This document shows positions 1 through 64,000 of a DNA stretch of 64,000 bases, one piece after another. Location of the stretch: positions 1,359 through 65,358 of the IMG/VR virus record IMGVR_UViG_3300031998_000077. One strand, written 5' to 3'. How positions within the stretch are numbered: the first letter of the stretch is position 1; every line of letters starts with the position of its first letter. The notes beneath the pieces were generated by a model that saw nothing but the letters and a program-made list of their open reading frames with translations, searched no databases and was not told the origin of the DNA. The stretch is from a virus. Its lineage: Duplodnaviria > Caudoviricetes. The translations under genes were made by a program, and so were the position numbers.

Positions 1-114
1 CAAGAAAAATGCGCCGCCGCCCCTGTCTCGCCCCTGCCGGAATGCCCTTTTTTCTATACCATATATAAAGAACAAGCACGGGAAAACTTTTTTTCGATTT
101 TTTTGATTTCATGT

Positions 115-142
115 TTGACAATGCGCTTTTTGAGTGTATATT
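115..142 (+). promoter_or_regulatory. sigma70-like promoter of cassette 1 (TTGACA-16-TATATT)
   Basis: Consensus hexamers upstream of the + strand gene run; near-identical to promoters at 35059 and 42017. Confidence 0.8.
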
Positions 143-208
143 AAACATAGAGACAACAAGAAACCAACACGAAACAAACCACGGCGAAAGCCGGAAAGGA
201 AAGACACC

Positions 209-505
209 ATGGAAAAGAAATTCACAGTCAAAGCCCGCTACGGCAAAATCACGCTCACGGCAGACACGGAAAAGCGCAAATTCACGTGGCGCAATGTTTC
301 TGCCGCTATGATTCGTCAGATCATGGAACAGATCAACCCGGAAATGCGGGCTGTGTTCGGCGATTATGTGTGGCAACTCTGCGGCGAGGGCGGCAAGTAT
401 GCGATTCTCGCAATAAGCGGAAGTAAGGCGTTCACGGAAAGCACCGGAAAGACCCCCGCAGAGGCGTTTTGGAACTGCTATCAGGTACGCGCAATTCTCG
501 GATAA
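209..505 (+). CDS. hypothetical protein (cassette 1)
   Basis: ORF with GGAAAGGA RBS before ATG 209. Confidence 0.7.
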   Translation: MEKKFTVKARYGKITLTADTEKRKFTWRNVSAAMIRQIMEQINPEMRAVFGDYVWQLCGEGGKYAILAISGSKAFTESTGKTPAEAFWNCYQVRAILG

Positions 506-521
506 AACACCAGCAACAACC

Positions 522-547
522 GCCCCGGTGAAAGCCGGGGCAAGGAG
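522..547 (+). promoter_or_regulatory. GC hairpin directly fused to RBS (GCCCCGG-TGAAAG-CCGGGGC-AAGGAG)
   Basis: Perfect 7-bp stem abutting the SD of the 557 gene. Confidence 0.6.
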
Positions 548-556
548 ACACAGATC

Positions 557-952
557 ATGGAACACACGCAAGACAAAATCGGAAAGCTCGCCCGGATTAC
601 CGAGGATGCCAAATGGACGAACTACAACACGCCCACCGCAACCCTGCCCGCCGGGAGTATCGTTCGGATTACAAGCTGGAGGCCGGAAGGATTCAATGTC
701 GTTGTTGAGAAATCCAATTCCGACCGGATTGCAAACGGCGAATACTTCTTCATCTTCAAGGAATACGTGAAGACTGCACAGGAAATGCGCCGCCCGGAAA
801 CCGCCGACATAGAAAAGATCGTGGACGAACTCACCGAGTATTGGACGCAGAAAGGCGAAACGCTTTTCATTGATCCGAAATGGCAGATCGACAGTATCAC
901 CAGCATCGTTGCAAGGCGGCTGATGAACAAATGGAACAGCAACAAGGCCTGA
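557..952 (+). CDS. hypothetical protein
   Basis: ORF with AAGGAG RBS. Confidence 0.75.
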   Translation: MEHTQDKIGKLARITEDAKWTNYNTPTATLPAGSIVRITSWRPEGFNVVVEKSNSDRIANGEYFFIFKEYVKTAQEMRRPETADIEKIVDELTEYWTQKGETLFIDPKWQIDSITSIVARRLMNKWNSNKA

Positions 953-969
953 ACCAGAAACCGAAACCC

Positions 970-1005
970 GCCGCCGGGAACCGCCCGGCGGCAAAAGGAG
1001 ACACC
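970..1005 (+). repeat. 36-bp hairpin+RBS element, identical copy at 36391..36426
   Basis: GCCGCCGGGAACCGCCCGGCGGCAAAAGGAGACACC occurs at both sites. Confidence 0.9.
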
Positions 1006-1009
1006 GACC

Positions 1010-1273
1010 ATGAAGAACGGACAAAAGGTTTTTGTGATCTACACACAGCGCATTTCGGTTGCAGTGCCGAAGCGGGAAGTTGTGCGCGAAGCCGTCTTGA
1101 AAGAGTACCACCCGAATATCAGCGAAGTTGACTACGGCGGGATTGTAGGGGTACAGCACGCGTACACGGAGGACATTTTCGCAACGAAGCGCGAAGCCCT
1201 CGAAGAGGTTTTGATGCGCTACGAAGAGGGCAAGGAACGGATAGAAAAATTGCTCGAAGAACTCGACGACTGA
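1010..1273 (+). CDS. small protein, KxGQxVF...F.T..EA (SH3/KOW-like) family
   Basis: ORF with RBS; motif shared with paralogs in the early operon. Confidence 0.7.
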   Translation: MKNGQKVFVIYTQRISVAVPKREVVREAVLKEYHPNISEVDYGGIVGVQHAYTEDIFATKREALEEVLMRYEEGKERIEKLLEELDD

Positions 1274-1308
1274 CACGAAACCGAAACCACGAAAGGAAAC
1301 TGCACACC

Positions 1309-1437
1309 ATGACAACGAAACACTTTCTGACCGGGCTTTTCGCTTTCCTCGGCATCTTGTGGATGTTCTTCACCGACCGCGAACAGCGCGAGCTTTACAA
1401 CATCTCAATCGGCGAAGCCGAAGACAAGGGGGAATGA
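1309..1437 (+). CDS. 42-aa single-TM peptide
   Basis: MTTKHFLTGLFAFLGILWMFF...; RBS; ATGA overlap with the next gene. Confidence 0.55.
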   Translation: MTTKHFLTGLFAFLGILWMFFTDREQRELYNISIGEAEDKGE

Positions 1438-3158
1438 CGATGAGACAGGAAACCGCCGATCTTGTCGAACGCCTCAAAGAGGCCGGGGAAGACTTTGAAT
1501 TTTACCCCACGACAAAAGAAATGGTACGCGCCATTTGGAAACACGCCACCGACGCGCCCGACCTGTGCAACCATGATGCTTACTGGCATCTCCTTGACAT
1601 CGGATGCGGCACGTGCAATTTCCGCCGCTGGATTGAAGAACTCAACGCGGAAGAGCGGCAGAAATACGACGAAGACACTTTGCGGAATCAGCACTACAAG
1701 GTGCGGGAAATCCACATCAATGAATACTGCGTGATCGAAAAATCCAGCGTCTTGCTTGAACGCCTCGACCGGGAAACCATCGTGCTGGGAACCGACTTTC
1801 ACGAAAGCACACTCATCGACAAGGACTGCGACACCATTTTCTGCAATCCTCCCTATTCGGAGTTTGAGGAATGGACGGCAAAGATCATTCGGGAAAGCCG
1901 GGCGCGCGGAATCTATCTCATCATTCCGGAACGCTGGCGGAAAAGCGAAACCATCAAACAGGCCATTGCCCGCCTGAACGCCCCCGCCCGCCTTGACCGA
2001 GACGGCAAAGAAGAGGTCGTACAGGTGATCGGACATGCGGATTTTCACCACGCGGAACGCAACGCGCGGGCAAAGGTTGACATCCTTTTCATCAACAAGG
2101 AATGGACGAAACAGGAATCAGGCTTTGACGCGATGTTTGACGAACTTTTCGGAATGCCGGATGACAATTACAACAAGTACGAAACCGATTTCAAAGAGGC
2201 GGCGGAACGCGAAAACAAGCTGAAAGCGGAACTGGCCGCCGGAAAGAACAAGGTCGAAATTCTGTGCGACGGCTACAACGCCGCGCGGGATGAACTTTTC
2301 CGCCACTTCAAGACGATTTGCGATCTTGACCCGGACGTTCTGAAATCAATCGGCGTTCACAAAGAGGCCGTAAAGGAAGCCCTCAAAAAGAAATTCTACG
2401 GCCTCAAAAATCTGTATTGGGAATCGGCTTTCGACTGCCTCGAAGAAATCACCTCCCGGCTTACGTCGAAATCGCGGGAAAAGATGCTGGATAAATTCGC
2501 CGCGCTCAAAACCGTTGACTTTACCCCGTCGAATCTCTACGCGATGATTATTTGGGTTATCAAGAATTACAACCAGTACGCCGAAGATCAGTTGATCGAA
2601 CTTTTCTACGCCCTTTCCTCCACGGAGAACGTGCGAAACTACGTCTCGAACAAACGGGTGTTCGAGGAATACCGCTCGCGCTGGGGACAGCCGCGCTCTA
2701 CCCACTACACCCTCGATTACCGGATTGTCTGCACAACCTACGCCCTGCCGGACGGCGACAAATACCGGGATGTTCCCGCCGCAACCGAACTGCAAAGAAT
2801 GCTTGCCCGGAGAATCGGCGACGTTTGCACCGTCGCCAACAACCTTGGCTTTCCTGTCGGAACGCTCGACGTGCCGCGATTCCACGGAGAGATCGGAAAC
2901 GCGCTGGGAAAGGACGGAAAAAAGCTCTTTGAGTTTCGCGCCTACAAGAACCGGAACATTCATATCAAATTCAGCATTGAGCTTATGAAAGCCCTGAACG
3001 TCGCCGCCGCGCAACGCCTTGGCTGGATTCGCAAGCCCGAAGACATCAAGGCCGAATTTACCCCGGAAATGGCGGACGGAGCGGAAAAATACTTCGACCG
3101 CTTCAACCGCTGTGCCATCGACATAAACCGCGCCGCAACCTTGCTGTTGCCCGCATGA
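1434..3158 (+). CDS. class I SAM-dependent amino-DNA methyltransferase with DUF4942-like C-terminus
   Basis: Motif I LDIGCGT, motif IV NPPY, N-terminal EFYPT; long helical C-terminal domain. Confidence 0.75.
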   Translation: MTMRQETADLVERLKEAGEDFEFYPTTKEMVRAIWKHATDAPDLCNHDAYWHLLDIGCGTCNFRRWIEELNAEERQKYDEDTLRNQHYKVREIHINEYCVIEKSSVLLERLDRETIVLGTDFHESTLIDKDCDTIFCNPPYSEFEEWTAKIIRESRARGIYLIIPERWRKSETIKQAIARLNAPARLDRDGKEEVVQVIGHADFHHAERNARAKVDILFINKEWTKQESGFDAMFDELFGMPDDNYNKYETDFKEAAERENKLKAELAAGKNKVEILCDGYNAARDELFRHFKTICDLDPDVLKSIGVHKEAVKEALKKKFYGLKNLYWESAFDCLEEITSRLTSKSREKMLDKFAALKTVDFTPSNLYAMIIWVIKNYNQYAEDQLIELFYALSSTENVRNYVSNKRVFEEYRSRWGQPRSTHYTLDYRIVCTTYALPDGDKYRDVPAATELQRMLARRIGDVCTVANNLGFPVGTLDVPRFHGEIGNALGKDGKKLFEFRAYKNRNIHIKFSIELMKALNVAAAQRLGWIRKPEDIKAEFTPEMADGAEKYFDRFNRCAIDINRAATLLLPA

Positions 3159-3172
3159 AAGGATTCTCGACC

Positions 3173-3517
3173 ATGAAGACGAAGAAAGCGAAAACCCCCG
3201 CAAAAACCGCAAGCGCGCCCTTTTTCCGGTGTCTCTGCGTTCGCGCGCCCTACGCCGGGCGCATTGTGGACGGCACGAAGACGGAGGAATACAGATCGAC
3301 CGCGACACGGATTCGCGGCAGAATCGGCATCGTCGAAAGCGGAACCGGGACGATCATCGGCGAAGCGGAGTTGTACGACTGCACAAAGGTCAGGGAATGG
3401 GAATACGTGTGGCATCTGCGGAACGCGAAGCGATACCGCAAGCCGCGCCCCTACACGCACCCTTTCGGGGCTGTCATTTGGGTCAAGGTTCCGGAGGCCG
3501 CCAATGCCGAAGCATAA
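3173..3517 (+). CDS. ASCH domain protein
   Basis: LCVRAPYAGRIVDGTKTEEYRS matches the ASCH GxKxxExR signature. Confidence 0.8.
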   Translation: MKTKKAKTPAKTASAPFFRCLCVRAPYAGRIVDGTKTEEYRSTATRIRGRIGIVESGTGTIIGEAELYDCTKVREWEYVWHLRNAKRYRKPRPYTHPFGAVIWVKVPEAANAEA

Positions 3518-3752
3518 GTACACAAAAGGGCAGATCGTCTATGTTCTCAATCTGTACCCGCTTGAAGTATTGAAGTGCATATACGATGAAGCGCACAAAC
3601 ATAAAAAGCGGCAGTATTGGGTATGGACGGAAACCGGGAAATGGATTTGCGTTTATGGCGTGATGATCTACACGTCGGAAGAAGAAGCAAAAGCCGCGTT
3701 GGAATTTAGGCGGAACCATCCGCCAGTGTGGAGGGAAAAGGACGCAAATTAA
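3504..3752 (+). CDS. small SH3/KOW-like family protein
   Basis: KYTKGQIVYVL...IYTSEEEAK. Confidence 0.6.
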   Translation: MPKHKYTKGQIVYVLNLYPLEVLKCIYDEAHKHKKRQYWVWTETGKWICVYGVMIYTSEEEAKAALEFRRNHPPVWREKDAN

Positions 3753-3818
3753 AGGAAACCGCCCCCAACCTTTAATGACACGGCGGCTTATTAAAGGTTG
3801 CACCCCTCAACCTTTAAT
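3748..3818. repeat. alternating inverted repeats (CAACCTTTAAT / ATTAAAGGTTG) at a convergent junction; probable bidirectional terminator
   Basis: Copies at 3766-3776 (+), 3790-3800 (-), 3808-3818 (+) and a partial copy at 3748-3755. Confidence 0.65.
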
Positions 3819-4596
3819 TGCCGCCCTCTTTTTCCTCATTTGCCGCCGCTTCGCGGCCTATGCCGATTTTCGTTTTCAGCTCTTCGCCGTCGATGTAGCG
3901 CGGCTCGACCGGGAATCCGAAATACTTGGTGAACTCGTCCATGCTCTCCATGCTGTCGAAAACGATCACCTTGAAGAACTCGGCTGTGTTTTTCAGGTTC
4001 GCCCGCTCTTTGCTGGTCTTGCGGCGGTCTTTGATTTCCTGAATCTTTTCGATGTCGCTTACCACTTCCGGCTCTTCTTCCCGGTCTGTGCCTAAAATGG
4101 CATTGGCGACCGGGGTGTCGAAATTGAGCTGAATGTCAAGGGCGGAGAAACCTGCATCGGCGAAATTCACGCCGTCATTGATGAACAGGCTGGCGAGCTT
4201 GTTCCCGTCGTATTCGCCCATCAGATTTTGATTGTTCAGCTTGATGTTGATTTCCCGCTCTTCCGTTTCGTCAACGTCGATCACGCACACGTCAAGCGCA
4301 TAGTCCTTGCCCCCCTCCAGCTTGTCAAGCTCGGAAAGCCGCTGGTGGCCGCCGACCACGTACCCTGTCCGCTTGTTCCAAACAATCGTATCTACAAGGC
4401 CGTTTTTCTTGATGCTCTTGTTCAGCAGTTTGTGTTCGTGTTCGTTCATTACCCTCGGATTGTACGGGGCTTCTTTCAGCATGGAGCGCGGGATGCGCTG
4501 GATGTTGAACCGCTGAAAGCGGCTCACGTGCTGTTGATCGGTTCCGGACGTTTCAGGATTCGGTTTCTGCGGCTTTACGCCTCGCTTTGAACTCAT
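3814..4596 (-). CDS. ParB/Srx N-terminal domain protein
   Basis: LKEAPYNPR...SIKKNGLVDTIVWN...VVGGHQRL. Confidence 0.8.
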   Translation of the reverse strand: MSSKRGVKPQKPNPETSGTDQQHVSRFQRFNIQRIPRSMLKEAPYNPRVMNEHEHKLLNKSIKKNGLVDTIVWNKRTGYVVGGHQRLSELDKLEGGKDYALDVCVIDVDETEEREINIKLNNQNLMGEYDGNKLASLFINDGVNFADAGFSALDIQLNFDTPVANAILGTDREEEPEVVSDIEKIQEIKDRRKTSKERANLKNTAEFFKVIVFDSMESMDEFTKYFGFPVEPRYIDGEELKTKIGIGREAAANEEKEGGN

Positions 4597-5242
4597 TTTG
4601 TTTCTCCTTTGCCTCGATGTAAGGGAAGATTCGTTTGATGGTTTCGTAGTCGTCCGGGAAATGCTCTTTGACGACCTCGACGTTTTCCGGGCGGAGATCG
4701 CCGATGCTCCGTTTCGCATAACGGTATTCCGGAGACAGTTCAACCCCGTGCGTTTTGAGATACTGAAACACCTTTTTCGGGTTCCATTCGGCCAGCGGGT
4801 AGATGCGCTTGTTTTCCTCGTCCACCTCGCCCACGGTCTTTATCATGGCGTTCCTCTCGATGGATTCGCACATCATTTGCCCGTAGCAGAACCACGGCGT
4901 TCCGGTTTCTTCCATGATGTAGTCCTCGATGTCTGTCGGTTTGATGTTCGGACAGGTGTCAGTGAGGAAATTCTGATCGCGGTACAGGCCGCCGCAGTAG
5001 CACGTCCCCAGCATCCAGTGTGGCAGACGCATGATGCCGACGTGATACCGTTCTTCGAGGTAGCGTATGTAGTTCTCCTGAAACTTCAAGCCCCGCACGA
5101 AATACATGAAGAACGGGTAGACGTTCCGGAAATTCTTGACGCACAGATCAAGCATACAAACGCTGTCTTTTCCCAGCGATACGCCCACATTCACGCTTTG
5201 CGTCAGCGTCGCGGCGTACCGGATTGCGTCCATAAGTGCCAT
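4553..5242 (-). CDS. PAPS-reductase-like PP-loop protein
   Basis: GVSLGKDS PP-loop; YPLAEW; AATTGAGGTCAA RBS. Confidence 0.8.
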   Translation of the reverse strand: MALMDAIRYAATLTQSVNVGVSLGKDSVCMLDLCVKNFRNVYPFFMYFVRGLKFQENYIRYLEERYHVGIMRLPHWMLGTCYCGGLYRDQNFLTDTCPNIKPTDIEDYIMEETGTPWFCYGQMMCESIERNAMIKTVGEVDEENKRIYPLAEWNPKKVFQYLKTHGVELSPEYRYAKRSIGDLRPENVEVVKEHFPDDYETIKRIFPYIEAKEKQNEFKARRKAAETES

Positions 5243-5261
5243 TGTTTTGACCTCAATTTTG

Positions 5262-5290
5262 AAAAAACCGCCCGCGACGGAAACGGGCGG
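5262..5290 (-). terminator. rho-independent terminator between the GG-peptides and the PP-loop gene
   Basis: CCGCCCG/CGGGCGG stem followed by T6 on the - strand. Confidence 0.65.
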
Positions 5291-5369
5291 CGGATTCAGG
5301 CGGCTTTCGTTGCCTCTCCGTGTCTTCGTGGTGTCGCGTAGCACACCACAACACGGCACACTTCGTGTG

Positions 5370-5552
5370 TCAGCCGCCGGACATGCCAGCACCGCGACGG
5401 ACACGGGCTTCGGCGGCTCGCTTGGTTCTCCCGGTCGCGGTAACGGGTCTGCGTCCGCGTCCGCGCCGCATGGTCGCGGTGTAGAAACTGCCTCGCGGGT
5501 CGCGCGGCATACCGGGATTGTACTGGTAGCTGATTCTCGGTTTCGTTGCCAT
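5370..5552 (-). CDS. 60-aa Arg-rich peptide ending RRGAGMSGG
   Basis: AGGAG RBS; paralog of 5649..5804. Confidence 0.75.
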   Translation of the reverse strand: MATKPRISYQYNPGMPRDPRGSFYTATMRRGRGRRPVTATGRTKRAAEARVRRGAGMSGG

Positions 5553-5648
5553 TGTCAGGCTCCTGTTTTGGGTTGGTGTTCCTCAAACCATTCGTGCTGT
5601 TTCGTGCGCGATGCGTCAGCCGCGCACTACAGGGGACACGTTCGCGTC

Positions 5649-5804
5649 TTAACCGCCGGACATGCCAGCACCGCGACGCAGACGCGATTCCGCCTGCCGC
5701 TTGGTCGTCCCCCAGCCGCGATACGTCTTGTTGCCTCTCCGCATGGTCGAGACATACCGACCTTCGTCCGGCTGATAGGTCGTGTTGATCTTGGGCTTTG
5801 CCAT
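5649..5804 (-). CDS. 51-aa Arg-rich peptide ending RRGAGMSGG
   Basis: GGAGG RBS; 26-bp identical 3' end shared with 5370..5552. Confidence 0.75.
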   Translation of the reverse strand: MAKPKINTTYQPDEGRYVSTMRRGNKTYRGWGTTKRQAESRLRRGAGMSGG

Positions 5805-5941
5805 GTGCATTCCTCCATTGTGGTGGATGATGGTTGATCGGCGATGCACCGTACACCGCGCGCTGATAAATCATACCCGTGTCAACCCCCGGAAACGAAA
5901 CCCGAACGCCCGGCTTCCGGGAATCGACGCGGAAAGATAGA

Positions 5942-6859
5942 TTATTGATGTGTGTTTTTTGGCAACTCCCTGTATTGCTTCCGCAGAGAAACGACCGTGG
6001 AAACGGAGCATCTGTAACGTTTCGCAAGTTCGCGGACGCTTTTTTCTCCGTGGATAATGTCATGGTAAATAGCTTGTTCCGTTTCCGAAAGCGGCTCGCC
6101 TGCCGTTTTTTTGCGGAAAACTTTCACCGCGCGCGGCATGTGCGTTTTTTTGGCAACCGCGAATTTCTGTTTTGCCAACTTTTTGACGATGTTCGATACC
6201 GTCGTTTTGCTGATGCCGAGGATTTTCGCAACACTCCGGTGGCTCATCTTCTTCACGTAGACGTAGAAATAGATGCCGAGGTCGCGCCCGCTCAATCCAG
6301 CCCCGTTCATCGCCGCTCGTTCCCGGTGTGCCGCCAGCCGCTCCTTTCCCTTTGTCATCTTCTTGCTGATGTTCTGCTTGGAACACTGGTGCATCCGGGC
6401 AAGCGTGGACTGGTTGCACCCGTTCAGGATTTGGAAAAACAGGGCTTCAAATCCCTGCTGGTCGAAAACGTACAGCTCGCCCAGCCGGGAAAGCATCTCC
6501 TTGGTCGCATCGCGCGCTTTCTCTTCCTCTTCCCGCCGCTTGCAGACGGCTTTCAAGGCCGCTTTCGTGCGTTCCGGCACTTCCAGCGCGTCGATTGCCC
6601 GGAGGATTTCTTCGGGCGGCGTTTCCTCGCTCTCATGCTCCCTGCCGATCAGGTACGCACGGTTCGCGTGGTGTTCGTCCGATTCGGAATCCATCTCGTC
6701 GAGGAATGCCGTTTCCCGGAATTGCTTGCGCCGGGCATCTTCGGTTTTCTCTTTCGCCTCGTCCGCGCAGAATTTCTTCATCGGGCAGTTGCGGTTGCAT
6801 TTCCGTTTCGTGCCGAAACATGCCGCCATTTCTTCGTCGGTCGGTTCACGATTGTTCAT
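5942..6859 (-). CDS. multi-HTH (sigma70 r4/LuxR-like) regulator, candidate late activator
   Basis: Three HTH-like segments (QSTLARMHQCSKQNIS; SHRSVAKILGISKTTVS; SVRELAKRYRCSVSTV); last gene of the early operon. Confidence 0.6.
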   Translation of the reverse strand: MNNREPTDEEMAACFGTKRKCNRNCPMKKFCADEAKEKTEDARRKQFRETAFLDEMDSESDEHHANRAYLIGREHESEETPPEEILRAIDALEVPERTKAALKAVCKRREEEEKARDATKEMLSRLGELYVFDQQGFEALFFQILNGCNQSTLARMHQCSKQNISKKMTKGKERLAAHRERAAMNGAGLSGRDLGIYFYVYVKKMSHRSVAKILGISKTTVSNIVKKLAKQKFAVAKKTHMPRAVKVFRKKTAGEPLSETEQAIYHDIIHGEKSVRELAKRYRCSVSTVVSLRKQYRELPKNTHQ

Positions 6860-7190
6860 TGTTGCCGCCTCCGCCGCCGAGGAATGTTACATGTTCCGCC
6901 GTGATTTCGTGGCGGCTTCGCTTCTCGCCGTTCTCGTTCGTCCACGTGTAGTAGTTCAAACGCCCCTCGACGAAGATCGCCCGGCCTTTCGTCAGATACC
7001 GGGCGCACGATTCGCCCTGCTTGCCCCACACCGTTACCCCGATGTAACAGGTGTCCTCTCTCTGCTCGCCGTTCGCCGTGTACGGACGGTTCGACGCGAT
7101 GGAGAACGTGCAAACGCTTCCCCGGCCTGTCTGCTTCAAGGCCGGTTCGGTCGTCAGGTTGCCGATCATAATGATCTTGTTCAGGAACAT
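6846..7190 (-). CDS. ssb: single-stranded DNA-binding protein
   Basis: LNKIIMIGNLTTEP...YLTKGRAIFVEGRL. Confidence 0.95.
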   Translation of the reverse strand: MFLNKIIMIGNLTTEPALKQTGRGSVCTFSIASNRPYTANGEQREDTCYIGVTVWGKQGESCARYLTKGRAIFVEGRLNYYTWTNENGEKRSRHEITAEHVTFLGGGGGNNEQS

Positions 7191-7462
7191 GCTTGGCCTC
7201 CGGGCAGAATGATCGCGCCGGGTTCCGGAGGCAGTTTCGCTTCGAGTTCAGCGATTCTCGCCTGTAGCTTCATTATGTCCCCGTTCGCGTTGTTCAGCTC
7301 TTTCGTCAGCCGCGCATTGTCTTCCCGGAGGGATTCGTTTTCCGCGCAAACGTCGTTGTAGTCGTTCCGCATCCGTTCCATCCATTTGTCCCGGCGCGCG
7401 ATGCTTTCTTTCAGGCTCCGGATTTCTTCACTTTCCTGTGCTTCCATACCCGTTTTCTCCAC
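7181..7462 (-). CDS. coiled-coil hypothetical protein
   Basis: Heptad-rich ORF within the operon. Confidence 0.6.
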   Translation of the reverse strand: MEKTGMEAQESEEIRSLKESIARRDKWMERMRNDYNDVCAENESLREDNARLTKELNNANGDIMKLQARIAELEAKLPPEPGAIILPGGQACS

Positions 7463-7859
7463 GTTCGCTTGCGCTCAATTCTTCGACCTCGACGTATTCC
7501 ACCGCCGGAGCGGGCATGATGACAAGTTGCGCGAAGCGTTCGCCCACCTTGAACGGTTCCATGTCGCCGTTGCAGTAGTACACCGCCATGACCTCGCCGC
7601 GATACCCCGCGTCGATTGTCCCGACCCCGTTGCTCAAAATGGAGTTCGTCTTGTGGACGCTCGACCGGGCGCGGAGTTCCCCTTGGTAGCCGTAGGGGAT
7701 TTCCACCCGGATGCCGGAATGGATGATGACCGCGTTTTCCCCCTTGATCGGCTCGATGGAGTGAACGTGAAGATCAAAGCCCGCGTCGCCGAAATGCCCC
7801 TGTTGCGGGGCTTTTGCGTCCTCGAACATCTTGACGAATTTGATTTTGATTGGTTCCAT
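7428..7859 (-). CDS. dut: trimeric dUTPase (frame open upstream to 8129)
   Basis: DAGFDL, RARSS, GTIDAGYRGE, RFAQLV, RGENGYGSTG; own AGGAG RBS. Confidence 0.95.
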   Translation of the reverse strand: MEPIKIKFVKMFEDAKAPQQGHFGDAGFDLHVHSIEPIKGENAVIIHSGIRVEIPYGYQGELRARSSVHKTNSILSNGVGTIDAGYRGEVMAVYYCNGDMEPFKVGERFAQLVIMPAPAVEYVEVEELSASERGENGYGSTGK

Positions 7860-8094
7860 TGTGGTTTCTGTCTCCTGTTGTTTTTTGAATTGTCCGGGTA
7901 GATCGTATTGCGGAAGAACGTCCGAAAGGTAATCCCACCGCACTACTATCGACCACGGGTAAACTTCCCGCGAAAAATGCGGCGCGAAACACAGCTCGTG
8001 CGTGTCGTCAGTCTCGACGGCGAATCCCACCGCCGCAAACGGCGGGAGATCGTCGAATTTGCACCATGCGATGATGTTCGCAAAGAGTCTCGGC

Positions 8095-8445
8095 TTATTT
8101 GCGGCGGTTGAGCTTTTTGAGCTTGACATAGTAATTCATCGGCTCCTTTCCGGCGTGGTATAACGCCTCTTTCCATTTCTGTACCATGCACGGCTCTTTC
8201 GGGGAGAAAGGGCAGTGTTCCCCCGCGTGGCTTGGGTCGAGAAAATTCCCCTCCAAGCAGTATTCGCACGTCTTCTTGACCGCTTCTTGCAGACAGTCGA
8301 AAAGCTCGTCTGCCGCCCTCTGCCGCCCGGAATGAACCAGCAGATGCACGGCGAGGCTGGGGATTTGCACCGCCGCCGCCCGGTACGTGATCGCCGGGGC
8401 GGTTTCTGTTTCGGATTTCACCGTGAAGAAAGATTCTCCCCTCAT
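8095..8445 (-). CDS. hypothetical protein, LYDAL...CxxC...C...C..KW family
   Basis: LFDCLQEAVKKTCEYC...CPF...CMVQKWKEAL. Confidence 0.6.
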   Translation of the reverse strand: MRGESFFTVKSETETAPAITYRAAAVQIPSLAVHLLVHSGRQRAADELFDCLQEAVKKTCEYCLEGNFLDPSHAGEHCPFSPKEPCMVQKWKEALYHAGKEPMNYYVKLKKLNRRK

Positions 8446-9239
8446 GCGCCCAATTCCTCTGCGGTCAGTTTGCCCCGGATTTCATTCGGAAATTCCGGCA
8501 GTTCGACCAGCATCTTCATCACGCGCCGCATGGCCGGGTGTGCGCGCTTGCCGAGGCGGAGATGCAACAAAGCCTCCCACCACCAGTGTGTCCCGGTAAC
8601 GTACAGCTTGGTCGCCGTCGCCAGCGGAAGAAGCGAACGCGCCATTTCCCGCTTTACGCCGTTGTTGATCGCAAGGAAATATCTGTTTTCCGCGAATTTG
8701 AAGAAGTCCGTGCAAAGCTGGTCGAATGCCCCGTCTTCCTTGCACTGTTCCGGCTTAATGAACTCGATGCCGCCCTCTTCAGGCGACCAACTGCACCACC
8801 GCGTTGATCTTTCCATGAAGCTCATGGTGCGATGCCGGACAAGTTCGCGGGCAATGCCGATGTCGATGTCGAAACACGCCGTCAGGTAGTCTTTCGCTTC
8901 CTCGAATCCGGCGGTCTCTTCAAGCGTTCCGCCGCGCGCGATGAAGTCCCGCACATTGATATTGTAGGCATTGTCGGCGAAATACATTCGCGAAATCATG
9001 GCGAGCGGCGAGCCGTTTTCGGTAAACTCGCTGTCATGCTTGTACGGCACGGTAATCCGGGCATGTTCAAAGGGCGACAGATGCCCCATGCCGCCGAGCT
9101 TCCGAAGAAACGGCAAGGCCGCATCCGGAGACGTTTCCGCCTTGTCTTGCGTTCCCGTGCATACCCGCGCGATCAATGCGATCTTTTGAAGCGGGGGAAG
9201 CCCCTTGATGATTTCGGCTTTCGGTTCGATGAATTTCAC
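8442..9239 (-). CDS. thyX: flavin-dependent thymidylate synthase
   Basis: GHLSPFEH and RELVRHRTMSFMERSTRW signature; GTG start with AAGGAGG RBS. Confidence 0.93.
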   Translation of the reverse strand: MKFIEPKAEIIKGLPPLQKIALIARVCTGTQDKAETSPDAALPFLRKLGGMGHLSPFEHARITVPYKHDSEFTENGSPLAMISRMYFADNAYNINVRDFIARGGTLEETAGFEEAKDYLTACFDIDIGIARELVRHRTMSFMERSTRWCSWSPEEGGIEFIKPEQCKEDGAFDQLCTDFFKFAENRYFLAINNGVKREMARSLLPLATATKLYVTGTHWWWEALLHLRLGKRAHPAMRRVMKMLVELPEFPNEIRGKLTAEELGA

Positions 9240-9250
9240 GTTGTTCCTCC

Positions 9251-9493
9251 TTAAAGTTTGGATATGATGTACCCGGTCAGATACGCGCCGCAAATCAGCG
9301 CGGTGGCCGTAATGATGACGATGATGCAAAACCGCCTGTAGTCTTTCCGTGCGGCGTTCAGCCTGTTTACGAAGTCTTCGAGGCTCCGGGTGTCGGTGAG
9401 GTCGCGTATCTGCGCTTCCGGCAGTTTCCGCGCCGTGCCGACCGGAAAGGTTTTCGCGGTAATGTCAAACCTGTTTTTCGTTTTCTGTTTCAT
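9251..9493 (-). CDS. small membrane protein
   Basis: C-terminal hydrophobic helix. Confidence 0.6.
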   Translation of the reverse strand: MKQKTKNRFDITAKTFPVGTARKLPEAQIRDLTDTRSLEDFVNRLNAARKDYRRFCIIVIITATALICGAYLTGYIISKL

Positions 9494-9965
9494 GCTCGTT
9501 TTCCTGTTTCCCGTTGCTGATGTTTTGAAGCAGTTTCAGCCACTTTTGAACAAAGCACGTTCCGTCCGGCTCCGGACAGCCGCGCTTTATGACATCTTCG
9601 GCCAGCAGGGTATGTTCCCCGCGCGCCTCATAGCACTTATCGCAATACTCGAACATTGCCTCTTTCAGCGCGTCGAACAGCGCGGTAAAATTATTGCAAG
9701 CTCGCTTTGTGCTATCGCCCATCGGTGGCCTTTCCCATTCCAGTTGTTTTTTCAGGTCTTCTTCGGCTTCCTCTTGTGTGTGATATATCTTATCCACGTT
9801 CATCCAGTTTCCGAACGTCGTTGAAACGATATGGCTCCCGCAGTGAACGTAATTGTCCCATTGGATATACCGAACACGCCGAACGAAAGGCGGTTGTTCG
9901 CCGCCGTTTTCCTGAATGATGTAAACGGCTTTCCCATGCGCTTCTTTCAGCATTTCGTCTTTCAT
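9465..9965 (-). CDS. hypothetical protein (SH3-like N-terminus + LYDAL-CxxC domain)
   Basis: Start MKDEML with GAGG RBS; both paralogous motifs present. Confidence 0.65.
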   Translation of the reverse strand: MKDEMLKEAHGKAVYIIQENGGEQPPFVRRVRYIQWDNYVHCGSHIVSTTFGNWMNVDKIYHTQEEAEEDLKKQLEWERPPMGDSTKRACNNFTALFDALKEAMFEYCDKCYEARGEHTLLAEDVIKRGCPEPDGTCFVQKWLKLLQNISNGKQENEHETENEKQV

Positions 9966-10327
9966 TTCCCGTACCTCATTTTGAGTTTGTGAAACGGACA
10001 GGAAGCGTAAATATGGCACACGCCGTTTTCGTCGATCTTGCGGTGCTTGCATTTCCCCCTGAACGTCTTTTTGCACTTGCCGACATACCACTTGTTGAAG
10101 TCATCAATGGAAAGGTTGTTTTTCAGCGTGTGCCACAATTTGATGTGATAGTCGGGCGGCATTACGCTCCACGATTCGACGATCTCCTTGCGGGCTTCTT
10201 GTTCCGCACGTTCCCGCTTGCTGTCTGCAAGATAGTTTATGCCTGTCAGGACAAGAAAGGCCAGCAAAGCAAACGGGATGATCGCGGTCGAAAAGAACAG
10301 AGTAATACAGAATATTTCGTATGTCAT
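9962..10327 (-). CDS. membrane-anchored Cys-rich protein
   Basis: N-terminal TM segment; ATGA overlaps. Confidence 0.65.
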   Translation of the reverse strand: MTYEIFCITLFFSTAIIPFALLAFLVLTGINYLADSKRERAEQEARKEIVESWSVMPPDYHIKLWHTLKNNLSIDDFNKWYVGKCKKTFRGKCKHRKIDENGVCHIYASCPFHKLKMRYGK

Positions 10328-10509
10328 TTCCCCTCCATTTTTTCTTTCAGGTTCGGGGAATCCTTGCTGATGAATTTATTGCATTTGCCGTCCATCGGAT
10401 TTACGGTTTTGCCGTCAATCCAGCAATAATGTCTCACGCCATGCAAAAGGTTTGCGTCGAGATAATGCGACGTTTTGAGAAACGTGCAATCTTCACATCT
10501 GTTTGTCAT
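10324..10509 (-). CDS. small CxxC..C..C protein
   Basis: RCEDC...YCWID...KCNKF. Confidence 0.65.
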   Translation of the reverse strand: MTNRCEDCTFLKTSHYLDANLLHGVRHYCWIDGKTVNPMDGKCNKFISKDSPNLKEKMEGK

Positions 10510-10895
10510 TTCCCGTCCCTCACGAATTTGAGTAACAGCCAGTATTGTTTGATTTCGCAATTCTCCGCGTTCGGGTCGTTCTTTGCGATAGCTTCACAGC
10601 ATCCGCTTGCGTACTCAACCATGTCGTCCGCGTTGAGGTCTCTTGCACAGTTGAAACACCCTCTGCAACGCTTAAAAGCCATCGCCTTGATCGCGTCGTA
10701 CATTTGCGGAATCCGAGCGAATTTGTGCGCGTTTTCCTGCTTCTTGAACGTTTCGATGGTCTTCCAGTACTTATTACAGACGGAGTATTCCTTGACATTA
10801 CTTCCCTCTTTGATTCCGACGCAACAAGCCCAAGGTGCTTTGAGCGTTATCGACGTGGACTTTTCGAGGTCAAATAAGGATTTCTTTTTCTTCAT
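10506..10895 (-). CDS. hypothetical protein, LYDAL-CxxC family
   Basis: MYDAIKAMAFKRCRGC...CEIKQYWLLLKFVRDGK. Confidence 0.7.
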   Translation of the reverse strand: MKKKKSLFDLEKSTSITLKAPWACCVGIKEGSNVKEYSVCNKYWKTIETFKKQENAHKFARIPQMYDAIKAMAFKRCRGCFNCARDLNADDMVEYASGCCEAIAKNDPNAENCEIKQYWLLLKFVRDGK

Positions 10896-11095
10896 TTGCC
10901 GTCCTCGATCTCTTTCAGTTTTCGTTTGAGTGCTTCGTTTTCGTCTATCAGCCCATCACAAAGAGGCCGCCAAAATTCACGCGCGGCGAAAAATCCATCC
11001 GCGAAACCTTTGATGTGTCCGTCAAACCATGTTTCGAGGGCGGCGCAAACGATAAGCACAAGAACGAGCGCGATTTTTGCGATAAGTTCGATCAT
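10892..11095 (-). CDS. small membrane/coiled-coil protein
   Basis: N-terminal TM segment; ATGA overlaps. Confidence 0.6.
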   Translation of the reverse strand: MIELIAKIALVLVLIVCAALETWFDGHIKGFADGFFAAREFWRPLCDGLIDENEALKRKLKEIEDGK

Positions 11096-11409
11096 TTGCC
11101 GTCCCTCACGAATTTCAACAGTTCCCGCCATTTTGCAACATAGCAGTCTTCATCGTGTCCTTTAGGACATGGATGGTCAAGCATGGTTTCGGAACTTTCT
11201 CCGGCACACGACCAGCATTTCCCTGCCGCCGCCTCCGCCAGTGCGTCGTACAGTTCCGGCAGACGGGCGAGGCGGTTTACAGTTTTTTGGTCGCGCACGT
11301 CATTTGCGACAACTGAATCTTTTGAATCAATTACGCAATACCATGCCAAAGGTGCTTCTTCTTCAATCGTCCACGGCGCGGCAAAGATTTCTTTTGTTTT
11401 GTCGTTCAT
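11092..11409 (-). CDS. hypothetical protein, LYDAL-CxxC family
   Basis: LYDALAEAAAGKCWSC...CYVAKWRELLKFVRDGK. Confidence 0.7.
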   Translation of the reverse strand: MNDKTKEIFAAPWTIEEEAPLAWYCVIDSKDSVVANDVRDQKTVNRLARLPELYDALAEAAAGKCWSCAGESSETMLDHPCPKGHDEDCYVAKWRELLKFVRDGK

Positions 11410-11681
11410 TTTTGTTTTTTTCCTTTCCGCTTTTTGAGCGGTTCATAGTGATAACATGAACAGATCACATTGTCCTTGCTTACCATTGGGAATATGATCT
11501 CGTTTCGCGGTGTGTCAAAACCGATTTGCCTTGGAGCATGATTCTCATATCCTCGCGCATGGCAATGACCGAACGCGGGGGAAGATGCGACAAACCAGTA
11601 ACATGATTCGCACGTTACATCGTTGCAATGAAGCTCTTTCGGGGATTTCATGTTGCTCCTTGTGTCAGGGCATGTATTCAT
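11406..11681 (-). CDS. small Cys-rich protein
   Basis: CESCYWF...GHCHAR...ICSCY. Confidence 0.6.
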   Translation of the reverse strand: MNTCPDTRSNMKSPKELHCNDVTCESCYWFVASSPAFGHCHARGYENHAPRQIGFDTPRNEIIFPMVSKDNVICSCYHYEPLKKRKGKKQK

Positions 11682-12129
11682 CGGAAAAAGGTTTATCGTC
11701 TTTCCAGTCCGGCGTAAAGTCCGTTTTGTTCTTGCAGTTCGTGTTCAGATTATACGGATTGGAAATCCTGTGGTTATCGACAAGGCAAGACCATTTTTTC
11801 GTCCACTCTCCCTGTTTGTTGACGCGCTTGACGCAATTCATACAGTTCGCACAAACGCGGAGGTGCATGACCTCGGCTTTGCGGTTGTTGAGGCTTTTGA
11901 TGATCTTGTAGTATTTGTTGATAAGCCATTGGATTCCCTGCTGTTCTCGCAAGAAACATTCCTCGAAACTGTGTTCCTTTACCTCGCCGTCTTTGGTTTT
12001 GAACCGAACACGATAGCGTCCCGTTTCCTCTTCTTTTTCAACAAAGGTTGCTCTGATAATGTAGCCTTTGTACGGAACAAAAACAGTATCGTCTTTTTCG
12101 ACAAAGTATTTGTCAATATCGTTTTTCAT
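11665..12129 (-). CDS. SH3-like + CxxC hypothetical protein
   Basis: KDDTVFV N-terminus; CANCMNC C-terminus. Confidence 0.7.
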   Translation of the reverse strand: MKNDIDKYFVEKDDTVFVPYKGYIIRATFVEKEEETGRYRVRFKTKDGEVKEHSFEECFLREQQGIQWLINKYYKIIKSLNNRKAEVMHLRVCANCMNCVKRVNKQGEWTKKWSCLVDNHRISNPYNLNTNCKNKTDFTPDWKDDKPFSDEYMP

Positions 12130-12287
12130 TTTTGCACCTCGTTTTCAGGTTTCTTTTTGAACAGCCAGCACGGGGTGTAGCGGTAGCACGTGTCCCCGTC
12201 GTTGATGCGGCAAAATGTATGCCCGTGCTTGTCGGTTTCGCAATACTCGCACGTCGGGCAGATGTTGGTTCCCCATTTGTCGCTCAT
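12126..12287 (-). CDS. small Cys-rich protein
   Basis: ICPTCEYC...FCRIN...PCWLF; GGAGG RBS. Confidence 0.55.
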   Translation of the reverse strand: MSDKWGTNICPTCEYCETDKHGHTFCRINDGDTCYRYTPCWLFKKKPENEVQK

Positions 12288-12538
12288 ATTGCCGCCCTCC
12301 AACCGTGAATCAAGGCCGACAAAAACACTTCGTCGCGCACTTCTTTTTCCGATGCGAAAATAATCCTGCGCGGGAGTGGAATGCGAATATCTTGCCCGTT
12401 GTATTTGGTGGCGATCATGCACTTTCCGCGATGTCCCCCGGAAGCGGAGTAAAGAAACGTTCCTTTCCGGTAGGTCAGCTCGCGTTTGTCTTCGTCTCTC
12501 ACGATGAAAAAGACTTCTTGCCCTTCTTTCAACTTCAT
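12284..12538 (-). CDS. SH3/KOW-like family protein
   Basis: LKEGQEVFF...IFASEKEV. Confidence 0.6.
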   Translation of the reverse strand: MKLKEGQEVFFIVRDEDKRELTYRKGTFLYSASGGHRGKCMIATKYNGQDIRIPLPRRIIFASEKEVRDEVFLSALIHGWRAAI

Positions 12539-12960
12539 TTCGGTTCCTCCCGGCGTTTGTATTGTCTGCAACCGTTGTTTTTGTGCCGCGTAATACACCA
12601 TTCGATACACTGGCCGTAGTCCTTGCTGGACTTGCGCTCGTTCCAGTATTCACAGTTCCCGCAATGCGGAGATTCGCTGTCCGGGATTTGAGCCTCATCC
12701 GAAATAAGCGCCTCGAAATAACACCATTTGACAATCCCCAATTCTTCGCGCCGGACTTTCCAGCTTCCGTATCGCCATGTGTCTTCCTTGTAGATACGCA
12801 GGGATTCAATGAATGTAGCGTTTCTGCCGGAATCGGGTTCTACGGGCGCGGCCACAAGAAACGCAATTCTGTTATAAGCCTGTTTCCCATCGTATTGGGC
12901 ATACTCCTCGACAAAAACAGGTTCTTCGGCGCGATCATGCCACAAAGGTTTCGTCTTCAT
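12535..12960 (-). CDS. hypothetical protein with C-terminal CxxC module
   Basis: CGNCEYW...GQC...GCRQY. Confidence 0.65.
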   Translation of the reverse strand: MKTKPLWHDRAEEPVFVEEYAQYDGKQAYNRIAFLVAAPVEPDSGRNATFIESLRIYKEDTWRYGSWKVRREELGIVKWCYFEALISDEAQIPDSESPHCGNCEYWNERKSSKDYGQCIEWCITRHKNNGCRQYKRREEPK

Positions 12961-13286
12961 TCCAGCACCTCCCCCATGTACCGCATTTGAAAGTTCGCGG
13001 ATTCGTATTCAGACAGGATGCCTTTCAGTTTTTCGGTTCGTCTTTCGCTTTGAACAATGTCGCATTTGAGCAGACGGATGATCTCGCGGACGGCATCTTT
13101 CTTTTTCGTGAAAAGCTCATGCTCCCCAAGGTTGATTTCTGCCCCTCGGTCTGTCAAAACAATGTAGTACGGGTATTTGTCAGCGCATATTTTCTTGATT
13201 GTCCCGCCATCAATACACCACCCCATTGTGTCAACAAAAAGCACATGGTCGTTTGGCTTGTATTTCCATTCCGGAATCATGCTCAT
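12957..13286 (-). CDS. SH3/KOW-like family protein
   Basis: YKPNDHVLF...LFTKKKDA. Confidence 0.65.
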   Translation of the reverse strand: MSMIPEWKYKPNDHVLFVDTMGWCIDGGTIKKICADKYPYYIVLTDRGAEINLGEHELFTKKKDAVREIIRLLKCDIVQSERRTEKLKGILSEYESANFQMRYMGEVLE

Positions 13287-13531
13287 TTCCCCGCCTCGCT
13301 TTCTTCTTTCAAGCGGCAAAAACCGCCGTTTTCTTGAATCGTTCCTATTGGTGTAATTCCATTAAAAACGCAAAAAGCATATCTGACGCTTTTTTTACTT
13401 GAAGCCCAATTATAGCAGTAGCAATTATGTGCTTCAACCCATGTGATCTCGCGTTTGGTTTGTCTGCAACGGCAATAATACGCATCGTATCGCTTGCAGT
13501 TCCAACAGATCATTTCGATTTCAGGTTTCAT
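13283..13531 (-). CDS. small Cys-rich protein
   Basis: CWNCKRY...CRQTK...NCYCY. Confidence 0.6.
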   Translation of the reverse strand: MKPEIEMICWNCKRYDAYYCRCRQTKREITWVEAHNCYCYNWASSKKSVRYAFCVFNGITPIGTIQENGGFCRLKEESEAGK

Positions 13532-14502
13532 TTTCCGGCCTCGCTTTCCGCGATCAATGCGTTTCCGCACGTGATTCTGTCCGCGTCTTCCTCTATGCTC
13601 GGAACAAAGACGATCACATCCCACCCCAATTCAAGCAACGGTTCCTCGAACTGGCGGTAAACATCGTAGTCGGTGTAGGCCGTGCCTACATCAAAGCCGT
13701 TTCGGACTGCCGTTTTGGTTTCGTGTATCGGGGTGATCTTGACAATCCACTGTTTCTTGTCGAAAAACTCATCAAGCAATTTTGCGTCAAGTATGGTGTC
13801 CTTGGTTACGGCAAAGTTGAGCGTGTATTTGCGACCGACCGGAGGCGGCAACCGGGAAGCAAGACAGGCGATGTCATACAGCGAAAGACTTTCTCCGGCA
13901 AATTGCTTGTCTCGCTGTTCGGCGGACGTGCTTTGAATGGAGAATTGAAGCCCGGCCTCGCCTTTGTACCCGACATTCTTGACATAGCACCAATCCTGCA
14001 AGAAATACTCCAACGCCTTGTTGCGCTTCGGCAACATGGTGGAAACGACGGGGTGGATGGTGTCGGCCTTGATGTGCTTCCCGACCAGCGAACGGAGGTC
14101 ATACAGCGCAAAATCCAAAACGTTTCGATTGAATGTCGGCTCGCCCATGCGGGCGAAATGCACGTTGAAACGTTCCGTGTGGCTGTAAAACTCCTCGAAT
14201 TTTTCGAGTATGGTGCGAACTTCAAAGGCAAGTTCTTCCCTTGATACGTTGCCGTAAAAACCATACTTCGGGCAATCGCAGAAGCGGCATCTCATCGGGC
14301 ATCCTTTCTGCGTGCTGATCGTGGCGACCCACTTTTTGTGAAGATCGACGGCATGATGCTGAACGCCGTAAATCTCTTTGTGGAGGCCGAGAAAATTTGC
14401 TTTGATGTTGTTTTCTTTCCCGTAGTCGCCGACCGTCAGAAATTCAAGTTTGCGTTCCGTGTCAACGAAGATTTTTCCCGTGTGAGTATTAATGATTTTC
14501 AT
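13528..14502 (-). CDS. RlmN/Cfr-like radical SAM enzyme
   Basis: ISTQKGCPMRCRFC (CxxxCxxC), FARMGEP, C-terminal ITCGNA. Confidence 0.85.
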   Translation of the reverse strand: MKIINTHTGKIFVDTERKLEFLTVGDYGKENNIKANFLGLHKEIYGVQHHAVDLHKKWVATISTQKGCPMRCRFCDCPKYGFYGNVSREELAFEVRTILEKFEEFYSHTERFNVHFARMGEPTFNRNVLDFALYDLRSLVGKHIKADTIHPVVSTMLPKRNKALEYFLQDWCYVKNVGYKGEAGLQFSIQSTSAEQRDKQFAGESLSLYDIACLASRLPPPVGRKYTLNFAVTKDTILDAKLLDEFFDKKQWIVKITPIHETKTAVRNGFDVGTAYTDYDVYRQFEEPLLELGWDVIVFVPSIEEDADRITCGNALIAESEAGK

Positions 14503-15076
14503 TTTTTGCCTCGCTTTCCCGCTTCGCGGTTTCAAAGAGTTCTTCGGCATACATCCAGTAAAGGACGCGGTTTTCCTCGACAAAGATTTCCCATTTCCAA
14601 TCCCCCGCCAAAGAAAACACTGTCCGCTCGATTTGCCACACCTTGCCCGCATGTTGGATGATTACCAGCTTGACCCGTTTGTCTTCGCCAAGGTTCGGCT
14701 GTTCGCTCGCCCCGTGCCATTTTGGGACACCGAGAATCACGGAAATAACATTCCGGGCTTCGGCAAGATCGCCAGCATGTTTTTTCACAATAAACTCCGC
14801 AGACGAGGCGGTAGTATAAACTTCATCGGCGACCTTTCTGCCAACCTCGAATACGCGATGCGCGGCGACGCGGAGCAGATCGCGGGCTTCGATTCGCTTT
14901 TTCTCTTCCTCGATTGCTTCCGGATGCTCGTGGATGTAGGTCAAACAATCGGATTGATACATCTCGATGTCCCGGATGTTTGCGCCCGTTTTGGAGCATT
15001 GGAAAACACCCTTTTCTTCGTCGATCACGGAATGTTGGCATTTCCGGCATCTCTCATTCAGGATATAGTCAAACAT
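14489..15076 (-). CDS. hypothetical protein, N-terminal CxxC module
   Basis: CRKCQHS...FQCSKT...DCLTY. Confidence 0.65.
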   Translation of the reverse strand: MFDYILNERCRKCQHSVIDEEKGVFQCSKTGANIRDIEMYQSDCLTYIHEHPEAIEEEKKRIEARDLLRVAAHRVFEVGRKVADEVYTTASSAEFIVKKHAGDLAEARNVISVILGVPKWHGASEQPNLGEDKRVKLVIIQHAGKVWQIERTVFSLAGDWKWEIFVEENRVLYWMYAEELFETAKRESEAKNENH

Positions 15077-15473
15077 GCTTTTCCTCCAAATTCTCGAACA
15101 TGTCGATGGTTTCGGTGTCGGTGATTCTGTAGACGTAGATCGGTTCGTGTGTGTCATCCGTTTTCCCGGTGAATTTCCGCTGGATAGTCCCCTTGTCGTA
15201 GAGAATATCACAGCAAACGAGAACCTTTTCAACGGATTCTTCGTCTTCCGGGTCAAGCTCTGTTTCAAGCCAGCAGATATTCTTTTGAAAATATGCCCGG
15301 TTGCACCAGTGGTTGTAGTTTTTGTTCAGGGCGGCAAGTACGACGTGTTCGAGTTCCTCGCACTCATTCAACTCGTCAATTGCATCTTCCAGCCGCTCTT
15401 TTTCTTCAAACAGGCTATCAATCTCATCTTCGACTTCGGAAAGCTCATGCTTCAATGTGTCAAGTTTGCTCAT
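15069..15473 (-). CDS. acidic coiled-coil hypothetical protein
   Basis: ORF with GAGG RBS and ATGA overlap. Confidence 0.65.
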   Translation of the reverse strand: MSKLDTLKHELSEVEDEIDSLFEEKERLEDAIDELNECEELEHVVLAALNKNYNHWCNRAYFQKNICWLETELDPEDEESVEKVLVCCDILYDKGTIQRKFTGKTDDTHEPIYVYRITDTETIDMFENLEEKHV

Positions 15474-16255
15474 TTCGCACCTCGTTTCCACGGCACTTCC
15501 CGGATTCGCAAATCTTCCGGGAACTGGTTGATGTCCTTGACAAGTTTCCCGTCGATGTCAAGCTGTTTCACGAACACCGGGCAACCCCATTCTTGACAGT
15601 CTTCGACGATTTGCCGCACCCATTCCAGCTTGCACGGGCGGCGGTTCGTGCCGCTCTCCGCGCCGACTACCACCCAATCGAACTTGTCGCTGTACTGCCA
15701 GTTGTGCGCGGGCGGGATATACTGATGGTCGAAACCGCGCTTTTGGTGTTCGGTCAGCAGATACGGCGCGATGCGGACGGGTTCAAGCAGAGGTTCGAGG
15801 CTTATCCATTTGTGTTTTGCCCCGGTCAGCATGATTTGTCCCGCGCGGTAAATGAGGCGGTCTTGATTTTCCGCCGTTACCCCGTAGAAAACATGGTCGA
15901 ACGCCAGCAGATCGTCCGGAAGATCGCGGAGCCTCCCGGCGCGCTTCGTGAGGACAAGGTTTGTCGCGGTCGGCGACAGCCCTTGAGGCCACAGACGAAT
16001 CATAAGCCCGTCGTTCCAGTTGCCGAAAAGATCGGTCATGTTCCCGGCGAAGACGATGCCGCTTTTCGGCGGGTTTTTCAGGTGTTTCGGATGATGCGGA
16101 GCGAAACCGCCGTCATCGTCCCGGAGTTCCGGATATTGTTCCGCCAGCCGTGCCGCATAGCAGTGTTCGCACCCCTCGGAAACCGCCCGGCAACCGATCA
16201 CGGGATTCCATGCCTTATCCCAATATTTTGCGCCTTTTCCCCATTCGTCAATCAT
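15470..16255 (-). CDS. phage Gp37/Gp68 (DUF5131) radical-SAM-like protein
   Basis: WNPVIGCRAVSEGCEHCYA, NMTDLF, LTKR, SLEPLL, WVVVGAESG. Confidence 0.9.
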   Translation of the reverse strand: MIDEWGKGAKYWDKAWNPVIGCRAVSEGCEHCYAARLAEQYPELRDDDGGFAPHHPKHLKNPPKSGIVFAGNMTDLFGNWNDGLMIRLWPQGLSPTATNLVLTKRAGRLRDLPDDLLAFDHVFYGVTAENQDRLIYRAGQIMLTGAKHKWISLEPLLEPVRIAPYLLTEHQKRGFDHQYIPPAHNWQYSDKFDWVVVGAESGTNRRPCKLEWVRQIVEDCQEWGCPVFVKQLDIDGKLVKDINQFPEDLRIREVPWKRGAK

Positions 16256-16529
16256 GGTTTGCCTCCATCTTGAAATAGACGCATTTCTGCGCGTCGATGG
16301 TGATTTTGACTTTTGCTTTCTTCGCCCATGCGGTCATGTTTTTTGTGTAGCACAGATCGGCATGTTGGCAAACGTCGCAATTCCGCTGAATGAAGTCCTC
16401 GCACATGATGCTTGCGTCTTCATTCTCTTGTTCGTATTCGCTTCCCCATTCGTCTTGTTTGGAGCAGTAAAACGTTTTGTCGGCCTTGTTGTAGTCTTCG
16501 CAGTACGCGCAATCTTGACACCTTTTCAT
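16248..16529 (-). CDS. double CxxC-module protein
   Basis: CQDC...CEDF and CDVC...CVYF. Confidence 0.65.
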   Translation of the reverse strand: MKRCQDCAYCEDYNKADKTFYCSKQDEWGSEYEQENEDASIMCEDFIQRNCDVCQHADLCYTKNMTAWAKKAKVKITIDAQKCVYFKMEANHD

Positions 16530-16783
16530 CGCTCGCCCTCCACGTGTTTTTTGACGGCAAGCCCAAACGGATTGTCAAGCAGATACCCAAGCTGTCTGCC
16601 ATGAAAGTCTTTTTTCGTGGACGGATGGAACCAAAGGCATTTTTGCGCGTCGAGGTAAACGACGCGGGCTTTCATATCGTCCGTTTGTGGGACAAAAGTC
16701 AGGTCTTTTGCATCGTTTATCCGGGTTTCGAGATAGGACGGAACGCAAAAAGAACCGATGAAAACAAAGGATAATTTGCTCAT
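16526..16783 (-). CDS. hypothetical protein
   Basis: ORF in the translationally coupled run. Confidence 0.6.
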   Translation of the reverse strand: MSKLSFVFIGSFCVPSYLETRINDAKDLTFVPQTDDMKARVVYLDAQKCLWFHPSTKKDFHGRQLGYLLDNPFGLAVKKHVEGER

Positions 16784-16959
16784 TCTTCGTCCTCCTTGTG
16801 CCCGAAAGCCTGTTCAAATTTTCTTCTTTCGAGTTCGGCGTTTCGTTCGCCTCTGATGCCGACGATGACACCAATGGCAAACGCCCCGGCAAGGGAAAAG
16901 CCGAAGAGCGGCATGTAAACGTGATAAAGCATGAAAAGGTCGATTTCGATTCGTGTCAT
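16780..16959 (-). CDS. 59-aa membrane protein
   Basis: Manually translated; TM LFGFSLAGAFAIGVIVGI; stop overlaps the next start. Confidence 0.5.
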   Translation of the reverse strand: MTRIEIDLFMLYHVYMPLFGFSLAGAFAIGVIVGIRGERNAELERRKFEQAFGHKEDEE

Positions 16960-16962
16960 TTG

Positions 16963-17166
16963 TCATTCCTCCGTCTTGTGTTTCTCGAAAAACCGGATTT
17001 CAAAGTCTACGACGCGCTTTGTCGGTTGAAAATCCGGACAATAGTCGTTCACGTCGATTTTCTTTTTCGTCTTCCGGCAATACTGTCGGTAGCCTGTTTC
17101 TGCGTTCCCCTTGCAGTAGCTTTTGCAGTTGAAACAGCAGATTTGGATTGTCGGGGTTTTGTTCAT
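16963..17166 (-). CDS. small CxxC..C..C protein
   Basis: CFNCKSY...YCRKT...YCPDF. Confidence 0.65.
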   Translation of the reverse strand: MNKTPTIQICCFNCKSYCKGNAETGYRQYCRKTKKKIDVNDYCPDFQPTKRVVDFEIRFFEKHKTEE

Positions 17167-17327
17167 TCGCCGTCTCCATAATTTTCATAGATGTTGGGCG
17201 AGTATGCGTCGCACCTGTCGTAGATTTCGACGGGTTTGACAAAATCGTCTTTCGCGTAGCAATAAACTTTTCCCTGTTTCCAGTTCCCGGAACAGTATTC
17301 ACATTCAGAACAAGAATATTTGCTCAT
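17163..17327 (-). CDS. small CxxC..C..C protein
   Basis: CSECEY...YCYAK...RCDAY. Confidence 0.6.
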   Translation of the reverse strand: MSKYSCSECEYCSGNWKQGKVYCYAKDDFVKPVEIYDRCDAYSPNIYENYGDGE

Positions 17328-17581
17328 CCCCACACCTCGCTTTCCTCTTCTTCCGTCTGCGGTTCTGCCGGGCAACCGGAGCATGTCGCACAGGATTTGC
17401 CGTAGATGTCGCATTCCCCGTCGAGCGGCTTGTTGATCGGGTCGAAGTCCGGGCATTTCCCGTCAAGTTTCCCCTCTTCGATAAACACGTCTTTTTCCTT
17501 GCTGTGAGCGTTGCAGTAATACCCGTACCCGCTTCCGGTTGGCGTTCCGTGTTCGCACCTGTAACATGGATTTATAATCAT
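17324..17581 (-). CDS. small Cys-rich protein
   Basis: CYRCEH...YCNAH...KCPDF. Confidence 0.6.
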   Translation of the reverse strand: MIINPCYRCEHGTPTGSGYGYYCNAHSKEKDVFIEEGKLDGKCPDFDPINKPLDGECDIYGKSCATCSGCPAEPQTEEEESEVWG

Positions 17582-17841
17582 TGCTCTGCTCCTTTCAGAA
17601 AGATTTTGAGCTGTTTGGAAAGGAACCGGACAATATGTTTCCGGGCTTCTTCCTTGCTGTAGAAAACATCGCGGAGTTCGACGAAAAGGCTTTCCTCGTT
17701 CGCCAAATCCCAAACGGATGGGTAGCCGTCGGCGATTCCCTCCACCTGAACCTCGTTGATGCGGATGTCGGACAGGTTCGTTTTTCCGTGCATACGGACG
17801 ATGAAACCCCGTCTGCCTTTCTTGAAATCGGCCTTTTTCAT
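17578..17841 (-). CDS. SH3/KOW-like family protein
   Basis: FKKGRRGFIV...VFYSKEEA. Confidence 0.6.
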   Translation of the reverse strand: MKKADFKKGRRGFIVRMHGKTNLSDIRINEVQVEGIADGYPSVWDLANEESLFVELRDVFYSKEEARKHIVRFLSKQLKIFLKGAEQ

Positions 17842-18056
17842 TTGCTCACATCCCCCTCGAAAAAGAGTTTTGCGATTCGGCGGGAATGGATGATTGACAT
17901 TTCCCAAAACGGGCAGATTTCCGCGCGGTTGGTGATCTCGCGGAGTTCGGGCGCGCGGATAACGCAAAAATGCTTGTCCTTGCGCTCTTGATGAACATGA
18001 AATGCACAGTTCGTGCAACACGGCGTGAAGCTGATTTCCGCGCTCAATTTTCTCAT
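17838..18056 (-). CDS. small CxxC..C..C protein
   Basis: CTNCAF...FCVIR...ICPFW. Confidence 0.6.
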   Translation of the reverse strand: MRKLSAEISFTPCCTNCAFHVHQERKDKHFCVIRAPELREITNRAEICPFWEMSIIHSRRIAKLFFEGDVSK

Positions 18057-18092
18057 GTTTGTTCTCCAATGGTTTTTCATGGTTTTGGTTGG

Positions 18093-18302
18093 TTACACTT
18101 TTTCCAGCGGGACAAGCGTCTTGGTCGCTTCGTCGAAACCGAGCCTGTACCAGCCCGTTTCCGTCTTGATGCAACCGATGATCGTGATGCTGTGCTTCGA
18201 CGGTTCTTCGGCGACGGCGGCGGGCTTTCTGTGAGTTTCCTTGGCTTCCTCACGTTCCCGCGCCTCGTCTTCGGCGGCCTGTAGTTTGTCAAGATAATCC
18301 AT
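18093..18302 (-). CDS. hypothetical protein
   Basis: GGAGG RBS before MDYLDK. Confidence 0.55.
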   Translation of the reverse strand: MDYLDKLQAAEDEAREREEAKETHRKPAAVAEEPSKHSITIIGCIKTETGWYRLGFDEATKTLVPLEKV

Positions 18303-18489
18303 GACGTGCCTCCCGCTTGCGTTGCAGTTCCGCTTCACGGAATGCCGCGTTTCTGCGGTATTTGTGGCGGCGCATGGCGTTCTGTTTCCACCCGTTGCGT
18401 TTCCACCAGTCGCGCCCATACGCGGCCAGTTTTTCCCGGTGTGTCTTGCGGTACTCTTTCATGTACTTTTTGCGTTGGCGGTCAGTCAT
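18289..18489 (-). CDS. basic helical protein
   Basis: GGAGG RBS; Lys/Arg-rich. Confidence 0.55.
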   Translation of the reverse strand: MTDRQRKKYMKEYRKTHREKLAAYGRDWWKRNGWKQNAMRRHKYRRNAAFREAELQRKREARHGLS

Positions 18490-18850
18490 CGTTTTCCTCC
18501 GTGTCGTTGGCAATGATATAAGCCCGGTCAGGGCGGACGCAACAAGAAACCATCATATCCGCGATCTGTTTGTCGAGTTCGGCGATCTCTGCCGCGCATT
18601 TCGCCCGTAGAACTGCATCCGGCTTTGAGAAATGCGCGTCGATGATTGCCCGGAGCTTCGCCCCGCTGATGCCCGGAATCTCTTTCCACAGGGACAGGAC
18701 GGCCAGCTTTCCGGTCTTCTTTGTCGATGCGCGCAATCCGGGGAAGTCGCCGCGCTGGTAGCGCATGACGGCGTGGCGGATGACCGCCGCCGCGTTGCCG
18801 CTCGCCCGGAGGCGTTCGATTTGGTCGATGCGTAGCCGGACGCTTGCCAT
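18482..18850 (-). CDS. hypothetical protein
   Basis: ORF in the operon run. Confidence 0.6.
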   Translation of the reverse strand: MASVRLRIDQIERLRASGNAAAVIRHAVMRYQRGDFPGLRASTKKTGKLAVLSLWKEIPGISGAKLRAIIDAHFSKPDAVLRAKCAAEIAELDKQIADMMVSCCVRPDRAYIIANDTEENDD

Positions 18851-18851
18851 G

Positions 18852-19349
18852 TTATTTGCCCCCGGTCAGCTTGTCTGTCAGGATGTTTTCAAGCATTCCG
18901 CTCATGCTTTCCCCGTTCGACTTTGCAAGCCGATTGATTGCTTTGTAGAGGCTGGGCTTCATGTAGAAATGACAGCTTTTGTTTCGAGTTTCCCCGTCCC
19001 TCATCACCAAATGAATTACGGGTTTTTCTGTCTTCGCCATGCGTTCAACCTGTCTTGCAAGTTCGTCCCGCCGGGCAAGGCTTTCGTCAAGCGTGTGGTC
19101 GAGATTGATAATCTGTACTTTCAGCTTGGCGATTTCGTCTTGCTGTTTCCGAATCGTTTCGAGGGCTTTTGAATAGTAGCTGTCGTGCATCTGCCAGTGT
19201 TTCAAGCTCTCGATTTCGGCGTTTTTCTGTTCGAGTTCGCGCATTGCTTTATCGTGCGCGCCCTGAATCCGTGAGCATCCGGCTTCGATGTCTTTGATTT
19301 CGTCTTTGTATGCCGAATCACTGATAATGTGGAATCCGAATAGTTTCAT
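18852..19349 (-). CDS. coiled-coil protein with C-terminal ribbon-helix-helix-like domain
   Basis: KSCHFYMKPSLYKAINRLAKSNGESMSGMLENIL. Confidence 0.6.
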   Translation of the reverse strand: MKLFGFHIISDSAYKDEIKDIEAGCSRIQGAHDKAMRELEQKNAEIESLKHWQMHDSYYSKALETIRKQQDEIAKLKVQIINLDHTLDESLARRDELARQVERMAKTEKPVIHLVMRDGETRNKSCHFYMKPSLYKAINRLAKSNGESMSGMLENILTDKLTGGK

Positions 19350-19642
19350 GCTTTCGCCCTTTCGAGTTTGGTGTTGAGGGTTGCGATCTGCTTTTCGAGG
19401 TTTTCGATTCGGTTGTTCAGTTGCTTGTTTTTGGAACGGAGCCTGTGAGCGTCTTTTATCGCGTTCATGTAGCAAGCGTCCTTTTCCGCCATCTCTGTTG
19501 GTTGCAGAGATAAACGGTCGAAAAGAATGATGTTCTCGGTTCTCTCGCGTTGGAGTTCGATTCGCAATTCAAGATTCCGCGCTTTCAGGCGCTTGTTTTC
19601 GGCGCGGAGCTTGCGCGTTGCGTTGCGGTACGGGTATCTCAT
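19346..19642 (-). CDS. coiled-coil hypothetical protein
   Basis: Heptad pattern; ATGA overlaps. Confidence 0.6.
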   Translation of the reverse strand: MRYPYRNATRKLRAENKRLKARNLELRIELQRERTENIILFDRLSLQPTEMAEKDACYMNAIKDAHRLRSKNKQLNNRIENLEKQIATLNTKLERAKA

Positions 19643-19929
19643 TTGCCAGCCCCTTTCTCGTTCTCGCGCATTTCAAGGTCAAAGTCGATGATGTTGTTGA
19701 CCTCGGCATTGAATCTGCGAGCCTCGACGATCTCGCAGACAACTGCACGGCGTTTCGAGGACAGGTAGCTTTCTTTCCGCTGGATTTTGGCATACTCGGC
19801 TTCGAGGTCGATGTTTTCGAGGTCGTACCGTTTCAGGAGCCGGGTTTCTTCCTCGGCGCGCTTGGCGAGTTCGTGTTTCATCGCTCGTTCAAGCCCCGTT
19901 ATCTGTTCGATGTAGCTTCGCGTTCTCAT
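19639..19929 (-). CDS. hypothetical protein
   Basis: GGAGG RBS; ATGA overlaps. Confidence 0.65.
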   Translation of the reverse strand: MRTRSYIEQITGLERAMKHELAKRAEEETRLLKRYDLENIDLEAEYAKIQRKESYLSSKRRAVVCEIVEARRFNAEVNNIIDFDLEMRENEKGAGK

Positions 19930-20147
19930 GCTTCGCCTCCATCGAACGGGATGATCTTCACGTCGTCATACAGCATTTTCGCGGCGGCGGCGACGGCATC
20001 TTTCTTGCCTTTCAGCAGAACAAACCCCTCGTCGTTTCCGGCGTTCGCGGCCTCATGGTGGATTTCACAGTCGGTGCATCTTTCGTGAACGTCCCCCGGC
20101 GCGAGATTGCCGACGCGGATGATTTTCAGTTTCATTGTGTCATTCAT
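19926..20147 (-). CDS. hypothetical protein
   Basis: ORF in the operon run. Confidence 0.6.
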   Translation of the reverse strand: MNDTMKLKIIRVGNLAPGDVHERCTDCEIHHEAANAGNDEGFVLLKGKKDAVAAAAKMLYDDVKIIPFDGGEA

Positions 20148-20177
20148 GGTTGTTTTTGCCTTGTTTTGTGTTTCGGC

Positions 20178-20813
20178 TTATCTTTGACGGAGGGATTTTC
20201 CGGTAACGCGGCAGATATAGAACATTTCCTGTAGCCTGTCCTCGATGCGTCGCCCGTATCGTTCGCGGATTTCGCGGTCGGTCAGGTTCGTGGTAACAAT
20301 CGTCAACACGCCGTAGCGCAGAAACGCCCGGTATCGCATGTCAATGACCGTTTCCATGATGTTTTCTGCCTCGCCGAAGCATTTTACGGTGTCTTTGCTT
20401 CCGATCTCGTCGATCATAATGTTCTGCGGACGCTCGAAAAAGTCTCCGCCTGTGATGACCTGTTTTTCAAGATCGTGCAAATTCCCGTCGCATTCCTTGA
20501 AATCGGCGGCAAAGTCTTCCGGGGTGAATACCGGCATGTCGAACAGATACGCCAGCACCTCACAGCCGTAGGTCTTGCCGATGCCGCATTCTCCCTTGAC
20601 GAACAGCCCTTTTTCTGCCGTTCCGTCGAGTAGGAGCGCGCCGTATCGCTGAACGACGGCGTACACTTGCGGATTCTCGGTCGAATACCCGGCTTCCGCA
20701 AGGCGTTCCGCCATTGATGCAAGGCTGGATTCGGTCGCCTTTACCATCTCGGACTTTCTGCCGCGTAGTTTCAGGCGTTCGAGCGTAGGGATGCACTCGC
20801 TCATGCTTTTCAT
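20178..20813 (-). CDS. DnaC/IstB-like helicase loader ATPase
   Basis: Walker A GECGIGKT, MIDEIG, TIVTTNL, YGRRIEDRL; follows the initiator. Confidence 0.9.
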   Translation of the reverse strand: MKSMSECIPTLERLKLRGRKSEMVKATESSLASMAERLAEAGYSTENPQVYAVVQRYGALLLDGTAEKGLFVKGECGIGKTYGCEVLAYLFDMPVFTPEDFAADFKECDGNLHDLEKQVITGGDFFERPQNIMIDEIGSKDTVKCFGEAENIMETVIDMRYRAFLRYGVLTIVTTNLTDREIRERYGRRIEDRLQEMFYICRVTGKSLRQR

Positions 20814-21694
20814 TGGAACCCCCACTTGTTTTCATCCGTCCCGGTTTCATCCGGAGCGTAGTCAAAGCTCGGATGCGAGCCGTTCGGATGGTTCGCGCCA
20901 GCAATGCGCGGCGCGCGGTCTTGCGCCTTGTTGAACCAGTTCACGATAAAGCGTTTGAGGTCGGTTTTCCGGTTCTTCCGGTTCCCGTCGAGCCATGCGG
21001 ATGCCTTTTTCAGTTCGGCTTCGATGTCAAGAGCGGGGTACATTTCCCGCCAGTAGGCCAGCAGTTCCGGCGTAACGCCGTGAATGCGGCTGTCGCCCTC
21101 GTAATCGAAGAAAAGATGCGTTTTTTCGGCATTGCGCCGCCCCGGACTGCCGGGCTTTCCCGGCTCCGGGGTGATGGTTGAGGAATGCAATTCCGAAACC
21201 ATCTTAATATCCGTCTTCGTCTCCGTCTCCGTATTACGTGTGCAATTGCTTTGCGTCTGCGTTTCGTCTGCTTCGCATGTGATATTCATTTGCATATCAT
21301 CTGCTACGCATTCGCTTTGCATTTGCTTTGCTTTTGCACCTCGTTTTTTCGACGTTTCACACCGCGCGAGAATTTCCGGTGGCGGTTCGGGGAATTTGCT
21401 TTCGGCAGTTCGCACTTGCTGTTTGAACTTCAATATCTGAATATATCGCCGTCCGGAAACCTCGTAACTGGCGATCATCCCGGCTTTTTCGCACGCGGCG
21501 ACCAAACGGGGCATGTCGGCAGTTCGTTTGTCCTTTAGGGGATACAGATAGGATTTCAGCAGTTGCGGAGTACCGTAAAATCGCCCGAAATCGTCTGCGG
21601 CCATGATAAGCCGAATGAAAAATACTTCTTCCGCGTCAGTAAGGGTGTTGACCGCCTCACTGTCAAGCCACGGACGTAAAATTCGATTCGGCAT
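20810..21694 (-). CDS. phage replication initiator (winged-helix N-terminus, DnaD-like C-terminus)
   Basis: MPNRIL...FFIRLIMAADDFGR; C-terminal WREMYPALDIEAEL...KRFIVNW; upstream of the loader. Confidence 0.8.
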   Translation of the reverse strand: MPNRILRPWLDSEAVNTLTDAEEVFFIRLIMAADDFGRFYGTPQLLKSYLYPLKDKRTADMPRLVAACEKAGMIASYEVSGRRYIQILKFKQQVRTAESKFPEPPPEILARCETSKKRGAKAKQMQSECVADDMQMNITCEADETQTQSNCTRNTETETKTDIKMVSELHSSTITPEPGKPGSPGRRNAEKTHLFFDYEGDSRIHGVTPELLAYWREMYPALDIEAELKKASAWLDGNRKNRKTDLKRFIVNWFNKAQDRAPRIAGANHPNGSHPSFDYAPDETGTDENKWGFQ

Positions 21695-21723
21695 TTATAT
21701 CTCTCCTCTTGCGGTTCCCGCGC

Positions 21724-22368
21724 TCACTTCGCGCGGGTGGAATTGATGTAGGTCTTTTCGATTTTCACGCCGGGAATCTGAATCGTGCCTTTCGTCGCCT
21801 GAACGACGCGATCAAGCGCGGCCTGATTCGGAATCATGTACTCACGCGGAAGCGCGTTGATGTCAACCACAACGGCTTTGTAAACCTCGCGCATGGATGT
21901 GCCGGACACTTTCGGCATGACAGTAACTTTCGCCTCTGCCATTGCCGCCTCCACGACGGCCTCTGCCGCCGTTTCATCGTCGCCCGCCGCCTCTGCTTCG
22001 GCGGCCAGCTTCGCCAGCTCTTCGGCCTCTTTGCGCTTCTTCTCTTCTTCGGCCTTGATGCGCGCCTGTTCTGCGGAATACCAGCGGACTGTCGCATTTT
22101 TCAGGGCGGCGATACGCTGATCGACCGGATTCAGGAAATCTTTTTCGAGGGCGCAAATCTTCTTGTGCGCTTCGGCGGCGGCTTTCTTCGGGTCGCTGAA
22201 ACGTTCGACGATGGCCTTGCGGACGGTTTGGAGCTTGCCGATCTGATCGTTTGCCTGTACGTAGGTTTCCTGATTCACGACGGCGATTTCCACGGCGACG
22301 ACGGCGGAGACTTCCTCCTGTAGTTCGTTTTGGTGTTCGACCAGTTCCGGTGTGTTTGTTGATACCAT
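21724..22368 (-). CDS. Gp157/Gam-like coiled-coil recombination accessory protein
   Basis: Coiled coil + DINALPREYMIPN...IPGVKI. Confidence 0.6.
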   Translation of the reverse strand: MVSTNTPELVEHQNELQEEVSAVVAVEIAVVNQETYVQANDQIGKLQTVRKAIVERFSDPKKAAAEAHKKICALEKDFLNPVDQRIAALKNATVRWYSAEQARIKAEEEKKRKEAEELAKLAAEAEAAGDDETAAEAVVEAAMAEAKVTVMPKVSGTSMREVYKAVVVDINALPREYMIPNQAALDRVVQATKGTIQIPGVKIEKTYINSTRAK

Positions 22369-22406
22369 GTTGACCTCAATTCTGCCCGTCTACGGGCGTT
22401 TTGTTG

Positions 22407-23027
22407 TTAGATCGCGGCGCGCCATTCGGACGCGTAGCGCGGTTTGATGAGATTGTTTTTCAGCCGCCATTTGTAGTCTGCCAGCACGGACAGCCACGGA
22501 AGCGGCTCGAAAGGATAATCGACCAGCTCGAAATCGCCGTCCTTTGTCAGGTAGTCGCACGTTACCTTTCGCGGCTTTTCGGCGATGTTCGGATGAAGCA
22601 TCACCCAATACGCGGACACCTGTAAGCCGTGCGTCGGCGACGGCAGACACGTTTTGTGATCGTTCACCCAATCGTCATTGTAAAGCTGGTCGAGCGTTCC
22701 GGCGTACCCGTATTTCTCGCTGTAGCCTCGATATTCGATGCGCGTCGGTTTCGCGGGGAGCTTTCCGGACGATTTCAGGCGCAAATATGCCTCGAAATAC
22801 CCGCCAAGTTCCGGGTCAATGGAATTTTCATCCAAAATCCCAAGCTCGTACCATTCGATGTACGTGTGGACGATGCGCCCGCGTTCGGCGGCCACGGCCA
22901 GCGTCTCGGCGGGAACATGGTCGTATTCGTATAGGCCGACACTGCCGATGATCTGCGTTACGGACGGGATGATTTTCCCGTTCACGGTGTAGCGGTGCGC
23001 CTCTTCGTCGAACAGTAATTCAGCCAT
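22407..23027 (-). CDS. PD-(D/E)XK exonuclease (YqaJ/Cas4-like)
   Basis: HRY...IPSVTQII, RGRIVH, YAGTLD...DHKT, LQVSAY. Confidence 0.85.
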   Translation of the reverse strand: MAELLFDEEAHRYTVNGKIIPSVTQIIGSVGLYEYDHVPAETLAVAAERGRIVHTYIEWYELGILDENSIDPELGGYFEAYLRLKSSGKLPAKPTRIEYRGYSEKYGYAGTLDQLYNDDWVNDHKTCLPSPTHGLQVSAYWVMLHPNIAEKPRKVTCDYLTKDGDFELVDYPFEPLPWLSVLADYKWRLKNNLIKPRYASEWRAAI

Positions 23028-23997
23028 TGAACATGTCTCCATCTTCGGGCGGGATGACTTGACCGGGAACCGCCACTTGAATCGCGGCCACGGTCGCTTC
23101 GTAGAGGTTGCGCGGGATTTGATCGGCGCGGTTCACGTGTGCATACTGGTACACGATGAAGCCGATTTCCTCGTTTGACAGGCCGACTTTTCCGGCGATG
23201 GCATACAGGCGTTTCGCCTGTGCCTCGCTGATATTGCCGCCGCCGTTGCTGTAGACGGGCGCGCCGTTCTGCGGGGGTGTGGTCTGTTGCGGTGCGGCAT
23301 TCGTCGCCGGGGCTTTGCGCTGGGGTTGCTGGAAACGGCTGTTTGCGCTGTACGGCGCGGGCTGTTGTTCGCCCTGCGGGAAATCCGGGTCGTCCAAATC
23401 CTGAACGAAAATGTCGCTACAGGCCGTCGCAGTCAAACACAAATCGACAAGCGCCCTCTTTTTGCTCATCTTTAAAACGGTGTTGCAGATGTCGGCGGGA
23501 TTCTGCCGGATTTGCTCTTTCTTCTGAACGTTTCCGTCCCGGTATTTGGAGTAGGCGATCTGTCGGCGGGTTTCGGGCGTGTCTTCCCATTCTTCGTGGC
23601 AGGTCGCCTCTTTCCACTTGTATTTCTTCTCGCTGGTGCTTGCCTCGCCAACACCGTACCCGACGATGTTTCCGGTGGGAATGTGCCGTCCGATGACCGT
23701 GATTCGGTACGTAACGTCAAACCCGTCTGTAACGCGTTCGATGATCGGCTCTGCGGAAATGCGGAACATTGTCAAAATGATTTCCGCGCCCGGTTTCAGC
23801 AACACCATTTTGTCGCCGCATCCGGGGAGCTTGCCGTAGTGCGTCCCCTCTTGCATCAGCTTTTTCATGCACCGCTGAATGACCTTGACCTGTTCTTCCA
23901 GCTCTTCGACCGTCGCCGGGCGCATGACGCGGGTTTCTGCGGGCGGCTTTGTCGCGCTTTGCACCAGCGCGCCGCCGCTGTTTGTGTTTTCGTTCAT
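23020..23997 (-). CDS. putative ssDNA-annealing recombinase
   Basis: LLKPGAE, GYGVGEAST, VLKMSKKRALVD; adjacent to the exonuclease. Confidence 0.6.
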   Translation of the reverse strand: MNENTNSGGALVQSATKPPAETRVMRPATVEELEEQVKVIQRCMKKLMQEGTHYGKLPGCGDKMVLLKPGAEIILTMFRISAEPIIERVTDGFDVTYRITVIGRHIPTGNIVGYGVGEASTSEKKYKWKEATCHEEWEDTPETRRQIAYSKYRDGNVQKKEQIRQNPADICNTVLKMSKKRALVDLCLTATACSDIFVQDLDDPDFPQGEQQPAPYSANSRFQQPQRKAPATNAAPQQTTPPQNGAPVYSNGGGNISEAQAKRLYAIAGKVGLSNEEIGFIVYQYAHVNRADQIPRNLYEATVAAIQVAVPGQVIPPEDGDMFNG

Positions 23998-24022
23998 GGT
24001 TGACCTCAATTTGTATTTGTGT

Positions 24023-24382
24023 TTATGCTTGCGCGCTTGCGGGCGCGGGTTCGGTGGTTTCTGCGGGTTCGTCGATCAGCGCGGGCGTTTCTTCCGGCTT
24101 GAAAAGCGGAATCTCTTTCCCTGCGGCAAAACTTTTCAGCTCGACGGTCGCGCCATTCAGCGCGCCCAAATGCGACGGGGAAACGAAACGCCCGGTCTGC
24201 GTCGAAATGTACGTGGCCGCGTCTTTCAGCGTCGAAAACTCTGTCTTCGTTCCGTCGTTGTTGATGACCGTAATGCTTTTCCCCTTGCGGGTGCGGACGG
24301 GCGCGGGAATGCCGCCCTCGTGGAGTTCCTTGTACTCGCTCACGGTTCCCTCGAATTGTACGCCGTTCTCAATCCATTTCAT
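24023..24382 (-). CDS. hypothetical protein (possible NUMOD1-like DNA-binding segment)
   Basis: EFSTLKDAATYI; GGAGG RBS. Confidence 0.55.
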   Translation of the reverse strand: MKWIENGVQFEGTVSEYKELHEGGIPAPVRTRKGKSITVINNDGTKTEFSTLKDAATYISTQTGRFVSPSHLGALNGATVELKSFAAGKEIPLFKPEETPALIDEPAETTEPAPASAQA

Positions 24383-24483
24383 GCGATTACCTCCAATCCT
24401 CGGCAATCAGCATTGCCGTGAAAAGCACCGTGAAGAACGCGCCAAGCGCGAAGAACGACACAAACAATGCTTCGATGATGCTG

Positions 24484-24705
24484 TCAGGCATTTGCGGCCT
24501 CCGTTCCGGCGTTGTGTTGCGGGTCTTGAAGCCTCGCGGCCAGCTCGTGCGCGTCTTCGGCGAGCTGTTCGGCGAGATCGCCGATGGTTTCGAGCTTCTT
24601 GATGATGTCGGTTTCGTTCGACTTCGCCGCCTCGGTCAGCCAATGGACGACCGCCGCGTGTTGGTCGAGTTCGATCAAGGATGCCAAGCGTTCTGTGTAG
24701 TTCAT
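24484..24705 (-). CDS. hypothetical helical protein
   Basis: GAGG RBS. Confidence 0.6.
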   Translation of the reverse strand: MNYTERLASLIELDQHAAVVHWLTEAAKSNETDIIKKLETIGDLAEQLAEDAHELAARLQDPQHNAGTEAANA

Positions 24706-24759
24706 TTTGACCTCACTGGTAATATGGTTGATGTTTTGCGTTATTTTGCCGTTGACCTG

Positions 24760-24969
24760 TTACGCCGTCGCCGTTCTGCCGGGGCGCATGTGCCGTTTCA
24801 GCGCGCCGCCGCTCATCACGTTTTCAAGCTCTGCCCGGCTGTAGCGGTACGCCCGCCCGACTTTTACGCGACGGACTTTCCGCTCGGAAACGAGCTTTTC
24901 GAGCGTTCGGCGGCCTACGCCGAAAACGTCTTCAACCTCGCGCCGAATCAAATAAAGTTTCTCGCTCAT
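24760..24969 (-). CDS. excisionase-like HTH DNA-binding protein
   Basis: LIRREVEDVFGVGRRTL...KVGRAYRYSRAEL (MerR/HTH_17-like). Confidence 0.75.
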   Translation of the reverse strand: MSEKLYLIRREVEDVFGVGRRTLEKLVSERKVRRVKVGRAYRYSRAELENVMSGGALKRHMRPGRTATA

Positions 24970-24993
24970 GGTGTCTTTCCTTTCCGGTTTGGT

Positions 24994-25194
24994 TTATGCT
25001 TGCACGGTTATGCTTGCAGGGGTAATTCGGGCAAAAATTTTTTCATGCTCGCGATTAATAAGGAAACGGAGCATGTCTGAATCACTCTTGCGCTGGAAAT
25101 GGTTTTTGAGGTCATTAACCATTTTCATTTCTTCGGGCGTTGCATAAAGACAGAGGTTCTTTTTTTTGTTGCCCAGTTTGTGTTTTCGTTTCAT
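24994..25194 (-). CDS. Cro/Arc-like small repressor (RHH-like)
   Basis: First gene of the leftward operon, divergent from CI-like. Confidence 0.55.
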   Translation of the reverse strand: MKRKHKLGNKKKNLCLYATPEEMKMVNDLKNHFQRKSDSDMLRFLINREHEKIFARITPASITVQA

Positions 25195-25226
25195 TTATCA
25201 CCTCGGATTATGTTTGCGATACACAT

Positions 25227-25254
25227 AATATACCCTCGTAGGCATAATTTTCAA
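25227..25254 (-). promoter_or_regulatory. early lytic promoter (TTGAAA-16-TATATT)
   Basis: Lies in the divergent cro/cI intergenic region. Confidence 0.7.
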
Positions 25255-25335
25255 GCCCTGTTTCTAAATTTTTTTGAATTTTTTTGAATGTGGGGGTATT
25301 TTAAAGCCGGAAATCTTATAAAAGAGGTATACATT

Positions 25336-25749
25336 ATGAATCTTGCAGAGCAAATAGAGGATGCCTTGCGTCAACAGCAGAGGCAGGGCAAGACACAGAC
25401 GGAGATGTCGGAAATGAACGGTATCTCCCAATCACATATTCAAAGGATTCTCTCGAATCCTGAAACAAAGATCAAGGGGTTAAAGGTTGAAACCTTGATG
25501 AAAATGTTTCCGTCCGCGACGCTCAATTTGAACGGCGAAATCTCCCCGACGCAAACCGGGACAAATAACGGGGTGGTAGGGGTGAACATCGGCACGGTGA
25601 ACAATGGCTCCCTTGCACCCGCGCAAGCTCAAATCAAGTCCGCCGTCGATGCGTTCCGTCATGCCGTGATTGACGCGCTGATTGGCCTCGACATTCCCCC
25701 GGACGCTTTGACCGCCGTCCTCCGGACGATCAAAGAAACGAAAACTTGA
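25336..25749 (+). CDS. CI-like XRE HTH repressor lacking an S24 peptidase domain
   Basis: TQTEMSEMNGISQSHIQRIL HTH; position in the genetic switch. Confidence 0.75.
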   Translation: MNLAEQIEDALRQQQRQGKTQTEMSEMNGISQSHIQRILSNPETKIKGLKVETLMKMFPSATLNLNGEISPTQTGTNNGVVGVNIGTVNNGSLAPAQAQIKSAVDAFRHAVIDALIGLDIPPDALTAVLRTIKETKT

Positions 25750-25769
25750 CACGAAAGGAAACTGCACAC

Positions 25770-26291
25770 ATGGCAACCGTGAAGCTCACCTGTCCCCAAT
25801 GCGGCCAGCATTATTCCGTAGAGATCGACCCGGCTTTGAGATATGAAGATATGACCTGTCAGACGTGCGGCGGCAAGATTCCCGTCTCCGCCGCGCCGCC
25901 CGCCCCGGACGTGCTTTTCAAGCCCGGCGACCAGCCGGATGAAAGCCCCCGCCTGAAATGCCCCTCATGCGGCTTTGTCTTCGCCCCGGCCTTTGACCTG
26001 AAAGATCACGTCGGCGGCTGTGATTGCCCGAAATGCGGCTCCGGCCTCCGCGCCCCGCTCGAACAGTATCTTGCGAACCGGAAGCCGGAACAGCCAGCAT
26101 CGAACCCCGCACCGGAAAACAAACCGTCGCCGCCCCCTGCCGCCGCGTTCTTCTTCGTCTGCTCCGTCGTGAGCTTCATCGCGGGCGACATCGCCGCGAT
26201 TGCCGACAGCGTTTCCCTGTCTTCGTCTCTCTACTGGTCGGGCGTGTCGTTCATCCTCATGGCGATCTACCTGAAAATCCAATGGAAATAA
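25770..26291 (+). CDS. triple Zn-ribbon membrane protein
   Basis: CPQC..CQTC, CPSC..CPKC, Pro-rich linker, two C-terminal TM segments. Confidence 0.7.
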   Translation: MATVKLTCPQCGQHYSVEIDPALRYEDMTCQTCGGKIPVSAAPPAPDVLFKPGDQPDESPRLKCPSCGFVFAPAFDLKDHVGGCDCPKCGSGLRAPLEQYLANRKPEQPASNPAPENKPSPPPAAAFFFVCSVVSFIAGDIAAIADSVSLSSSLYWSGVSFILMAIYLKIQWK

Positions 26292-26296
26292 CCTCA

Positions 26297-26870
26297 TGTA
26301 CGCTCAACCCGTTACAAATTGTAACCAGTTGGTTTCATCCTGTAACCATCTGCCCTCCGGGGCATCAATTTCGTGCGGCCACGAAATTGATCGGACAGCG
26401 GATTTGGCAGGGACACAAATGTCCTTACCTCGCGCAAGTTGCCAGCAAGTTAATTCTACCCTCAAAAACGGCAGTCATCGACAAAATGGCGACAACTCGC
26501 GCAAGTTGCGTTTGGTATATTTTCGCGTCTTTTTGTCCGTTTTGAGCTTAAACCGGATTGGATTTCCGCAGAGAAACACCACAAAACGCCTTTTTCCCGG
26601 CGAATGGTTGACTTTTTGTTTCCGATGGTTCACAATGGTTGACCTTTCGCACACTTTCAACTCAATCCACCTCAAATGCTCCATGATACAAACTTGATAC
26701 AACCCGCGTACATCATGGTACATCATGGTGCATTGTAATCCATCATCCCCGCCCATCACCCGCCAACAATCAACCCTAAACCACCCGGCATCACGTTCAA
26801 AAAATCGCGCAAGGGCTAAATAATCCCCCTCTCTCCGCCATATTTTTATATTTCACTTATGCGGAGTTCA
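26297..26870. other. candidate attP region
   Basis: ~570-bp AT-richer non-coding gap next to int, with short direct repeats (CTCGCGCAAGTTGC x2, ATGGTTGAC x2, TACATCATGG x2). Confidence 0.5.
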
Positions 26871-26872
26871 TT

Positions 26873-28099
26873 ATGGATATAGAAAGCCTATTGCGTGATA
26901 TAAACTTGATACTGACAGAAAAGGAAATCAAGGTTATGCCTCCACGCACAGTAAAGGATGAAAAATACCTCAAAAAGGACGAAAGCGGAGTATGGCATCT
27001 TGTCTTTCGCGTTCCCGCCCGCTTCGGCGGAAAACTTATCCGCCAGTCGCTTTTCACGAAAGATTTTGCCGTCGCCTCTTCAATCCGTGATCGCTTCGTC
27101 GTTCCGGTTCTCGCGCTCAACTCCGGCATCCATGCGCTCGAAGAGATCGGACGCTCAATCATCGCCGCAGAGGGCGAGGCCGTAGATCATCTTTCCTCGC
27201 TCACCAGCATAATAAACGCATCGGACGGAATCACGCTCGCCGCCGCCGGAGATCGCTACGTCGAATACATGAACACATCGGCGAAATACCGCCCGAACAC
27301 CATCATCAAATACACCGAATACGTCCGGCTCGTTTCTCAAATCATCGGCGGCGGGAAACAGGTTGCACACCTCACGAAACAAGATGCAATCCATCTTCGG
27401 GACACCCTCATCAAGCAGGGCAAAGGCGCGACCACCGTCTTTCACGTGTTCAGCATCATGCGCTCGTTTCTCCGCTGGTTGAACCGCGAGGGCATCATTT
27501 CCAGCCGCTTTGTCATTGAGAACTTCACGATTGACCTCCCGCAAGTACACAAAGTCAACACGCCAATCATTCCCCCGTCAAAGGCGGATGAAGCAATGCG
27601 CGCCCTGCCGCGCTGGACGTTCATTCCGCGCATTCTCCGCTACACCGGGATGCGCGTCGGCGAGGTTGAGGCGTGTCTTGCCGGGTTCCAAAAATGCGGC
27701 ATCGTCGAGGTCGAGGGGTACAGATGCTTCAAAATCTCGAAAGAGTTCTGCAAGACCTACGATGACCGCTACGTCCCGATCTGCGACAAGCTCGCGCCCT
27801 ACATGACCGGAAAGGCCGTCGAAGAAGCGGCGGCGCGCTGTAGAATCGCCGAAAACGGGCGGCGGCGCGAATCTACGGGGCAGAAAAAGTATAACCGGGC
27901 TGTAAAGCGGGTTCCGGGCTGTGAAACGTGCAAAGTCCATTCTTGGCGCGTCTACGCGCAGACCATGATGCTTGAAGCGGGCGTAGACGAATCAATCGTC
28001 AAGCGAATCATCGGACACAAAGACAAGGGGAACGTGCATTACGGGTACACCGCCGCGCGCATTGAAGCGATGAAAAAAGCCCTCGACCTCATCCCGTGA
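26873..28099 (+). CDS. int: tyrosine integrase
   Basis: RYTGMRVGE, K, HSWR, IIGH, YGY catalytic residues. Confidence 0.93.
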   Translation: MDIESLLRDINLILTEKEIKVMPPRTVKDEKYLKKDESGVWHLVFRVPARFGGKLIRQSLFTKDFAVASSIRDRFVVPVLALNSGIHALEEIGRSIIAAEGEAVDHLSSLTSIINASDGITLAAAGDRYVEYMNTSAKYRPNTIIKYTEYVRLVSQIIGGGKQVAHLTKQDAIHLRDTLIKQGKGATTVFHVFSIMRSFLRWLNREGIISSRFVIENFTIDLPQVHKVNTPIIPPSKADEAMRALPRWTFIPRILRYTGMRVGEVEACLAGFQKCGIVEVEGYRCFKISKEFCKTYDDRYVPICDKLAPYMTGKAVEEAAARCRIAENGRRRESTGQKKYNRAVKRVPGCETCKVHSWRVYAQTMMLEAGVDESIVKRIIGHKDKGNVHYGYTAARIEAMKKALDLIP

Positions 28100-28106
28100 A
28101 GATCGG

Positions 28107-28134
28107 TTGACTTTCCCTGTTTTCATGCTATATT
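28107..28134 (+). promoter_or_regulatory. promoter TTGACT-16-TATATT with extended TG
   Basis: Upstream of the isolated gene at 28164. Confidence 0.7.
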
Positions 28135-28163
28135 AAAAAATCCCCACCTCCGAAGAGAACAAC

Positions 28164-28535
28164 ATGGAAAACGAGCTACAAGAACTTCCTTTCCCGGCAT
28201 CGGAATACACCGTGAACGGGTCATTGCTTGAAGACCTCCGCTACCTCAAAGGTAGTTGCGACGGCCTCGAATGGCTCATCATTTACGAACACCGGAAGCT
28301 GTGGCTCGCCTATCAGGACACCATGCTGTATTGCAAGGTCGTAATCTTGACCGAAGAGGGCAGAAAGCTCGCCGAGTTCGGCAAGCAAAAGATTTTCGCC
28401 CATTGCAACCTCCGGGACGCGCACGAAACAATGCTTTTCTGCCGGGGAATCTGCCTTGCGATCAGCAAATGGGATGACGCTCACCCGCGAAAGCCAGCTC
28501 CGCACCCGGAGTTCGACCACGCGGAAGAACTGTAA
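28164..28535 (+). CDS. moron-like hypothetical protein
   Basis: Own promoter; convergent with the tail gene. Confidence 0.7.
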   Translation: MENELQELPFPASEYTVNGSLLEDLRYLKGSCDGLEWLIIYEHRKLWLAYQDTMLYCKVVILTEEGRKLAEFGKQKIFAHCNLRDAHETMLFCRGICLAISKWDDAHPRKPAPHPEFDHAEEL

Positions 28536-28538
28536 CGG

Positions 28539-31103
28539 TCAGTTATTGAATCTGCTGTTGATCTGATCCCACGCATAGCTTCTGTAGTCCGAAACATCGT
28601 CCGCGTAGGCTGAAATGACGGTGTAGCTCGTGTAAAGAGTTGCCGCGCTGTCTATGGAAATTGCGCTCCCGGAAACAATCAAATCCGCGATCTTATCACA
28701 ATAGCCGGACGCTTCTTGTGAGGCTGAACTTGCCATATCAACATACATCGTCCCCCCGGTTATTCCAAGCGTAACGAGGGCGGCGTTTGTTGCGGATGCA
28801 GAGGTGTAGTAGGCATGGGCGGAATCGGCGTAATCGCTTGCATAACTGCTTTGCCCGGCGGCGGAATCTCCACAACTCGAAACATTGTCATAGCAGTAAT
28901 AGACGGAATCAACAAAATTGCTCATTTTGCCGCTCCATACGTCGCCCACGTCCATTGTTGCGCTTGCCGCATCGGAAGTTGCCTCACCCATTGCAGAGGT
29001 GTAATAGGCCGATGCTTGAATCCCTCCGTTCGACGCATAGGTAAAGCAAGCCGTTGCTCGATCAAGCCCCGAAGTTGCAGATTGAATACAGGATGCGGCA
29101 CTGTAGTATTGAGCCGCCGCAGAGTTCTTGAATCTCAATGCGGATTCCGTCAATACTTGCACCTCATAAACGTCTACATCGTCGCTGGCCGGGTGCTTCG
29201 CCGGGGTACATGCTCCGTCAAACCAAACACGTGTCTGTCTCAATGGAGCTTCAACATAAAATTTGCTGTTCTTGGCTATTGGAATCAACCATGTCATAGC
29301 GTTTCTGCCGTAGCCCAAACCGATTTTGTACTGTTTGTCTCCGTTCGTGATGTAAATAGCCAAGCACGAACCATCAGAAAAGGTCGAGACGCGAACCCAG
29401 CCATCTTCCGTGGCCGTGTAGGTGCAACACGGATATAATAGTTCGTCCTCTCCTTCCAGTTTGGAATAGTCCGGGCAACGGATTCCGCTTCCACCGCCAC
29501 CACCGCCAATATAGGAGATCACGCCGTTTTCAACTTTGATCGTCGTACCGTCCCCGGTCAAGTTTTGGAATGTGCCGAACCTGTAGAGGGGGAATGCCTC
29601 CGCCCATTGATTTGATGAACCGGAGTACAGCCGGAGGCATTCGCCTTGATGCGCTCCGTCATCCAAAACGCTGATTCTCACCCAGCCGTTGACCGTAGGC
29701 GTAAATGAAGTATCGTTTGAAAGAACATGCGCCGTCCCGCCTGTAACGCCGACGCTCGGCGCGAATTTTGCGAAACAATCAACCCCGGACGGAGCATAGT
29801 ATTTGATTGCCACGTTCGCTTTTGCGGGAAGCAGAAACGTTGTGCCGATGCCGACCGATGCCGCAGGAGACGGTACGCCCTCCGGGATTGCGCTCAACGT
29901 GGCGTAATCCGGGAAACCGATTTCCCCTAAAGCTCCGGCAATCGCGGAAACAATGAGCTTGTTTGGCGTTTCGGGGTTTGTGCTTGGGACAACGGAAATC
30001 GTGGTGTTGTCGCCCTCAATGTCTGCGGCAATAACGTGTGTTTGCCCGTCCGTCCCACCTGTAATTGAAATGCCGAAGCTGGGGATGAACCGCCCGCCGT
30101 CATAAGAACCGAACCGGAAAAGTGGCAAAGCGTCCGTCCAGTCGTTCCCATCAACGCTGAACCGCAGACACGCGCCCTCATGCGCGCCGTTATCAAGGAC
30201 GCTGATTCTCACCCACCCCGCCGATGTCGTAGTCCATGCTACGCCCTCGCGGAGACGGTGATAAGTATGTACGCCGGATGCCCGGAAAGGCGGCGCAAAG
30301 ATCGCCTCGTCGATACATTCGGGGTAAGAGGTCATGTACTTAATTGAAGCCCCGGATGGAACAGGCAAAAGGTAGGTTACTCCGATTCCGGTATGCGTGT
30401 AGGTGCTTCCCGTAGTTGCTACGGATGTTTCCGTTTCTTCGTCGTTTTCCGGCGGAACATACGGATCAATCTCTGTTCCGTTTCCGGCAAGGGCATAATA
30501 ATCCGGGTAGCCGATTCCTATATCCGAAACGTTCACATCAAGCGAAACCTCGCCAGTCCCGGAGGGAGGCACTACAGAAACGCGGTTGCTTGCCGCACGG
30601 ATTTTCGTTACCCCTCTTGCGGTGAACCGGATGTCTCCGTACTGAATCTGCCTCAAAGCCCCGCCGTGGTTTTCTGCCAGTTTCGTATAGAAAATATCGT
30701 CGGATTCCGTAGGGTCGGAGGATTGAGCAAAAAAAGTGTACTTATCCGTTCTTCCGTCGAGGTAAACGCCAAGCCACAGGAAATCTCCGTCAAGCATGGG
30801 CTGTGTGCTTGTGCCGGGCGTGGTATAGATCAGGCCGGGACATGTATCGCGGAATCCGTTTACAATAACATCGCCGGGATTACAGCTAATCCATATTTTG
30901 TTCTCGATCTCCGTATCGGGGTGGTCGGTATGTACGGCAAACGGGCCATTATACTTTGTCGGAATAATAGTCTCCGGCTCTTCCGGCATCGTCGGCAAAC
31001 GTGTCGAGCTTCCGCCGCCATCAGTCAGGTCGATAGACTTTCCGCCATTCAACACGCCTTTCAGCGCGGCCATTTGATTTTCATTCAGCACAGGAATCGG
31101 CAT
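28539..31103 (-). CDS. tail fibre/receptor-binding protein with three internal repeats
   Basis: Repeats (IG[YF]PDY...GWVRISVL) x3; Ser/Ala/Tyr-rich C-terminus; end of the tail module. Confidence 0.7.
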   Translation of the reverse strand: MPIPVLNENQMAALKGVLNGGKSIDLTDGGGSSTRLPTMPEEPETIIPTKYNGPFAVHTDHPDTEIENKIWISCNPGDVIVNGFRDTCPGLIYTTPGTSTQPMLDGDFLWLGVYLDGRTDKYTFFAQSSDPTESDDIFYTKLAENHGGALRQIQYGDIRFTARGVTKIRAASNRVSVVPPSGTGEVSLDVNVSDIGIGYPDYYALAGNGTEIDPYVPPENDEETETSVATTGSTYTHTGIGVTYLLPVPSGASIKYMTSYPECIDEAIFAPPFRASGVHTYHRLREGVAWTTTSAGWVRISVLDNGAHEGACLRFSVDGNDWTDALPLFRFGSYDGGRFIPSFGISITGGTDGQTHVIAADIEGDNTTISVVPSTNPETPNKLIVSAIAGALGEIGFPDYATLSAIPEGVPSPAASVGIGTTFLLPAKANVAIKYYAPSGVDCFAKFAPSVGVTGGTAHVLSNDTSFTPTVNGWVRISVLDDGAHQGECLRLYSGSSNQWAEAFPLYRFGTFQNLTGDGTTIKVENGVISYIGGGGGGSGIRCPDYSKLEGEDELLYPCCTYTATEDGWVRVSTFSDGSCLAIYITNGDKQYKIGLGYGRNAMTWLIPIAKNSKFYVEAPLRQTRVWFDGACTPAKHPASDDVDVYEVQVLTESALRFKNSAAAQYYSAASCIQSATSGLDRATACFTYASNGGIQASAYYTSAMGEATSDAASATMDVGDVWSGKMSNFVDSVYYCYDNVSSCGDSAAGQSSYASDYADSAHAYYTSASATNAALVTLGITGGTMYVDMASSASQEASGYCDKIADLIVSGSAISIDSAATLYTSYTVISAYADDVSDYRSYAWDQINSRFNN

Positions 31104-31107
31104 TGTT

Positions 31108-32208
31108 TCATCTCCATCTTTGCAGAACTTCGCGCGGAATACCAAGTTGTCTCCAGTTTTTGAAGCGGTATTCTTGGAACTCGATTTCGGGGTAAGGCTC
31201 CGTTCCGTCGAGGGCATCTGTGTTGATCGTGCCGTCAGGGTTCAGCGGAATGCTCTCTGCGTATTCATAGGGCAGTTGCGCCGGGCATCCGGTCGCGTCA
31301 TCATGTTCCGCAAGCCACGCCCGGTAAGTGCGGTTTGCCGTGTAGTACCCCTGTGCGTTCGTCAGTGTCGGCGTGGTTTCAAATTCCACGTCCGTTGCGC
31401 CGTAGATCGGCGCATAGTATTGGTAGATAAGCTCTGATTTGGTCGATTCCCCGAAGATCGCCCGGTTCCCCACGTCAAGCAGTCTGCGCCCCCAGCCGTT
31501 CGGGTTGTACCGGATTGTCATGTTGACCTGCGTGTACCGCCATTTTTCGGTAACTCCGTCATCTTGGTACGTTACAAGCCCCTCTGCGGAAAGCGAGGAC
31601 ATAAGCAGTGTTCCTTTGGGGAAAGTATGGCCGAACAGCTCTTGTGCATAGTCGTTCACCGTGCTTTGAAATTCATACACGCTCGCGGCATCAAAATCTT
31701 TGTCGTAGTAGGAGAACGAAAACTCCGGGAAAATATCGTTGGTGTTGGCATCAATGGGGTCTCCGGCTGAATTGAGTACGGGGACATTCAGCTTGTTGTC
31801 TGCCTCGTCTTTTTCGCCCTCACCGCTTCGGTTGTAGGCCATTTTGAAAGCGATTGCTTCCTCGACCGTGCCGAAAGAAACATTGAACGGCGGAAGTTTC
31901 CACGGATACTCCGCCGTGTCATCGAAAGCCCGCTGGTACACTGCGTCGATATAGAATTTGACGGATTGCTTATTCCAGTCATAGCAATTCCACTTTGCGC
32001 TCTTCATTACATACCGGGGATCATCGCTCATGCAAGAACCTTTTCGAGGAACGAGCGAAGTCAAATCCAGCACCGCTTTTCTGCGGTTTTCCTCGGTATT
32101 GTTCCGGATGGTGTAGATGAAATGCTTTGTGATCGTTCGTTTCCCGCTTTCATCCATGCTCCCCCCGTCGAGGAACGTCGTTGTTTCGAGATCAAAGTTT
32201 GATGCCAT
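31108..32208 (-). CDS. tail tip/baseplate-type structural protein
   Basis: Position after the chaperones; beta-rich composition. Confidence 0.55.
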   Translation of the reverse strand: MASNFDLETTTFLDGGSMDESGKRTITKHFIYTIRNNTEENRRKAVLDLTSLVPRKGSCMSDDPRYVMKSAKWNCYDWNKQSVKFYIDAVYQRAFDDTAEYPWKLPPFNVSFGTVEEAIAFKMAYNRSGEGEKDEADNKLNVPVLNSAGDPIDANTNDIFPEFSFSYYDKDFDAASVYEFQSTVNDYAQELFGHTFPKGTLLMSSLSAEGLVTYQDDGVTEKWRYTQVNMTIRYNPNGWGRRLLDVGNRAIFGESTKSELIYQYYAPIYGATDVEFETTPTLTNAQGYYTANRTYRAWLAEHDDATGCPAQLPYEYAESIPLNPDGTINTDALDGTEPYPEIEFQEYRFKNWRQLGIPREVLQRWR

Positions 32209-32274
32209 GATGCCGTTCTCCTAAAAAAAGAAACCGGAACAGGGGTGAGGTCGCAACCTGTTCCGGAACCAGTT

Positions 32275-32712
32275 TTACCCGGTTTTTTGAATTTGACAGG
32301 TGTCGTTATTTTGATTTTGACGTTGTTTCTTCCATTCCGGAATCTCGCCCGGCTTCCGTTGTTTCACAGTCCACCGCATTTGCTCCTTGGCCTTTTTCGC
32401 GTCGCCCTCGTAACTCGGCATGGAATAGATGAAATCCATAAAGTCGATATTTGACGGGAACGTTGCCGCGATTTGCCGGATTCCGATGCGCCGGATGTCC
32501 CAAAGCACTTTCAGTAGCGCATGAACTTGATTCCGCTTTATTTCAAGCTCCGTTTTCTTGTTCTCGAACGCCTCTTTATCTTCAATCCGCTCATCCGCTT
32601 CCAGCCAAATCACATCTTTCAGCGACAGCGGGAAAAGAGGCGAAAGATCGCCAGCTTTTCGGCAAACGTGAATCAGTCGCCCGTATTCACATCTGCCGTC
32701 TCGGAGTTTTTT
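32275..32712 (-). CDS. tail assembly chaperone GT extension (-1 frameshift product)
   Basis: A AAA AAC slippery heptamer at 32706-32712 connects to the open -1 frame. Confidence 0.7.
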   Translation of the reverse strand, partial: KKLRDGRCEYGRLIHVCRKAGDLSPLFPLSLKDVIWLEADERIEDKEAFENKKTELEIKRNQVHALLKVLWDIRRIGIRQIAATFPSNIDFMDFIYSMPSYEGDAKKAKEQMRWTVKQRKPGEIPEWKKQRQNQNNDTCQIQKTG

Positions 32713-33089
32713 TCTGCCGTCTCTGCCTCCTTGTTCTTTGCGGCGTAGAAATTGGACGTGAGAATCCAAACAGCGTTGTTGATTTTCACTGCGGTTGCCC
32801 GGTCATAGTTCATCAGCAGACGCGCTTCATATTCGGGCATGTCCGCGCCGTAGATCAGGGCGGTCAGACACGCCCTTGCCTCAAACTGGATGTTTTCGAG
32901 ATTGTTCAGGCCATTCTGCCCCCATGCGATCATACCCTCTCCGGAAATGGCATGGATTTCGAGTTTCTGAATGTTCGGGGTCTTTTCCCCGGTTTCCGGA
33001 TTGACGTTGAAATCGTCTTTGAGCTGAATTTCCAGCGTTTCTACGGGAAGCTCCACGGGCTTCAATCTGCTTAAATCAAGCGCGCTCAT
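32673..33089 (-). CDS. tail assembly chaperone (G)
   Basis: Immediately after the tail tube gene; slippery site near the 3' end. Confidence 0.75.
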   Translation of the reverse strand: MSALDLSRLKPVELPVETLEIQLKDDFNVNPETGEKTPNIQKLEIHAISGEGMIAWGQNGLNNLENIQFEARACLTALIYGADMPEYEARLLMNYDRATAVKINNAVWILTSNFYAAKNKEAETAEKNSETADVNTGD

Positions 33090-33161
33090 TTTAACCTCAA
33101 TTTTGTTTGATTTGGGCGCGCCTCAACAAGGGATTGAAACGCGCCCGGATGTTGGTGTCGA

Positions 33162-33563
33162 TCAGGAAGCGGCTCCGGACGGGAACGCGAACGTGATCGC
33201 CATTTCCGTGATGGGGCCGTCGATGTCGGCGGAAACCTCCGCCATTTCCGAGATCAGGGCGGAAGCGGAAAAACCGTCGCTCGTTTCGAGCGTGTTGATC
33301 GTTCCGACCTCTTTCGCGGCTTTCAGGTTCGTCCACACGGTCGGGTCGTACAGGACGCGAATCGTCATCGGTTGCAGGCTGTCTTTCGGGGTGTAGGACA
33401 GGTACGTCTTCACGTTGGTTACGACCTCCGTCTCACTCGCGGCGGTCAGGCCGGGGCGGAACGTATTGTTTCCGATCAATTGGAAATCATACGAACCCCA
33501 AGAGATGTAGGTGGTCTTCGCCTGTTGGAGCGACGCTTTCGCAGTCGGTTGCGTAGCACTCAT
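33162..33563 (-). CDS. major tail tube protein
   Basis: Size, position and C-terminal ITFAFPSG beta pattern. Confidence 0.7.
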   Translation of the reverse strand: MSATQPTAKASLQQAKTTYISWGSYDFQLIGNNTFRPGLTAASETEVVTNVKTYLSYTPKDSLQPMTIRVLYDPTVWTNLKAAKEVGTINTLETSDGFSASALISEMAEVSADIDGPITEMAITFAFPSGAAS

Positions 33564-33625
33564 GGTTGTTGTCTCCTTTGCGTTGACGGTTGAACACTAC
33601 AAAAACTCGCCGCGTCAACCAGTTT

Positions 33626-34069
33626 TCACACATTGTAGAGATACAGCGTGATCGCAACCATGCGCCGATACCATGTCGGGTCTTCCGGCGAAATCCCTCC
33701 GGCGGGCTTGTCGATGCTGGTGATTACCGCCTGTCTGCGGTTCTTTTGGTAGACGATGCTTTTCTCTCCGGTTACGGGCAGTTCCCCGCGAATCAGCCGG
33801 ATTGCTTCATCTGCCGCATCCGAACCTTTCGCCGCCTCACAGAACACCTCGTAATTCACGACGGCATATTGCCGGGCGGCGACGTTCGTCAGGACTTCTT
33901 CGCTTCCCTCGTTTACGCTCTCCCGAATCCAAATGCCATCGGACGGCTTTTGAAAGGCGGTGTTCGGCAGTTGCCACCGCTTTTTCATGTTTGAACCCAG
34001 CGCGGCGATCACGCGCCGCCGCATTTCGTTCCGGATGTCTTTCATCAGGTCGATAGGTTGTCTTGTCAT
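33626..34069 (-). CDS. tail terminator (DUF4128-like)
   Basis: WQLPNTAFQKP...WIRESV; position. Confidence 0.7.
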   Translation of the reverse strand: MTRQPIDLMKDIRNEMRRRVIAALGSNMKKRWQLPNTAFQKPSDGIWIRESVNEGSEEVLTNVAARQYAVVNYEVFCEAAKGSDAADEAIRLIRGELPVTGEKSIVYQKNRRQAVITSIDKPAGGISPEDPTWYRRMVAITLYLYNV

Positions 34070-34524
34070 TTCAGACCTCCGTCTTTGTTCGCCGCGATCT
34101 TCGCGTAAAGTTTGATGTCTTCTTTCACTTCCGGAATCACCGTCCGGAAAATACCTTGCGGGGCTTGTCTGCTGTGTCCGTTTTCGAGGGCTTCGGCATA
34201 CGGCAGGGAGTTCGACACGAAAATATCATCGTCCACTTGAAGCACAACGCCCTGCAATTGCTTTTCAGCCTTGGTTTCGTCGTACTGGTAGAACACCTTT
34301 TTTTCCTTGACGTATTCCTTGGGCGCGGGCGCGGCCACGTTGAAATCTATCCCGTTCACCGAACAATTGAAGCTCGCCCGGTATCGCCCGGTCAGAACAG
34401 GCGACCTCCGGGACAGCCGGGAGACGGCTGACAAGGCCACGCGCTTTTTGACGTAGCTTACCCGGTCGGGCGGGAGCTTCTGAAATTTGAGGACGGCGGA
34501 CAGATCGGACAGCTTGAAGACCAT
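34066..34524 (-). CDS. HK97 gp10-like tail completion protein
   Basis: SPVLTGRYRASF...NSLPYAEALENGHSRQAPQG. Confidence 0.85.
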   Translation of the reverse strand: MVFKLSDLSAVLKFQKLPPDRVSYVKKRVALSAVSRLSRRSPVLTGRYRASFNCSVNGIDFNVAAPAPKEYVKEKKVFYQYDETKAEKQLQGVVLQVDDDIFVSNSLPYAEALENGHSRQAPQGIFRTVIPEVKEDIKLYAKIAANKDGGLK

Positions 34525-34967
34525 TACACCGCCTCCGTCGCCTCGGATGCGTGTTTCAGGATGACAAGGTATGCGCCCGGTTGGTTGTTCTGCCAGTCTT
34601 GCGGGATGATTGACCGGATGCCGTAGGTGATACCCCCGAACGTGATCTTGTCTGCCCCCGGCGTGAAAATCCCGGTTCCCACGCTGAAAGCAATCGGCGG
34701 CTTTGCATTGGCCGCCACGTCGAGCAGGGACAGATAATCGAACGTGATGCTCATGTCCCCGCTGTGTACCAGCGCGTTGTCGATCAGCCTTTCCGTTACC
34801 TTTTCCGGTGCTGTGCAGTTCAGCGTGTAGGTTGCGCGGGTAACGTTCGTCTGCCCGCTTTCGAGGTCGGTTTCAATGGCCTCTTTCGTCAGCACACACG
34901 AATTGCGGAAGATTTTCAGCCGGGCGATCTTGCGATCAACTTTTTGCCATAACGTTTTTTTTGCCAT
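34524..34967 (-). CDS. head closure/stopper protein
   Basis: Neck-gene position; GDMSI, DKITFGG. Confidence 0.6.
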   Translation of the reverse strand: MAKKTLWQKVDRKIARLKIFRNSCVLTKEAIETDLESGQTNVTRATYTLNCTAPEKVTERLIDNALVHSGDMSITFDYLSLLDVAANAKPPIAFSVGTGIFTPGADKITFGGITYGIRSIIPQDWQNNQPGAYLVILKHASEATEAV

Positions 34968-35058
34968 GATGAAGCCCCTTTCTATAAGGAACCGTGCGCC
35001 GTCAACCTCTTTTTTCGCCTCACCCTCGATTTTTTTTGATTTTTTTTGATTTCTGCCC

Positions 35059-35086
35059 TTGCATTATGCCTTTTTGAGTGTATATT
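35059..35086 (+). promoter_or_regulatory. promoter of cassette 2 (TTGCAT-16-TATATT)
   Basis: Shares CTTTTTGAGTGTATATTA with the promoter at 115. Confidence 0.8.
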
Positions 35087-35155
35087 AGTTTACAGACAAG
35101 AAAAACGCAAACCAACACGAAAACCAGCGGCGGAAGCCGGAAAGGACAGGCCACC

Positions 35156-35323
35156 ATGAGAACAAAGAAATGCGAAATTTGGATGAACGGAAAGTATCTC
35201 GAAACTTGCCGCGACCGCGAAGCCGCCGAATTGCGCGTTGAACACTACAAGAGACAGGACGCGCACGAAGAACAAACCGGATATACCCCCGTCAAGACCA
35301 CCTACGAAATCAAACCCCGATAA
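35156..35323 (+). CDS. small hypothetical protein (cassette 2)
   Basis: GGAAAGGA RBS. Confidence 0.6.
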   Translation: MRTKKCEIWMNGKYLETCRDREAAELRVEHYKRQDAHEEQTGYTPVKTTYEIKPR

Positions 35324-35340
35324 GGAAAGGAACCCGAACC

Positions 35341-35784
35341 ATGAACGAAAAAATCAAAGAAATCGCAAAGAAGATTTTCGACCGCTACATCGCCGAAAGA
35401 ATTGAACGCTTTCCGAGCCTCGCCGCCCTCGACGTTGACGATCTTCTTATCGCGGCATCGTATCAGGCGCGAAAAGACAGCCTCTTGGAATACGACGAAG
35501 ACGAAGCCAGCGAATACAAGATGATGCGCGAACACGGCGCGCTGGAACAGATGGAACGCCTTTTCCTCGCCAACTACATTGAAGTCTGCTATATCGAACA
35601 GGGCGCGATCAAGAAAGGGACGGAATACCACCTCCAATGTCAGGCATTCGGCGATTGGGCGACGGAAACTTGCCTCGACGACTACGCCGACGAAGAAGCC
35701 ATGAAAGGGGAAATCGCCAACCTCATTTTCAGGGATAAGCAATATGACGCGTATTTCGGCCACCCGGCAACAATGGCAAACTGA
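35341..35784 (+). CDS. acidic hypothetical protein
   Basis: ORF with RBS. Confidence 0.7.
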   Translation: MNEKIKEIAKKIFDRYIAERIERFPSLAALDVDDLLIAASYQARKDSLLEYDEDEASEYKMMREHGALEQMERLFLANYIEVCYIEQGAIKKGTEYHLQCQAFGDWATETCLDDYADEEAMKGEIANLIFRDKQYDAYFGHPATMAN

Positions 35785-35807
35785 ACCAACGAAAGGAACC
35801 ACACACC

Positions 35808-36173
35808 ATGAACACCGCAACAGCAACCATCGAAGAAAACGTAATCGACCGGACAACTGCACTGGAATACGCCTTTTTGCTCACCCATGACCGGAGGAAC
35901 CCGGAAGGCTCGCTGTCTGCTTGCCTTGGCACAAAGGTCATCAGGCGCACGGAAACCGGAATCAAGTTTGATCTTCACGGCGCGGCTCACCGCGTTACAC
36001 ACTGCGCGCTCGACTACAAGGCCGGGCTTGACCTTTTCGAGCTGTCTTTCTATCGCGGGGACAAACTGGTCGAATGCTTTTCGTTTCTCTACAACGACCA
36101 AATCCGCCCCATGTTCGAGGAATACACCGGGCTGGTAACGTCTGTCCCGCGCTGTCTCGGCTTCATCAACTGA
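35808..36173 (+). CDS. hypothetical protein (LY.DQ...FE..TGL type)
   Basis: ORF with RBS. Confidence 0.7.
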   Translation: MNTATATIEENVIDRTTALEYAFLLTHDRRNPEGSLSACLGTKVIRRTETGIKFDLHGAAHRVTHCALDYKAGLDLFELSFYRGDKLVECFSFLYNDQIRPMFEEYTGLVTSVPRCLGFIN

Positions 36174-36190
36174 CGAAAGGAACCACCGCC

Positions 36191-36373
36191 ATGAAAAAGA
36201 ATTGCAATTCCTGTGTGCATTTCAAAACGACCGGGCTGTATTCCGGAGATTGCAAACTGCACGATCAACCGACGCATTTCAACAACGTGTGCCGGGAGTA
36301 TGAAAAGAACAAAGACCTCGAAAGCCGCCTTGCCGAAATGGAGCTTGCCCTTGTGGGAAAAAAGGGCAAATGA
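36191..36373 (+). CDS. small CxxC..C..C protein
   Basis: CNSCVHF...DCKLH...VCREY. Confidence 0.65.
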   Translation: MKKNCNSCVHFKTTGLYSGDCKLHDQPTHFNNVCREYEKNKDLESRLAEMELALVGKKGK

Positions 36374-36390
36374 ACCAGCAACCACCGAAC

Positions 36391-36426
36391 GCCGCCGGGA
36401 ACCGCCCGGCGGCAAAAGGAGACACC
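36391..36426 (+). repeat. 36-bp hairpin+RBS element, identical to 970..1005
   Basis: Exact match by eye. Confidence 0.9.
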
Positions 36427-36642
36427 ATGAACGACCACGAAAACAAACAGCTTGCCGCCGATCTTCTCGACAGAATCAAGCACGGCGACACCCCGGACGG
36501 CGCGATTTGCGATCTTCTGTATGACGGGAGCGAAAAGGCCGATGTAGAAAAGGCCGTCGCGTTCCTCTTGCAGTTTTTGGCAGATCACACCTACATGCCC
36601 TCTTTCAAATACCAAATCGGCCTCGAAAAGAAAGGAGCCTGA
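36427..36642 (+). CDS. acidic small protein
   Basis: Follows the hairpin-RBS element. Confidence 0.65.
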   Translation: MNDHENKQLAADLLDRIKHGDTPDGAICDLLYDGSEKADVEKAVAFLLQFLADHTYMPSFKYQIGLEKKGA

Positions 36643-36645
36643 ACC

Positions 36646-36861
36646 ATGAAACAAGCAAGCCCCGAAGACGTGAAAAAGATTGACTGGAAAAAGAAAACGT
36701 GCGAGACGTGCAAATACTGGAAATTGAGCAAGGAGGCTTGCTACCGCTCCGTACAGCCGTTTCACATGCCCGGATGCCGCAAACAGCCCGCTTGCGATTT
36801 TTACAAGGTCAAGCGCGCCTACCTCAATATGGCAACAGGCGATGTAATCATCCCCGATTGA
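36646..36861 (+). CDS. small CxxC..C..C protein
   Basis: CETCKYW...ACYR...ACDFY. Confidence 0.65.
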   Translation: MKQASPEDVKKIDWKKKTCETCKYWKLSKEACYRSVQPFHMPGCRKQPACDFYKVKRAYLNMATGDVIIPD

Positions 36862-36883
36862 AACAGGCGGCTTGAAGCCTTGC

Positions 36884-36911
36884 GCCCCGGCCTCGAACCG
36901 GGGCTTTTTTT
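36884..36911 (+). terminator. rho-independent terminator of cassette 2
   Basis: GCCCCGG/CCGGGGC stem + T7. Confidence 0.85.
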
Positions 36912-38793
36912 ATGCCTGTTTCCGGAAGACGTAAAGGTTGCCCTCACCGCCTACGGGCTGTAGGCCGTGCTGTTTCGAGATGAAGTAGAGCGCGGCGGCG
37001 GAATACAACATGCAATGCCCGGCGCGCGGGTTGGCATAGTCCCATTTCGCCACAGACCGCCCGTTGACCGTCGATGTTGTTGCGATGAAGATTCCACCCG
37101 GATTCAGTTTCCCGGAGATCGTTTCCCATAGCGCGCTCGCCTCTATGACGTGTTCCAGCACCTCGACGGCGATAATGACATCAAAGCCGCCAGCGTCGCC
37201 GGAAACATCCTGTCTCCCGAACGGATCGTAGCAGTAGGCATCGAAGCCGTTTTGACGGAGCAGATCGGCCAGCGAACCCGAACCGCCGCCGTAGTCAAGG
37301 ATTCTCGCGCCCCGGTATGGTTTCAGGTATCCGGCGATCAAGGGAAGCAGTTTTCTTGACCTCGTTCCGTCAAATTCAACGTCGGTTTCGATGTATTCGG
37401 CATTGTAGACCTTTTCCGCGAACGTTTCAGGATTCCAGCCGCGCATTTCGTTGAGGAAGTAGCTCCCGCAATGCAAGCAGTAATAGTATTTCCAGCGGGA
37501 TTCTTGCGCCGCCTTGCTTTTCTTGTTCCATTTGACGGCGGAAAAACGCGCCGTCGCCCGCGAACAGATCGGACAGGGTTTCTTGTCTCCAAGGAGGCGG
37601 AATTGCTCGTTGATGCTGTTGCCCGCCCCCTTGATTCCGTGATCGGCGATGACGCGCTCACAGGCGGCCATTACCATGTCCGGCGTAATGCTCGTTGTGC
37701 ATTCGTTCCCGATGTCGTGGAAACAGGTTTCAAACCGCTCTTTCCGGTGGTCGCACGTTCCCCAGCACCCATGACACACGCCCGGCGGCGGGGAAACGCG
37801 GTACGGGGTATCGAACTCCACATAGGAATCCGTAAAGCCGGAGATCAGAACGACGGGCTTTCCGCAAGCCCACGCAATCCACGAAAGGCCGGACGGCAGA
37901 CCGATAAAGAAGCTCGCGCCCCGGATGACTTTCAGGCGGTACGGGAGGGGTTTCATTCCGGTGTCGTCCAGCGTCCCGGTTTCCGGCATGTTGATGTTGT
38001 CGCCGTCGATGCAAACCGGGATGAACCCGCGCGCTTTCAGGCGGTCGCACAGGATTTGCCAGCCGTCTTTGTAATGCCATTCCTTGCAATAGCGGCTCGC
38101 CCGCGTTGCGATGCACACATAGGGCTTTCCGGCCAGCTCCGGCGGTATCTCGCCCTTGCCCTCGCTGATCTTCGGCGGCCTGTTGTCCGCGTCCATCCCC
38201 AAGATCATTTCGGCATGACGGATGAGGTTGTTTTCCCGGAAGTCGATGACCTCGTAATCATTTTGCCCGTAGCCGTAGACGGCCACGCCGTAGCGCGCAT
38301 AGCATCTGATCGCCAGCTCCGTTGTTTCCTCGCTCGGCGGCACGAACTTGATTTCCGGGTAGCATTCCCGGTACAGCTCGATGTGTTCCGGCCTCATGCA
38401 CACGATTCCCCGGCATTCCCATTTTTGGAAGAACCGGACAGCCGCCGGAAGCCACGCGGCGGTGTCGCCCAAGGCTCCGAAAGACAGGTCGATGAATACG
38501 GTCTTGCCGCGCGCGTCGAAAACGTGATTGAAAAACCATTTGCCGCCCCGGTACAGCTCGACGCGCCAGCGTGTGAAATACTTTCGTTTCGTGTAGAGGT
38601 AGGTCTTTTCGTCAGGCTTTCCCTCCAACACCCCGGTGTCGTATTCTTCCCCGGTGTCGGCATCTGTGATCTTGAAGAGGAAAGACGGCGTTTTCGCCGG
38701 GATTCCGATGCGTACCCCGGAAACAAAGTCCACGTGAATGCCGCCCTCCGTGAACACGCTTTCCGGGAACATTTCGCTTTCGCTTATGTTCAT
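36910..38793 (-). CDS. Aah/TibC-like autotransporter O-heptosyltransferase fused to a class I SAM methyltransferase
   Basis: GIHVDF, GALGD, PYVCIAT..YCKEW, FFIGLPSGLSWIAW..KPVVLISGF, CHGCW..C..C; C-terminal LDYGGGSG, EVLEH. Confidence 0.88.
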   Translation of the reverse strand: MNISESEMFPESVFTEGGIHVDFVSGVRIGIPAKTPSFLFKITDADTGEEYDTGVLEGKPDEKTYLYTKRKYFTRWRVELYRGGKWFFNHVFDARGKTVFIDLSFGALGDTAAWLPAAVRFFQKWECRGIVCMRPEHIELYRECYPEIKFVPPSEETTELAIRCYARYGVAVYGYGQNDYEVIDFRENNLIRHAEMILGMDADNRPPKISEGKGEIPPELAGKPYVCIATRASRYCKEWHYKDGWQILCDRLKARGFIPVCIDGDNINMPETGTLDDTGMKPLPYRLKVIRGASFFIGLPSGLSWIAWACGKPVVLISGFTDSYVEFDTPYRVSPPPGVCHGCWGTCDHRKERFETCFHDIGNECTTSITPDMVMAACERVIADHGIKGAGNSINEQFRLLGDKKPCPICSRATARFSAVKWNKKSKAAQESRWKYYYCLHCGSYFLNEMRGWNPETFAEKVYNAEYIETDVEFDGTRSRKLLPLIAGYLKPYRGARILDYGGGSGSLADLLRQNGFDAYCYDPFGRQDVSGDAGGFDVIIAVEVLEHVIEASALWETISGKLNPGGIFIATTSTVNGRSVAKWDYANPRAGHCMLYSAAALYFISKQHGLQPVGGEGNLYVFRKQA

Positions 38794-38822
38794 GTTGACC
38801 TCAATTTGTTGTGTTGTTGCTT

Positions 38823-39314
38823 TTATCGCTCGATGCGTTCGATGCGCCCGAAAACCATTGTCTGCCCGCTTGCGCCCGGCTCGATCTCCGCGCCCATTTC
38901 GGTGAGGATGTCAACGCACTCGTCGGCGAGCTGGTTCGGGACGGCTTCTTTGTCGAAGACTACCCCCTTGGCCGAAGAAAGCCCTTGGTGGGAAGCGTCC
39001 AGCGCGTCCAGTCTGTTGAGCGTCATTTTGTAAATGGCTTGCTCACAGGTGGCCTCTTTCAGCTTGTCCGGGATTTCGCGCGTCTCCGTGCCGTCGTAGG
39101 CGTATTTGAACTGGTTCAGCTCGCGTTCGCCGTCTTGCCCGGCGACTTCCTCGGTGAAGATGGCATAGCGGTAGATGTCGCGCGTCGCCGTGCAAAGCCC
39201 GGCTGTCTTTTCCGCCTCCGTTGCGTCATTCCAGTTGTCCGATTGGGCGCGTTCGGCAAAATACTGTTCCGCCCATTCAAGATCGCAGTAAGGAGTTGTG
39301 TACCCCATGTTCAA
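38823..39314 (-). CDS. head-tail connector (DnaT-like/gp6-like adaptor)
   Basis: YCDLEWAEQYF...ATRDI...LKEATCEQA; position after the capsid gene. Confidence 0.75.
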   Translation of the reverse strand: MNMGYTTPYCDLEWAEQYFAERAQSDNWNDATEAEKTAGLCTATRDIYRYAIFTEEVAGQDGERELNQFKYAYDGTETREIPDKLKEATCEQAIYKMTLNRLDALDASHQGLSSAKGVVFDKEAVPNQLADECVDILTEMGAEIEPGASGQTMVFGRIERIER

Positions 39315-39748
39315 TCCTCCTTGATTACGCCAGCTTTTACCAGCTCATCGTATTTCTCGCGCACCTTTTCGGCCTTGAAGAGCTGGTAGCCCTTTACCTT
39401 GGCCTCTTTCAGCTTGGCGCGCATCGCGTTCAGGTCGAGGATTGCCCGCTCCTTTTCGTTGTCGCTGTCCTTGATCTCTTCCTCGGTCTTGGTGGCCGGG
39501 ACTTGGGAACCAGCCGCGCGGCGTTTCCGTTCCTCTTCCGCCTTTCTCGTTGCTTCGGCCAAAAGGTCGGGCTTCGGCGGCGGCAGGGTTCCGTTGATTG
39601 CCGCGAAGATTTCCGCCCGCGTGGTGCTGGCCGGGAAGCGTCTCTGTTCGATTTTGCCGTTTTTGGAGTAGCACACGGTGATTCCGTTCGGCGTGGCGAT
39701 AAAGGGGAAAATCGTAATGTTGTTTGCCATTTTCAACCTCAATTTCAA
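39311..39748 (-). CDS. head-associated hypothetical protein
   Basis: Between the MCP and the connector. Confidence 0.6.
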   Translation of the reverse strand: MKLRLKMANNITIFPFIATPNGITVCYSKNGKIEQRRFPASTTRAEIFAAINGTLPPPKPDLLAEATRKAEEERKRRAAGSQVPATKTEEEIKDSDNEKERAILDLNAMRAKLKEAKVKGYQLFKAEKVREKYDELVKAGVIKED

Positions 39749-39823
39749 GAAAAAAGCGGGCTTTGATGTAATCTCCGCCCGCAGTGTTCAACCGTCGATG
39801 TTTGTGTGTTCGTTCTGCTCCGA

Positions 39824-41041
39824 TCAGGAAGCGGAAACTTCCTGCGTGAAGACAGGCGCGGCCTCGGTGTTGGTAACGTTCACCTTGGTGATGTTCGCGC
39901 GCTTGGAGAGCAGAGCCGTCGCAGACGCTTGCAGGTTCTTCACCCAGCAGATTCTCTGTTTCGGGTTCTTGAACTCGAAAGTGTACTCGCCGAGGATGGT
40001 GCGGCGGATGCCGTCAAAGCCGTTCTCCGTGGTGTCTTCGTCGAACACGGCGCGGCCTTGCAGGGGAACGAGGCCGAACCCGGTCGGGTCAACGACGAAC
40101 GCTTGGGTGTCCGGGATGTTCTTGTCGGCGAAAATCTGAATCATGCCGCCGGTAACGTCGTTGATGACGTTGGCGACGAACGTGCCGCGCGTTTCATCTC
40201 CTTGCACGATGGTAACGTGGTTCCGCATGTCGGCGGAAAGCACACGCGCCTGACCGATGCCGCAGATGATGACGGTCGGGTTGCCGCCCTGTCCGGAAAC
40301 GGCCTGTGCCGCGTCGTTGACAAGGAAGCTGTCGAAAGCGACGTTGTTCGCGTCCACATACAGGCCGCCGGAGAGCGTCCCGTAGTAGAAGAGGCCGCCA
40401 GCCATGCCCTTGACGCTGGTGGTCGGTTGCACGGGGTAGCCGAACAGCGCGGTGGCGTTCAGATCGCGCACGAAGTCGCCGAGGCGGAGGCTGGTTTGGT
40501 ACTGGATGGAGTTTTCGATGCCGTACACTCCCACGCTGATGGCCGTACCGGAAAGAACGACCTCTTTGCGGTAAATCTGCGTGTAGTTGAAATTGGCATC
40601 GGACTGGTGAATCCGGTTCTCGCCGTCCTTGGTTCCCTCCGGCATGGGGGTGGAAACGAGGACGATGGTGTCGCCGTTGCTCGGCATGGTCGTTTCGGAA
40701 CCGTTCGCGCCGATCAGTTGCACGGTCGCCTTGCTGTTGGCGGTGTCGATGGCCGTAACTTGGAACAGGGCGGCATCTTCATCCACGCGGAAAGTCGTGC
40801 CGACTTGGAGCTTGGCGAGGTCGGTGGACGACATCGGGAGTTTGCTGTCGGAAACAGCTCCGCTCACGACGCAACGGTCGCCAGCGATCTGATCCTCCAG
40901 CCACTCATGTTTGCGGCTCTTGGCCGCTTCGCGGAGGGGGAAGAGTTGGATGATGCGGGAATCTTGCGCGATGACGGTCGAAAGTTCGTCGCCGAGGTCG
41001 CGTTTCTGATTTTGGAAATCGTAGGAAAAAGCGGTTGCCAT
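39824..41041 (-). CDS. major capsid protein (DUF5309/SU10-like)
   Basis: KHEWLED, NYTQIYRK..LSGT, GEYTFE; follows the scaffold gene. Confidence 0.88.
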   Translation of the reverse strand: MATAFSYDFQNQKRDLGDELSTVIAQDSRIIQLFPLREAAKSRKHEWLEDQIAGDRCVVSGAVSDSKLPMSSTDLAKLQVGTTFRVDEDAALFQVTAIDTANSKATVQLIGANGSETTMPSNGDTIVLVSTPMPEGTKDGENRIHQSDANFNYTQIYRKEVVLSGTAISVGVYGIENSIQYQTSLRLGDFVRDLNATALFGYPVQPTTSVKGMAGGLFYYGTLSGGLYVDANNVAFDSFLVNDAAQAVSGQGGNPTVIICGIGQARVLSADMRNHVTIVQGDETRGTFVANVINDVTGGMIQIFADKNIPDTQAFVVDPTGFGLVPLQGRAVFDEDTTENGFDGIRRTILGEYTFEFKNPKQRICWVKNLQASATALLSKRANITKVNVTNTEAAPVFTQEVSAS

Positions 41042-41057
41042 AGTAGGTTACTCCGTT

Positions 41058-41846
41058 TTATTGTTGAAGTTTGAGGATTTCGGTTTTGATCTTCATCATC
41101 TCCAAAGTGTCTTTTCTCTTTTTGGCATCTTCGTATTTCGCCATGAGAGCCGCCTTGGAGCTGTTCGGGCTTGAACCCGCAGGGGGCTTTGCGCCGCCCG
41201 GAACATTCGCTTGAATCAGGCCGTGTTCTTTCGCGTACTTGCTGGCAAAGTCTTCAAGTGCGGCTCCGTCTTCCGCCCTCACGATTTCGCCGATTTCGTT
41301 CCGCTTCAAGTTCCCGGCAAGGTACTGGAAATACAAAGTGTCAACCAACGCTTCCGCGTTCGCTCCCTGAATCCCTTTCACCACCGTCGAGATCGTTTCC
41401 CGCGCTTTCGCTTGGTCTTCCTTGACCTCGTATTTCTGTTTTTCCGCTTGCAGTTGGGTAAGCAGAGGCTCGTTTTGGCTTCTCCAGCTTTCAGCCGCAC
41501 GGAGCTTTTCGCGCGCATCCGAAAGGGCTTTCTGTAGCTCTTCCGTCTTCGGCGGGTTTTCCGTGTCTAACTTTTTCCGAAGTGCCGCGAGTTCTTCGAG
41601 GCTCCCCAGTTGCGTGAACTGCTCGATCTGCCCTTGCAGGGTAGATACCTTTTCGTTCAGGGACGTAAGGCTGGCCTTTGTCGCCTTGTGTTCCTTTCGC
41701 TCGTTGGCAAGCGATTTTTCCAGCGTGAACACGTCCTTGGAAACCCATGTCCCCTTGTGCTGTTCACTGATGGTGTCTTCGACGAAATTCTCTCTGACAT
41801 CTTCGGGAATTTCATCTTGCGAGTTGTACCGATTGGCGAATCCCAT
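41058..41846 (-). CDS. capsid scaffold protein
   Basis: LEKSLANERKEHK coiled coil, C-terminal GGA tail, upstream of the MCP. Confidence 0.8.
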   Translation of the reverse strand: MGFANRYNSQDEIPEDVRENFVEDTISEQHKGTWVSKDVFTLEKSLANERKEHKATKASLTSLNEKVSTLQGQIEQFTQLGSLEELAALRKKLDTENPPKTEELQKALSDAREKLRAAESWRSQNEPLLTQLQAEKQKYEVKEDQAKARETISTVVKGIQGANAEALVDTLYFQYLAGNLKRNEIGEIVRAEDGAALEDFASKYAKEHGLIQANVPGGAKPPAGSSPNSSKAALMAKYEDAKKRKDTLEMMKIKTEILKLQQ

Positions 41847-42016
41847 GACCGCCGCTCCTTTCTTGTTTTTGTTCCGGTTGCTGTGTGCGACATTGCACAC
41901 ACAAACACACTGCCGTCAACCGGGCAAAAAAGATTTTTGACTGCACACCGCCCTTTTTCTTGTCTATATACATGAGGCGAGACAAAACTTTTTTCGGTTT
42001 TTTTGCTCTTTTCCGT

Positions 42017-42045
42017 TTGACTTTGCTTTTTCTTGGGTGTATATT
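42017..42045 (+). promoter_or_regulatory. promoter of cassette 3 (TTGACT-17-TATATT)
   Basis: Shares GTGTATATTAGT..ACAGACAAGAAAA with cassette 2. Confidence 0.8.
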
Positions 42046-42102
42046 AGTACACAGACAAGAAAACGAACCACAAAACGGCAGATGCCGGAAAGGAAACACA
42101 AA

Positions 42103-42276
42103 ATGAGCTTCGATGAAAAACTTGAAAACGCCGAGATCGCCTTTGAATGCTGGTTTGGCCGCGAATCGACCGATGAAGAGTATGAAAAGCTGAAAAAGGT
42201 TGCAGAGATCATTGATGAAAATGATTCTTTCCTCGTTCGCACGGCCAAAGTCGTTCAGGGAATCGAATATCTGTAA
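42103..42276 (+). CDS. small acidic protein (cassette 3)
   Basis: GGAAAGGA RBS. Confidence 0.65.
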   Translation: MSFDEKLENAEIAFECWFGRESTDEEYEKLKKVAEIIDENDSFLVRTAKVVQGIEYL

Positions 42277-42308
42277 TCAACACGCAACCCGCGAAAGGAA
42301 CACGAACC

Positions 42309-42626
42309 ATGAACGAACGTGAAAAACAAGTCGCTTGGGCGAAAGCATTCGCCGCGCTCGCCGAAAAAGAGATCATGTACTACGATATGATGAACGACCT
42401 TATGAGTTCGTTCCCGTGGTGCGCGCCTTGGATGATGAAAGCGGACTTTGACCTTGACAAGATCACGCCAGCCGCACACTTCGACGCAGTGAAAAACAAG
42501 ATGAAAGAAATGGCCGTGGCATACGACCCGTGCTTTGTTCGCGCCCGGAAGATCACGCGCCGGAAGATCAACCCGGTCAAGGCACACAATATAATCAAGA
42601 TCGTCTACAAGCACATCTACGCTTGA
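42309..42626 (+). CDS. hypothetical protein
   Basis: RBS + ORF. Confidence 0.7.
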   Translation: MNEREKQVAWAKAFAALAEKEIMYYDMMNDLMSSFPWCAPWMMKADFDLDKITPAAHFDAVKNKMKEMAVAYDPCFVRARKITRRKINPVKAHNIIKIVYKHIYA

Positions 42627-42658
42627 AACAATCCACAACCCACAAAGGAGACTGCACA

Positions 42659-43096
42659 ATGTCTACTCGGTCAAGAATCGGAATCACCAATCAGGACGGG
42701 ACAATCGTTTCGATCTACTGCCACTGCGACGGCTACCCCTCGCACGTCGGCCACATCCTCAAAGAGTATTACAACACCCCGGAGAGAATACGGGATTTGA
42801 TCGCCTTGGGGGACATTGACGTTCTCGACAAGCGGCTCAACCCGGATTTCGGCTACCGCCACACCGGGAACGCCCGGCAGAAAGGCGTTACGCTCGCCGG
42901 ATGCCGGGACTGCGGCCAGCCGGAAAGCGAAGTGCGCCCGGAATGGTACACCGACCGCGCGAACTACAAAAAGGCCGGAGCGCAAGAGGGCGAGGAATGG
43001 TTGTACGTCTTCGACGGCGGCTTTTGGTACTGCTACGACGTGAAAGAGGGGCGCGGCTGGATGCCCGTTGAACAGGCCGCAATGTTGGAGCGTTGA
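42659..43096 (+). CDS. conserved phage protein (MSTRSRIG...YCHxDGYP family)
   Basis: Recognisable N-terminal motif; function unknown. Confidence 0.75.
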   Translation: MSTRSRIGITNQDGTIVSIYCHCDGYPSHVGHILKEYYNTPERIRDLIALGDIDVLDKRLNPDFGYRHTGNARQKGVTLAGCRDCGQPESEVRPEWYTDRANYKKAGAQEGEEWLYVFDGGFWYCYDVKEGRGWMPVEQAAMLER

Positions 43097-43099
43097 ACC

Positions 43100-43303
43100 A
43101 TGAAACGATTCTTGATCGAATACCAAACAGACGGGAACCCGCAAACCCGGCACATTGTCAGCCGGGGAGAAAACGCGCGGGACGCGGAGGAACGTTTCGG
43201 GCGGCGCATGAGGCATTTGAACATTTGCGATTGTCAGATTGAAGTATTCAGCGTTGAAGAGCTGAACGACATCCGCCACAACAAAAGAGGATTGCACAAA
43301 TGA
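43100..43303 (+). CDS. hypothetical protein
   Basis: ORF in the cassette run. Confidence 0.6.
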   Translation: MKRFLIEYQTDGNPQTRHIVSRGENARDAEERFGRRMRHLNICDCQIEVFSVEELNDIRHNKRGLHK

Positions 43304-43557
43304 GCGACGACAAGAACACAAATCCGCCTTTCGGCAATGTTGAGGTTTGTTTCGACGTTGACGTAAAGACGCATATTTCCCTTGACTTTGACGATCTTTA
43401 TTACGTCGAAGACGGGCGGTTTGACGGGGACATAATGGAGGCCGAAGAAGTTCTCCGGGGACTTGTCAAAAAGGCAAAAGACCTCAAAACAGCCATCGCC
43501 TACGCCAAGAAAGAACGCGACAGAATCGCCAGCATACGCCGCGAACACGACATTTGA
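43300..43557 (+). CDS. acidic hypothetical protein
   Basis: ATGA overlap, GAGG RBS. Confidence 0.65.
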   Translation: MSDDKNTNPPFGNVEVCFDVDVKTHISLDFDDLYYVEDGRFDGDIMEAEEVLRGLVKKAKDLKTAIAYAKKERDRIASIRREHDI

Positions 43558-43582
43558 CAAACACACAAACCCATGCTATATT
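43554..43582 (+). promoter_or_regulatory. internal promoter TTGACA-17-TATATT (extended TG)
   Basis: CATGCTATATT shared with the promoter at 28107. Confidence 0.65.
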
Positions 43583-43613
43583 TCAACACCAAAACGAACA
43601 CGGAGATCAGAAA

Positions 43614-43862
43614 ATGAACAAACACACCATTGCTCCCCCGTCTCAAGCTGAACGCAAAACGGCAAAGTTGATCGCCACGTTTGAAGACAACGTTTACCTC
43701 TACCGAACGTTGAATGGGAAATACTTCACCGACCGCAGATCAGGCGGCAGAGACGCTTTGACAGGGGAATGGATTGAACGGCATCTTTATTTCCCATGCT
43801 CGGCGAAACAGGCAAAGGGAATGCTCGCCTCGAAGAAACAAACCATCGAAATCGGATTCTAA
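43614..43862 (+). CDS. hypothetical protein
   Basis: GGAG RBS. Confidence 0.6.
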   Translation: MNKHTIAPPSQAERKTAKLIATFEDNVYLYRTLNGKYFTDRRSGGRDALTGEWIERHLYFPCSAKQAKGMLASKKQTIEIGF

Positions 43863-43897
43863 CAAACGAAGAACTGCACAACAGGGAGGTCGCACAA

Positions 43898-44266
43898 ATG
43901 GAAACCGAACCTATCAGCCTGAATGAACTCACCGGACAGGAATCCGGAATCGTGATCTACGCCGGGGACGGAAGCGCGAAAGAAATCATCGTCTGCAATT
44001 GGATGTCGGCGGAACCGGACACCCTGCCCGCGCTCTCCCCGTTCGGAAACGATCTTCTCTTTCTGAACCGCGCCTACCTCGCCGCCGCAGAAAAAAGCAC
44101 CATGAGCTTTGCCGAAGTCGAAACCCTGCTGGAAAACGGGATTATCATTTGGGATGCAAACAACGATTTGCCGCTGTTCAAGGAAGACTACGAAAGCGCA
44201 AAGTTCTACGCCTATTCCGTCAAAGACGGCGAGATCATCATTATTGCCCCGAACAATTGGGGTTGA
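43898..44266 (+). CDS. acidic hypothetical protein
   Basis: GGGAGG RBS. Confidence 0.7.
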   Translation: METEPISLNELTGQESGIVIYAGDGSAKEIIVCNWMSAEPDTLPALSPFGNDLLFLNRAYLAAAEKSTMSFAEVETLLENGIIIWDANNDLPLFKEDYESAKFYAYSVKDGEIIIIAPNNWG

Positions 44267-44281
44267 CACACCGCATAGGAG

Positions 44282-44632
44282 ATGCCGAACATGGAACAGA
44301 AAACCATTGACTACATCGACGGAATCTTGAAAAACGCCGTCGTTTCCACTCCGTCAAAGGCCATTGTCGAGCTGAAGACGGCGATCAATTGCACAAAAGA
44401 GGCTTTCCCGGTCAAGGCGATCAAGGCGAGCGCGCACCGCCGCGCGATGATTCAGCTTTACATCGGCAAACAGCATGTGCCGCTCTACGAGGATTTCACG
44501 TCCCCGGAACGGATGCAAAAATGGAATGAGATCGGACTTTCCGCAAGCACAGATCAGGAATGGGAAAAGGCGGTCGATACGTTCATGGTTGAGCTTATGA
44601 ACCGGGAGCTTGAAACGTTGATGAAAGGTTGA
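44282..44632 (+). CDS. hypothetical protein
   Basis: AGGAG RBS. Confidence 0.7.
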   Translation: MPNMEQKTIDYIDGILKNAVVSTPSKAIVELKTAINCTKEAFPVKAIKASAHRRAMIQLYIGKQHVPLYEDFTSPERMQKWNEIGLSASTDQEWEKAVDTFMVELMNRELETLMKG

Positions 44633-44651
44633 TGCCGCGCACCGCCGCCGC

Positions 44652-44680
44652 GCCGGGGAATCACCGCCCCGGCCTTTTTT
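44652..44680 (+). terminator. rho-independent terminator of cassette 3
   Basis: GCCGGGG/CCCCGGC stem + T6. Confidence 0.8.
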
Positions 44681-44757
44681 ATGGCCGCAAAAAACCGGAA
44701 CGCTGAACCATTGGGAAGAAACAGCGTTCCGGAAGCCTCACCAAGGACAAGGCTTTT

Positions 44758-44922
44758 TTATGGGTTCTTGGCGGATTGGTTCTTTTTTTCTTGTTCGCGC
44801 TTTTTGCGCTTCCATTCGCGCTCTTGCTTTTCGTGTTCATGGTAAAGTTCGATGAACTCAACGGCACACCGGAACATGAGCGGGATATTCAGCCAGTTTT
44901 TATTGAAGTTTTTGAAGTTCAT
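44758..44922 (-). CDS. 54-aa peptide after patatin
   Basis: Manually translated MNFKNFNKNWLNIPLMF...; AGGAG RBS. Confidence 0.5.
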   Translation of the reverse strand: MNFKNFNKNWLNIPLMFRCAVEFIELYHEHEKQEREWKRKKREQEKKNQSAKNP

Positions 44923-44931
44923 GGTTCGCTC

Positions 44932-45831
44932 CTATCTTGAAAGCCATTCGTCCCACGCCCGGAAGAAATCTTCTTTGTACTCTTCGGCCTGTTTGACGAT
45001 GCCGGGGATTTGCGAAACGTCGTCCAATGCGCCGTCGATGACGCACGGATTGAAATAATTGAACATTCCAAGCCCCATTTGCTCTCCCCAAAACGTCGTT
45101 GCCATTTCGTTTCCGAGCGTTGCTTGCGGGCGCAGAACTTTCTTTGCGATTCCGATGATGTCGAGGGCGTTGTATTTCTTCAAGGTAAGAGGATTTTCGA
45201 TCTCGTCGCGTCCAGTGCCGAGCATGAGAACATCCATTGCCATGAACGGAATGCCGTATTGATGCTTGACTTCATGCGTTGCCGTCAGTAGCGGGGCGAC
45301 CTCGATAAGGCCGCCGTCGATCACGCAATTTCCTTGAAACTCCCGCCCGGCGTAGTACGACGGAGCGGCGGACGTGAACCCGGCGACGTCTTTCAGCGGC
45401 ACGTCCGCGTATTTTTTGGTGATGTTCTCAAAGACAAGGTATTTCCATTCCGTGATATTGAGCGCGGGAATGACGATCTTCAAGCGGGGATAATATTTCC
45501 GGATGTCGCCCACCTTTGCTTGACCGATCATGTCGTCAAGCACTGCATCAAGCGTTTCGGTTTTGTAGGTCGGACACGCCAGCGGATTGATCCGCGCGTT
45601 GAACCGCTTGCAGAAACACTCCCCGGCGCGTTGCTGGAATACTTCGTCGATCAGGTAAAACGGCTTGCCGATTGCGTATGCGGCGGCCAGAATGCCGCCG
45701 ATTGAACACCCGGCGATCATGTTGACACCGGCCAGCGTTTGCTTGTTGTTGGGGAGCATCCCAAGGAAGTGCGCCGGGATTGCGCCGAACACGCCCCCGC
45801 CGCATATAATGAGTATCTTGTAACGCTTCAT
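44932..45831 (-). CDS. patatin-like phospholipase
   Basis: GGGVFG oxyanion loop, GCSIG nucleophile, DGGL. Confidence 0.92.
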   Translation of the reverse strand: MKRYKILIICGGGVFGAIPAHFLGMLPNNKQTLAGVNMIAGCSIGGILAAAYAIGKPFYLIDEVFQQRAGECFCKRFNARINPLACPTYKTETLDAVLDDMIGQAKVGDIRKYYPRLKIVIPALNITEWKYLVFENITKKYADVPLKDVAGFTSAAPSYYAGREFQGNCVIDGGLIEVAPLLTATHEVKHQYGIPFMAMDVLMLGTGRDEIENPLTLKKYNALDIIGIAKKVLRPQATLGNEMATTFWGEQMGLGMFNYFNPCVIDGALDDVSQIPGIVKQAEEYKEDFFRAWDEWLSR

Positions 45832-46094
45832 CGTCCGCCCTCCTTGATGTTGATGGCGAAAGCCACGATGACGAACACGAGGACAAGCAACACCCCGGCA
45901 CAGAAACACGCGACGAAAGGCGCGTCGGTTTCCGGATAGTCCCGCGCGGCTGGTTCCGGTTCGGCTTGCTCTGTTTCCGTGTAGATCGTATGCCACACGT
46001 TTGCCGGATTCGTCCGGGCGTAAAGCGGGTTCGGGTTTACCGGGTTCATGGGGTTCATGGGGTTCATGGGGTGCATGGGGTTCGTGTAATCCAT
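45828..46094 (-). CDS. small membrane protein with (PMN)n repeat
   Basis: NPMHPMNPMNPMNP; C-terminal TM segment. Confidence 0.65.
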   Translation of the reverse strand: MDYTNPMHPMNPMNPMNPVNPNPLYARTNPANVWHTIYTETEQAEPEPAARDYPETDAPFVACFCAGVLLVLVFVIVAFAINIKEGGR

Positions 46095-46101
46095 GTGCGC
46101 C

Positions 46102-46335
46102 TCACGGTTTGTTGAAAAATTCCTTGATGCCTATTAGGATTGCTCCGAGGATGGTCGTTACGAGAGCCGTGATGATGGTTTTTCGGAACGTCTTTTTTCC
46201 CTCTTTCAGATAATCGGCAAACTCCTTCAACGTGGCGGCGGTGGCCGCGTCGATTCCGTTCGGACACGCCGGAACACTGTTTTTGAGTACGTTGGTGAAG
46301 ATTGCGGCGATTTCTTCTTTGTCTTTGTCTGTCAT
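46102..46335 (-). CDS. holin-like single-TM protein
   Basis: 77 aa with a C-terminal TM followed by basic residues. Confidence 0.5.
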   Translation of the reverse strand: MTDKDKEEIAAIFTNVLKNSVPACPNGIDAATAATLKEFADYLKEGKKTFRKTIITALVTTILGAILIGIKEFFNKP

Positions 46336-46709
46336 TTTACAGCCTCGAATACGAATGCCTTTCCGCGTTTGCGGATGATGGCTTTGAATCGTTTGTCTCC
46401 GCCTTGTACCAGTTGCTCTTGCTTGCGGATTTGGTCGATCAAGTACGTAGAGCCTGTAGTAACCGTCCGGAATCCGTCTCTTGCCATAAACTGCAATTTC
46501 AGGAACTCCTTTTGATCTTCCCCCTTGGCGTATTTGGACGGCAGAATAATCCAGTCCGTGAACACGATTGGCATGTTCACGATGGAATCAATGCTCGCCT
46601 CGTCTCCGTCGAGGAATTTCGTCTCTTTGGGCGGCGCGGCGATGCTGGGGATGTTCGCGCTGTCGTCCAGCGAGGGCGGTTCTACAGGCTTGTACGTCCG
46701 GTAGCTCAT
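46332..46709 (-). CDS. hypothetical protein downstream of the DGR RT (beta-rich, TGSxxLIDQI)
   Basis: ORF coupled to its neighbours. Confidence 0.7.
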   Translation of the reverse strand: MSYRTYKPVEPPSLDDSANIPSIAAPPKETKFLDGDEASIDSIVNMPIVFTDWIILPSKYAKGEDQKEFLKLQFMARDGFRTVTTGSTYLIDQIRKQEQLVQGGDKRFKAIIRKRGKAFVFEAVK

Positions 46710-47314
46710 CAGTCGAACAGCTCACACCAGTTGCGGGCGTTTGCTTCGAGATTACAGGAAACGAGAATCAGGTCGCCTTTCGCTTCCTTGATGACGTTTT
46801 CCGGGACTTGGTTGTCATGCGCCCATTGGAACATGTACTTGTCGTTGAAGTAGTCCGGCAACACGGAGCGGTCTTGGCCGACAGAGGCAAGAACCCGGTC
46901 GATGATCGCCCAAAAATCGGCCTTGATCTCTTCCCAGCGCGCGATGCCCTCCGGCGCGGCGGTCTGCCCCGGCTTCCGGATGGCATCTTTCACGGCGAGG
47001 ACGTGAGCCGTGTGTTTGTGATGGTATTTGAGGTCTTCTTGCACAGCAGGGGAGCCGTACAGGTATTCGCGGATGGCCGCGTAGCTCTGCGACACGCATT
47101 TGTCGTAGTTCTCCGTGTCTTGCCCCTTGTACTCGGTTTCGACCTCGAAGAAACGGTAGATCGTTCTTTCCCCGGTTTCGTCCGTCCTCGTCTCTTGACG
47201 AATGAAGATCGGGATGAACAGGTTCTTTCCCTCTCTGCGGATGACGGGGTAATCCTCGCTCTCCGTTTCGGGCAGGAAGTAGGTTTGCAGTCCGTTCGGG
47301 ATGTTGTTCAGCAT
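46709..47314 (-). CDS. hypothetical protein overlapping the RT stop
   Basis: GGAGG RBS before MLNNIP. Confidence 0.7.
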   Translation of the reverse strand: MLNNIPNGLQTYFLPETESEDYPVIRREGKNLFIPIFIRQETRTDETGERTIYRFFEVETEYKGQDTENYDKCVSQSYAAIREYLYGSPAVQEDLKYHHKHTAHVLAVKDAIRKPGQTAAPEGIARWEEIKADFWAIIDRVLASVGQDRSVLPDYFNDKYMFQWAHDNQVPENVIKEAKGDLILVSCNLEANARNWCELFD

Positions 47315-48321
47315 GGCTTTTTGTCCTCCAATTTGGTGAAAGGTTTCTCGAAAAACTTGTGCCACAATCTATCACCGCGCGTCAACCACTTTATGATACC
47401 CCAATAGCTCGACAGAGGGCGGCGGTTCTTCTCCGTGGGCTTTTCGTTGTAACGCTTTGCCGCGTGGCAGTAATTCCGCTCCGTCTTGCGCCGCAACACG
47501 ATTTCGTCGCGCCGGAACACGTAGCCGAGGAAGTCAAGCCCGTATCGTTCGATGGGGAATATCTGTGCGTTCGGTTTCAGCGTCAGTTTCAGTTCCGCGA
47601 ATTTCTCTCCCGTCTCCCGGAGCAGATCGCGGAGACTGTCTTTGTCTGATGACACGATCACGATGTCGTCGCAGTACCGGGAGTAGTGTTTGTAGCCGCT
47701 GTCCTTGACGAATCGGTCGTAGCTCGACAGGTAGTAGTTCGCCAGCAGTTGCGAGATGTAGTTTCCGATTGGCAGTCCCGGCGAATGCGAATCAATGATG
47801 ATGTCGAACAGGTGAAGAACGCGCTTGTCTTTGATCTTGCGCCGGAGTTTCCTTTTCAAAATGTCATGGTCGATGCTCTGATAGTATTTCCGCACGTCCA
47901 TTTTCAGAATGTAGATCGGCACGTCCGGCGGGTATTCCGCGAGGAACCGCTTGATGCGCTCTATCCCTTTTCGGATGCCCCGTTTCTTGATGCCGGCATA
48001 CGTGTCTTCGATGAGCGTCTTTGTCAGGTATCTCCCGGCCACGCGCTCGATTGCGTGTTGTACCAAATTGTCTTTGTAGCTGGGGTTCCAATGGATGATG
48101 CGGAGCTTCCCGCTGTCGAAACGCGGGAATTGCCGATAGCCGAAAATGCTCCACCTGTCCTCTGCGAGTTCATGGTGGAGTTTCCGGATGTTATCACGAA
48201 AGTGTTTCTCGAATCGAAACAACTGATAGTATCGTCTCTTGTTCCGTCGCGCCTCACGGTGCGCTTCAACAAGATTTTTGGTTGAAACGATTTCGTCGAA
48301 GCTGTTGCCAAGTCGTTTCAT
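47308..48321 (-). CDS. DGR reverse transcriptase
   Basis: GLPIGNYISQLLANYYL, YSRYCDD, DFLGY; adjacent TR/VR pair. Confidence 0.95.
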   Translation of the reverse strand: MKRLGNSFDEIVSTKNLVEAHREARRNKRRYYQLFRFEKHFRDNIRKLHHELAEDRWSIFGYRQFPRFDSGKLRIIHWNPSYKDNLVQHAIERVAGRYLTKTLIEDTYAGIKKRGIRKGIERIKRFLAEYPPDVPIYILKMDVRKYYQSIDHDILKRKLRRKIKDKRVLHLFDIIIDSHSPGLPIGNYISQLLANYYLSSYDRFVKDSGYKHYSRYCDDIVIVSSDKDSLRDLLRETGEKFAELKLTLKPNAQIFPIERYGLDFLGYVFRRDEIVLRRKTERNYCHAAKRYNEKPTEKNRRPLSSYWGIIKWLTRGDRLWHKFFEKPFTKLEDKKPC

Positions 48322-48487
48322 ATCTTTTTTGTTACTGCAATGGCCGCCCTGTGGGGCTTCCGAATAGGCCGTATCACACAAACCTACCTACTAACTCCGA
48401 GCGACAGTTCCGGCTTGTCCTTGCGGGGCAAGCTCACTTCACCTTTGTCCGGTGTGGGATTCTGTGTCAAAAAAAGATGTGTTTGCC

Positions 48488-48605
48488 GCGAGGCGCGCGC
48501 CGATATTCGTCCTCGCATTCGTCAACCCGTTGTTCACGTTGACGTAGAACAACCCATCGTTCCGACCGTTATTCGGGTTGCCGCCACGGTACACGACACG
48601 AGCGC
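48488..48605 (-). repeat. DGR template repeat (TR), 118 bp
   Basis: Matches the VR except at 8 positions, all A in the TR coding strand; AAC/AAT-rich. Confidence 0.97.
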
Positions 48606-48659
48606 GCGCAAAAATGACACAAAACGCCGTTTTTTGTTTTCTTTTAGCTCCGGGTTACG

Positions 48660-48696
48660 GGCTGAAAAGCCGCCTTGGGAGCGGCATTTTCAGCCG
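48660..48696. other. long hairpin between VR and TR
   Basis: GGCTGAAAA-GCCGC...GCGGC-A-TTTTCAGCC. Confidence 0.6.
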
Positions 48697-48788
48697 TTTT
48701 CGTTCTCGTTTTCGTTCTCGGTTGGCGGAGGGCGCGCATTCGTGCCAAACGTGCTTGACGTGATGCGCCCCCCGTCCGACCGATTGCA

Positions 48789-50663
48789 TTATGCGGCCTG
48801 CGTTTGTTCGACGGCAGCGAGGCGCGCGCCGATATTCGCCCCCGCAATCGACAACCCGTGGTACACGTAGACGTAGAACAACCCATCGTTCCGACCGTTA
48901 TGCGGGTTGCCGCCACGGTACACGACACGAGCGCCTTTGCCAGTGTCGTTGTAGAAGTAGTCAGCGAGGAATCCCGTTGCTCCGGAACCAGTGCCGCCGA
49001 CCGCCGTCGGGAAGTAGGTCAGCGGGTCATAGAGGCGAATATAACCGCCCGCTTTCGGCCACGCTTGGGAAACCCACATAATGTTTGCTCCGGTGTAGCC
49101 CGTCGCCGGGAACGGCGCATTTTCGGCTCCGTAGCCCTTATCGCTGTCGAGCTGGCTGTACTGGTTGATGTCGGTGGTGAACCAGTAGCCGCTTTCGCGG
49201 TAATCGTCGTCGTAGGATGCGACGGGGATGTTCCGGTTGGTCGTCAGCGTATTGTCGCTGTAGGTCGCGGCGGTTGCCGCCGGGTGTTCGTCCGCCGTGA
49301 AGATCGTGGTTTCGCTCGTGGCGTTGTACCACGCATAAGCCCACGTCTCCGGGCTGTCGCTGATTTTGTGGTCGCTGTCCGGGTGGCGGTCGTACTTGAC
49401 GGAAACATCGCTTTCGTTGCAGTAGATGTCGGCCTCCGACTTGATTTGATATTTTTGGATGCCGTCATCGAACTCCCAAATGTTCCCCCACAGATTTTCC
49501 ACGCCGCGATAGCTCATGGCGACAACTTTCTGTGCGCCGTTCTGCCAGTGTCCTTCGAGGTCGTAATCCTCGCCCGCCTCCGTCGTTTCGGCGATACTGC
49601 CGTAGCTGGTCGTCAGCCCGGTGTTGGAGTACGCGGTGTCTCCGGCCGCCGGAGTTGCGCTGGCGGTGTAGACGAATGCCGCGCCGTCTTCCCATGCGTA
49701 GGCGGAACCGCTGTCGCTCGCCGGGTGGCGGGTAAAGACTTGGTTCAGCACGGTAATCGTCGGGGCTTCGCTGTCGGCGATGATTTCCCCGGTGGCGTTG
49801 CCGAGGCCAGCCGTCCGCCCGTTCTTCCGGACGTATGCGTAATCGAACGCGGAAAGTTCGGACAGGCCGAGCGAGACAGCCGCTTGGCAGTCCGTGTTCG
49901 CATATTCGATTTCGATGAGCCAGCCCAGCCACACTTTCATCAGCCAGTTGCACAGCGTCGCGTGTCCGGCGACCGCCTTGGAGCGGAACGTTGCGCGGTT
50001 GCTGTTCGTGGACGGCTTTTGCCCGGCGATGGAGCGGAGGACGTTGTTGGAGATCACGCCTTGGAATGCGCCGATGAATTGCTTTTGGAGGGTGTCGCCG
50101 CCGTAGGAAACGCGGAACGCCGGGAACGCGGAAGCGTTCGGGAAAGGCTTGTCCGAGATCAGTTTCTTGTAGATGGCGTGTCCGGTAACGGAATCCGTTT
50201 CCTTGATGAGGCGGTAGTAGCCGATGGGAGCATCGACCATGACATCTCCGTCCGTGCCGTCGAGCTTGGCCGCCGTGCCGTCGGCTTTCAGGTTGCTGTT
50301 GCCAGCGTTGAGGTAGTATTGCACCTCGCGCTTGTTGCTCGAAGAGTTCCACGCCTGAACGCATCTGCGGAGGTTGTGGCAAGGCATCTGCGTGAACGCT
50401 TCAACGTCCTGAATCGTTTCGCCGTCCGTGGAAAGAACAATCCGTTGCATGGATTGGGTGGGGCTTGCCACGGTGGTGTCTTTTCTTGCGCCGTAGACGT
50501 AGGCTTGACCGAGCTTGTTCGGCCACACGGCCACGCCGCCGGGGGTTGCGCCGTCGCCAAACCGGAGTTCTCCGGACTTGGTAACGAGCAGTTCGCCTTT
50601 CGCGGGCGTTGCGGCATTCAGAGCGGCATCGTCGGCGGAAACGGGTGCGATGAGTTTCGACAT
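48789..50663 (-). CDS. DGR target: tail fibre/adhesin with Mtd_N-like N-terminus and C-terminal C-type-lectin-fold VR
   Basis: GELLVTKSGELRFGDG; GVENLWGNIWEFDDG; VYRGG...GARL VR at the C-terminus. Confidence 0.92.
   Translation of the reverse strand: MSKLIAPVSADDAALNAATPAKGELLVTKSGELRFGDGATPGGVAVWPNKLGQAYVYGARKDTTVASPTQSMQRIVLSTDGETIQDVEAFTQMPCHNLRRCVQAWNSSSNKREVQYYLNAGNSNLKADGTAAKLDGTDGDVMVDAPIGYYRLIKETDSVTGHAIYKKLISDKPFPNASAFPAFRVSYGGDTLQKQFIGAFQGVISNNVLRSIAGQKPSTNSNRATFRSKAVAGHATLCNWLMKVWLGWLIEIEYANTDCQAAVSLGLSELSAFDYAYVRKNGRTAGLGNATGEIIADSEAPTITVLNQVFTRHPASDSGSAYAWEDGAAFVYTASATPAAGDTAYSNTGLTTSYGSIAETTEAGEDYDLEGHWQNGAQKVVAMSYRGVENLWGNIWEFDDGIQKYQIKSEADIYCNESDVSVKYDRHPDSDHKISDSPETWAYAWYNATSETTIFTADEHPAATAATYSDNTLTTNRNIPVASYDDDYRESGYWFTTDINQYSQLDSDKGYGAENAPFPATGYTGANIMWVSQAWPKAGGYIRLYDPLTYFPTAVGGTGSGATGFLADYFYNDTGKGARVVYRGGNPHNGRNDGLFYVYVYHGLSIAGANIGARLAAVEQTQAA
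48817..48934 (-). repeat. DGR variable repeat (VR)
   Basis: 3' end of the target; TR NPN..VNVNNGLTNART becomes VR NPH..VYVYHGLSIAGA. Confidence 0.97.
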
Positions 50664-50712
50664 TTGTTTGTCTCCTGTTTTGTTTTATGGTTTGGGTGGG
50701 ATTGGGTTTCGA

Positions 50713-51381
50713 TTATGAGGCAGACCACGCGCCGAACTGCACCACGTTGTCGTAGTTGTCAGTCCACACGCCGCAAGCCAGCGTTCCTTGCACGGGTTCG
50801 CCGCCCTCGATGATGATTTGCACGTCTGCGGCGAGCTGGGCGACCGTCGTATAGAGGCCGCTGTTGACGATCTTGCCGCCGGGCGTTGTGCCGTCTCCGA
50901 CGTACACATTGCCGTCCGTGCTGTCGTAGATGATCGCGCCGATGTCAGGCACATAGGCCGTTCTCTGCGCCGTCGTTTGAACGGTGATGCTTCCGGTCGA
51001 GGAAAGGTTTACCATCGTCGTGCCGCTCCACGTGAAGAGCGTCGTGCCGTCCATGTTGAAATACACGTGGCCGGATACCGGGTCTTCGGGGCTTCCCCAC
51101 GATGCCGAAACGCCCTCGCCGCTGGATGCCGTGCAAGAGTACAGGCGTTTCGTGGTGGTGTTGTAGTACCGCTGGCCGAGGCTCGCCGTGGTCGGCGCGT
51201 TCGACGCGAAGCAGATCAGCTTTTCGATGTCTTGCGCGAAAGGCTGTCCGCCCCGGTACAGCACCTCATCATCGGTGATGAAATACAGCCAGTTCGATTG
51301 TTTCACCTCGATTGCGGTGAACTCTGCCCGCGTACCCGCCCAAAATTGTACGCGCGTTGCGTCGGTTTGAGTTTGAGGCAT
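50713..51381 (-). CDS. tail-fibre-associated protein with Mtd_N-like motif
   Basis: GAIIYDSTDGNVYVGDGTTPGG resembles the target N-terminus. Confidence 0.65.
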   Translation of the reverse strand: MPQTQTDATRVQFWAGTRAEFTAIEVKQSNWLYFITDDEVLYRGGQPFAQDIEKLICFASNAPTTASLGQRYYNTTTKRLYSCTASSGEGVSASWGSPEDPVSGHVYFNMDGTTLFTWSGTTMVNLSSTGSITVQTTAQRTAYVPDIGAIIYDSTDGNVYVGDGTTPGGKIVNSGLYTTVAQLAADVQIIIEGGEPVQGTLACGVWTDNYDNVVQFGAWSAS

Positions 51382-51407
51382 TTGTTTTTTCTCCTGTTTG
51401 GTTGTTT

Positions 51408-52622
51408 TTAGGCAAGTCCGGCGCGCCGGAACGCCTCGATGTCAAGTTGTTTCAACTCTTGAATGGTGAATTGAACGTTTGTTGCGGGGTTGATGAATCT
51501 GTTGAGGGGCAGTTCTCCTTTCGTGTAAAGTGCGTATCTCGTCTTGCCGAGGTAGGATTCGATGTAGGCATCGTCTTTCGTTTTCAGCCAGTCGGCGAAA
51601 CTCATGTTTTGCGGGACTTCCTCGAACGCGGGCTTGCCCGTCCGCTCTTCGTAGTCCTTTTGCGCCTTGTAGTAGTATTTCAGCTTCGTGCTACGTGCGA
51701 GGTCGCTGAATCGCTTGCCGGGGTGTTCCTCGTTGTATGCCTTTTCCGCTTCTTTCCAGTAGTTTTCCTCTTCTGCCGGACGTTTCGAGCGGTTGATCTC
51801 GTGCATCTCCGTTACGGGGAGGTGAACACAGCGGCAGTTCGGGTGAATCGGGAGGTTCGGGACAAGGTTCAGTTGCCCCGGATTTTTCCAAATCCGCCCG
51901 TCGAGGTTCCCGCAGACAAGACAGGTGTTCCCCGAAAGCGTCGCCACGTGCATGATGCCGATGATGACATCTTGATTCTCGATGTAGAATTGCATCTTTG
52001 CCTCGTCCGCGATTCCCATGCACCCGGTTCGCGCTATCGTTTCGGCCTCGCTTCGCGTCGCCTCGAAAACACCGTCCTTGTAATCGGATTCCTTTGTGCC
52101 GCGAATCTCTTTCACAATGGTGTTCAGCGTCTTGTTTTTCCGGACACCCTCGCGGCAGATTTCGGAAATCCGCTTCGCGTCTTCCTGTGCCGCCGCCTCG
52201 ATGCTTTCGCTGATCGTCTGCCCGTCTTCGACCGTCGCGTATTTCACGATGGCCGATACCCGGATGTTCTTGTTCAGCCCGGTTGCGCCGCTTCGCTTGG
52301 CGATGGCCGCCGCCCATTTCGCCTCGTTTTCTGCGAGGTGTTCGCATTGGCGCGCCATGTAGTCCGCCATTGTTGCGAAACTCTTCGCGCGGAGTTGCAG
52401 TATCTTCGCGTTCATTGCCAAATACTGCTTTTGCGCCGCCGCGCTGTAGTCGGCGATGTGGTACTCTTCCAGCAGATCGGACAGGGAAGCGATAAGCTCC
52501 GTGTTCGTGCTGTCGGCATCACCGCGCAACTCTGCCGCCCATGCCGCCGCCAGCCGCATGAGGCTCGCTTGATGCTCCGCCGCGATGTAGGCGATGTCTT
52601 TTTCGCTCGCTTTCTTCTTCAT
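51408..52622 (-). CDS. minor head/morphogenesis protein (SPP1 gp7/MuF-like)
   Basis: AETIART, HVATL...TCLVCGNLDG, PIHPNCRC. Confidence 0.9.
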   Translation of the reverse strand: MKKKASEKDIAYIAAEHQASLMRLAAAWAAELRGDADSTNTELIASLSDLLEEYHIADYSAAAQKQYLAMNAKILQLRAKSFATMADYMARQCEHLAENEAKWAAAIAKRSGATGLNKNIRVSAIVKYATVEDGQTISESIEAAAQEDAKRISEICREGVRKNKTLNTIVKEIRGTKESDYKDGVFEATRSEAETIARTGCMGIADEAKMQFYIENQDVIIGIMHVATLSGNTCLVCGNLDGRIWKNPGQLNLVPNLPIHPNCRCVHLPVTEMHEINRSKRPAEEENYWKEAEKAYNEEHPGKRFSDLARSTKLKYYYKAQKDYEERTGKPAFEEVPQNMSFADWLKTKDDAYIESYLGKTRYALYTKGELPLNRFINPATNVQFTIQELKQLDIEAFRRAGLA

Positions 52623-54130
52623 AACTGTGCGTTATCCGGGGGATTCGTCCGGTTGCCGTACTGGATGCCCGCCTCTTCGTCCGCCGCGCGTTCGAGTTCG
52701 AGTTTCTTTTGGTTCTGCTCGAAATCGTTCTGCGTGAGGTTCGCCTTTTTGAGGAGGTTGTGGAAATCTTCTTGCGTGAGCGGCAGACCTTCCGCTTTCA
52801 TGCTGTGCCACATGGATTGGAGGCTGTTGATCTCCGGCGTGGTGTCTTCCACCTTTGCCGCCTTGAAAACAACCTTTTTGTACGTCTCTTCCCGTGGCAT
52901 TCCAGCCCATTCCGCCGCGTACCGGAGCTGTTCGGTGATCGCGTTCGCCGTGTTCTGATTGATCGGCTCGATGCGCGCGCTCTTGCTGTTCTGTACGATT
53001 TCCAAGGCCGCGCCGGACTGGTTCGCGCCCACGTCCAGCATTGTCATAATTCTCTGCTGGCACATCGTGTGCAATTGCGTCAGGCTCGCAAGTTGGAGGT
53101 TTGCCCCGCCGCCCGGAGAACTCACCACCGCGATGTCTTCGTTTTCGCCGAGGTGAACGATGCCGCCCGCGCCGATGGATAGTTTTTTCTGCCGGGACGG
53201 GTCGGCGCACCCGGTATGCTTGTAGAAATCGCTTGCCGTGAAATGGAGCGTCTGCCTGTAGTCCGCGTCGCCGCGATACAGCGCAAGCACCAAATCGACA
53301 AGATCGTACAGCGGCGGGTCGTCGTAGTGGCCGCCGGAAAGGTCGGTCGCGTTGACGAACGTGAACGGAATCCTGTTCAGGCGTTTTCCCCGGCATTCCG
53401 GGTAGACCGCCTCGCCCATCTGCGGCTTGTCAGGCGTTGCCGTTTCCGGAGGATTTTCGAGGTCGAAACTGGCGTAGTCGCCCGGCTCCATGAGCGCGGT
53501 GTAGTATTCCCCTCTCGCGTCGAGGCCGAGAACGCGCCATTTCCGAACGAAATCGCGCTGTTTCGTCTGCGGGTTGAATACATCGTCCGATTCGTCCAGC
53601 AGTACCAGCCGCGCATAGCTTTCCCCGGTTTCCCGGTCGATCTCGAAAACCTTGTCTTTGATGCTTTCCGGTTGCCACACGTTGATGTAGAAATCCGGCG
53701 CGTCGCTCGCCGCGTCCTTGCCGTTCACTTCGAGCTGTAGCCCGGCGCACCCCGTAATCATTATGAGCTTGTCGAGCTTCGCTTTCAGCGCGATCAATCC
53801 GTCATGGTAGATCGTCGCCGCCTGTTCCATGAATGCGATGCTCGGCGGCAGTTGGATGGTAGGCTCGCCTTTTTTCAGCACACCCAAGACCGTTTCCACC
53901 GCGTCCCGCATATAGCTGTAGAACACCGCGCGCGATTTGTAATCGTCGTAATCCTGTTCGCCAGCCTTGCCGCCGTCTTTGTGCCAGCGGCTTTTCGGCA
54001 GATAGATTTCGGATTTTTCCTTGATGTTGTCGCTTCCCGCGTACACGTCCCGGCATCTCTTCCATTTTTGGAGGAAGAAATCGTACCCCGTGCAAGTGTA
54101 GGAGGCCAGCGTGGTTGATTTCATGCTCAT
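52619..54130 (-). CDS. portal protein (DUF4055-like)
   Basis: WKRCRDVYAG...YLPK...YKSRAVFY; PPLYDL...YRGDADY; precedes the MuF-like gene. Confidence 0.9.
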   Translation of the reverse strand: MSMKSTTLASYTCTGYDFFLQKWKRCRDVYAGSDNIKEKSEIYLPKSRWHKDGGKAGEQDYDDYKSRAVFYSYMRDAVETVLGVLKKGEPTIQLPPSIAFMEQAATIYHDGLIALKAKLDKLIMITGCAGLQLEVNGKDAASDAPDFYINVWQPESIKDKVFEIDRETGESYARLVLLDESDDVFNPQTKQRDFVRKWRVLGLDARGEYYTALMEPGDYASFDLENPPETATPDKPQMGEAVYPECRGKRLNRIPFTFVNATDLSGGHYDDPPLYDLVDLVLALYRGDADYRQTLHFTASDFYKHTGCADPSRQKKLSIGAGGIVHLGENEDIAVVSSPGGGANLQLASLTQLHTMCQQRIMTMLDVGANQSGAALEIVQNSKSARIEPINQNTANAITEQLRYAAEWAGMPREETYKKVVFKAAKVEDTTPEINSLQSMWHSMKAEGLPLTQEDFHNLLKKANLTQNDFEQNQKKLELERAADEEAGIQYGNRTNPPDNAQL

Positions 54131-54153
54131 TCCTTTTTATCCTTTCTTCGGTT

Positions 54154-54960
54154 TCATTCGGTGATAATGACGGCTCCGGTTCCGGACATGAGGTTGCCCC
54201 CGATGGTCGCGCCGTTCTTGATGAACAGCGTTCCGCCGCTGGAAATGATGCCGCCGCCCAGCGTTCCGCCCGATTGCACGATGGATGTGCCGCCGCTCGA
54301 CACGAACAGCGCGCCGGAGACAAGTCCCCCGGATGCGATGGTCGCCGTGCCGCCGCTCGCCACCGTCATTCCCATGCCGGAACCGCTCGAACCGACAATG
54401 ACGCTTCCGCCCGAACGCACGACCGTGTTTTCTGCCGAGCCGCCGCTTCCGATCAGCACCTCTCCGCCCATATCCGCACAGGCGGAATGCACCTTGCAAT
54501 TGCCGGAAATGATGATGGTTCCGCCGTTGGCGATCAGGTTCACGAAACGCGAACCCGTGTCGAAAGAGTTGTTTTCGTCGAGCGTCAGCGTTCCGCTTTT
54601 CACCGTCGCCCCGTTGATGAATGCGCTGGAAAAGCCGAAGCACGGCGCGCTTTCGATGATTGCGCCGCTACACGATGCCCCGGACGAAAGGTAAAGCTGG
54701 CCGCCGCTCGACACGTTGATGTTCCGCGCGGTTCCTCCGCTCGAAACGATACACGCCGCGCCGGATTGCACGTCGGTTCCTTTCGCCGTGCCGCCCGAAT
54801 ACACCCGCATGGTGTAGGCGTTTTTCAGGTATGCCCCGGACATGATGATTCCGCTCGAAATGACGGATGCGCCGCTCGAAACGAATATCCCGTTTGTTCC
54901 CGCCGTGATCGGCGGGAGCGGGGTGATGACGGGATTGAATCGGTAAGGGATGTTCGACAT
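54154..54960 (-). CDS. AIDA-I/Ag43-like beta-helix repeat protein (V-x-S-G-G repeats), no autotransporter barrel
   Basis: ~16 repeats such as VYSGG, VSSGG, VRSGG, VASGG, IASGG, VQSGG, ISSGG; AGGAG RBS at 54960. Confidence 0.85.
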   Translation of the reverse strand: MSNIPYRFNPVITPLPPITAGTNGIFVSSGASVISSGIIMSGAYLKNAYTMRVYSGGTAKGTDVQSGAACIVSSGGTARNINVSSGGQLYLSSGASCSGAIIESAPCFGFSSAFINGATVKSGTLTLDENNSFDTGSRFVNLIANGGTIIISGNCKVHSACADMGGEVLIGSGGSAENTVVRSGGSVIVGSSGSGMGMTVASGGTATIASGGLVSGALFVSSGGTSIVQSGGTLGGGIISSGGTLFIKNGATIGGNLMSGTGAVIITE

Positions 54961-54971
54961 TTCCTGTCTCC

Positions 54972-56678
54972 TTACACGGCATTGTCGCTGTAGGCGTAGT
55001 TCAACAGCAGTTTCATGTTGTTGGTTGCCCCGGACTTGTAGACTGCCCGGACGGTGAAAACATGCCGCGTGGTCGCGCCGTTGATGAGCGGCAGACTGCT
55101 GGGGAAGTTCGGCAGGGGAACCATGTTGCTTCCCGTCGAAATCGTCGTGATCGCCACGCTCGCCTTGACCCAATATTCCCACGTGAAAACATCTCCGCTT
55201 TGAAGCAGATAGGTCGCGCCGCTCGCGTCTTTGACCGTCGCAAAGCCGATGGAAAGCGTCGAGTTGGAAACCGTGGTCGGGTTGATGATGATGTCCTTGT
55301 TGAGATACAGCGTGGACGGCGTTTCCTCTTCGATTGTGAGGTTGCGCGCCTTGTCGTTGAGGCCGGAAACATTGTGCGTGTGGCTTTCCGGCGGGTACGT
55401 CTCCGGCTTGTTGTCGATGTTTTCCCAATCTACGCTCGCTTCCGGCTGGTTCGGGTCTTCCCAATAGGGAAGCAGATCAAGGCCGCCGAATCGCACCCAC
55501 AGCCCGGCGAAATCCGTGGCCGTCGGCGTTTCGATCTCCACCGTCGAAAGGAGGAACGCGGTGTATTTCAGCGCATGGTCGCCCGTCGTTTCGCTCCAAG
55601 TCATCGTAAAGTCAGTGCCGTTTTGGTCGCTGGCGTAGGCGATGTAGGGGTAGACGCTTTGCCCCGCCGCGCCCGTCGCGCCGCGAATCAGCGGGATTGC
55701 GTCGCTCCATTCCGCGCCGCTGTTGGAAATCCGGAGCCGGAACCACCGCATTTGCTGGAAATCGGCGGGTTCGATGTCGGCGTAGTCAACCCATACCGTC
55801 TCTTCGGTGATCGTGTCGCCCGCCGCACATTGCACCTCCATGCCGTCCTCGACGTAGGCGTTCAGGATTGCTTTCAGCGCGTTTTCTTGCGGGACGGATG
55901 CGGGTTCCCCGGTCGAAAGATCGGCGATGCCGCCAGTAATGCGGAACGATGCACAGCGGAAGCGGTTGATGATGGCAACCACGTTTCTGCCGCCGTTGCC
56001 GTTCGTGGTGAAAACCGTCAGCTCCAAACCCTTGCAATCGTCGAGCAGAGCCACGTCTTTGTATTGCATCTTGTTCCGGAGTTTTTCGCTGTAGCACACG
56101 AAATCGAACACGAAAAGCCCGTTGTTCTTGTCCGAAAGTGTCGGGTTCATTTCCGCCTGTGCGTACACCGCTTCCGGCACATCCACCGCGTCGCCCTGTG
56201 CGAAGTTGTGCGAAAGCACATTCCCGGCATCCATGACGAACGACACCACGCCCGCCGCCGTTTGACTGCGGGATTTGTAGGTCAGTGCCGCGTCGTTCGT
56301 GGAATCCCGCACGTAGAGCGTTCCGGCGGTCGGAATATCTTCGAGTTCCGCACTGGTCTTCACCGCCACCGCCGTGTTTTCGGCCACGTTCGTGAGGGCT
56401 TGATTCAGCTCCCCTTTCAGCCAGTGGAGGAAATTGTTGTCCGTGGCGAGGATTGCGCCGACGTTGCTCACGTTCGCGTACCCGGTGTATTTCACCCAGC
56501 CGTTGCCGGGGGACGGTTCGATCTCCCCGCCGTACAGATTGGTTTCCCCGACGTGGGAAAATAGCTGAATCGCCACCCGCTCCGAGTTCCCGTAGGGAAT
56601 CTGCGGGTGATCGGACGGGAAGCCCGCGCCGTAGGCATCGTACCAGCGGTTTTCGGTTACGTCGTAAAGCAGTTTCAT
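54972..56678 (-). CDS. putative tail/baseplate fibre protein
   Basis: YIAYASDQNGTDF and PPESHTH motifs typical of phage fibres. Confidence 0.55.
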   Translation of the reverse strand: MKLLYDVTENRWYDAYGAGFPSDHPQIPYGNSERVAIQLFSHVGETNLYGGEIEPSPGNGWVKYTGYANVSNVGAILATDNNFLHWLKGELNQALTNVAENTAVAVKTSAELEDIPTAGTLYVRDSTNDAALTYKSRSQTAAGVVSFVMDAGNVLSHNFAQGDAVDVPEAVYAQAEMNPTLSDKNNGLFVFDFVCYSEKLRNKMQYKDVALLDDCKGLELTVFTTNGNGGRNVVAIINRFRCASFRITGGIADLSTGEPASVPQENALKAILNAYVEDGMEVQCAAGDTITEETVWVDYADIEPADFQQMRWFRLRISNSGAEWSDAIPLIRGATGAAGQSVYPYIAYASDQNGTDFTMTWSETTGDHALKYTAFLLSTVEIETPTATDFAGLWVRFGGLDLLPYWEDPNQPEASVDWENIDNKPETYPPESHTHNVSGLNDKARNLTIEEETPSTLYLNKDIIINPTTVSNSTLSIGFATVKDASGATYLLQSGDVFTWEYWVKASVAITTISTGSNMVPLPNFPSSLPLINGATTRHVFTVRAVYKSGATNNMKLLLNYAYSDNAV

Positions 56679-56711
56679 TGTTGTTTTCTCCTGTTTCGTG
56701 TTTGGGTTTGG

Positions 56712-59700
56712 TTATACGGATTGGAGTTTGTCGTTGAGGTTGGAGAAAGACGCTTCTATCGCGTTGAGCATCTTTTGTACGATGTCTTTGATGTCCGTCT
56801 GAATCTCTTTCGTATCTTTCATCAGGGCTTTTTCGGAATCGTCTTTCGTGAACGTGCGGGATTCCAGCGCGAGGGCTTCGGAGCTTCGCGCCTCGATGCC
56901 GCGCATGAGCCGCGTGTCCGCTTCCTTTGCGTCGTTCAGTACCGCGCTTGCGTTGGTCTTCTTCCGGGCGTTGTATTCCTCGATGGCGAGGCGGTCAAGT
57001 TCCGCCTGTGCCTGTGCGTGTTCCATTGTCCCCTCTTTGCTGGCCGCCACACGCGCCCGCGCCGCCTCGATCTCTTTCTCGCGTTCCCGCTGTAGCTCGG
57101 CTTCCGTCTTCTTCCGGAGGACTGCACCGTTCTCGATCACGTAGGCTTTGCGCGCCGCTTCATTCTGCTTTTCCGCTTTCTGTACCGCTTCGGCATACTT
57201 GCCCTGTTCGGCTTGGAGTTGGAGTAGCCGCGTTTGCGCTTCGGTCAGCGTCAGGATGTCATCGACGTTCCGGAGGCTTTCGTCTGCCGCGTCGCCGTTG
57301 AAGAACGGGGACTTGCCTTCGGCGAGCCGCTTCTTCGCAAATTCCATTGCCTTATCCATCAGATCGACCGGAATATCCGTAAGCTCCCCGTTGGCGACTT
57401 GCGCGATGCGTTTCAGATCTTCTTGTGTGCTTTCCGGGATAATCAGCGGGATTTCGACCTCTTTGCCGTCAATCGTTACTCCGGCGGACACTTCCGTCAT
57501 CACGCCGCCCTTGCCGTCGGAAAGGATGCCGCGCCACCCGGCCTGTTTTTGGTCGCCGTCCATCTTGCCCGTCGCCGGGTTGTACCGCTTGCCCCATTGC
57601 GCCAAATCTGCGGCGGTCGCGTTCCGGCGCGCGGTTCCCGTCATTTCGGCGATTTCCTTTTGGAGACGCGCGATCTCCTTTTTCCGGTCGGCGGATAGTT
57701 CGTCGTTCGTCTTTGCCCGCACGGATGCGCCGTTTTCGATCACATAGCTTTCTTGGAGCTTTTTCAGTCGTTCAGCCGCCGCCGTGTTCGCCTTTGCCTG
57801 TGCCGCCGCCTGTTTCTCTTCCTCGCGGGTCTGCTTTTCCTGATAGGTCAGGATTTCTTTCGCAAGGTTCGCCTCTTGCGATTTCAGTTTGAGGATTTCA
57901 TCCTCTCCCTTGCCCGCAAGTTGAGCATCTTCGATGGCATCGCGGATTTTGTACCATTCCTGTTCGATTCGCTGGTACTTTTCCGCTTCGGTTTCGAGAT
58001 GGAGTAGCCCGCCCTCGTTGACAAGCCCGGCCTGTGCTTTCGCAAGGTCTTTCTGCGCCGCCTCGATTCGCTTGTTCTGTTGCGCCGCCTCTTCCGAATT
58101 GAAATCTTCAAGGGCGTGTTTCGCCTTGTTCGCCGCGCTCCAAGTTTCCTCGTAGGCTTTGAGCAATTTGAGCTGTTCCGCCGCCGCCTCTTTCGACACC
58201 GTTCCGGTGGTGGTGGTTACGTTCCCTTGAAAGTCCCGGTGTTCGATTTCGTAGGTGAGTTCTTTTTCGCCGGAAATGATCGCCTGTAAATCCGCCTTGC
58301 GGCTGTTGAACGCCTTGATGATGTCGATTTCAGCCGTGTTTTCGTCCCGGACGAGGTTCGCAAGCTCTTCGTTGGACTTCTTGAACGCGGTGCTGTCTCC
58401 GCTGGTAAAGCCCTGTTTCGTGCTTTCGAGGAACGTTTTTTCCTGATTGCGACGATAGTTTTCAGCTTCTTTCAGGGAAAATTCGAGCGTTTCTTTCTGA
58501 ATCTCGCGCTCTTTTTCATTGGCCGCCAGCCGCGCCGACATGTACCCGGCCAGCTTCCCGGTCGTTTTGTCGATTTCGATTCCGAGGTCGCCGTAGCGTT
58601 CCGTCAGTCTCCGGACAATCGCGGCGGCTTCTTCGTTCTGCGTGTTCGTCAGGCTTCCCATATCGGACAGGTCGCCCAGCCGCTTCCAGTCGGTTTCCCC
58701 GGAGGATACAAATTCCTTGGCCGCCTTGGATGCTTTCAGTGCGTTTTCCGCGTTTTCCTTGATGCGTTGCGCTTCCTTGTCGCTCTCGCCGCGCATTTTC
58801 TTGATGGAGGCCGCCAGTGCCGCAATGCCGACAACCGCCGCTCCGACCCACGGCCCGGTAAGGGAGAACATGCCGATGGTTCTTCCCAGCCCGGCGAGGC
58901 CGGGGACGGCCAGCCCGCCGAAACGAGCCACGGACGTGAACCCGCGCGCCAGCTTCGTTGCCGCTGTCCCGGCTTTCTTCGCGCCTACGGAAAAGGCATC
59001 GACGCTTTTCCCGGCTTTCCCGGTGGGCGCGGGGATTCCGGCAACCTCTTCTTTGAGATGGTTGAACCGTTCGCGCGCTTCATCGGCTTTCCCGGCTGAA
59101 ACGTCGAGTTTCGCATTCAGTTTGTCCGCCTCCGCCCGTGCTTTCTTGTAGGCTTCGGACAGGTTGTTGACCTCGGTTTTCAGGGCATCTTCCTTTTCGG
59201 CCAGCTTCATAATGTCGCCCGCGCCGCCCGTGTGGGTGGCGTTGAGCTGTTCCGAAACCTTTTTCAGCTCTCGTTCGGCCTGTAGCAGATCGCGTTTCGC
59301 TTCCCGCGCCCGCTGGTCGGCTTCATACGCCGCTTTGCCGTCTGCGTCGGCACGTTCGGCCAGCTTTTCCAAATCCTTTTTGGCCGCGTTCAGCTCCCGG
59401 AGCTTTTCGGCATATTCCCCGGCGGATGCGCCAGCCCCGCGCATGGATTCCCCGGCCACGCGGACGGTCGTTCCCGTGCGTTCCGCGCCAGCACCGAGCT
59501 TTTCCATGCTCTCGTTGACAAGCTCCGATTGTTTCCGCATTTCCTCTGCCGCCTCTTGAAAGAACGCTTTCAGCTCTTCCAGCGCGGCGGTGTCTGCCGG
59601 TTCGACGGGCGGCGGTGCGAGCATCGTCGGCATGTTCATCCCAAGATCGAAATGGATGTTTTGAGCCGCTGTTGCGATGTTGTCGAAACTCGCCTTGAAC

Positions 59701-59867
59701 ACAGAAAGCTGGCGGACGGCTTCGTCAACGTCCACGCCGATTGTCATGTGTTCCATGCCTTTGGCGTTCTTGCTTCCGGCAGTCAGGAGGTCATTGAACG
59801 TTTTGAGGCCGCTTTCCGCCTCTTTGCTTTGCAATTGGATTGCAAGCGTCGTAATGTCTGTAGCCAT
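56712..59867 (-). CDS. tape measure protein
   Basis: 1051 aa, Ala/Glu/Lys helical, central hydrophobic GxxG segment, N-terminal MATDITTLAIQLQS. Confidence 0.85.
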   Translation of the reverse strand: MATDITTLAIQLQSKEAESGLKTFNDLLTAGSKNAKGMEHMTIGVDVDEAVRQLSVFKASFDNIATAAQNIHFDLGMNMPTMLAPPPVEPADTAALEELKAFFQEAAEEMRKQSELVNESMEKLGAGAERTGTTVRVAGESMRGAGASAGEYAEKLRELNAAKKDLEKLAERADADGKAAYEADQRAREAKRDLLQAERELKKVSEQLNATHTGGAGDIMKLAEKEDALKTEVNNLSEAYKKARAEADKLNAKLDVSAGKADEARERFNHLKEEVAGIPAPTGKAGKSVDAFSVGAKKAGTAATKLARGFTSVARFGGLAVPGLAGLGRTIGMFSLTGPWVGAAVVGIAALAASIKKMRGESDKEAQRIKENAENALKASKAAKEFVSSGETDWKRLGDLSDMGSLTNTQNEEAAAIVRRLTERYGDLGIEIDKTTGKLAGYMSARLAANEKEREIQKETLEFSLKEAENYRRNQEKTFLESTKQGFTSGDSTAFKKSNEELANLVRDENTAEIDIIKAFNSRKADLQAIISGEKELTYEIEHRDFQGNVTTTTGTVSKEAAAEQLKLLKAYEETWSAANKAKHALEDFNSEEAAQQNKRIEAAQKDLAKAQAGLVNEGGLLHLETEAEKYQRIEQEWYKIRDAIEDAQLAGKGEDEILKLKSQEANLAKEILTYQEKQTREEEKQAAAQAKANTAAAERLKKLQESYVIENGASVRAKTNDELSADRKKEIARLQKEIAEMTGTARRNATAADLAQWGKRYNPATGKMDGDQKQAGWRGILSDGKGGVMTEVSAGVTIDGKEVEIPLIIPESTQEDLKRIAQVANGELTDIPVDLMDKAMEFAKKRLAEGKSPFFNGDAADESLRNVDDILTLTEAQTRLLQLQAEQGKYAEAVQKAEKQNEAARKAYVIENGAVLRKKTEAELQREREKEIEAARARVAASKEGTMEHAQAQAELDRLAIEEYNARKKTNASAVLNDAKEADTRLMRGIEARSSEALALESRTFTKDDSEKALMKDTKEIQTDIKDIVQKMLNAIEASFSNLNDKLQSV

Positions 59868-59925
59868 CTTTCGCTCCGTTTTCGCGCGTGTTTTCCGTTT
59901 CTAAAAGAGCGGAGCGTGTCAACCG

Positions 59926-61362
59926 TTAGATAAAGGTATCTGACGATGCCGATGTGTTGTGTTTGCTGTGGATGCGGTAGCGGAGGCAGTCGTACAGGTG
60001 ATCTTCCTGTGTCGTGTCAACGTCGTCGTCTCCGTTCTGCGCGTATTGCAGGGACGGCACGGTTCGCAGAAAATTCCGGCAGTGATCGAAGACGAAAAGC
60101 CCCGGTTCGTGGTCGCGTTCCAGTGTGTTTTTCAGCCGTTCCCGGATTGCCACAAGTCCCGTCTTCCGGCTTCCGGGGGATTTGTCCGCGTGTCGCCAGT
60201 AGATGCCGTTTTCGGAAAAACTGCGGGCAATCGTGTGGCCGCGCCCCCATTGGTCGCCGAAGATCGCGCTGTCTGCCGCCCCGTCATGCACGTCAAGCTG
60301 TAACTCCTTGTCCCGTGCCTTGATCTTTTCGGCAACCTCTTTCGGGACTTCCCCGGTTCCCGTGTCGGCTTTCCCGGCGCACCCGTAAAGCTCATCTATG
60401 ACAAAGAGATCGCCCGGTATCGTCGGTATCTCCGTGCCGTCCGGCAGAATCACGTCGGAACCGTCGCTTTCCGCGAAATACAGGCAAGCCCAAGGATGCG
60501 TCGTACCCCAGTCAAATGTCCGGTCAACGTACCATGTTTCGGGGATTTTGAAACGCGGCATCGTGTGGGTGTCGGTGTTCCAAATGTCATCCAGCGCGCC
60601 GCCCGCCTTGACATCCCAATTGCCCTCCGCCATCGCTTTGACGAGCCATGCGGGGCCAAGTCCCTGTAGTGTCCGCATGTATTCGTCGCGGTTGAGGCTG
60701 GGATTGTCGTCGAGTTTCGCCGGGATGAATTGCCGCAGAAAGCCGCCGTCGTTTTCATCCGTCTGCCATATCTCCCAAGGCTTTACCGGGTCAACAAACG
60801 TGGATTTCACCCAATTGTGGCCGATGCCCGTCGGGTTCGTGCCGCAGACGATCTTCGGGAACCGGATTCCCGGATATGCGTCCCGGAGACGTTTCGGAAT
60901 GACAAGTTGATCGCTGGCGCGGCATCGACCGCGCAAATAGCGGTAGATGTACTCTGTAAAAAGCGTCAGCTCATCGACAAGAAGCAGATGGATTTCCGCG
61001 CCTCTGAAACGCTCCACGTCTTTTTCATACTGGCAGTGCGAGGCGATGATTTTCGCGCCGTTGTAGAACCGGATTTCCGCGTGTGGCGAGTAGGAGAATT
61101 TACAGTAGCCAATATCCGTGTAAGGCTCCAAAAGGGACGGGAAGCCTGTCGGCCCGTTGAAATGGTTTTGAATCAGGTCTTGGCTGTAGCGGCGGAACAG
61201 GTAGACTTGCAATCCCGGCACGTACATGCAACACAGGATCGCCATGACGCGCATCATGTGGCTTTTGCCGCCGCCAGCCGCTCCGCCGTAAAGGATTTCG
61301 TTCGCGGATGACAACAGCACCTCGCCCTGCCTCGCGTGTAGGGTGAAGTCGATTCCGTCCAT
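59926..61362 (-). CDS. terL: terminase large subunit
   Basis: YGGAAGGGKS Walker A, LLVDE Walker B, GTNP, DWG, EDHLYDCLRY. Confidence 0.95.
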   Translation of the reverse strand: MDGIDFTLHARQGEVLLSSANEILYGGAAGGGKSHMMRVMAILCCMYVPGLQVYLFRRYSQDLIQNHFNGPTGFPSLLEPYTDIGYCKFSYSPHAEIRFYNGAKIIASHCQYEKDVERFRGAEIHLLLVDELTLFTEYIYRYLRGRCRASDQLVIPKRLRDAYPGIRFPKIVCGTNPTGIGHNWVKSTFVDPVKPWEIWQTDENDGGFLRQFIPAKLDDNPSLNRDEYMRTLQGLGPAWLVKAMAEGNWDVKAGGALDDIWNTDTHTMPRFKIPETWYVDRTFDWGTTHPWACLYFAESDGSDVILPDGTEIPTIPGDLFVIDELYGCAGKADTGTGEVPKEVAEKIKARDKELQLDVHDGAADSAIFGDQWGRGHTIARSFSENGIYWRHADKSPGSRKTGLVAIRERLKNTLERDHEPGLFVFDHCRNFLRTVPSLQYAQNGDDDVDTTQEDHLYDCLRYRIHSKHNTSASSDTFI

Positions 61363-61385
61363 CTTTGTTGACCTCAAATTATTGT

Positions 61386-61459
61386 TGGAGGGGCTATCAG
61401 GATTTGAACCTGAACTACCGACACCAAAAGACGATGTGCTACCGTTACACCATAGCTCC
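61386..61459 (-). tRNA. tRNA-Gln(TTG)
   Basis: Cloverleaf: D-arm GTGTAACGGTAGCAC, anticodon loop TTTTGGT, T-arm TCAGG-TTCAAAT-CCTGA, encoded CCA; mismatches A3:C70 and T30:T40. Confidence 0.85.
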
Positions 61460-61469
61460 GCTTCAAGAA

Positions 61470-61551
61470 TGGAGGGGAGGCAGGCTCACGGTTTCGCTCC
61501 GTCCGGTTGTTTCTGTCGCCATGCGGCTTTTGAGAAACAGAGCCTCTCCCC
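61470..61551 (-). ncRNA. unclassified 82-nt structured RNA with a tRNA-like CCA end
   Basis: GGGGAG-AGGCTC pairs with GAGCCT-GC-CTCCCC, then TCCA; two internal hairpins. Confidence 0.6.
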
Positions 61552-61585
61552 ATGTCAACAATATCCTGCTTCGGTCAACCGCCGA

Positions 61586-62380
61586 TCACGATTTCTTGCG
61601 CGGCACGAACTGGAAACGGTAGCCGTATTGCTTTTGATTCGCCGTAAGCCAACGCTTGACGGCATCGTCGTAATCCGAGCCGCGAAGTTTCGCGCGTTTC
61701 ACAGCCCGCTCGAATTGCGCGGCCTTGAAGTGTCCGCCGCTTTTCCGGAAATACCAGTCGCCTTTCGAGCTGATCGCCACAATGCCGGATTCCCGCGTTC
61801 GCGCCACATGGATGAGATCGCTGTCTGAAAACGCGCTTGCGTCAGACTTGCCGGAAATGGGGTGATTATGGACGATGAGATGACCTTTCCCGCCAAGAAT
61901 CGGAACGGACGTAGAACCGCCCTCCATGTAGTTATGCACGTACCCCTGATTGTCGATTGCCATGCCGTATTCGTGATCGGCTTTCGTGTAGAGATCGGAA
62001 AAATACTTGATCGCGTCGGCTTCCGTCTTTATTTTGATGTGCGTGTTTGCCTCGGCATTCAGGTGTTTCCGGGAATCGTCCGCTCCACCGCCGTGCGGCG
62101 CATGACCGAATTTGAAATCTTTCATTTCGGACGAACCGCCTTTCCGTCCGGACAAGGCCGGAAGCGCGAACGCCTCGATACCGGACAATGCCGCCTCGAC
62201 CGTCTTCCTGCCGTCGAATGCGAAGCCCCACGCCTCGCGCATGGACTTGAATTTCACCGTCTTGTCGGTTTCGCCGTCCCACAGCCGGAGCGGGCGGGTG
62301 CAAAGGAAAAACCGCCCGTCTGAATCAAGCGGCCAGTGCGACAATTGCGGGAACATTGCCTGAAAATAGGAGAATTTCAT
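61586..62380 (-). CDS. JAB/MPN-like domain protein
   Basis: E(YG)...HNHP...FSDSD motif. Confidence 0.7.
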   Translation of the reverse strand: MKFSYFQAMFPQLSHWPLDSDGRFFLCTRPLRLWDGETDKTVKFKSMREAWGFAFDGRKTVEAALSGIEAFALPALSGRKGGSSEMKDFKFGHAPHGGGADDSRKHLNAEANTHIKIKTEADAIKYFSDLYTKADHEYGMAIDNQGYVHNYMEGGSTSVPILGGKGHLIVHNHPISGKSDASAFSDSDLIHVARTRESGIVAISSKGDWYFRKSGGHFKAAQFERAVKRAKLRGSDYDDAVKRWLTANQKQYGYRFQFVPRKKS

Positions 62381-62424
62381 CGGTGCTTTCCTTTCTGTTT
62401 GACGTTCTAAAGAAACCCCGCGCG

Positions 62425-63492
62425 TCAACCGTGTTTGAATGCCTTGTTGCGGAACGACACCACCTTGATCTTGCCGAAATCGTACTCCGGCAACCGCCCG
62501 TAGAACAGGATGGTCTTCGGATGGATGCGGGACAGGCAATCGCCAAGCTGTTTCAGATACCGTTCCCGCTCTTCGATGTTCGCCGCCATGCCGACGCTGG
62601 AAATGCTTACCGTCCCGCCGTTCGGAACGCCGCAGAAACAGTAGTCGTAGCTGGTTTCCTCTTGCCAAAGGATTGTCGGGATGACGCGCAACCCCATTTC
62701 TTGCATCTTCCACCCGATAAGCTGGGAACGGTACACGTTCCACAGACACATCGCCTCCGGCATGTCTTCATAGAGCGAAAAATCCGGGGTGAAAACGCAA
62801 TCGAATCGGCTCAATTTCTCGATGTAGAAATCCGGCTGGTTCCATATCCGCTCGAATCTGTAATCGTCGATGTAAAAGTGTACGCCCGCGTCGTAATCCG
62901 TCGAACTCATCGCCTCGTTGAAGTCGATAATGTGCGTCGGGATATGACTGCAAGGACGCAGACGCGGGATGTTCCACGGCTTGACTAAATCCGCCTCCGG
63001 TATGTCTTTGTAAATCTCTAAATTATAGGCGTTATTTGTTCTCAATCGCTCTTCGCCGTAACAGGAATTATCGTCTTTTTCCGTTTCGTCGTTTCCTGTT
63101 ACGTCTTCCCCGTCGATTGACAGCTCCACAGGCTCGAAACCGAACTCTTCCATGTTGAAAACGTCCGACAGGTCGGCCAGCTCGATTCTCAATAGCTGTT
63201 CGTTCCATGTGGACTTTTCCGCCACCTTGTTGTCGGCCAGCCTGTACGCCTTGATTTGCTCCGGGGTCATATCGTCGGCCACATTGACCGTTACCCGGTG
63301 AAATCCAAGCCGTTTCAATGCCGCAAACCGGGTATGACCGCAGACGATCACATACTCCGAATCAACCAAGATCAGGTTCCGGTAGCCGAAACGCCGGATG
63401 CTCGCCGCACACGCCGCCACTGCCCCCTTGTTGTTGCGCGGGTTGCCGGGATATGGCCGGATTTGCGCTATATCGACCTCTTCCGTTCGCAT
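62425..63492 (-). CDS. ParB N-terminal + DUF4417 protein
   Basis: PYPGNPR...CGHTR ParB; GVHFYIDDYRFERIW, TPDFSLY, WNVYRS. Confidence 0.88.
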   Translation of the reverse strand: MRTEEVDIAQIRPYPGNPRNNKGAVAACAASIRRFGYRNLILVDSEYVIVCGHTRFAALKRLGFHRVTVNVADDMTPEQIKAYRLADNKVAEKSTWNEQLLRIELADLSDVFNMEEFGFEPVELSIDGEDVTGNDETEKDDNSCYGEERLRTNNAYNLEIYKDIPEADLVKPWNIPRLRPCSHIPTHIIDFNEAMSSTDYDAGVHFYIDDYRFERIWNQPDFYIEKLSRFDCVFTPDFSLYEDMPEAMCLWNVYRSQLIGWKMQEMGLRVIPTILWQEETSYDYCFCGVPNGGTVSISSVGMAANIEERERYLKQLGDCLSRIHPKTILFYGRLPEYDFGKIKVVSFRNKAFKHG

Positions 63493-63512
63493 TTATCTCT
63501 CCCGTGCCGCAG

Positions 63513-63989
63513 TCAAGGCTTTGCTTTGTTGACCGTGGGTTTCTCGATGATGATGTTCAGCGGCGGCGGCTGTTTCAATTCGCCGGAAACCTCGTTCTCC
63601 ACCTTCTCCGTGAATCCGCGATCTTTCGCCAGCGTCTTCAAGGCAAACATTACCGCGTCCAAATGGCGCGGGTGCTTCGGGTCATTGATGACGCGAATCA
63701 ATGCGCTTTCCGCAACGTCCTTGACCGTCTCCTTTGCGCCGTGAAACGCCTCTGCCGCTTCCGGGCAATCCTTGATGTACCTTTCCGCCGTGTGCCATCC
63801 TACCCCCAGCATCGCGCATACCGCGCTGATGATGCCGTTTGACCGCTTGCAACATTCCACCAGTTGCTCTTTGCTGATCGTCCGCTTCGTCGCGTGGGTG
63901 CGCTTGCGCTTGTCTGCGCCCGCGCCTGTCTCGCCGTTTTCGCCGAGCCGCCGCGCCGCCCCCTTGCCGCTGTTCCTCTTGTTTGCCAT
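63513..63989 (-). CDS. terS: terminase small subunit
   Basis: HTH (GIISAVCAMLGVGWHT), AESAL, AVMFALKT..KDRGF; upstream of terL. Confidence 0.8.
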   Translation of the reverse strand: MANKRNSGKGAARRLGENGETGAGADKRKRTHATKRTISKEQLVECCKRSNGIISAVCAMLGVGWHTAERYIKDCPEAAEAFHGAKETVKDVAESALIRVINDPKHPRHLDAVMFALKTLAKDRGFTEKVENEVSGELKQPPPLNIIIEKPTVNKAKP

Positions 63990-64000
63990 GTTGAACCTGA

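What the first reader, a model, noticed from the sequence alone, without database searches (positions are those of the whole stretch)
36910..54960. Candidate phage-encoded virion O-glycosylation system: Aah/TibC-like heptosyltransferase plus AIDA-repeat substrate in the morphogenesis module
Seen: a complete Aah/TibC-type enzyme (36910..38793) lies between the capsid/neck genes and the tail genes, and a protein built almost entirely of V-x-S-G-G repeats (54154..54960) lies just before the portal. Known: Aah/TibC transfer ADP-heptose to Ser in the strand-loop-strand repeats of AIDA-I/TibA/Ag43 and are normally encoded beside bacterial autotransporters. Inferred: the phage carries both enzyme and cognate substrate and builds a heptosylated virion appendage from host ADP-heptose. 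This could serve adhesion, a glycan shield or immune modulation. I know of no described phage using this enzyme family.
Basis: partly seen in the sequence, partly recalled or inferred. Interest (0 to 1): 0.9.

Follow-up and report, generated by a model that had tools for sequence, protein, structure and literature searches.

The report
Phage heptosyltransferase with own AIDA-like tail protein
A temperate phage of rumen Lentisphaeria carries an intact relative of the bacterial enzyme that puts heptose sugars on AIDA/TibA adhesins, and also a small adhesin-like beta-helix encoded beside a tail-fibre gene, so it probably sugar-coats one of its own tail appendages; I found no paper describing this, and nothing here shows it biochemically.

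Summary
Window 36910-38793 (-) encodes a 627-aa protein that passes NCBIfam TIGR04414 (264 bits, cut-off 200). It keeps every TibC catalytic, sugar-binding and iron-finger residue and is fused to a zinc ribbon and a class I methyltransferase. Window 54154-54960 (-) encodes a 268-aa protein that passes TIGR04415 and Pfam AIDA. Its model folds as a beta-helix whose best solved match is glycosylated TibA. It has no barrel domain.

- The beta-helix gene follows a fibre gene. Distant IMG/VR phages have the same order (fibre, AIDA-repeat protein, heptosyltransferase) inside their tail modules.
- Of five distinct relatives where both sites are visible, four carry both genes. One keeps the beta-helix but lacks the enzyme, so the enzyme is accessory.
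- Two more distant lineages carry the enzyme beside the head-tail adaptor gene, with no beta-helix gene in the 19-21 kb I could see.

The hosts (Lentisphaeria) have their own heptosyltransferases and dozens of AIDA-repeat proteins, so action on host adhesins remains a rival. I found no published phage example. Earlier AI notes of this scan flagged similar systems on other DNA. Nothing is shown biochemically.

Verdict: new variant of a known kind, interest about 0.66.

The parts
36910..38793 (-). P0001, 627 aa: BAHT-type O-heptosyltransferase (residues 17-381) fused through a CPIC...CLHC zinc ribbon (about residues 405-445) to a class I SAM methyltransferase (residues 478-613)
   Evidence: TIGR04414 264 bits (cut-off 200); Methyltransf_23 80 bits; TibC E 7e-52; D110, S233, K237, R286, W305, P300 and Cys340/343/357/365 kept; beta-hairpin thumb deleted
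37651..38745 (-). BAHT catalytic part of P0001 (residues 17-381)
   Evidence: Extent of the TIGR04414 alignment
36955..37362 (-). Methyltransferase domain of P0001 (residues 478-613)
   Evidence: PF13489. It is a separate adjacent gene in L136 and L006 and is absent in L140
54154..54960 (-). P0003, 268 aa: stand-alone AIDA/TibA-type beta-helix. The N-terminal 30 residues are disordered and carry a conserved IPY[RKQ][FY]N motif. It has 10 SGG turns and is the putative acceptor
   Evidence: TIGR04415 65 bits, PF16168 39.7 bits; AF2 pLDDT 78; Foldseek best match 4q1q_A, glycosylated TibA, E 3.6e-8; motif statistics; family alignments
54972..56678 (-). P0005, 568 aa: fibre protein encoded immediately upstream of P0003
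   Evidence: Orthologues carry about 11 collagen G-x-y triplets and all copies keep an HTH motif. Homologues at 29-38% identity directly precede the AIDA-repeat gene in seven IMG/VR phages. My own model was poor
56712..59867 (-). P0004, 1051 aa: coiled-coil, tape-measure-like protein, first gene of the three-gene block between terminase and portal
   Evidence: Weak phrog_167 tape-measure hit; short repeat matches to the long tail proteins of L032 and L029
38823..39314 (-). Head-tail adaptor (Ad1-like), the constant neighbour of the thumbless BAHT in three lineages
   Evidence: phrog_477. Homologues abut the BAHT in L006 and L142 on the other side
50713..51381 (-). 222-aa protein with a Phage_tail_C / Mtd_N-like N-terminus. 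In IMG/VR phages its homologue lies just downstream of the BAHT
   Evidence: Pfam; tblastn to L030, L028 and L032; L030 286-aa protein has Phage_tail_C
36884..36904 (.). GC-rich hairpin directly after the stop of P0001, ending the head operon and the converging + strand cassette

Best explanation
The phage makes, from its late structural operons, a TibC/Aah-family O-heptosyltransferase and a short TibA/AIDA-type beta-helix protein, P0003. P0003 is encoded next to fibre gene P0005 and most likely rides on that tail fibre through its conserved, disordered N-terminal peptide. In the cytoplasm of the infected Lentisphaeria cell the enzyme would take host ADP-heptose. Its Pro300 is the TibC-type determinant for the D-glycero-D-manno form. 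It would transfer heptose to serines in the SGG turns of P0003 before virion assembly. The fused methyltransferase probably methylates the attached sugar. The expected result is a heptosylated, possibly methyl-heptosylated, tail appendage. By analogy with AIDA-I and TibA, glycosylation would stabilise the helix and enable adhesion.

Shown: identity and intactness of the enzyme; fold and motifs of P0003; gene order; co-occurrence and synteny in relatives.
Inferred: that the enzyme acts on P0003; that P0003 is in the virion; the donor; the role of the methyltransferase.
For: Enzyme:
- It passes TIGR04414 above the curated cut-off.
- The alignment to TibC, read against the residues named in PMC4358343, keeps the catalytic base D110, the sugar and phosphate binders S233 (T226 in TibC), K237 (K230), R286 and W305, the stereoselectivity residue P300, and four iron-finger cysteines, invariant in 20 relatives.

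Substrate-like protein:
- It passes TIGR04415 and PF16168.
- The model is a beta-helix whose best PDB match is TibC-glycosylated TibA, followed by Ag43.
- Ser313 in an NSGG turn of TibA is a mapped heptosylation site. P0003 has 10 SGG.

Operon:
- P0001 starts 29 nt after the adaptor stop and has a GAGG ribosome-binding site.
- There is no promoter-like site upstream, and a hairpin follows the stop.
- P0003 is packed between the fibre gene and the portal gene.

Co-occurrence in the same phage lineage. Both genes are present in:
- the window;
- the 64-kb contig SRR7267925_87054;
- a fully collinear prophage in RUG11954 and RUG12414;
- contig DRR595523_8244, which has a diverged 288-aa beta-helix.

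Independent support:
- All nine IMG/VR records whose BAHT is closest to this one (34-39% identity) carry a TIGR04415 protein immediately upstream of the enzyme.
- In the seven I compared, the order is P0005-like fibre, then AIDA-repeat protein with the same N- and C-termini as P0003, then BAHT.
- In L030 this trio lies within a tail module after a PF10145 tape measure.
- Their BAHT belongs to a different, thumb-bearing clade. The fibre/beta-helix module is therefore paired with two BAHT subtypes.

The record has no gmhA or hldE.
Against: - The two genes are 15 kb apart here.
- Relative DRR595539_3726 keeps the beta-helix gene with 11 SGG but has no BAHT at the syntenic site.
- The site between the adaptor and the neck genes is a hot spot that also takes unrelated small-gene cassettes.
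- The enzyme occurs fused to the methyltransferase, split from it, alone, or not at all, which is how an accessory gene behaves.
- In two further lineages (L006, L142) the thumbless BAHT sits beside the adaptor gene and no AIDA-like gene is seen in the 19-21 kb visible.
- Four Lentisphaeria/Victivallaceae genomes carrying a phage-type BAHT each also hold one or two canonical BAHTs and 24-54 AIDA-repeat matches. Host enzymes could therefore modify P0003, and the phage enzyme could modify host proteins.
- The TibC beta-hairpin thumb, needed for the dodecamer ring that binds TibA, is deleted. Substrate handling must differ.
- There is no expression, proteomic or mass-spectrometry evidence.
Confidence: 0.55

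Rival explanations
1. The heptosyltransferase is an accessory gene that acts on host proteins. It would modify the many AIDA-repeat surface proteins of the Lentisphaeria host, either during lysogeny or late in infection, for example to mask receptors or change aggregation. P0003 would be left unmodified or be served by the host's own BAHTs.
For: - The phage is temperate: it has an integrase at 26873-28099, and integrated copies exist in RUG11954 and RUG12414.
- Four Lentisphaeria/Victivallaceae genomes carrying a phage-type BAHT show 24-54 AIDA-repeat matches in ORFs of up to about 4,700 aa.
- The enzyme is variably present at an insertion hot spot.
- One relative has the beta-helix but no enzyme.
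Against: - The host already has one or two canonical BAHTs scoring far higher on TIGR04414, so a second enzyme for the same proteins needs a reason.
- The gene has no promoter-like site of its own and reads as the last gene of the head operon.
- In nine other phages the BAHT sits directly behind the phage's own AIDA-repeat gene, inside the tail module where examined.
- The sigma-70 scan may not fit Lentisphaeria promoters, so the promoter argument is weak.
Confidence: 0.2
2. The thumbless enzyme, with or without its methyltransferase, modifies a different virion component at the head-tail junction or on the capsid. Its presence together with P0003 would be incidental.
For: - In three lineages the gene directly abuts the head-tail adaptor gene: after it in the window lineage and before it in L006 and L142. 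Their capsid genes are either 48% identical to the window's or unmatched in tblastn.
- No AIDA-like gene is visible near L006 or L142.
Against: - BAHTs are only known to act on serines of beta-helix repeats (PMC4358343).
- The adaptor and its neighbours have no such repeats.
- P0003 is the only TIGR04415 protein in the record.
- The fibre modules of L006 and L142 were outside the DNA I could fetch, so absence of a beta-helix gene there is not shown.
- The junction between head and tail genes is a common insertion site.
Confidence: 0.1
3. The enzyme uses a different donor or has lost transferase activity, and the match to BAHTs reflects ancestry only.
For: - The thumb is deleted.
- The score on TIGR04414 (264 bits) is far below that of host BAHTs (575 bits).
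- The fused methyltransferase points to altered chemistry.
Against: - All residues shown by mutation to be needed in TibC are kept, and they are invariant across 20 relatives spanning 37-75% identity.
- This is the pattern of purifying selection on an active site.
Confidence: 0.07

Closest known systems
TibC-TibA and Aah-AIDA-I of E. coli (bacterial autotransporter heptosyltransferases, BAHT; TIGR04414 with TIGR04415 substrates)
   Same: Same enzyme family, with the catalytic Asp, the sugar-binding residues and the four-cysteine iron finger. Same acceptor type: a beta-helix of roughly 19-residue strand-loop-strand repeats with Ser in SGG turns. The enzyme would act in the cytoplasm and use ADP-heptose.
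   Different: - It is encoded by a phage, in structural operons.
- The acceptor has no signal peptide and no barrel, is only 268 aa, and follows a tail-fibre gene.
- Enzyme and acceptor genes are 15 kb apart.
- The beta-hairpin thumb that builds the TibC dodecamer is deleted.
- A zinc ribbon and a SAM methyltransferase are fused to the enzyme.
Fibre / AIDA-repeat protein / BAHT trios in tail modules of uncultured phages (IMG/VR records behind L026-L034). They are undescribed in papers I could find, but earlier AI notes of this scan flagged them.
   Same: They have a homologous fibre (29-38% identity) and a homologous AIDA-repeat protein with the same N-terminal IPY motif and the same C-terminus. 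A BAHT is present.
   Different: There the three genes are contiguous, the repeat protein is 487-688 aa, and the BAHT is the canonical thumb-bearing type without a methyltransferase. Here the set is dispersed and the enzyme comes from another clade.
Virion glycosylation in mycobacteriophages (phage glycosyltransferases decorating capsid and tail proteins). This is from my own knowledge; the library only shows genome announcements that mention it, such as PMC11256854.
   Same: A phage-encoded glycosyltransferase is proposed to O-glycosylate the phage's own structural proteins using host sugar nucleotides.
   Different: The enzyme families, sugars, acceptor motifs (C-terminal tails rather than beta-helix turns) and hosts all differ. 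That system has experimental proof and this one has none.

Membership tests
BAHT (TIGR04414, Aah/TibC O-heptosyltransferases) | Family HMM score above the curated cut-off over the full length | tested here: met
   264.3 bits against cut-off 200; model positions 10-374 of 374; 265.5 bits in the six-frame search
BAHT (TIGR04414, Aah/TibC O-heptosyltransferases) | Catalytic base Asp110 and sugar/phosphate binders Thr226, Lys230, Arg286 and Trp305 of TibC | tested here: met
   D110, S233 (conservative for T226), K237, R286 and W305 align. The residues are defined in PMC4358343
BAHT (TIGR04414, Aah/TibC O-heptosyltransferases) | Four-cysteine iron finger (TibC C339, C342, C358, C370) | tested here: met
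   C340 and C343 align to TibC. C357 and C365 are invariant in 20 relatives
BAHT (TIGR04414, Aah/TibC O-heptosyltransferases) | Beta-hairpin thumb (TibC about 260-266, tip F265/V266) that makes the dodecamer ring | tested here: not met
   A 7-8 residue deletion removes it in the window enzyme and its whole clade
BAHT (TIGR04414, Aah/TibC O-heptosyltransferases) | N-terminal beta-barrel domain (PF21129 TibC_1st) | tested here: inconclusive
   PF21129 scores 17.3 bits, below the cut-off of 27. The TIGR04414 and TibC alignments do cover this region, and close relatives carry precomputed PF21129 hits
BAHT (TIGR04414, Aah/TibC O-heptosyltransferases) | Transfers heptose from ADP-heptose to Ser of the repeat protein | not testable with these tools
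   Needs co-expression and mass spectrometry
BAHT (TIGR04414, Aah/TibC O-heptosyltransferases) | Gene adjacent to its autotransporter substrate | tested here: not met
   The only TIGR04415 gene is 15.4 kb away and is not an autotransporter
Self-associating autotransporter passengers (AIDA-I, TibA, Ag43) | Strand-loop-strand repeats (TIGR04415, PF16168) above cut-off | tested here: met
   65.2 bits against 30; 39.7 bits against 27
Self-associating autotransporter passengers (AIDA-I, TibA, Ag43) | Beta-helix fold of the TibA/Ag43 type | tested here: met
   AF2 pLDDT 78. Foldseek best matches are 4q1q_A TibA (E 3.6e-8), then Ag43 entries
Self-associating autotransporter passengers (AIDA-I, TibA, Ag43) | Type Va secretion parts: a C-terminal beta-barrel translocator (and a Sec signal peptide, which was not tested with a predictor) | tested here: not met
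   The protein is 268 aa and consists almost wholly of repeats. No autotransporter barrel family appears at E up to 0.1. The N-terminus is Pro-rich and lacks a hydrophobic core; no signal-peptide predictor was run

The most novel reading that the evidence does not exclude
The phage tail carries a heptosylated (perhaps methyl-heptosylated) copy of its host's own self-associating adhesin repeats. It would use this to dock onto the host's coat of glycosylated AIDA-type adhesins by the homotypic, Velcro-like beta-helix contacts known for Ag43, AIDA and TibA. The phage brings its own stripped-down heptosyltransferase so that the mimic is modified in time for assembly. That would be adsorption by glycoprotein mimicry of the receptor.
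Probability: 0.12. Interest if true: 0.88.

Novelty: new variant of a known kind. Interest (0 to 1): 0.66.

Why it matters
BAHTs are known only as partners of bacterial autotransporter adhesins, where hyper-heptosylation is needed for adhesion and stability. A phage that carries the enzyme and a stand-alone acceptor in its tail genes would extend protein O-heptosylation to virions. It would add a second, unrelated case of self-glycosylating phages beside the mycobacteriophage one. It would also supply a minimal 268-aa substrate and a thumbless, probably non-dodecameric enzyme for mechanistic work, and a natural heptosyltransferase-methyltransferase fusion. For rumen and gut Lentisphaeria, which are full of AIDA-repeat proteins, it suggests how phages borrow the host's surface chemistry. 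The claim can be tested directly by co-expression and mass spectrometry.

Tried and rejected
- Complex prediction (fibre P0005 with P0003) could not be run.
- Close relatives were not found in IMG/VR with the single enzyme, and only three distant ones with the capsid alignment. GenBank phages gave four distant enzyme hits and none for P0003.
- The AF2 model of P0005 was poor (pLDDT 50). The VIA wide search gave no match above Z 5.3; the C-terminal domain only weakly resembles phage spike and baseplate domains. The fibre call therefore rests on collagen repeats, the HTH motif and synteny.
- The methyltransferase could not be assigned a substrate. PDB sequence hits are weak UbiG-type matches, and the protein atlas returns only generic class I methyltransferases.
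- The window's 145-aa post-capsid protein is not homologous to the 140-aa protein at the same place in L006. I dropped the idea of a shared decoration-protein substrate.
- Walking the L006 contig further failed because the contigs end there. Loci from assemblies cannot be searched as whole records.
- Literature searches for BAHT, TibC or heptosyltransferase together with phage found nothing relevant.

Full report
**What the window is.** The window is almost the whole of an IMG/VR virus record of 65,358 bases, with completeness estimated at about 80%. From 64 kb down to 28.5 kb the minus strand carries, in order:
- a ParB-like nuclease and tRNA-Gln;
- the large terminase;
- a 1051-aa coiled-coil protein (P0004);
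- a 568-aa protein (P0005);
- the 268-aa repeat protein (P0003);
- portal and MuF;
- a 222-aa protein with a tail-tip-like N-terminus;
- a 624-aa tail protein followed by a reverse transcriptase (a diversity-generating retroelement);
- a patatin-like protein;
- scaffold and an SU10-type major capsid protein;
- a 145-aa protein and a head-tail adaptor;
- the 627-aa enzyme (P0001);
- a counter-oriented block of small genes;
- Neck1, tail terminator, tube-like and chaperone-like genes, and two large distal tail proteins;
- an integrase on the plus strand.

It is a temperate tailed phage. A fully collinear integrated copy lies in two rumen genome assemblies, RUG11954 and RUG12414. A 71% identical fused enzyme sits on a contig of a goat-rumen Lentisphaeria MAG. 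The host is therefore a member of the Lentisphaeria.

**The enzyme.** P0001 passes the NCBIfam equivalog model for autotransporter strand-loop-strand O-heptosyltransferases: 264 bits against a cut-off of 200, over the whole model. It aligns to the solved TibC at E 7e-52. I read that alignment against the residues defined experimentally in the TibC structure paper (PMC4358343).
- The catalytic base Asp110 is kept.
- The heptose and phosphate binders are kept: S233 for Thr226, K237 for Lys230, R286 and W305.
- Pro300 is kept. In TibC this residue selects ADP-D-glycero-D-manno-heptose.
- The first two iron-finger cysteines align to TibC, and the other two are invariant in an alignment of 20 relatives.
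- One hallmark is missing. The beta-hairpin thumb, whose tip (F265/V266) links TibC dimers into the dodecamer ring that encloses TibA, is removed by a 7-8 residue deletion.

The deletion is shared by all close relatives of the phage enzyme. A strongly supported branch (100/99) separates these thumbless sequences from the canonical thumb-bearing ones, which include the host's own enzymes.

After the transferase comes a CPIC...CLHC zinc ribbon and a class I SAM methyltransferase (Methyltransf_23, 80 bits). In relatives this methyltransferase varies:
- fused: L002, L138, L139;
- a separate gene directly downstream: L136, L006;
- absent: the RUG prophage and the contig carrying P0013.

The fusion ties it functionally to the transferase. 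I could not determine what it methylates.

**The repeat protein.** P0003 passes TIGR04415 (65 bits, cut-off 30) and Pfam AIDA.
- It has 10 SGG motifs at spacings of 8, 11 and 19 residues. No composition-preserving shuffle out of 10,000 reaches that number.
- With seven homologues as the alignment, AlphaFold gives a beta-helix (pLDDT 78) with a disordered first 30 residues.
- Its best solved match is the TibC-glycosylated TibA fragment (E 3.6e-8), followed by Ag43 structures.
- In TibA, a mapped heptosylation site is the serine of an NSGG turn.
- P0003 has no barrel domain, and its N-terminus does not look like a signal peptide. It is not an autotransporter.
- It is the only such protein in the record.

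**Is P0003 a virion part?** There is no direct evidence, but the comparative evidence is consistent.
- The upstream gene P0005 is a fibre. Its orthologues carry about eleven collagen triplets where P0005 has a short remnant, and all keep an HTH motif.
- In seven IMG/VR phages a P0005 homologue (29-38% identity, E down to 1e-51) directly precedes an AIDA-repeat protein of 487-688 aa. That protein shares with P0003 both the N-terminal motif x-I-P-Y-[RKQ]-[FY]-N and the C-terminal end.
- In the 99%-complete provirus behind L030 the pair lies within a run of tail-type genes. A PF10145 tape measure and four smaller genes come before it, and the BAHT and a tail-tip-domain protein homologous to the window's 222-aa protein come after it.

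P0003 is therefore a short member of a phage-specific family of fibre-associated beta-helix proteins. In the window the block P0004-P0005-P0003 looks like a piece of tail module placed between terminase and portal.

**Are enzyme and repeat protein linked?** Three observations favour a link.
- First, in the IMG/VR collection 152 contigs encode BAHT-like proteins. Of the 50 records tested, only the nine whose enzyme is closest to this one (34-39% identity) have a TIGR04415 protein, and in all nine it lies immediately upstream of the enzyme.
- Second, those enzymes are of the canonical thumb-bearing clade while the window's is thumbless. The same fibre/beta-helix module is thus paired with two different BAHT lineages.
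- Third, within the window's own lineage both genes are present in four of five distinct genomes where both sites can be seen: the window, the 64-kb contig SRR7267925_87054, the RUG prophage, and DRR595523_8244, which has a much diverged 288-aa beta-helix.

Several observations count against a strict link.
- The fifth genome, DRR595539_3726, keeps the beta-helix with 11 SGG but has no enzyme at the site.
- The site between the adaptor and the neck genes also receives unrelated small-gene cassettes.
- The enzyme appears in four states, which is accessory-gene behaviour.
- In two more distant lineages (L006, L142) the thumbless enzyme again abuts the adaptor gene, on its other side. No AIDA-like gene is seen in the 19-21 kb available. 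Their fibre modules were out of reach.

**Host context.**
- Four Lentisphaeria/Victivallaceae genomes that carry a phage-type BAHT each also have one or two canonical BAHTs (575 and about 390 bits). They have 24-54 matches to the P0003 profile in ORFs ranging from about 150 to 4,700 residues, most over 700. They also have an HldE-domain-II-like gene at about 150 bits, below the family's cut-off of 181.5.
- Of 301 genomes of the class, 97 have a BAHT. The phage type is rare among them.
- The phage record has no gmhA or hldE, so the donor must come from the host.
- This context supports the proposed chemistry. It also keeps two rivals alive: host enzymes may modify P0003, and the phage enzyme may modify host adhesins.
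- Against the second rival, P0001 has a ribosome-binding site 29 nt after the adaptor stop, has no promoter-like site, and ends at a hairpin shared with the converging cassette. It reads as the last gene of the late head operon. The promoter scan assumes sigma-70 consensus and may not fit this phylum.

**Comparison with what is known.** The closest known systems are TibC-TibA and Aah-AIDA-I.
- The enzyme meets the family's sequence criteria except the thumb. I file it as a BAHT-family member of a divergent, phage-borne, probably non-dodecameric subtype.
- P0003 shares the repeats and fold of the passengers but fails the secretion features. It works like a passenger domain but is not an autotransporter.
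- Phage self-glycosylation is known from mycobacteriophages, with other enzymes and acceptors (my own knowledge; mentioned in papers listed).
- Searches of about 8.4 million papers and preprints found no phage BAHT.
- Earlier AI notes of this same scan flagged similar pairings on other DNA. I tested parts of them here: the contiguous tail-module form, the adaptor adjacency, and the host's wealth of AIDA repeats.

**Verdict.** The best reading, at about 55%, is a phage-encoded system that heptosylates, and perhaps methylates, its own fibre-associated beta-helix. The enzyme is an optional add-on to a module that can also rely on the host. I rate it a new variant of a known kind, directly testable by co-expression and mass spectrometry.

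Noticed in passing
window 47308-50663: A reverse transcriptase (phrog_1423, E 1e-94) lies next to a 624-aa tail protein, which looks like a diversity-generating retroelement inside the structural region. It is conserved in L002, L019, L020 and the RUG prophage but missing in L136.
   Followed up: partly
window 44932-45996: A patatin-like phospholipase (PF01734, E 3e-17) is encoded among the structural genes. It is conserved at 91% identity in the RUG prophage and present in L002, L019 and L020.
   Followed up: no
window 35000-36900, and L002:11885-13831, L022:14365-16288: Right after the BAHT site there is a counter-oriented block of about six small genes. It is present even in the relative that lacks the BAHT and absent in L138. 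The adaptor-neck junction is an insertion hot spot.
   Followed up: partly
L035-L105 (IMG/VR loci), e.g. L065:2-4513, L067:14692-16374, L063:10133-12607, L081:7256-9775: Many of the more distant viral BAHT-like genes (28-34% identity) have no TIGR04415 protein. They sit next to very large ORFs packed with S-[GS]-G motifs (up to 135 in 1,504 residues). This suggests a wider pairing of GT9-type enzymes with Ser/Gly-rich fibres.
   Followed up: no
L136:1-645: In relative DRR595523_8244 the protein at the P0005 position itself ends in SGG/AGG beta-helix-like repeats. The repeat module can therefore be part of the fibre protein as well as a separate gene.
   Followed up: no
window 31108-32208 and 28539-31217: The two distal tail genes overlap by 110 nt. 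The second is replaced in relatives by proteins of 259-982 aa (544 aa with a Collar domain in L002). It is probably the host-range cassette next to the integrase.
   Followed up: no
G118:C57:1817-2890 and G114:C28:10092-11165: Two Lentisphaeria genomes have BAHT-like genes inside 679-718 aa ORFs. These may be other fusions; cluster P0033, also 679 aa, pairs GT2 with GT9.
   Followed up: no

Follow-up and report, generated by a model that had tools for sequence, protein, structure and literature searches.

A 65-kb virus of the IMG/VR collection, nearly all of which is covered by the 64,000-nt stretch of DNA analysed here (the window), carries a small structured RNA gene, element A, just upstream of its gene for the large terminase subunit (terL). 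Comparison with its homologues indicates that element A is a real, conserved and previously uncatalogued non-coding RNA family of narrow distribution. We consider it probable, at roughly 0.6, that the RNA is a non-decoding mimic of the tRNA acceptor end, which would be matured in the way a tRNA is. The positions of element A, its structural parts and the adjacent genes are collected in Table 1.

Table 1. Element A, its structural parts and neighbouring features in the window.
Feature	Position	Strand	Basis or remarks
Element A, 82-nt CCA-ended three-way-junction RNA gene	61470..61551	-	MFE fold; covariance-model matches and pairing in relatives
P1 5' strand	61540..61551	-	GGGGAG, A7, GGCTC; first base is the invariant G1
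P1 3' strand	61474..61487	-	GAGCC, TGC internal loop/bulge, CTCCCC
Hairpin 1	61508..61539	-	7-bp stem TGTTTCT/AGAAACA, A-rich internal loop CAAAA, variable tip
Junction linker	61503..61507	-	5 nt, ACCGG
Hairpin 2	61488..61502	-	ACGG-AGCGAAA-CCGT; 4 bp, 7-nt loop, G-C closure
3' tail TCCA, unpaired	61470..61473	-	Discriminator and encoded CCA
tRNA-Gln(UUG), second array gene	61386..61459	-	ARAGORN; Rfam RF00005, 53.8 bits
Large terminase subunit gene (terL)	59926..61362	-	PHROG 979 and PHROG 2, E 5e-32 and 9e-30
255-aa gene, PHROG 5057	61586..62353	-	Gene model from relatives; ends 5 nt before the upstream motif
Upstream motif GGTTGACCG	61572..61580	-	Inside imperfect palindrome CGGTTGACCG

Fold and conservation of element A

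The MFE fold of element A, read on the minus strand from 61551 to 61470, has an energy of -34.4 kcal/mol and accounts for 52% of the ensemble, while shuffled versions average -24.5 (z = -3.08), with none of 200 shuffles folding as well. This fold agrees with the architecture put forward in the preliminary description, a 12-bp acceptor-like helix with a 2-nt bulge that closes a three-way junction, and it contains both of the hairpins quoted there, the first with an inner GCC-GCAT-GGC at its tip. The closing helix in the window, P1, is made of 6 bp, an A7-U pair and a further 5 bp; its 3' strand carries a bulge of two nucleotides, GC. Hairpin 1 stacks directly on this helix. The parts follow one another in an order that is colinear with that of a tRNA without a D-arm: an acceptor helix, a hairpin at the anticodon position, a 5-nt 'variable loop', a hairpin of T-arm size, the acceptor 3' strand and NCCA. 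Thus hairpin 1 occupies the position of the anticodon arm, without the 7-nt loop, and hairpin 2 resembles a T-arm by position and size, the T54/Psi55/A58 consensus being absent.

Among 59 viral contigs with related terminases, only the closest (L001, 92% terL identity) has element A; further copies were obtained by protein-guided retrieval from ENA, Logan and JGI assemblies and by one DNA-pattern scan. This gave seven distinct versions (the window, L074, L001 with its identical copy L062, L063, L077, L070 and L087), every one of which lies just upstream of terL in a phage or prophage, at terL identities of 82-98%. Each version folds alone into the same architecture and, in a manual structural alignment, all pairs of P1, hairpin 1 and hairpin 2 are standard in 7/7. 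Covariation was scored in an alignment fitted to a covariance model, which holds the four versions detected by model R2 together with two hairpin-only chance matches. Here, 97% of cells are paired, a share that falls to 38-50% when the partners are slid by 1-3 columns, and both sides have changed at 10 of the 25 pairs, against a shuffle mean of 3.2 and with 0/500 shuffles reaching 10. In P1 alone (helices 1 and 2), 6/11 pairs have changed on both sides. The covariation that had been proposed as a check on the structure is therefore present, at 10 pairs and with full pairing in all seven versions, and the earlier reading of this segment as a structured RNA gene is borne out by a fold that seven distinct homologues have kept through compensatory changes. 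In the genomes that carry element A, terL is only 54-76% identical to that of the window at third codon positions, and neutral sites are therefore near saturation. Taken together, the compensatory changes and the perfect pairing despite near-saturated synonymous divergence show that selection acts on the fold of element A.

The variation itself is spread unevenly over the molecule. The outer part of P1 occurs as GGGGAG/CTCCCC, GGGAAG/TTTCCC, GGAGAG/CTCTCC, GTCGGG/CCCGAC and GCGGA/TCCGC, and the inner part as GGCTC/GAGCC, GACGC/GCGTC and CTGGATGA/TCATCCGG; the total length of P1 is 12-13 bp in all seven versions, split as 6+1+5 or 5+8, with a bulge of 1-2 nt on the 3' strand. Hairpin 1 is more variable in size, being 30-80 nt long with an interior of 16-66 nt that is never a 7-nt loop; its stem is TGTTTCT/AGAAACA, TGTTCCC/GGGGACA, TGCCCCA/TGGGGCA or CTGCCG/CGGCAG, and its tip, depending on the version, is either a loop of 3-4 nt or a branched insert of 64-66 nt. 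The linker reads ACCGG, ACCAG, ACCAT or ACCAC, so that ACC is invariant. The stem of hairpin 2, ACGG/CCGT, never varies, and support for it therefore comes from conservation, not covariation; its loop is AGCGAAA, ATCGCAA or CACAATG, with C always at position 3 and a purine always at position 4. The pair G1-C72, U(-1) and the CCA are invariant across the seven versions, and the discriminator is U in the window and G in all six others. Pair 2-71, pair 3-70 and the discriminator read, by version, G-C/G-C/U, G-C/A-U/G, U-A/C-G/G and C-G/G-C/G. The acceptor-type helix of 12-13 bp and the NCCA end are the only tRNA-like features of element A, and they are under selection. A pairing between the leader and the junction, CGGTTG/CAACCG, was also considered; it is complementary in four lineages and lost in L077, L070 and L087, and was dropped.

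The family is narrow. When covariance models R1 and R2 were run on the 59 terL-related viral loci and on the fetched contigs, they matched only at terL identities of at least 82%, and the covariance-model search gave no element A in relatives at or below 69% terL identity, so that the seven versions are few and related. R2 misses the subtype of L070 and L087, which was found by eye and by regex. Moreover, blastn against 50,697 phage records left element A unmatched. The pattern scan returned only the contig of L001 from viral contigs, L074 and a chance hairpin (L073) from metagenome contigs, and from GTDB genomes only a chance hairpin in Streptomyces (L075). Finally, distant relatives were searched generically for helices with a CCA end ahead of terL, which brought up other odd tRNAs and nothing with an architecture like that of element A.

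The RNA array, its upstream motif and the host

In every version, element A is the first member of an array of CCA-ended tRNA or tRNA-like genes on the same strand, with spacers of 2-10 nt, and terL lies directly downstream of this array. ARAGORN, Rfam and PHROG agree with the gene order described at the outset, with tRNA-Gln 10 nt downstream of element A and then terL; this tRNA-Gln(UUG) is the only tRNA that ARAGORN and Rfam find in the whole window. The shared 3' end CCCCTCCA, by which the two genes had been linked, is peculiar to the window; gene ends differ in relatives and only NCCA is conserved. In the acceptor stem of tRNA-Gln, pair 3-70 is the mismatch A3-C70 in both the window and L074 (about 1743-1816 of that contig), and A3-U70 in L001.

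The composition of the array changes between lineages. Element A and tRNA-Gln make up the whole array in the window and L074; an additional 91-nt RNA, element B, stands between them in L001, L062 and L063, and tRNA-Cys does so in L077. In L070 and L087, element A is followed by a non-canonical tRNA-Tyr and an 85-87-nt Glu-like gene. The single tRNA-less lineage that was sampled, a terL cluster of about 80% identity, likewise lacks element A and has at this site a direct repeat with a 122-nt period.

Several of these companions are unusual in themselves. Element B (L001:2801-2891; L063:1079-1169), which is absent from the window and L074, is CCA-ended and lacks a D-arm. Its acceptor stem is 7 bp long, its anticodon loop, CTGTAAA, is of the Tyr type and stands on a long stem, and the loop of its T-arm is TTTGACT or TTTAACT; the anticodon arm seems to lie within a CCTCAC/GTGGGG helix. 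Only with the threshold lowered to 80% does ARAGORN call element B, and then with inconsistent anticodons. The two genes that follow element A in L070 (111-196 and 198-282) and L087 (about 1305-1390 and 1393-1479) are a tRNA-Tyr(GUA) with a D-loop without GG and the T-loop TGAGATT, found by ARAGORN only at the 90% threshold, and the 85-87-nt gene, which in L087 is called as a tRNA-Glu(UUC) that has a long extra arm, and in L070 as tRNA-??? (4-base anticodon, 80% threshold). In L079 (1311-1492), L083 (1-194) and L078 (about 1020-1500), relatives of about 80% terL identity, the tRNA array is missing, and the GTTGACCGG motif is followed, up to the start of terL, by a GC-rich segment of 60-72 nt that is directly repeated 2-4 times with a 122-nt period. 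Several Logan contigs break at these repeats. TRF reported no repeats in the repeat-bearing relatives; a separate repeat search showed two copies. In addition, two more distant terL relatives have tRNA-shaped genes upstream of terL that the ARAGORN default run missed: a 108-nt gene in L056 (2336-2443), with canonical D-arm and T-arm, a long extra arm and the anticodon loop CCUCCAG, and a 74-nt gene in L058 (2288-2361) with a canonical T-arm.

On the other side of element A lies the 255-aa gene, whose product gave nothing significant in Pfam and PDB sequence searches. A distant homologue, a 233-aa protein sharing an HNHP motif with it, is encoded in L068, which is without element A, and the idea that this protein and element A are linked was given up. 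In a close relative, the contig P0002, a PBECR2 gene (PF18810; 721-1227 of the listed locus) is inserted between a ParB-DUF4417 gene and the 256-aa gene that precedes the RNA array; the window has no PBECR2 gene. We take PBECR2 to be an RNase family of the barnase/EndoU/colicin-E5/D-like kind.

Upstream of the array site, the motif (A/G)GTTGACCG is present in every lineage, the repeat-bearing one included. In four lineages G1 follows its TTGACC core at a distance of 14 nt, and in the window and L074 the distance is 21 nt; in L087 and L079 the motif comes after a terminator-like hairpin with a U-tract. Examined as a general phage promoter, it has one exact copy in the window and no enrichment, and a scan for sigma-70 promoters and terminators around element A in the window predicted none. 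Since the motif does not fit the -35/-10 spacing of sigma-70 and is unique in the genome, a role as promoter is a guess: it might be a locus-specific promoter, an operator or a protein-binding site for the RNA array.

One of the relatives is a prophage within a 554-kb scaffold. A member of the cluster bears the label of a Lentisphaeria MAG, and human gut is the source of several samples; the host is therefore probably a human-gut Lentisphaeria bacterium.

Element A among known RNAs

ARAGORN never called element A, whether in default mode, at the 90% or 80% threshold or in its mitochondrial and intron modes, and Rfam searches, both at the gathering thresholds and at E <= 10 (the latter over 61300-61700), gave no family for it. 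This absence of a match had been predicted; the absence of a D-loop, of a TTC T-loop and of a cloverleaf had been noted at the outset, and in agreement with this element A has neither a D-arm nor a T-loop of the GTTCRANYC type. A 7-nt anticodon loop with U33 on a 5-bp stem is missing from all versions. A helix starting at position 1, an unpaired discriminator and a 3' CCA are present in all seven. The likeness to canonical tRNA (RF00005) thus comprises G1-C72, the unpaired discriminator and CCA, a terminal helix of the 12-bp class, a 5-nt linker at the position of the variable loop, a hairpin, its loop 7 nt long, that immediately precedes the acceptor 3' strand, and the location in a tRNA array. 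In contrast to tRNA, element A lacks the D-arm, the 7-nt anticodon loop and T54-Psi55/A58; it has three junction helices rather than four, and an extra helix of 5-8 bp in which the strand that follows the acceptor 5' half pairs with a segment inserted behind the T-like hairpin. The non-canonical tRNAs taken into this comparison were the 8/4 and 9/3 allo-tRNAs (PMC5389517) and D-arm-less mitochondrial tRNAs (PMC7609411).

For tmRNA, ARAGORN and Rfam gave no match, pair 3-70 is G-C, A-U or C-G and never G3-U70, and the T-loop consensus is lacking. Three-way-junction ribozymes (hammerhead, twister-sister) were likewise sought, and no Rfam model matched at E <= 10; the sequence does not contain CUGANGA. 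A coding function was rejected, as the closest variants differ by frame-shifting indels of 1-2 nt and no frame is open across lineages, and so was a tRNA fragment at an attachment site, as element A has no T-loop and is flanked by the same two genes whether in free viral contigs or in the prophage.

The closest counterparts by kind are stable RNAs of other phages. RNAC and RNAD of T4 (species 1 and 2, genes rnaC and rnaD) are non-decoding, lie in the tRNA cluster, are cotranscribed with the tRNAs and have no assigned role (PMC3014915; AF158101 annotation). Element A shares with them its small size, the absence of decoding and a place within a phage tRNA cluster; however, they have no sequence or model similarity to it (R2, E <= 10, T4 tRNA region), their folds differ, and they are 139 and 119 nt long compared with 82 nt for element A in the window. 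RNAC, as annotated, has a canonical GGTTCGAATCC T-arm and no encoded CCA, whereas element A, compared with the T4 RNAs, has no T-loop consensus, an encoded CCA and a closing helix of 12-13 bp on a three-way junction. RNA1, RNA2 and RNA3 of T5 (misc_RNA, AY543070) are annotated as tRNA-like stable RNAs of unassigned role and are interspersed with tRNA genes. In RNA3 (73 nt), as in element A, an acceptor-like helix closes two hairpins and the end is ACCA. Nevertheless, R2 finds no match in the T5 tRNA region (E <= 10), the folds differ, the T5 RNAs have T-loop-like sequence and an acceptor helix of 6-8 bp, as opposed to 12-13 bp, and the conserved core of element A, with its ACC linker and ACGG/CCGT hairpin, is its own.

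Element A is a non-decoding RNA gene in a phage tRNA cluster with tRNA-like termini, and in this sense it is a new family in the old class of phage tRNA-like stable RNAs, a functional class and not a homology family. The claim of novelty made for it accordingly holds for the family, which has no Rfam match and of which we found no published description, but not for the kind, which is already represented by T4 RNAC/RNAD and T5 RNA1-3. The term 'tRNA mimic', which had also been applied to it, is a fair description, because element A is a structured RNA that is not a cloverleaf and belongs to no Rfam family and because its acceptor helix and NCCA are conserved under selection; a specific aminoacylation identity is unlikely, as the relevant pairs and the discriminator vary.

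Proposed maturation and possible roles of element A

A discrete transcript, its ends and its stability are what we infer from the gene. In the model to which we give the probability stated above, a transcript from the conserved upstream motif would take in both element A and the tRNAs that follow it, RNase P would cut at the invariant U(-1)/G1, and 3' trimming would halt at the encoded CCA; given U(-1), G1 and the encoded CCA, excision by RNase P and 3' trimming is the most likely route. A stable RNA of about 80-130 nt would then accumulate. RNase P and the CCA-adding enzyme measure the length of the acceptor/T-arm stack, and the extra helix of element A would lengthen the acceptor stack to 12-13 bp, the length that tRNA-processing enzymes measure. 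As only the 'top half' of a tRNA (helix length, CCA and junction) is under selection, element A most likely acts through its tRNA-like end, which would be bound, modified or titrated by readers of acceptor ends that are indifferent to sequence. Since pair 2-71, pair 3-70 and the discriminator all differ between versions, recognition by one specific synthetase is unlikely, and such sequence-independent readers fit better. Candidate partners would be processing and CCA enzymes, or toxins of host defence that target acceptor ends.

Unproven as it is, a decoy or sponge acting in trans is the leading possibility for the role of element A. Spelled out, element A may be an abundant, sequence-independent, CCA-tailed decoy for toxins of the tRNA 3' end or for acceptor-stem nucleases, which would spare the tRNA pool; in this specific form we hold the proposal to be unlikely. 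The toxins concerned might be pyrophosphorylating, nucleotidylating or acetylating enzymes, to which we attach a similarly low probability, and it is no less doubtful that the hot spot may also gather replacement tRNAs that resist nucleases, which would be the odd Tyr-like, Cys, Gln and Glu-like genes. That element A is always first after the conserved motif and always alongside tRNA genes is fitted equally well by the main rival, a role purely in cis at the head of the operon transcript, which it would help to process or stabilise. It would then have no job in trans: its tRNA-shaped 5' end would form a cap against 5'-end-dependent decay, and it would afterwards be discarded. This is somewhat unlikely in our estimation, as is the related suggestion that it may provide an entry for RNase P by which the tRNAs and the terL mRNA would be freed from the RNA upstream of them. 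Bacterial RNase P substrates need a U(-1), a G1 and a 12-13 bp helix with CCA of the kind seen here, and the tRNA-less lineage is without element A, both of which speak for a cis-acting head element. On the other hand, the downstream tRNAs are already RNase P substrates, so that an extra one is not obviously needed, and the strict conservation of the linker and of the stem and loop of hairpin 2 exceeds what a generic protective hairpin would need. A further reading takes the acceptor-type helix and free NCCA, kept in seven versions, as a minihelix that a host or phage synthetase charges and from which the amino acid is donated to a non-ribosomal reaction. Some synthetases do charge acceptor minihelices, AlaRS being an example; yet the identity elements (pairs 2-71 and 3-70 and the discriminator) vary, there is no G3-U70, and no gene for a tRNA-dependent transferase is found among the neighbours examined, and we regard such a charged donor as very improbable.

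The position directly upstream of terL in all versions and a three-way junction like that of phi29 pRNA could suggest a packaging-associated, pRNA-like RNA or a recognition element for the terminase. Like phi29 pRNA, element A is a small phage RNA near packaging genes whose paired ends close a three-way junction. However, the same slot in sister lineages holds ordinary tRNAs, other tRNA-like genes or the unrelated repeat with a 122-nt period, and this variety of contents marks the position as a hot spot for cargo rather than a site tied specifically to packaging. Furthermore, relatives at or below 69% terL identity have the same type of terminase and no element A, which is thus not conserved with the terminase beyond a narrow clade; the hairpin loops (GCAU and AGCGAAA, or CUC and AUCGCAA) are not complementary, so that no ring would form; and terL is a classical nuclease-containing terminase rather than a phi29-type ATPase. 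With the CCA tail and the tRNA-array context added to these differences from pRNA, a part in packaging appears extremely unlikely. It would be less likely still that element A is a decaying tRNA pseudogene, an attP-type tRNA fragment or a short ORF. In its favour, the layout is colinear with that of a D-arm-less tRNA, a 59-codon ORF (61553..61374) that starts two bases before element A spans both it and tRNA-Gln, and several of the 3' differences that separate L001 from the window are synonymous when read in that frame. This reading is already contradicted by the 10 compensatory pairs and the perfect pairing in 7/7 versions at near-saturated synonymous divergence. Indels also disrupt the frame in L074, each lineage has a different one, and the ORF runs across a genuine tRNA; element A is not at an end of the prophage; and its 3' part is without the T-loop consensus expected of a host tRNA fragment.

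That phage tRNA clusters hold non-decoding, stable tRNA-like RNAs has been known since the 1970s, and to our knowledge none of these has ever been assigned a function. Element A is a compact and unusually informative example of them, because selection has left only an acceptor-type helix of 12-13 bp, the CCA and the junction core, which narrows its partners to readers of the 'top half'. Phage tRNAs can defeat defences that cleave tRNA, especially those aimed at tRNA-Tyr, which is a known target of PtuAB/Septu-type defences (PMC11555353, PMC13096335). Such Tyr-directed defences make the odd Tyr-like genes next to element A worthy of note, and a locus that swaps unconventional tRNA genes of Tyr, Cys, Gln and Glu type fits the view of phage tRNAs as counter-measures (PMC11555353, PMC13096335). 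If the decoy reading were true, element A would be the first RNA anti-defence factor of that type. Its occurrence in a prophage of a probable human-gut Lentisphaeria bacterium places it within experimental reach in principle, and a phenotype for element A would help to explain the whole class of phage tRNA-like stable RNAs.
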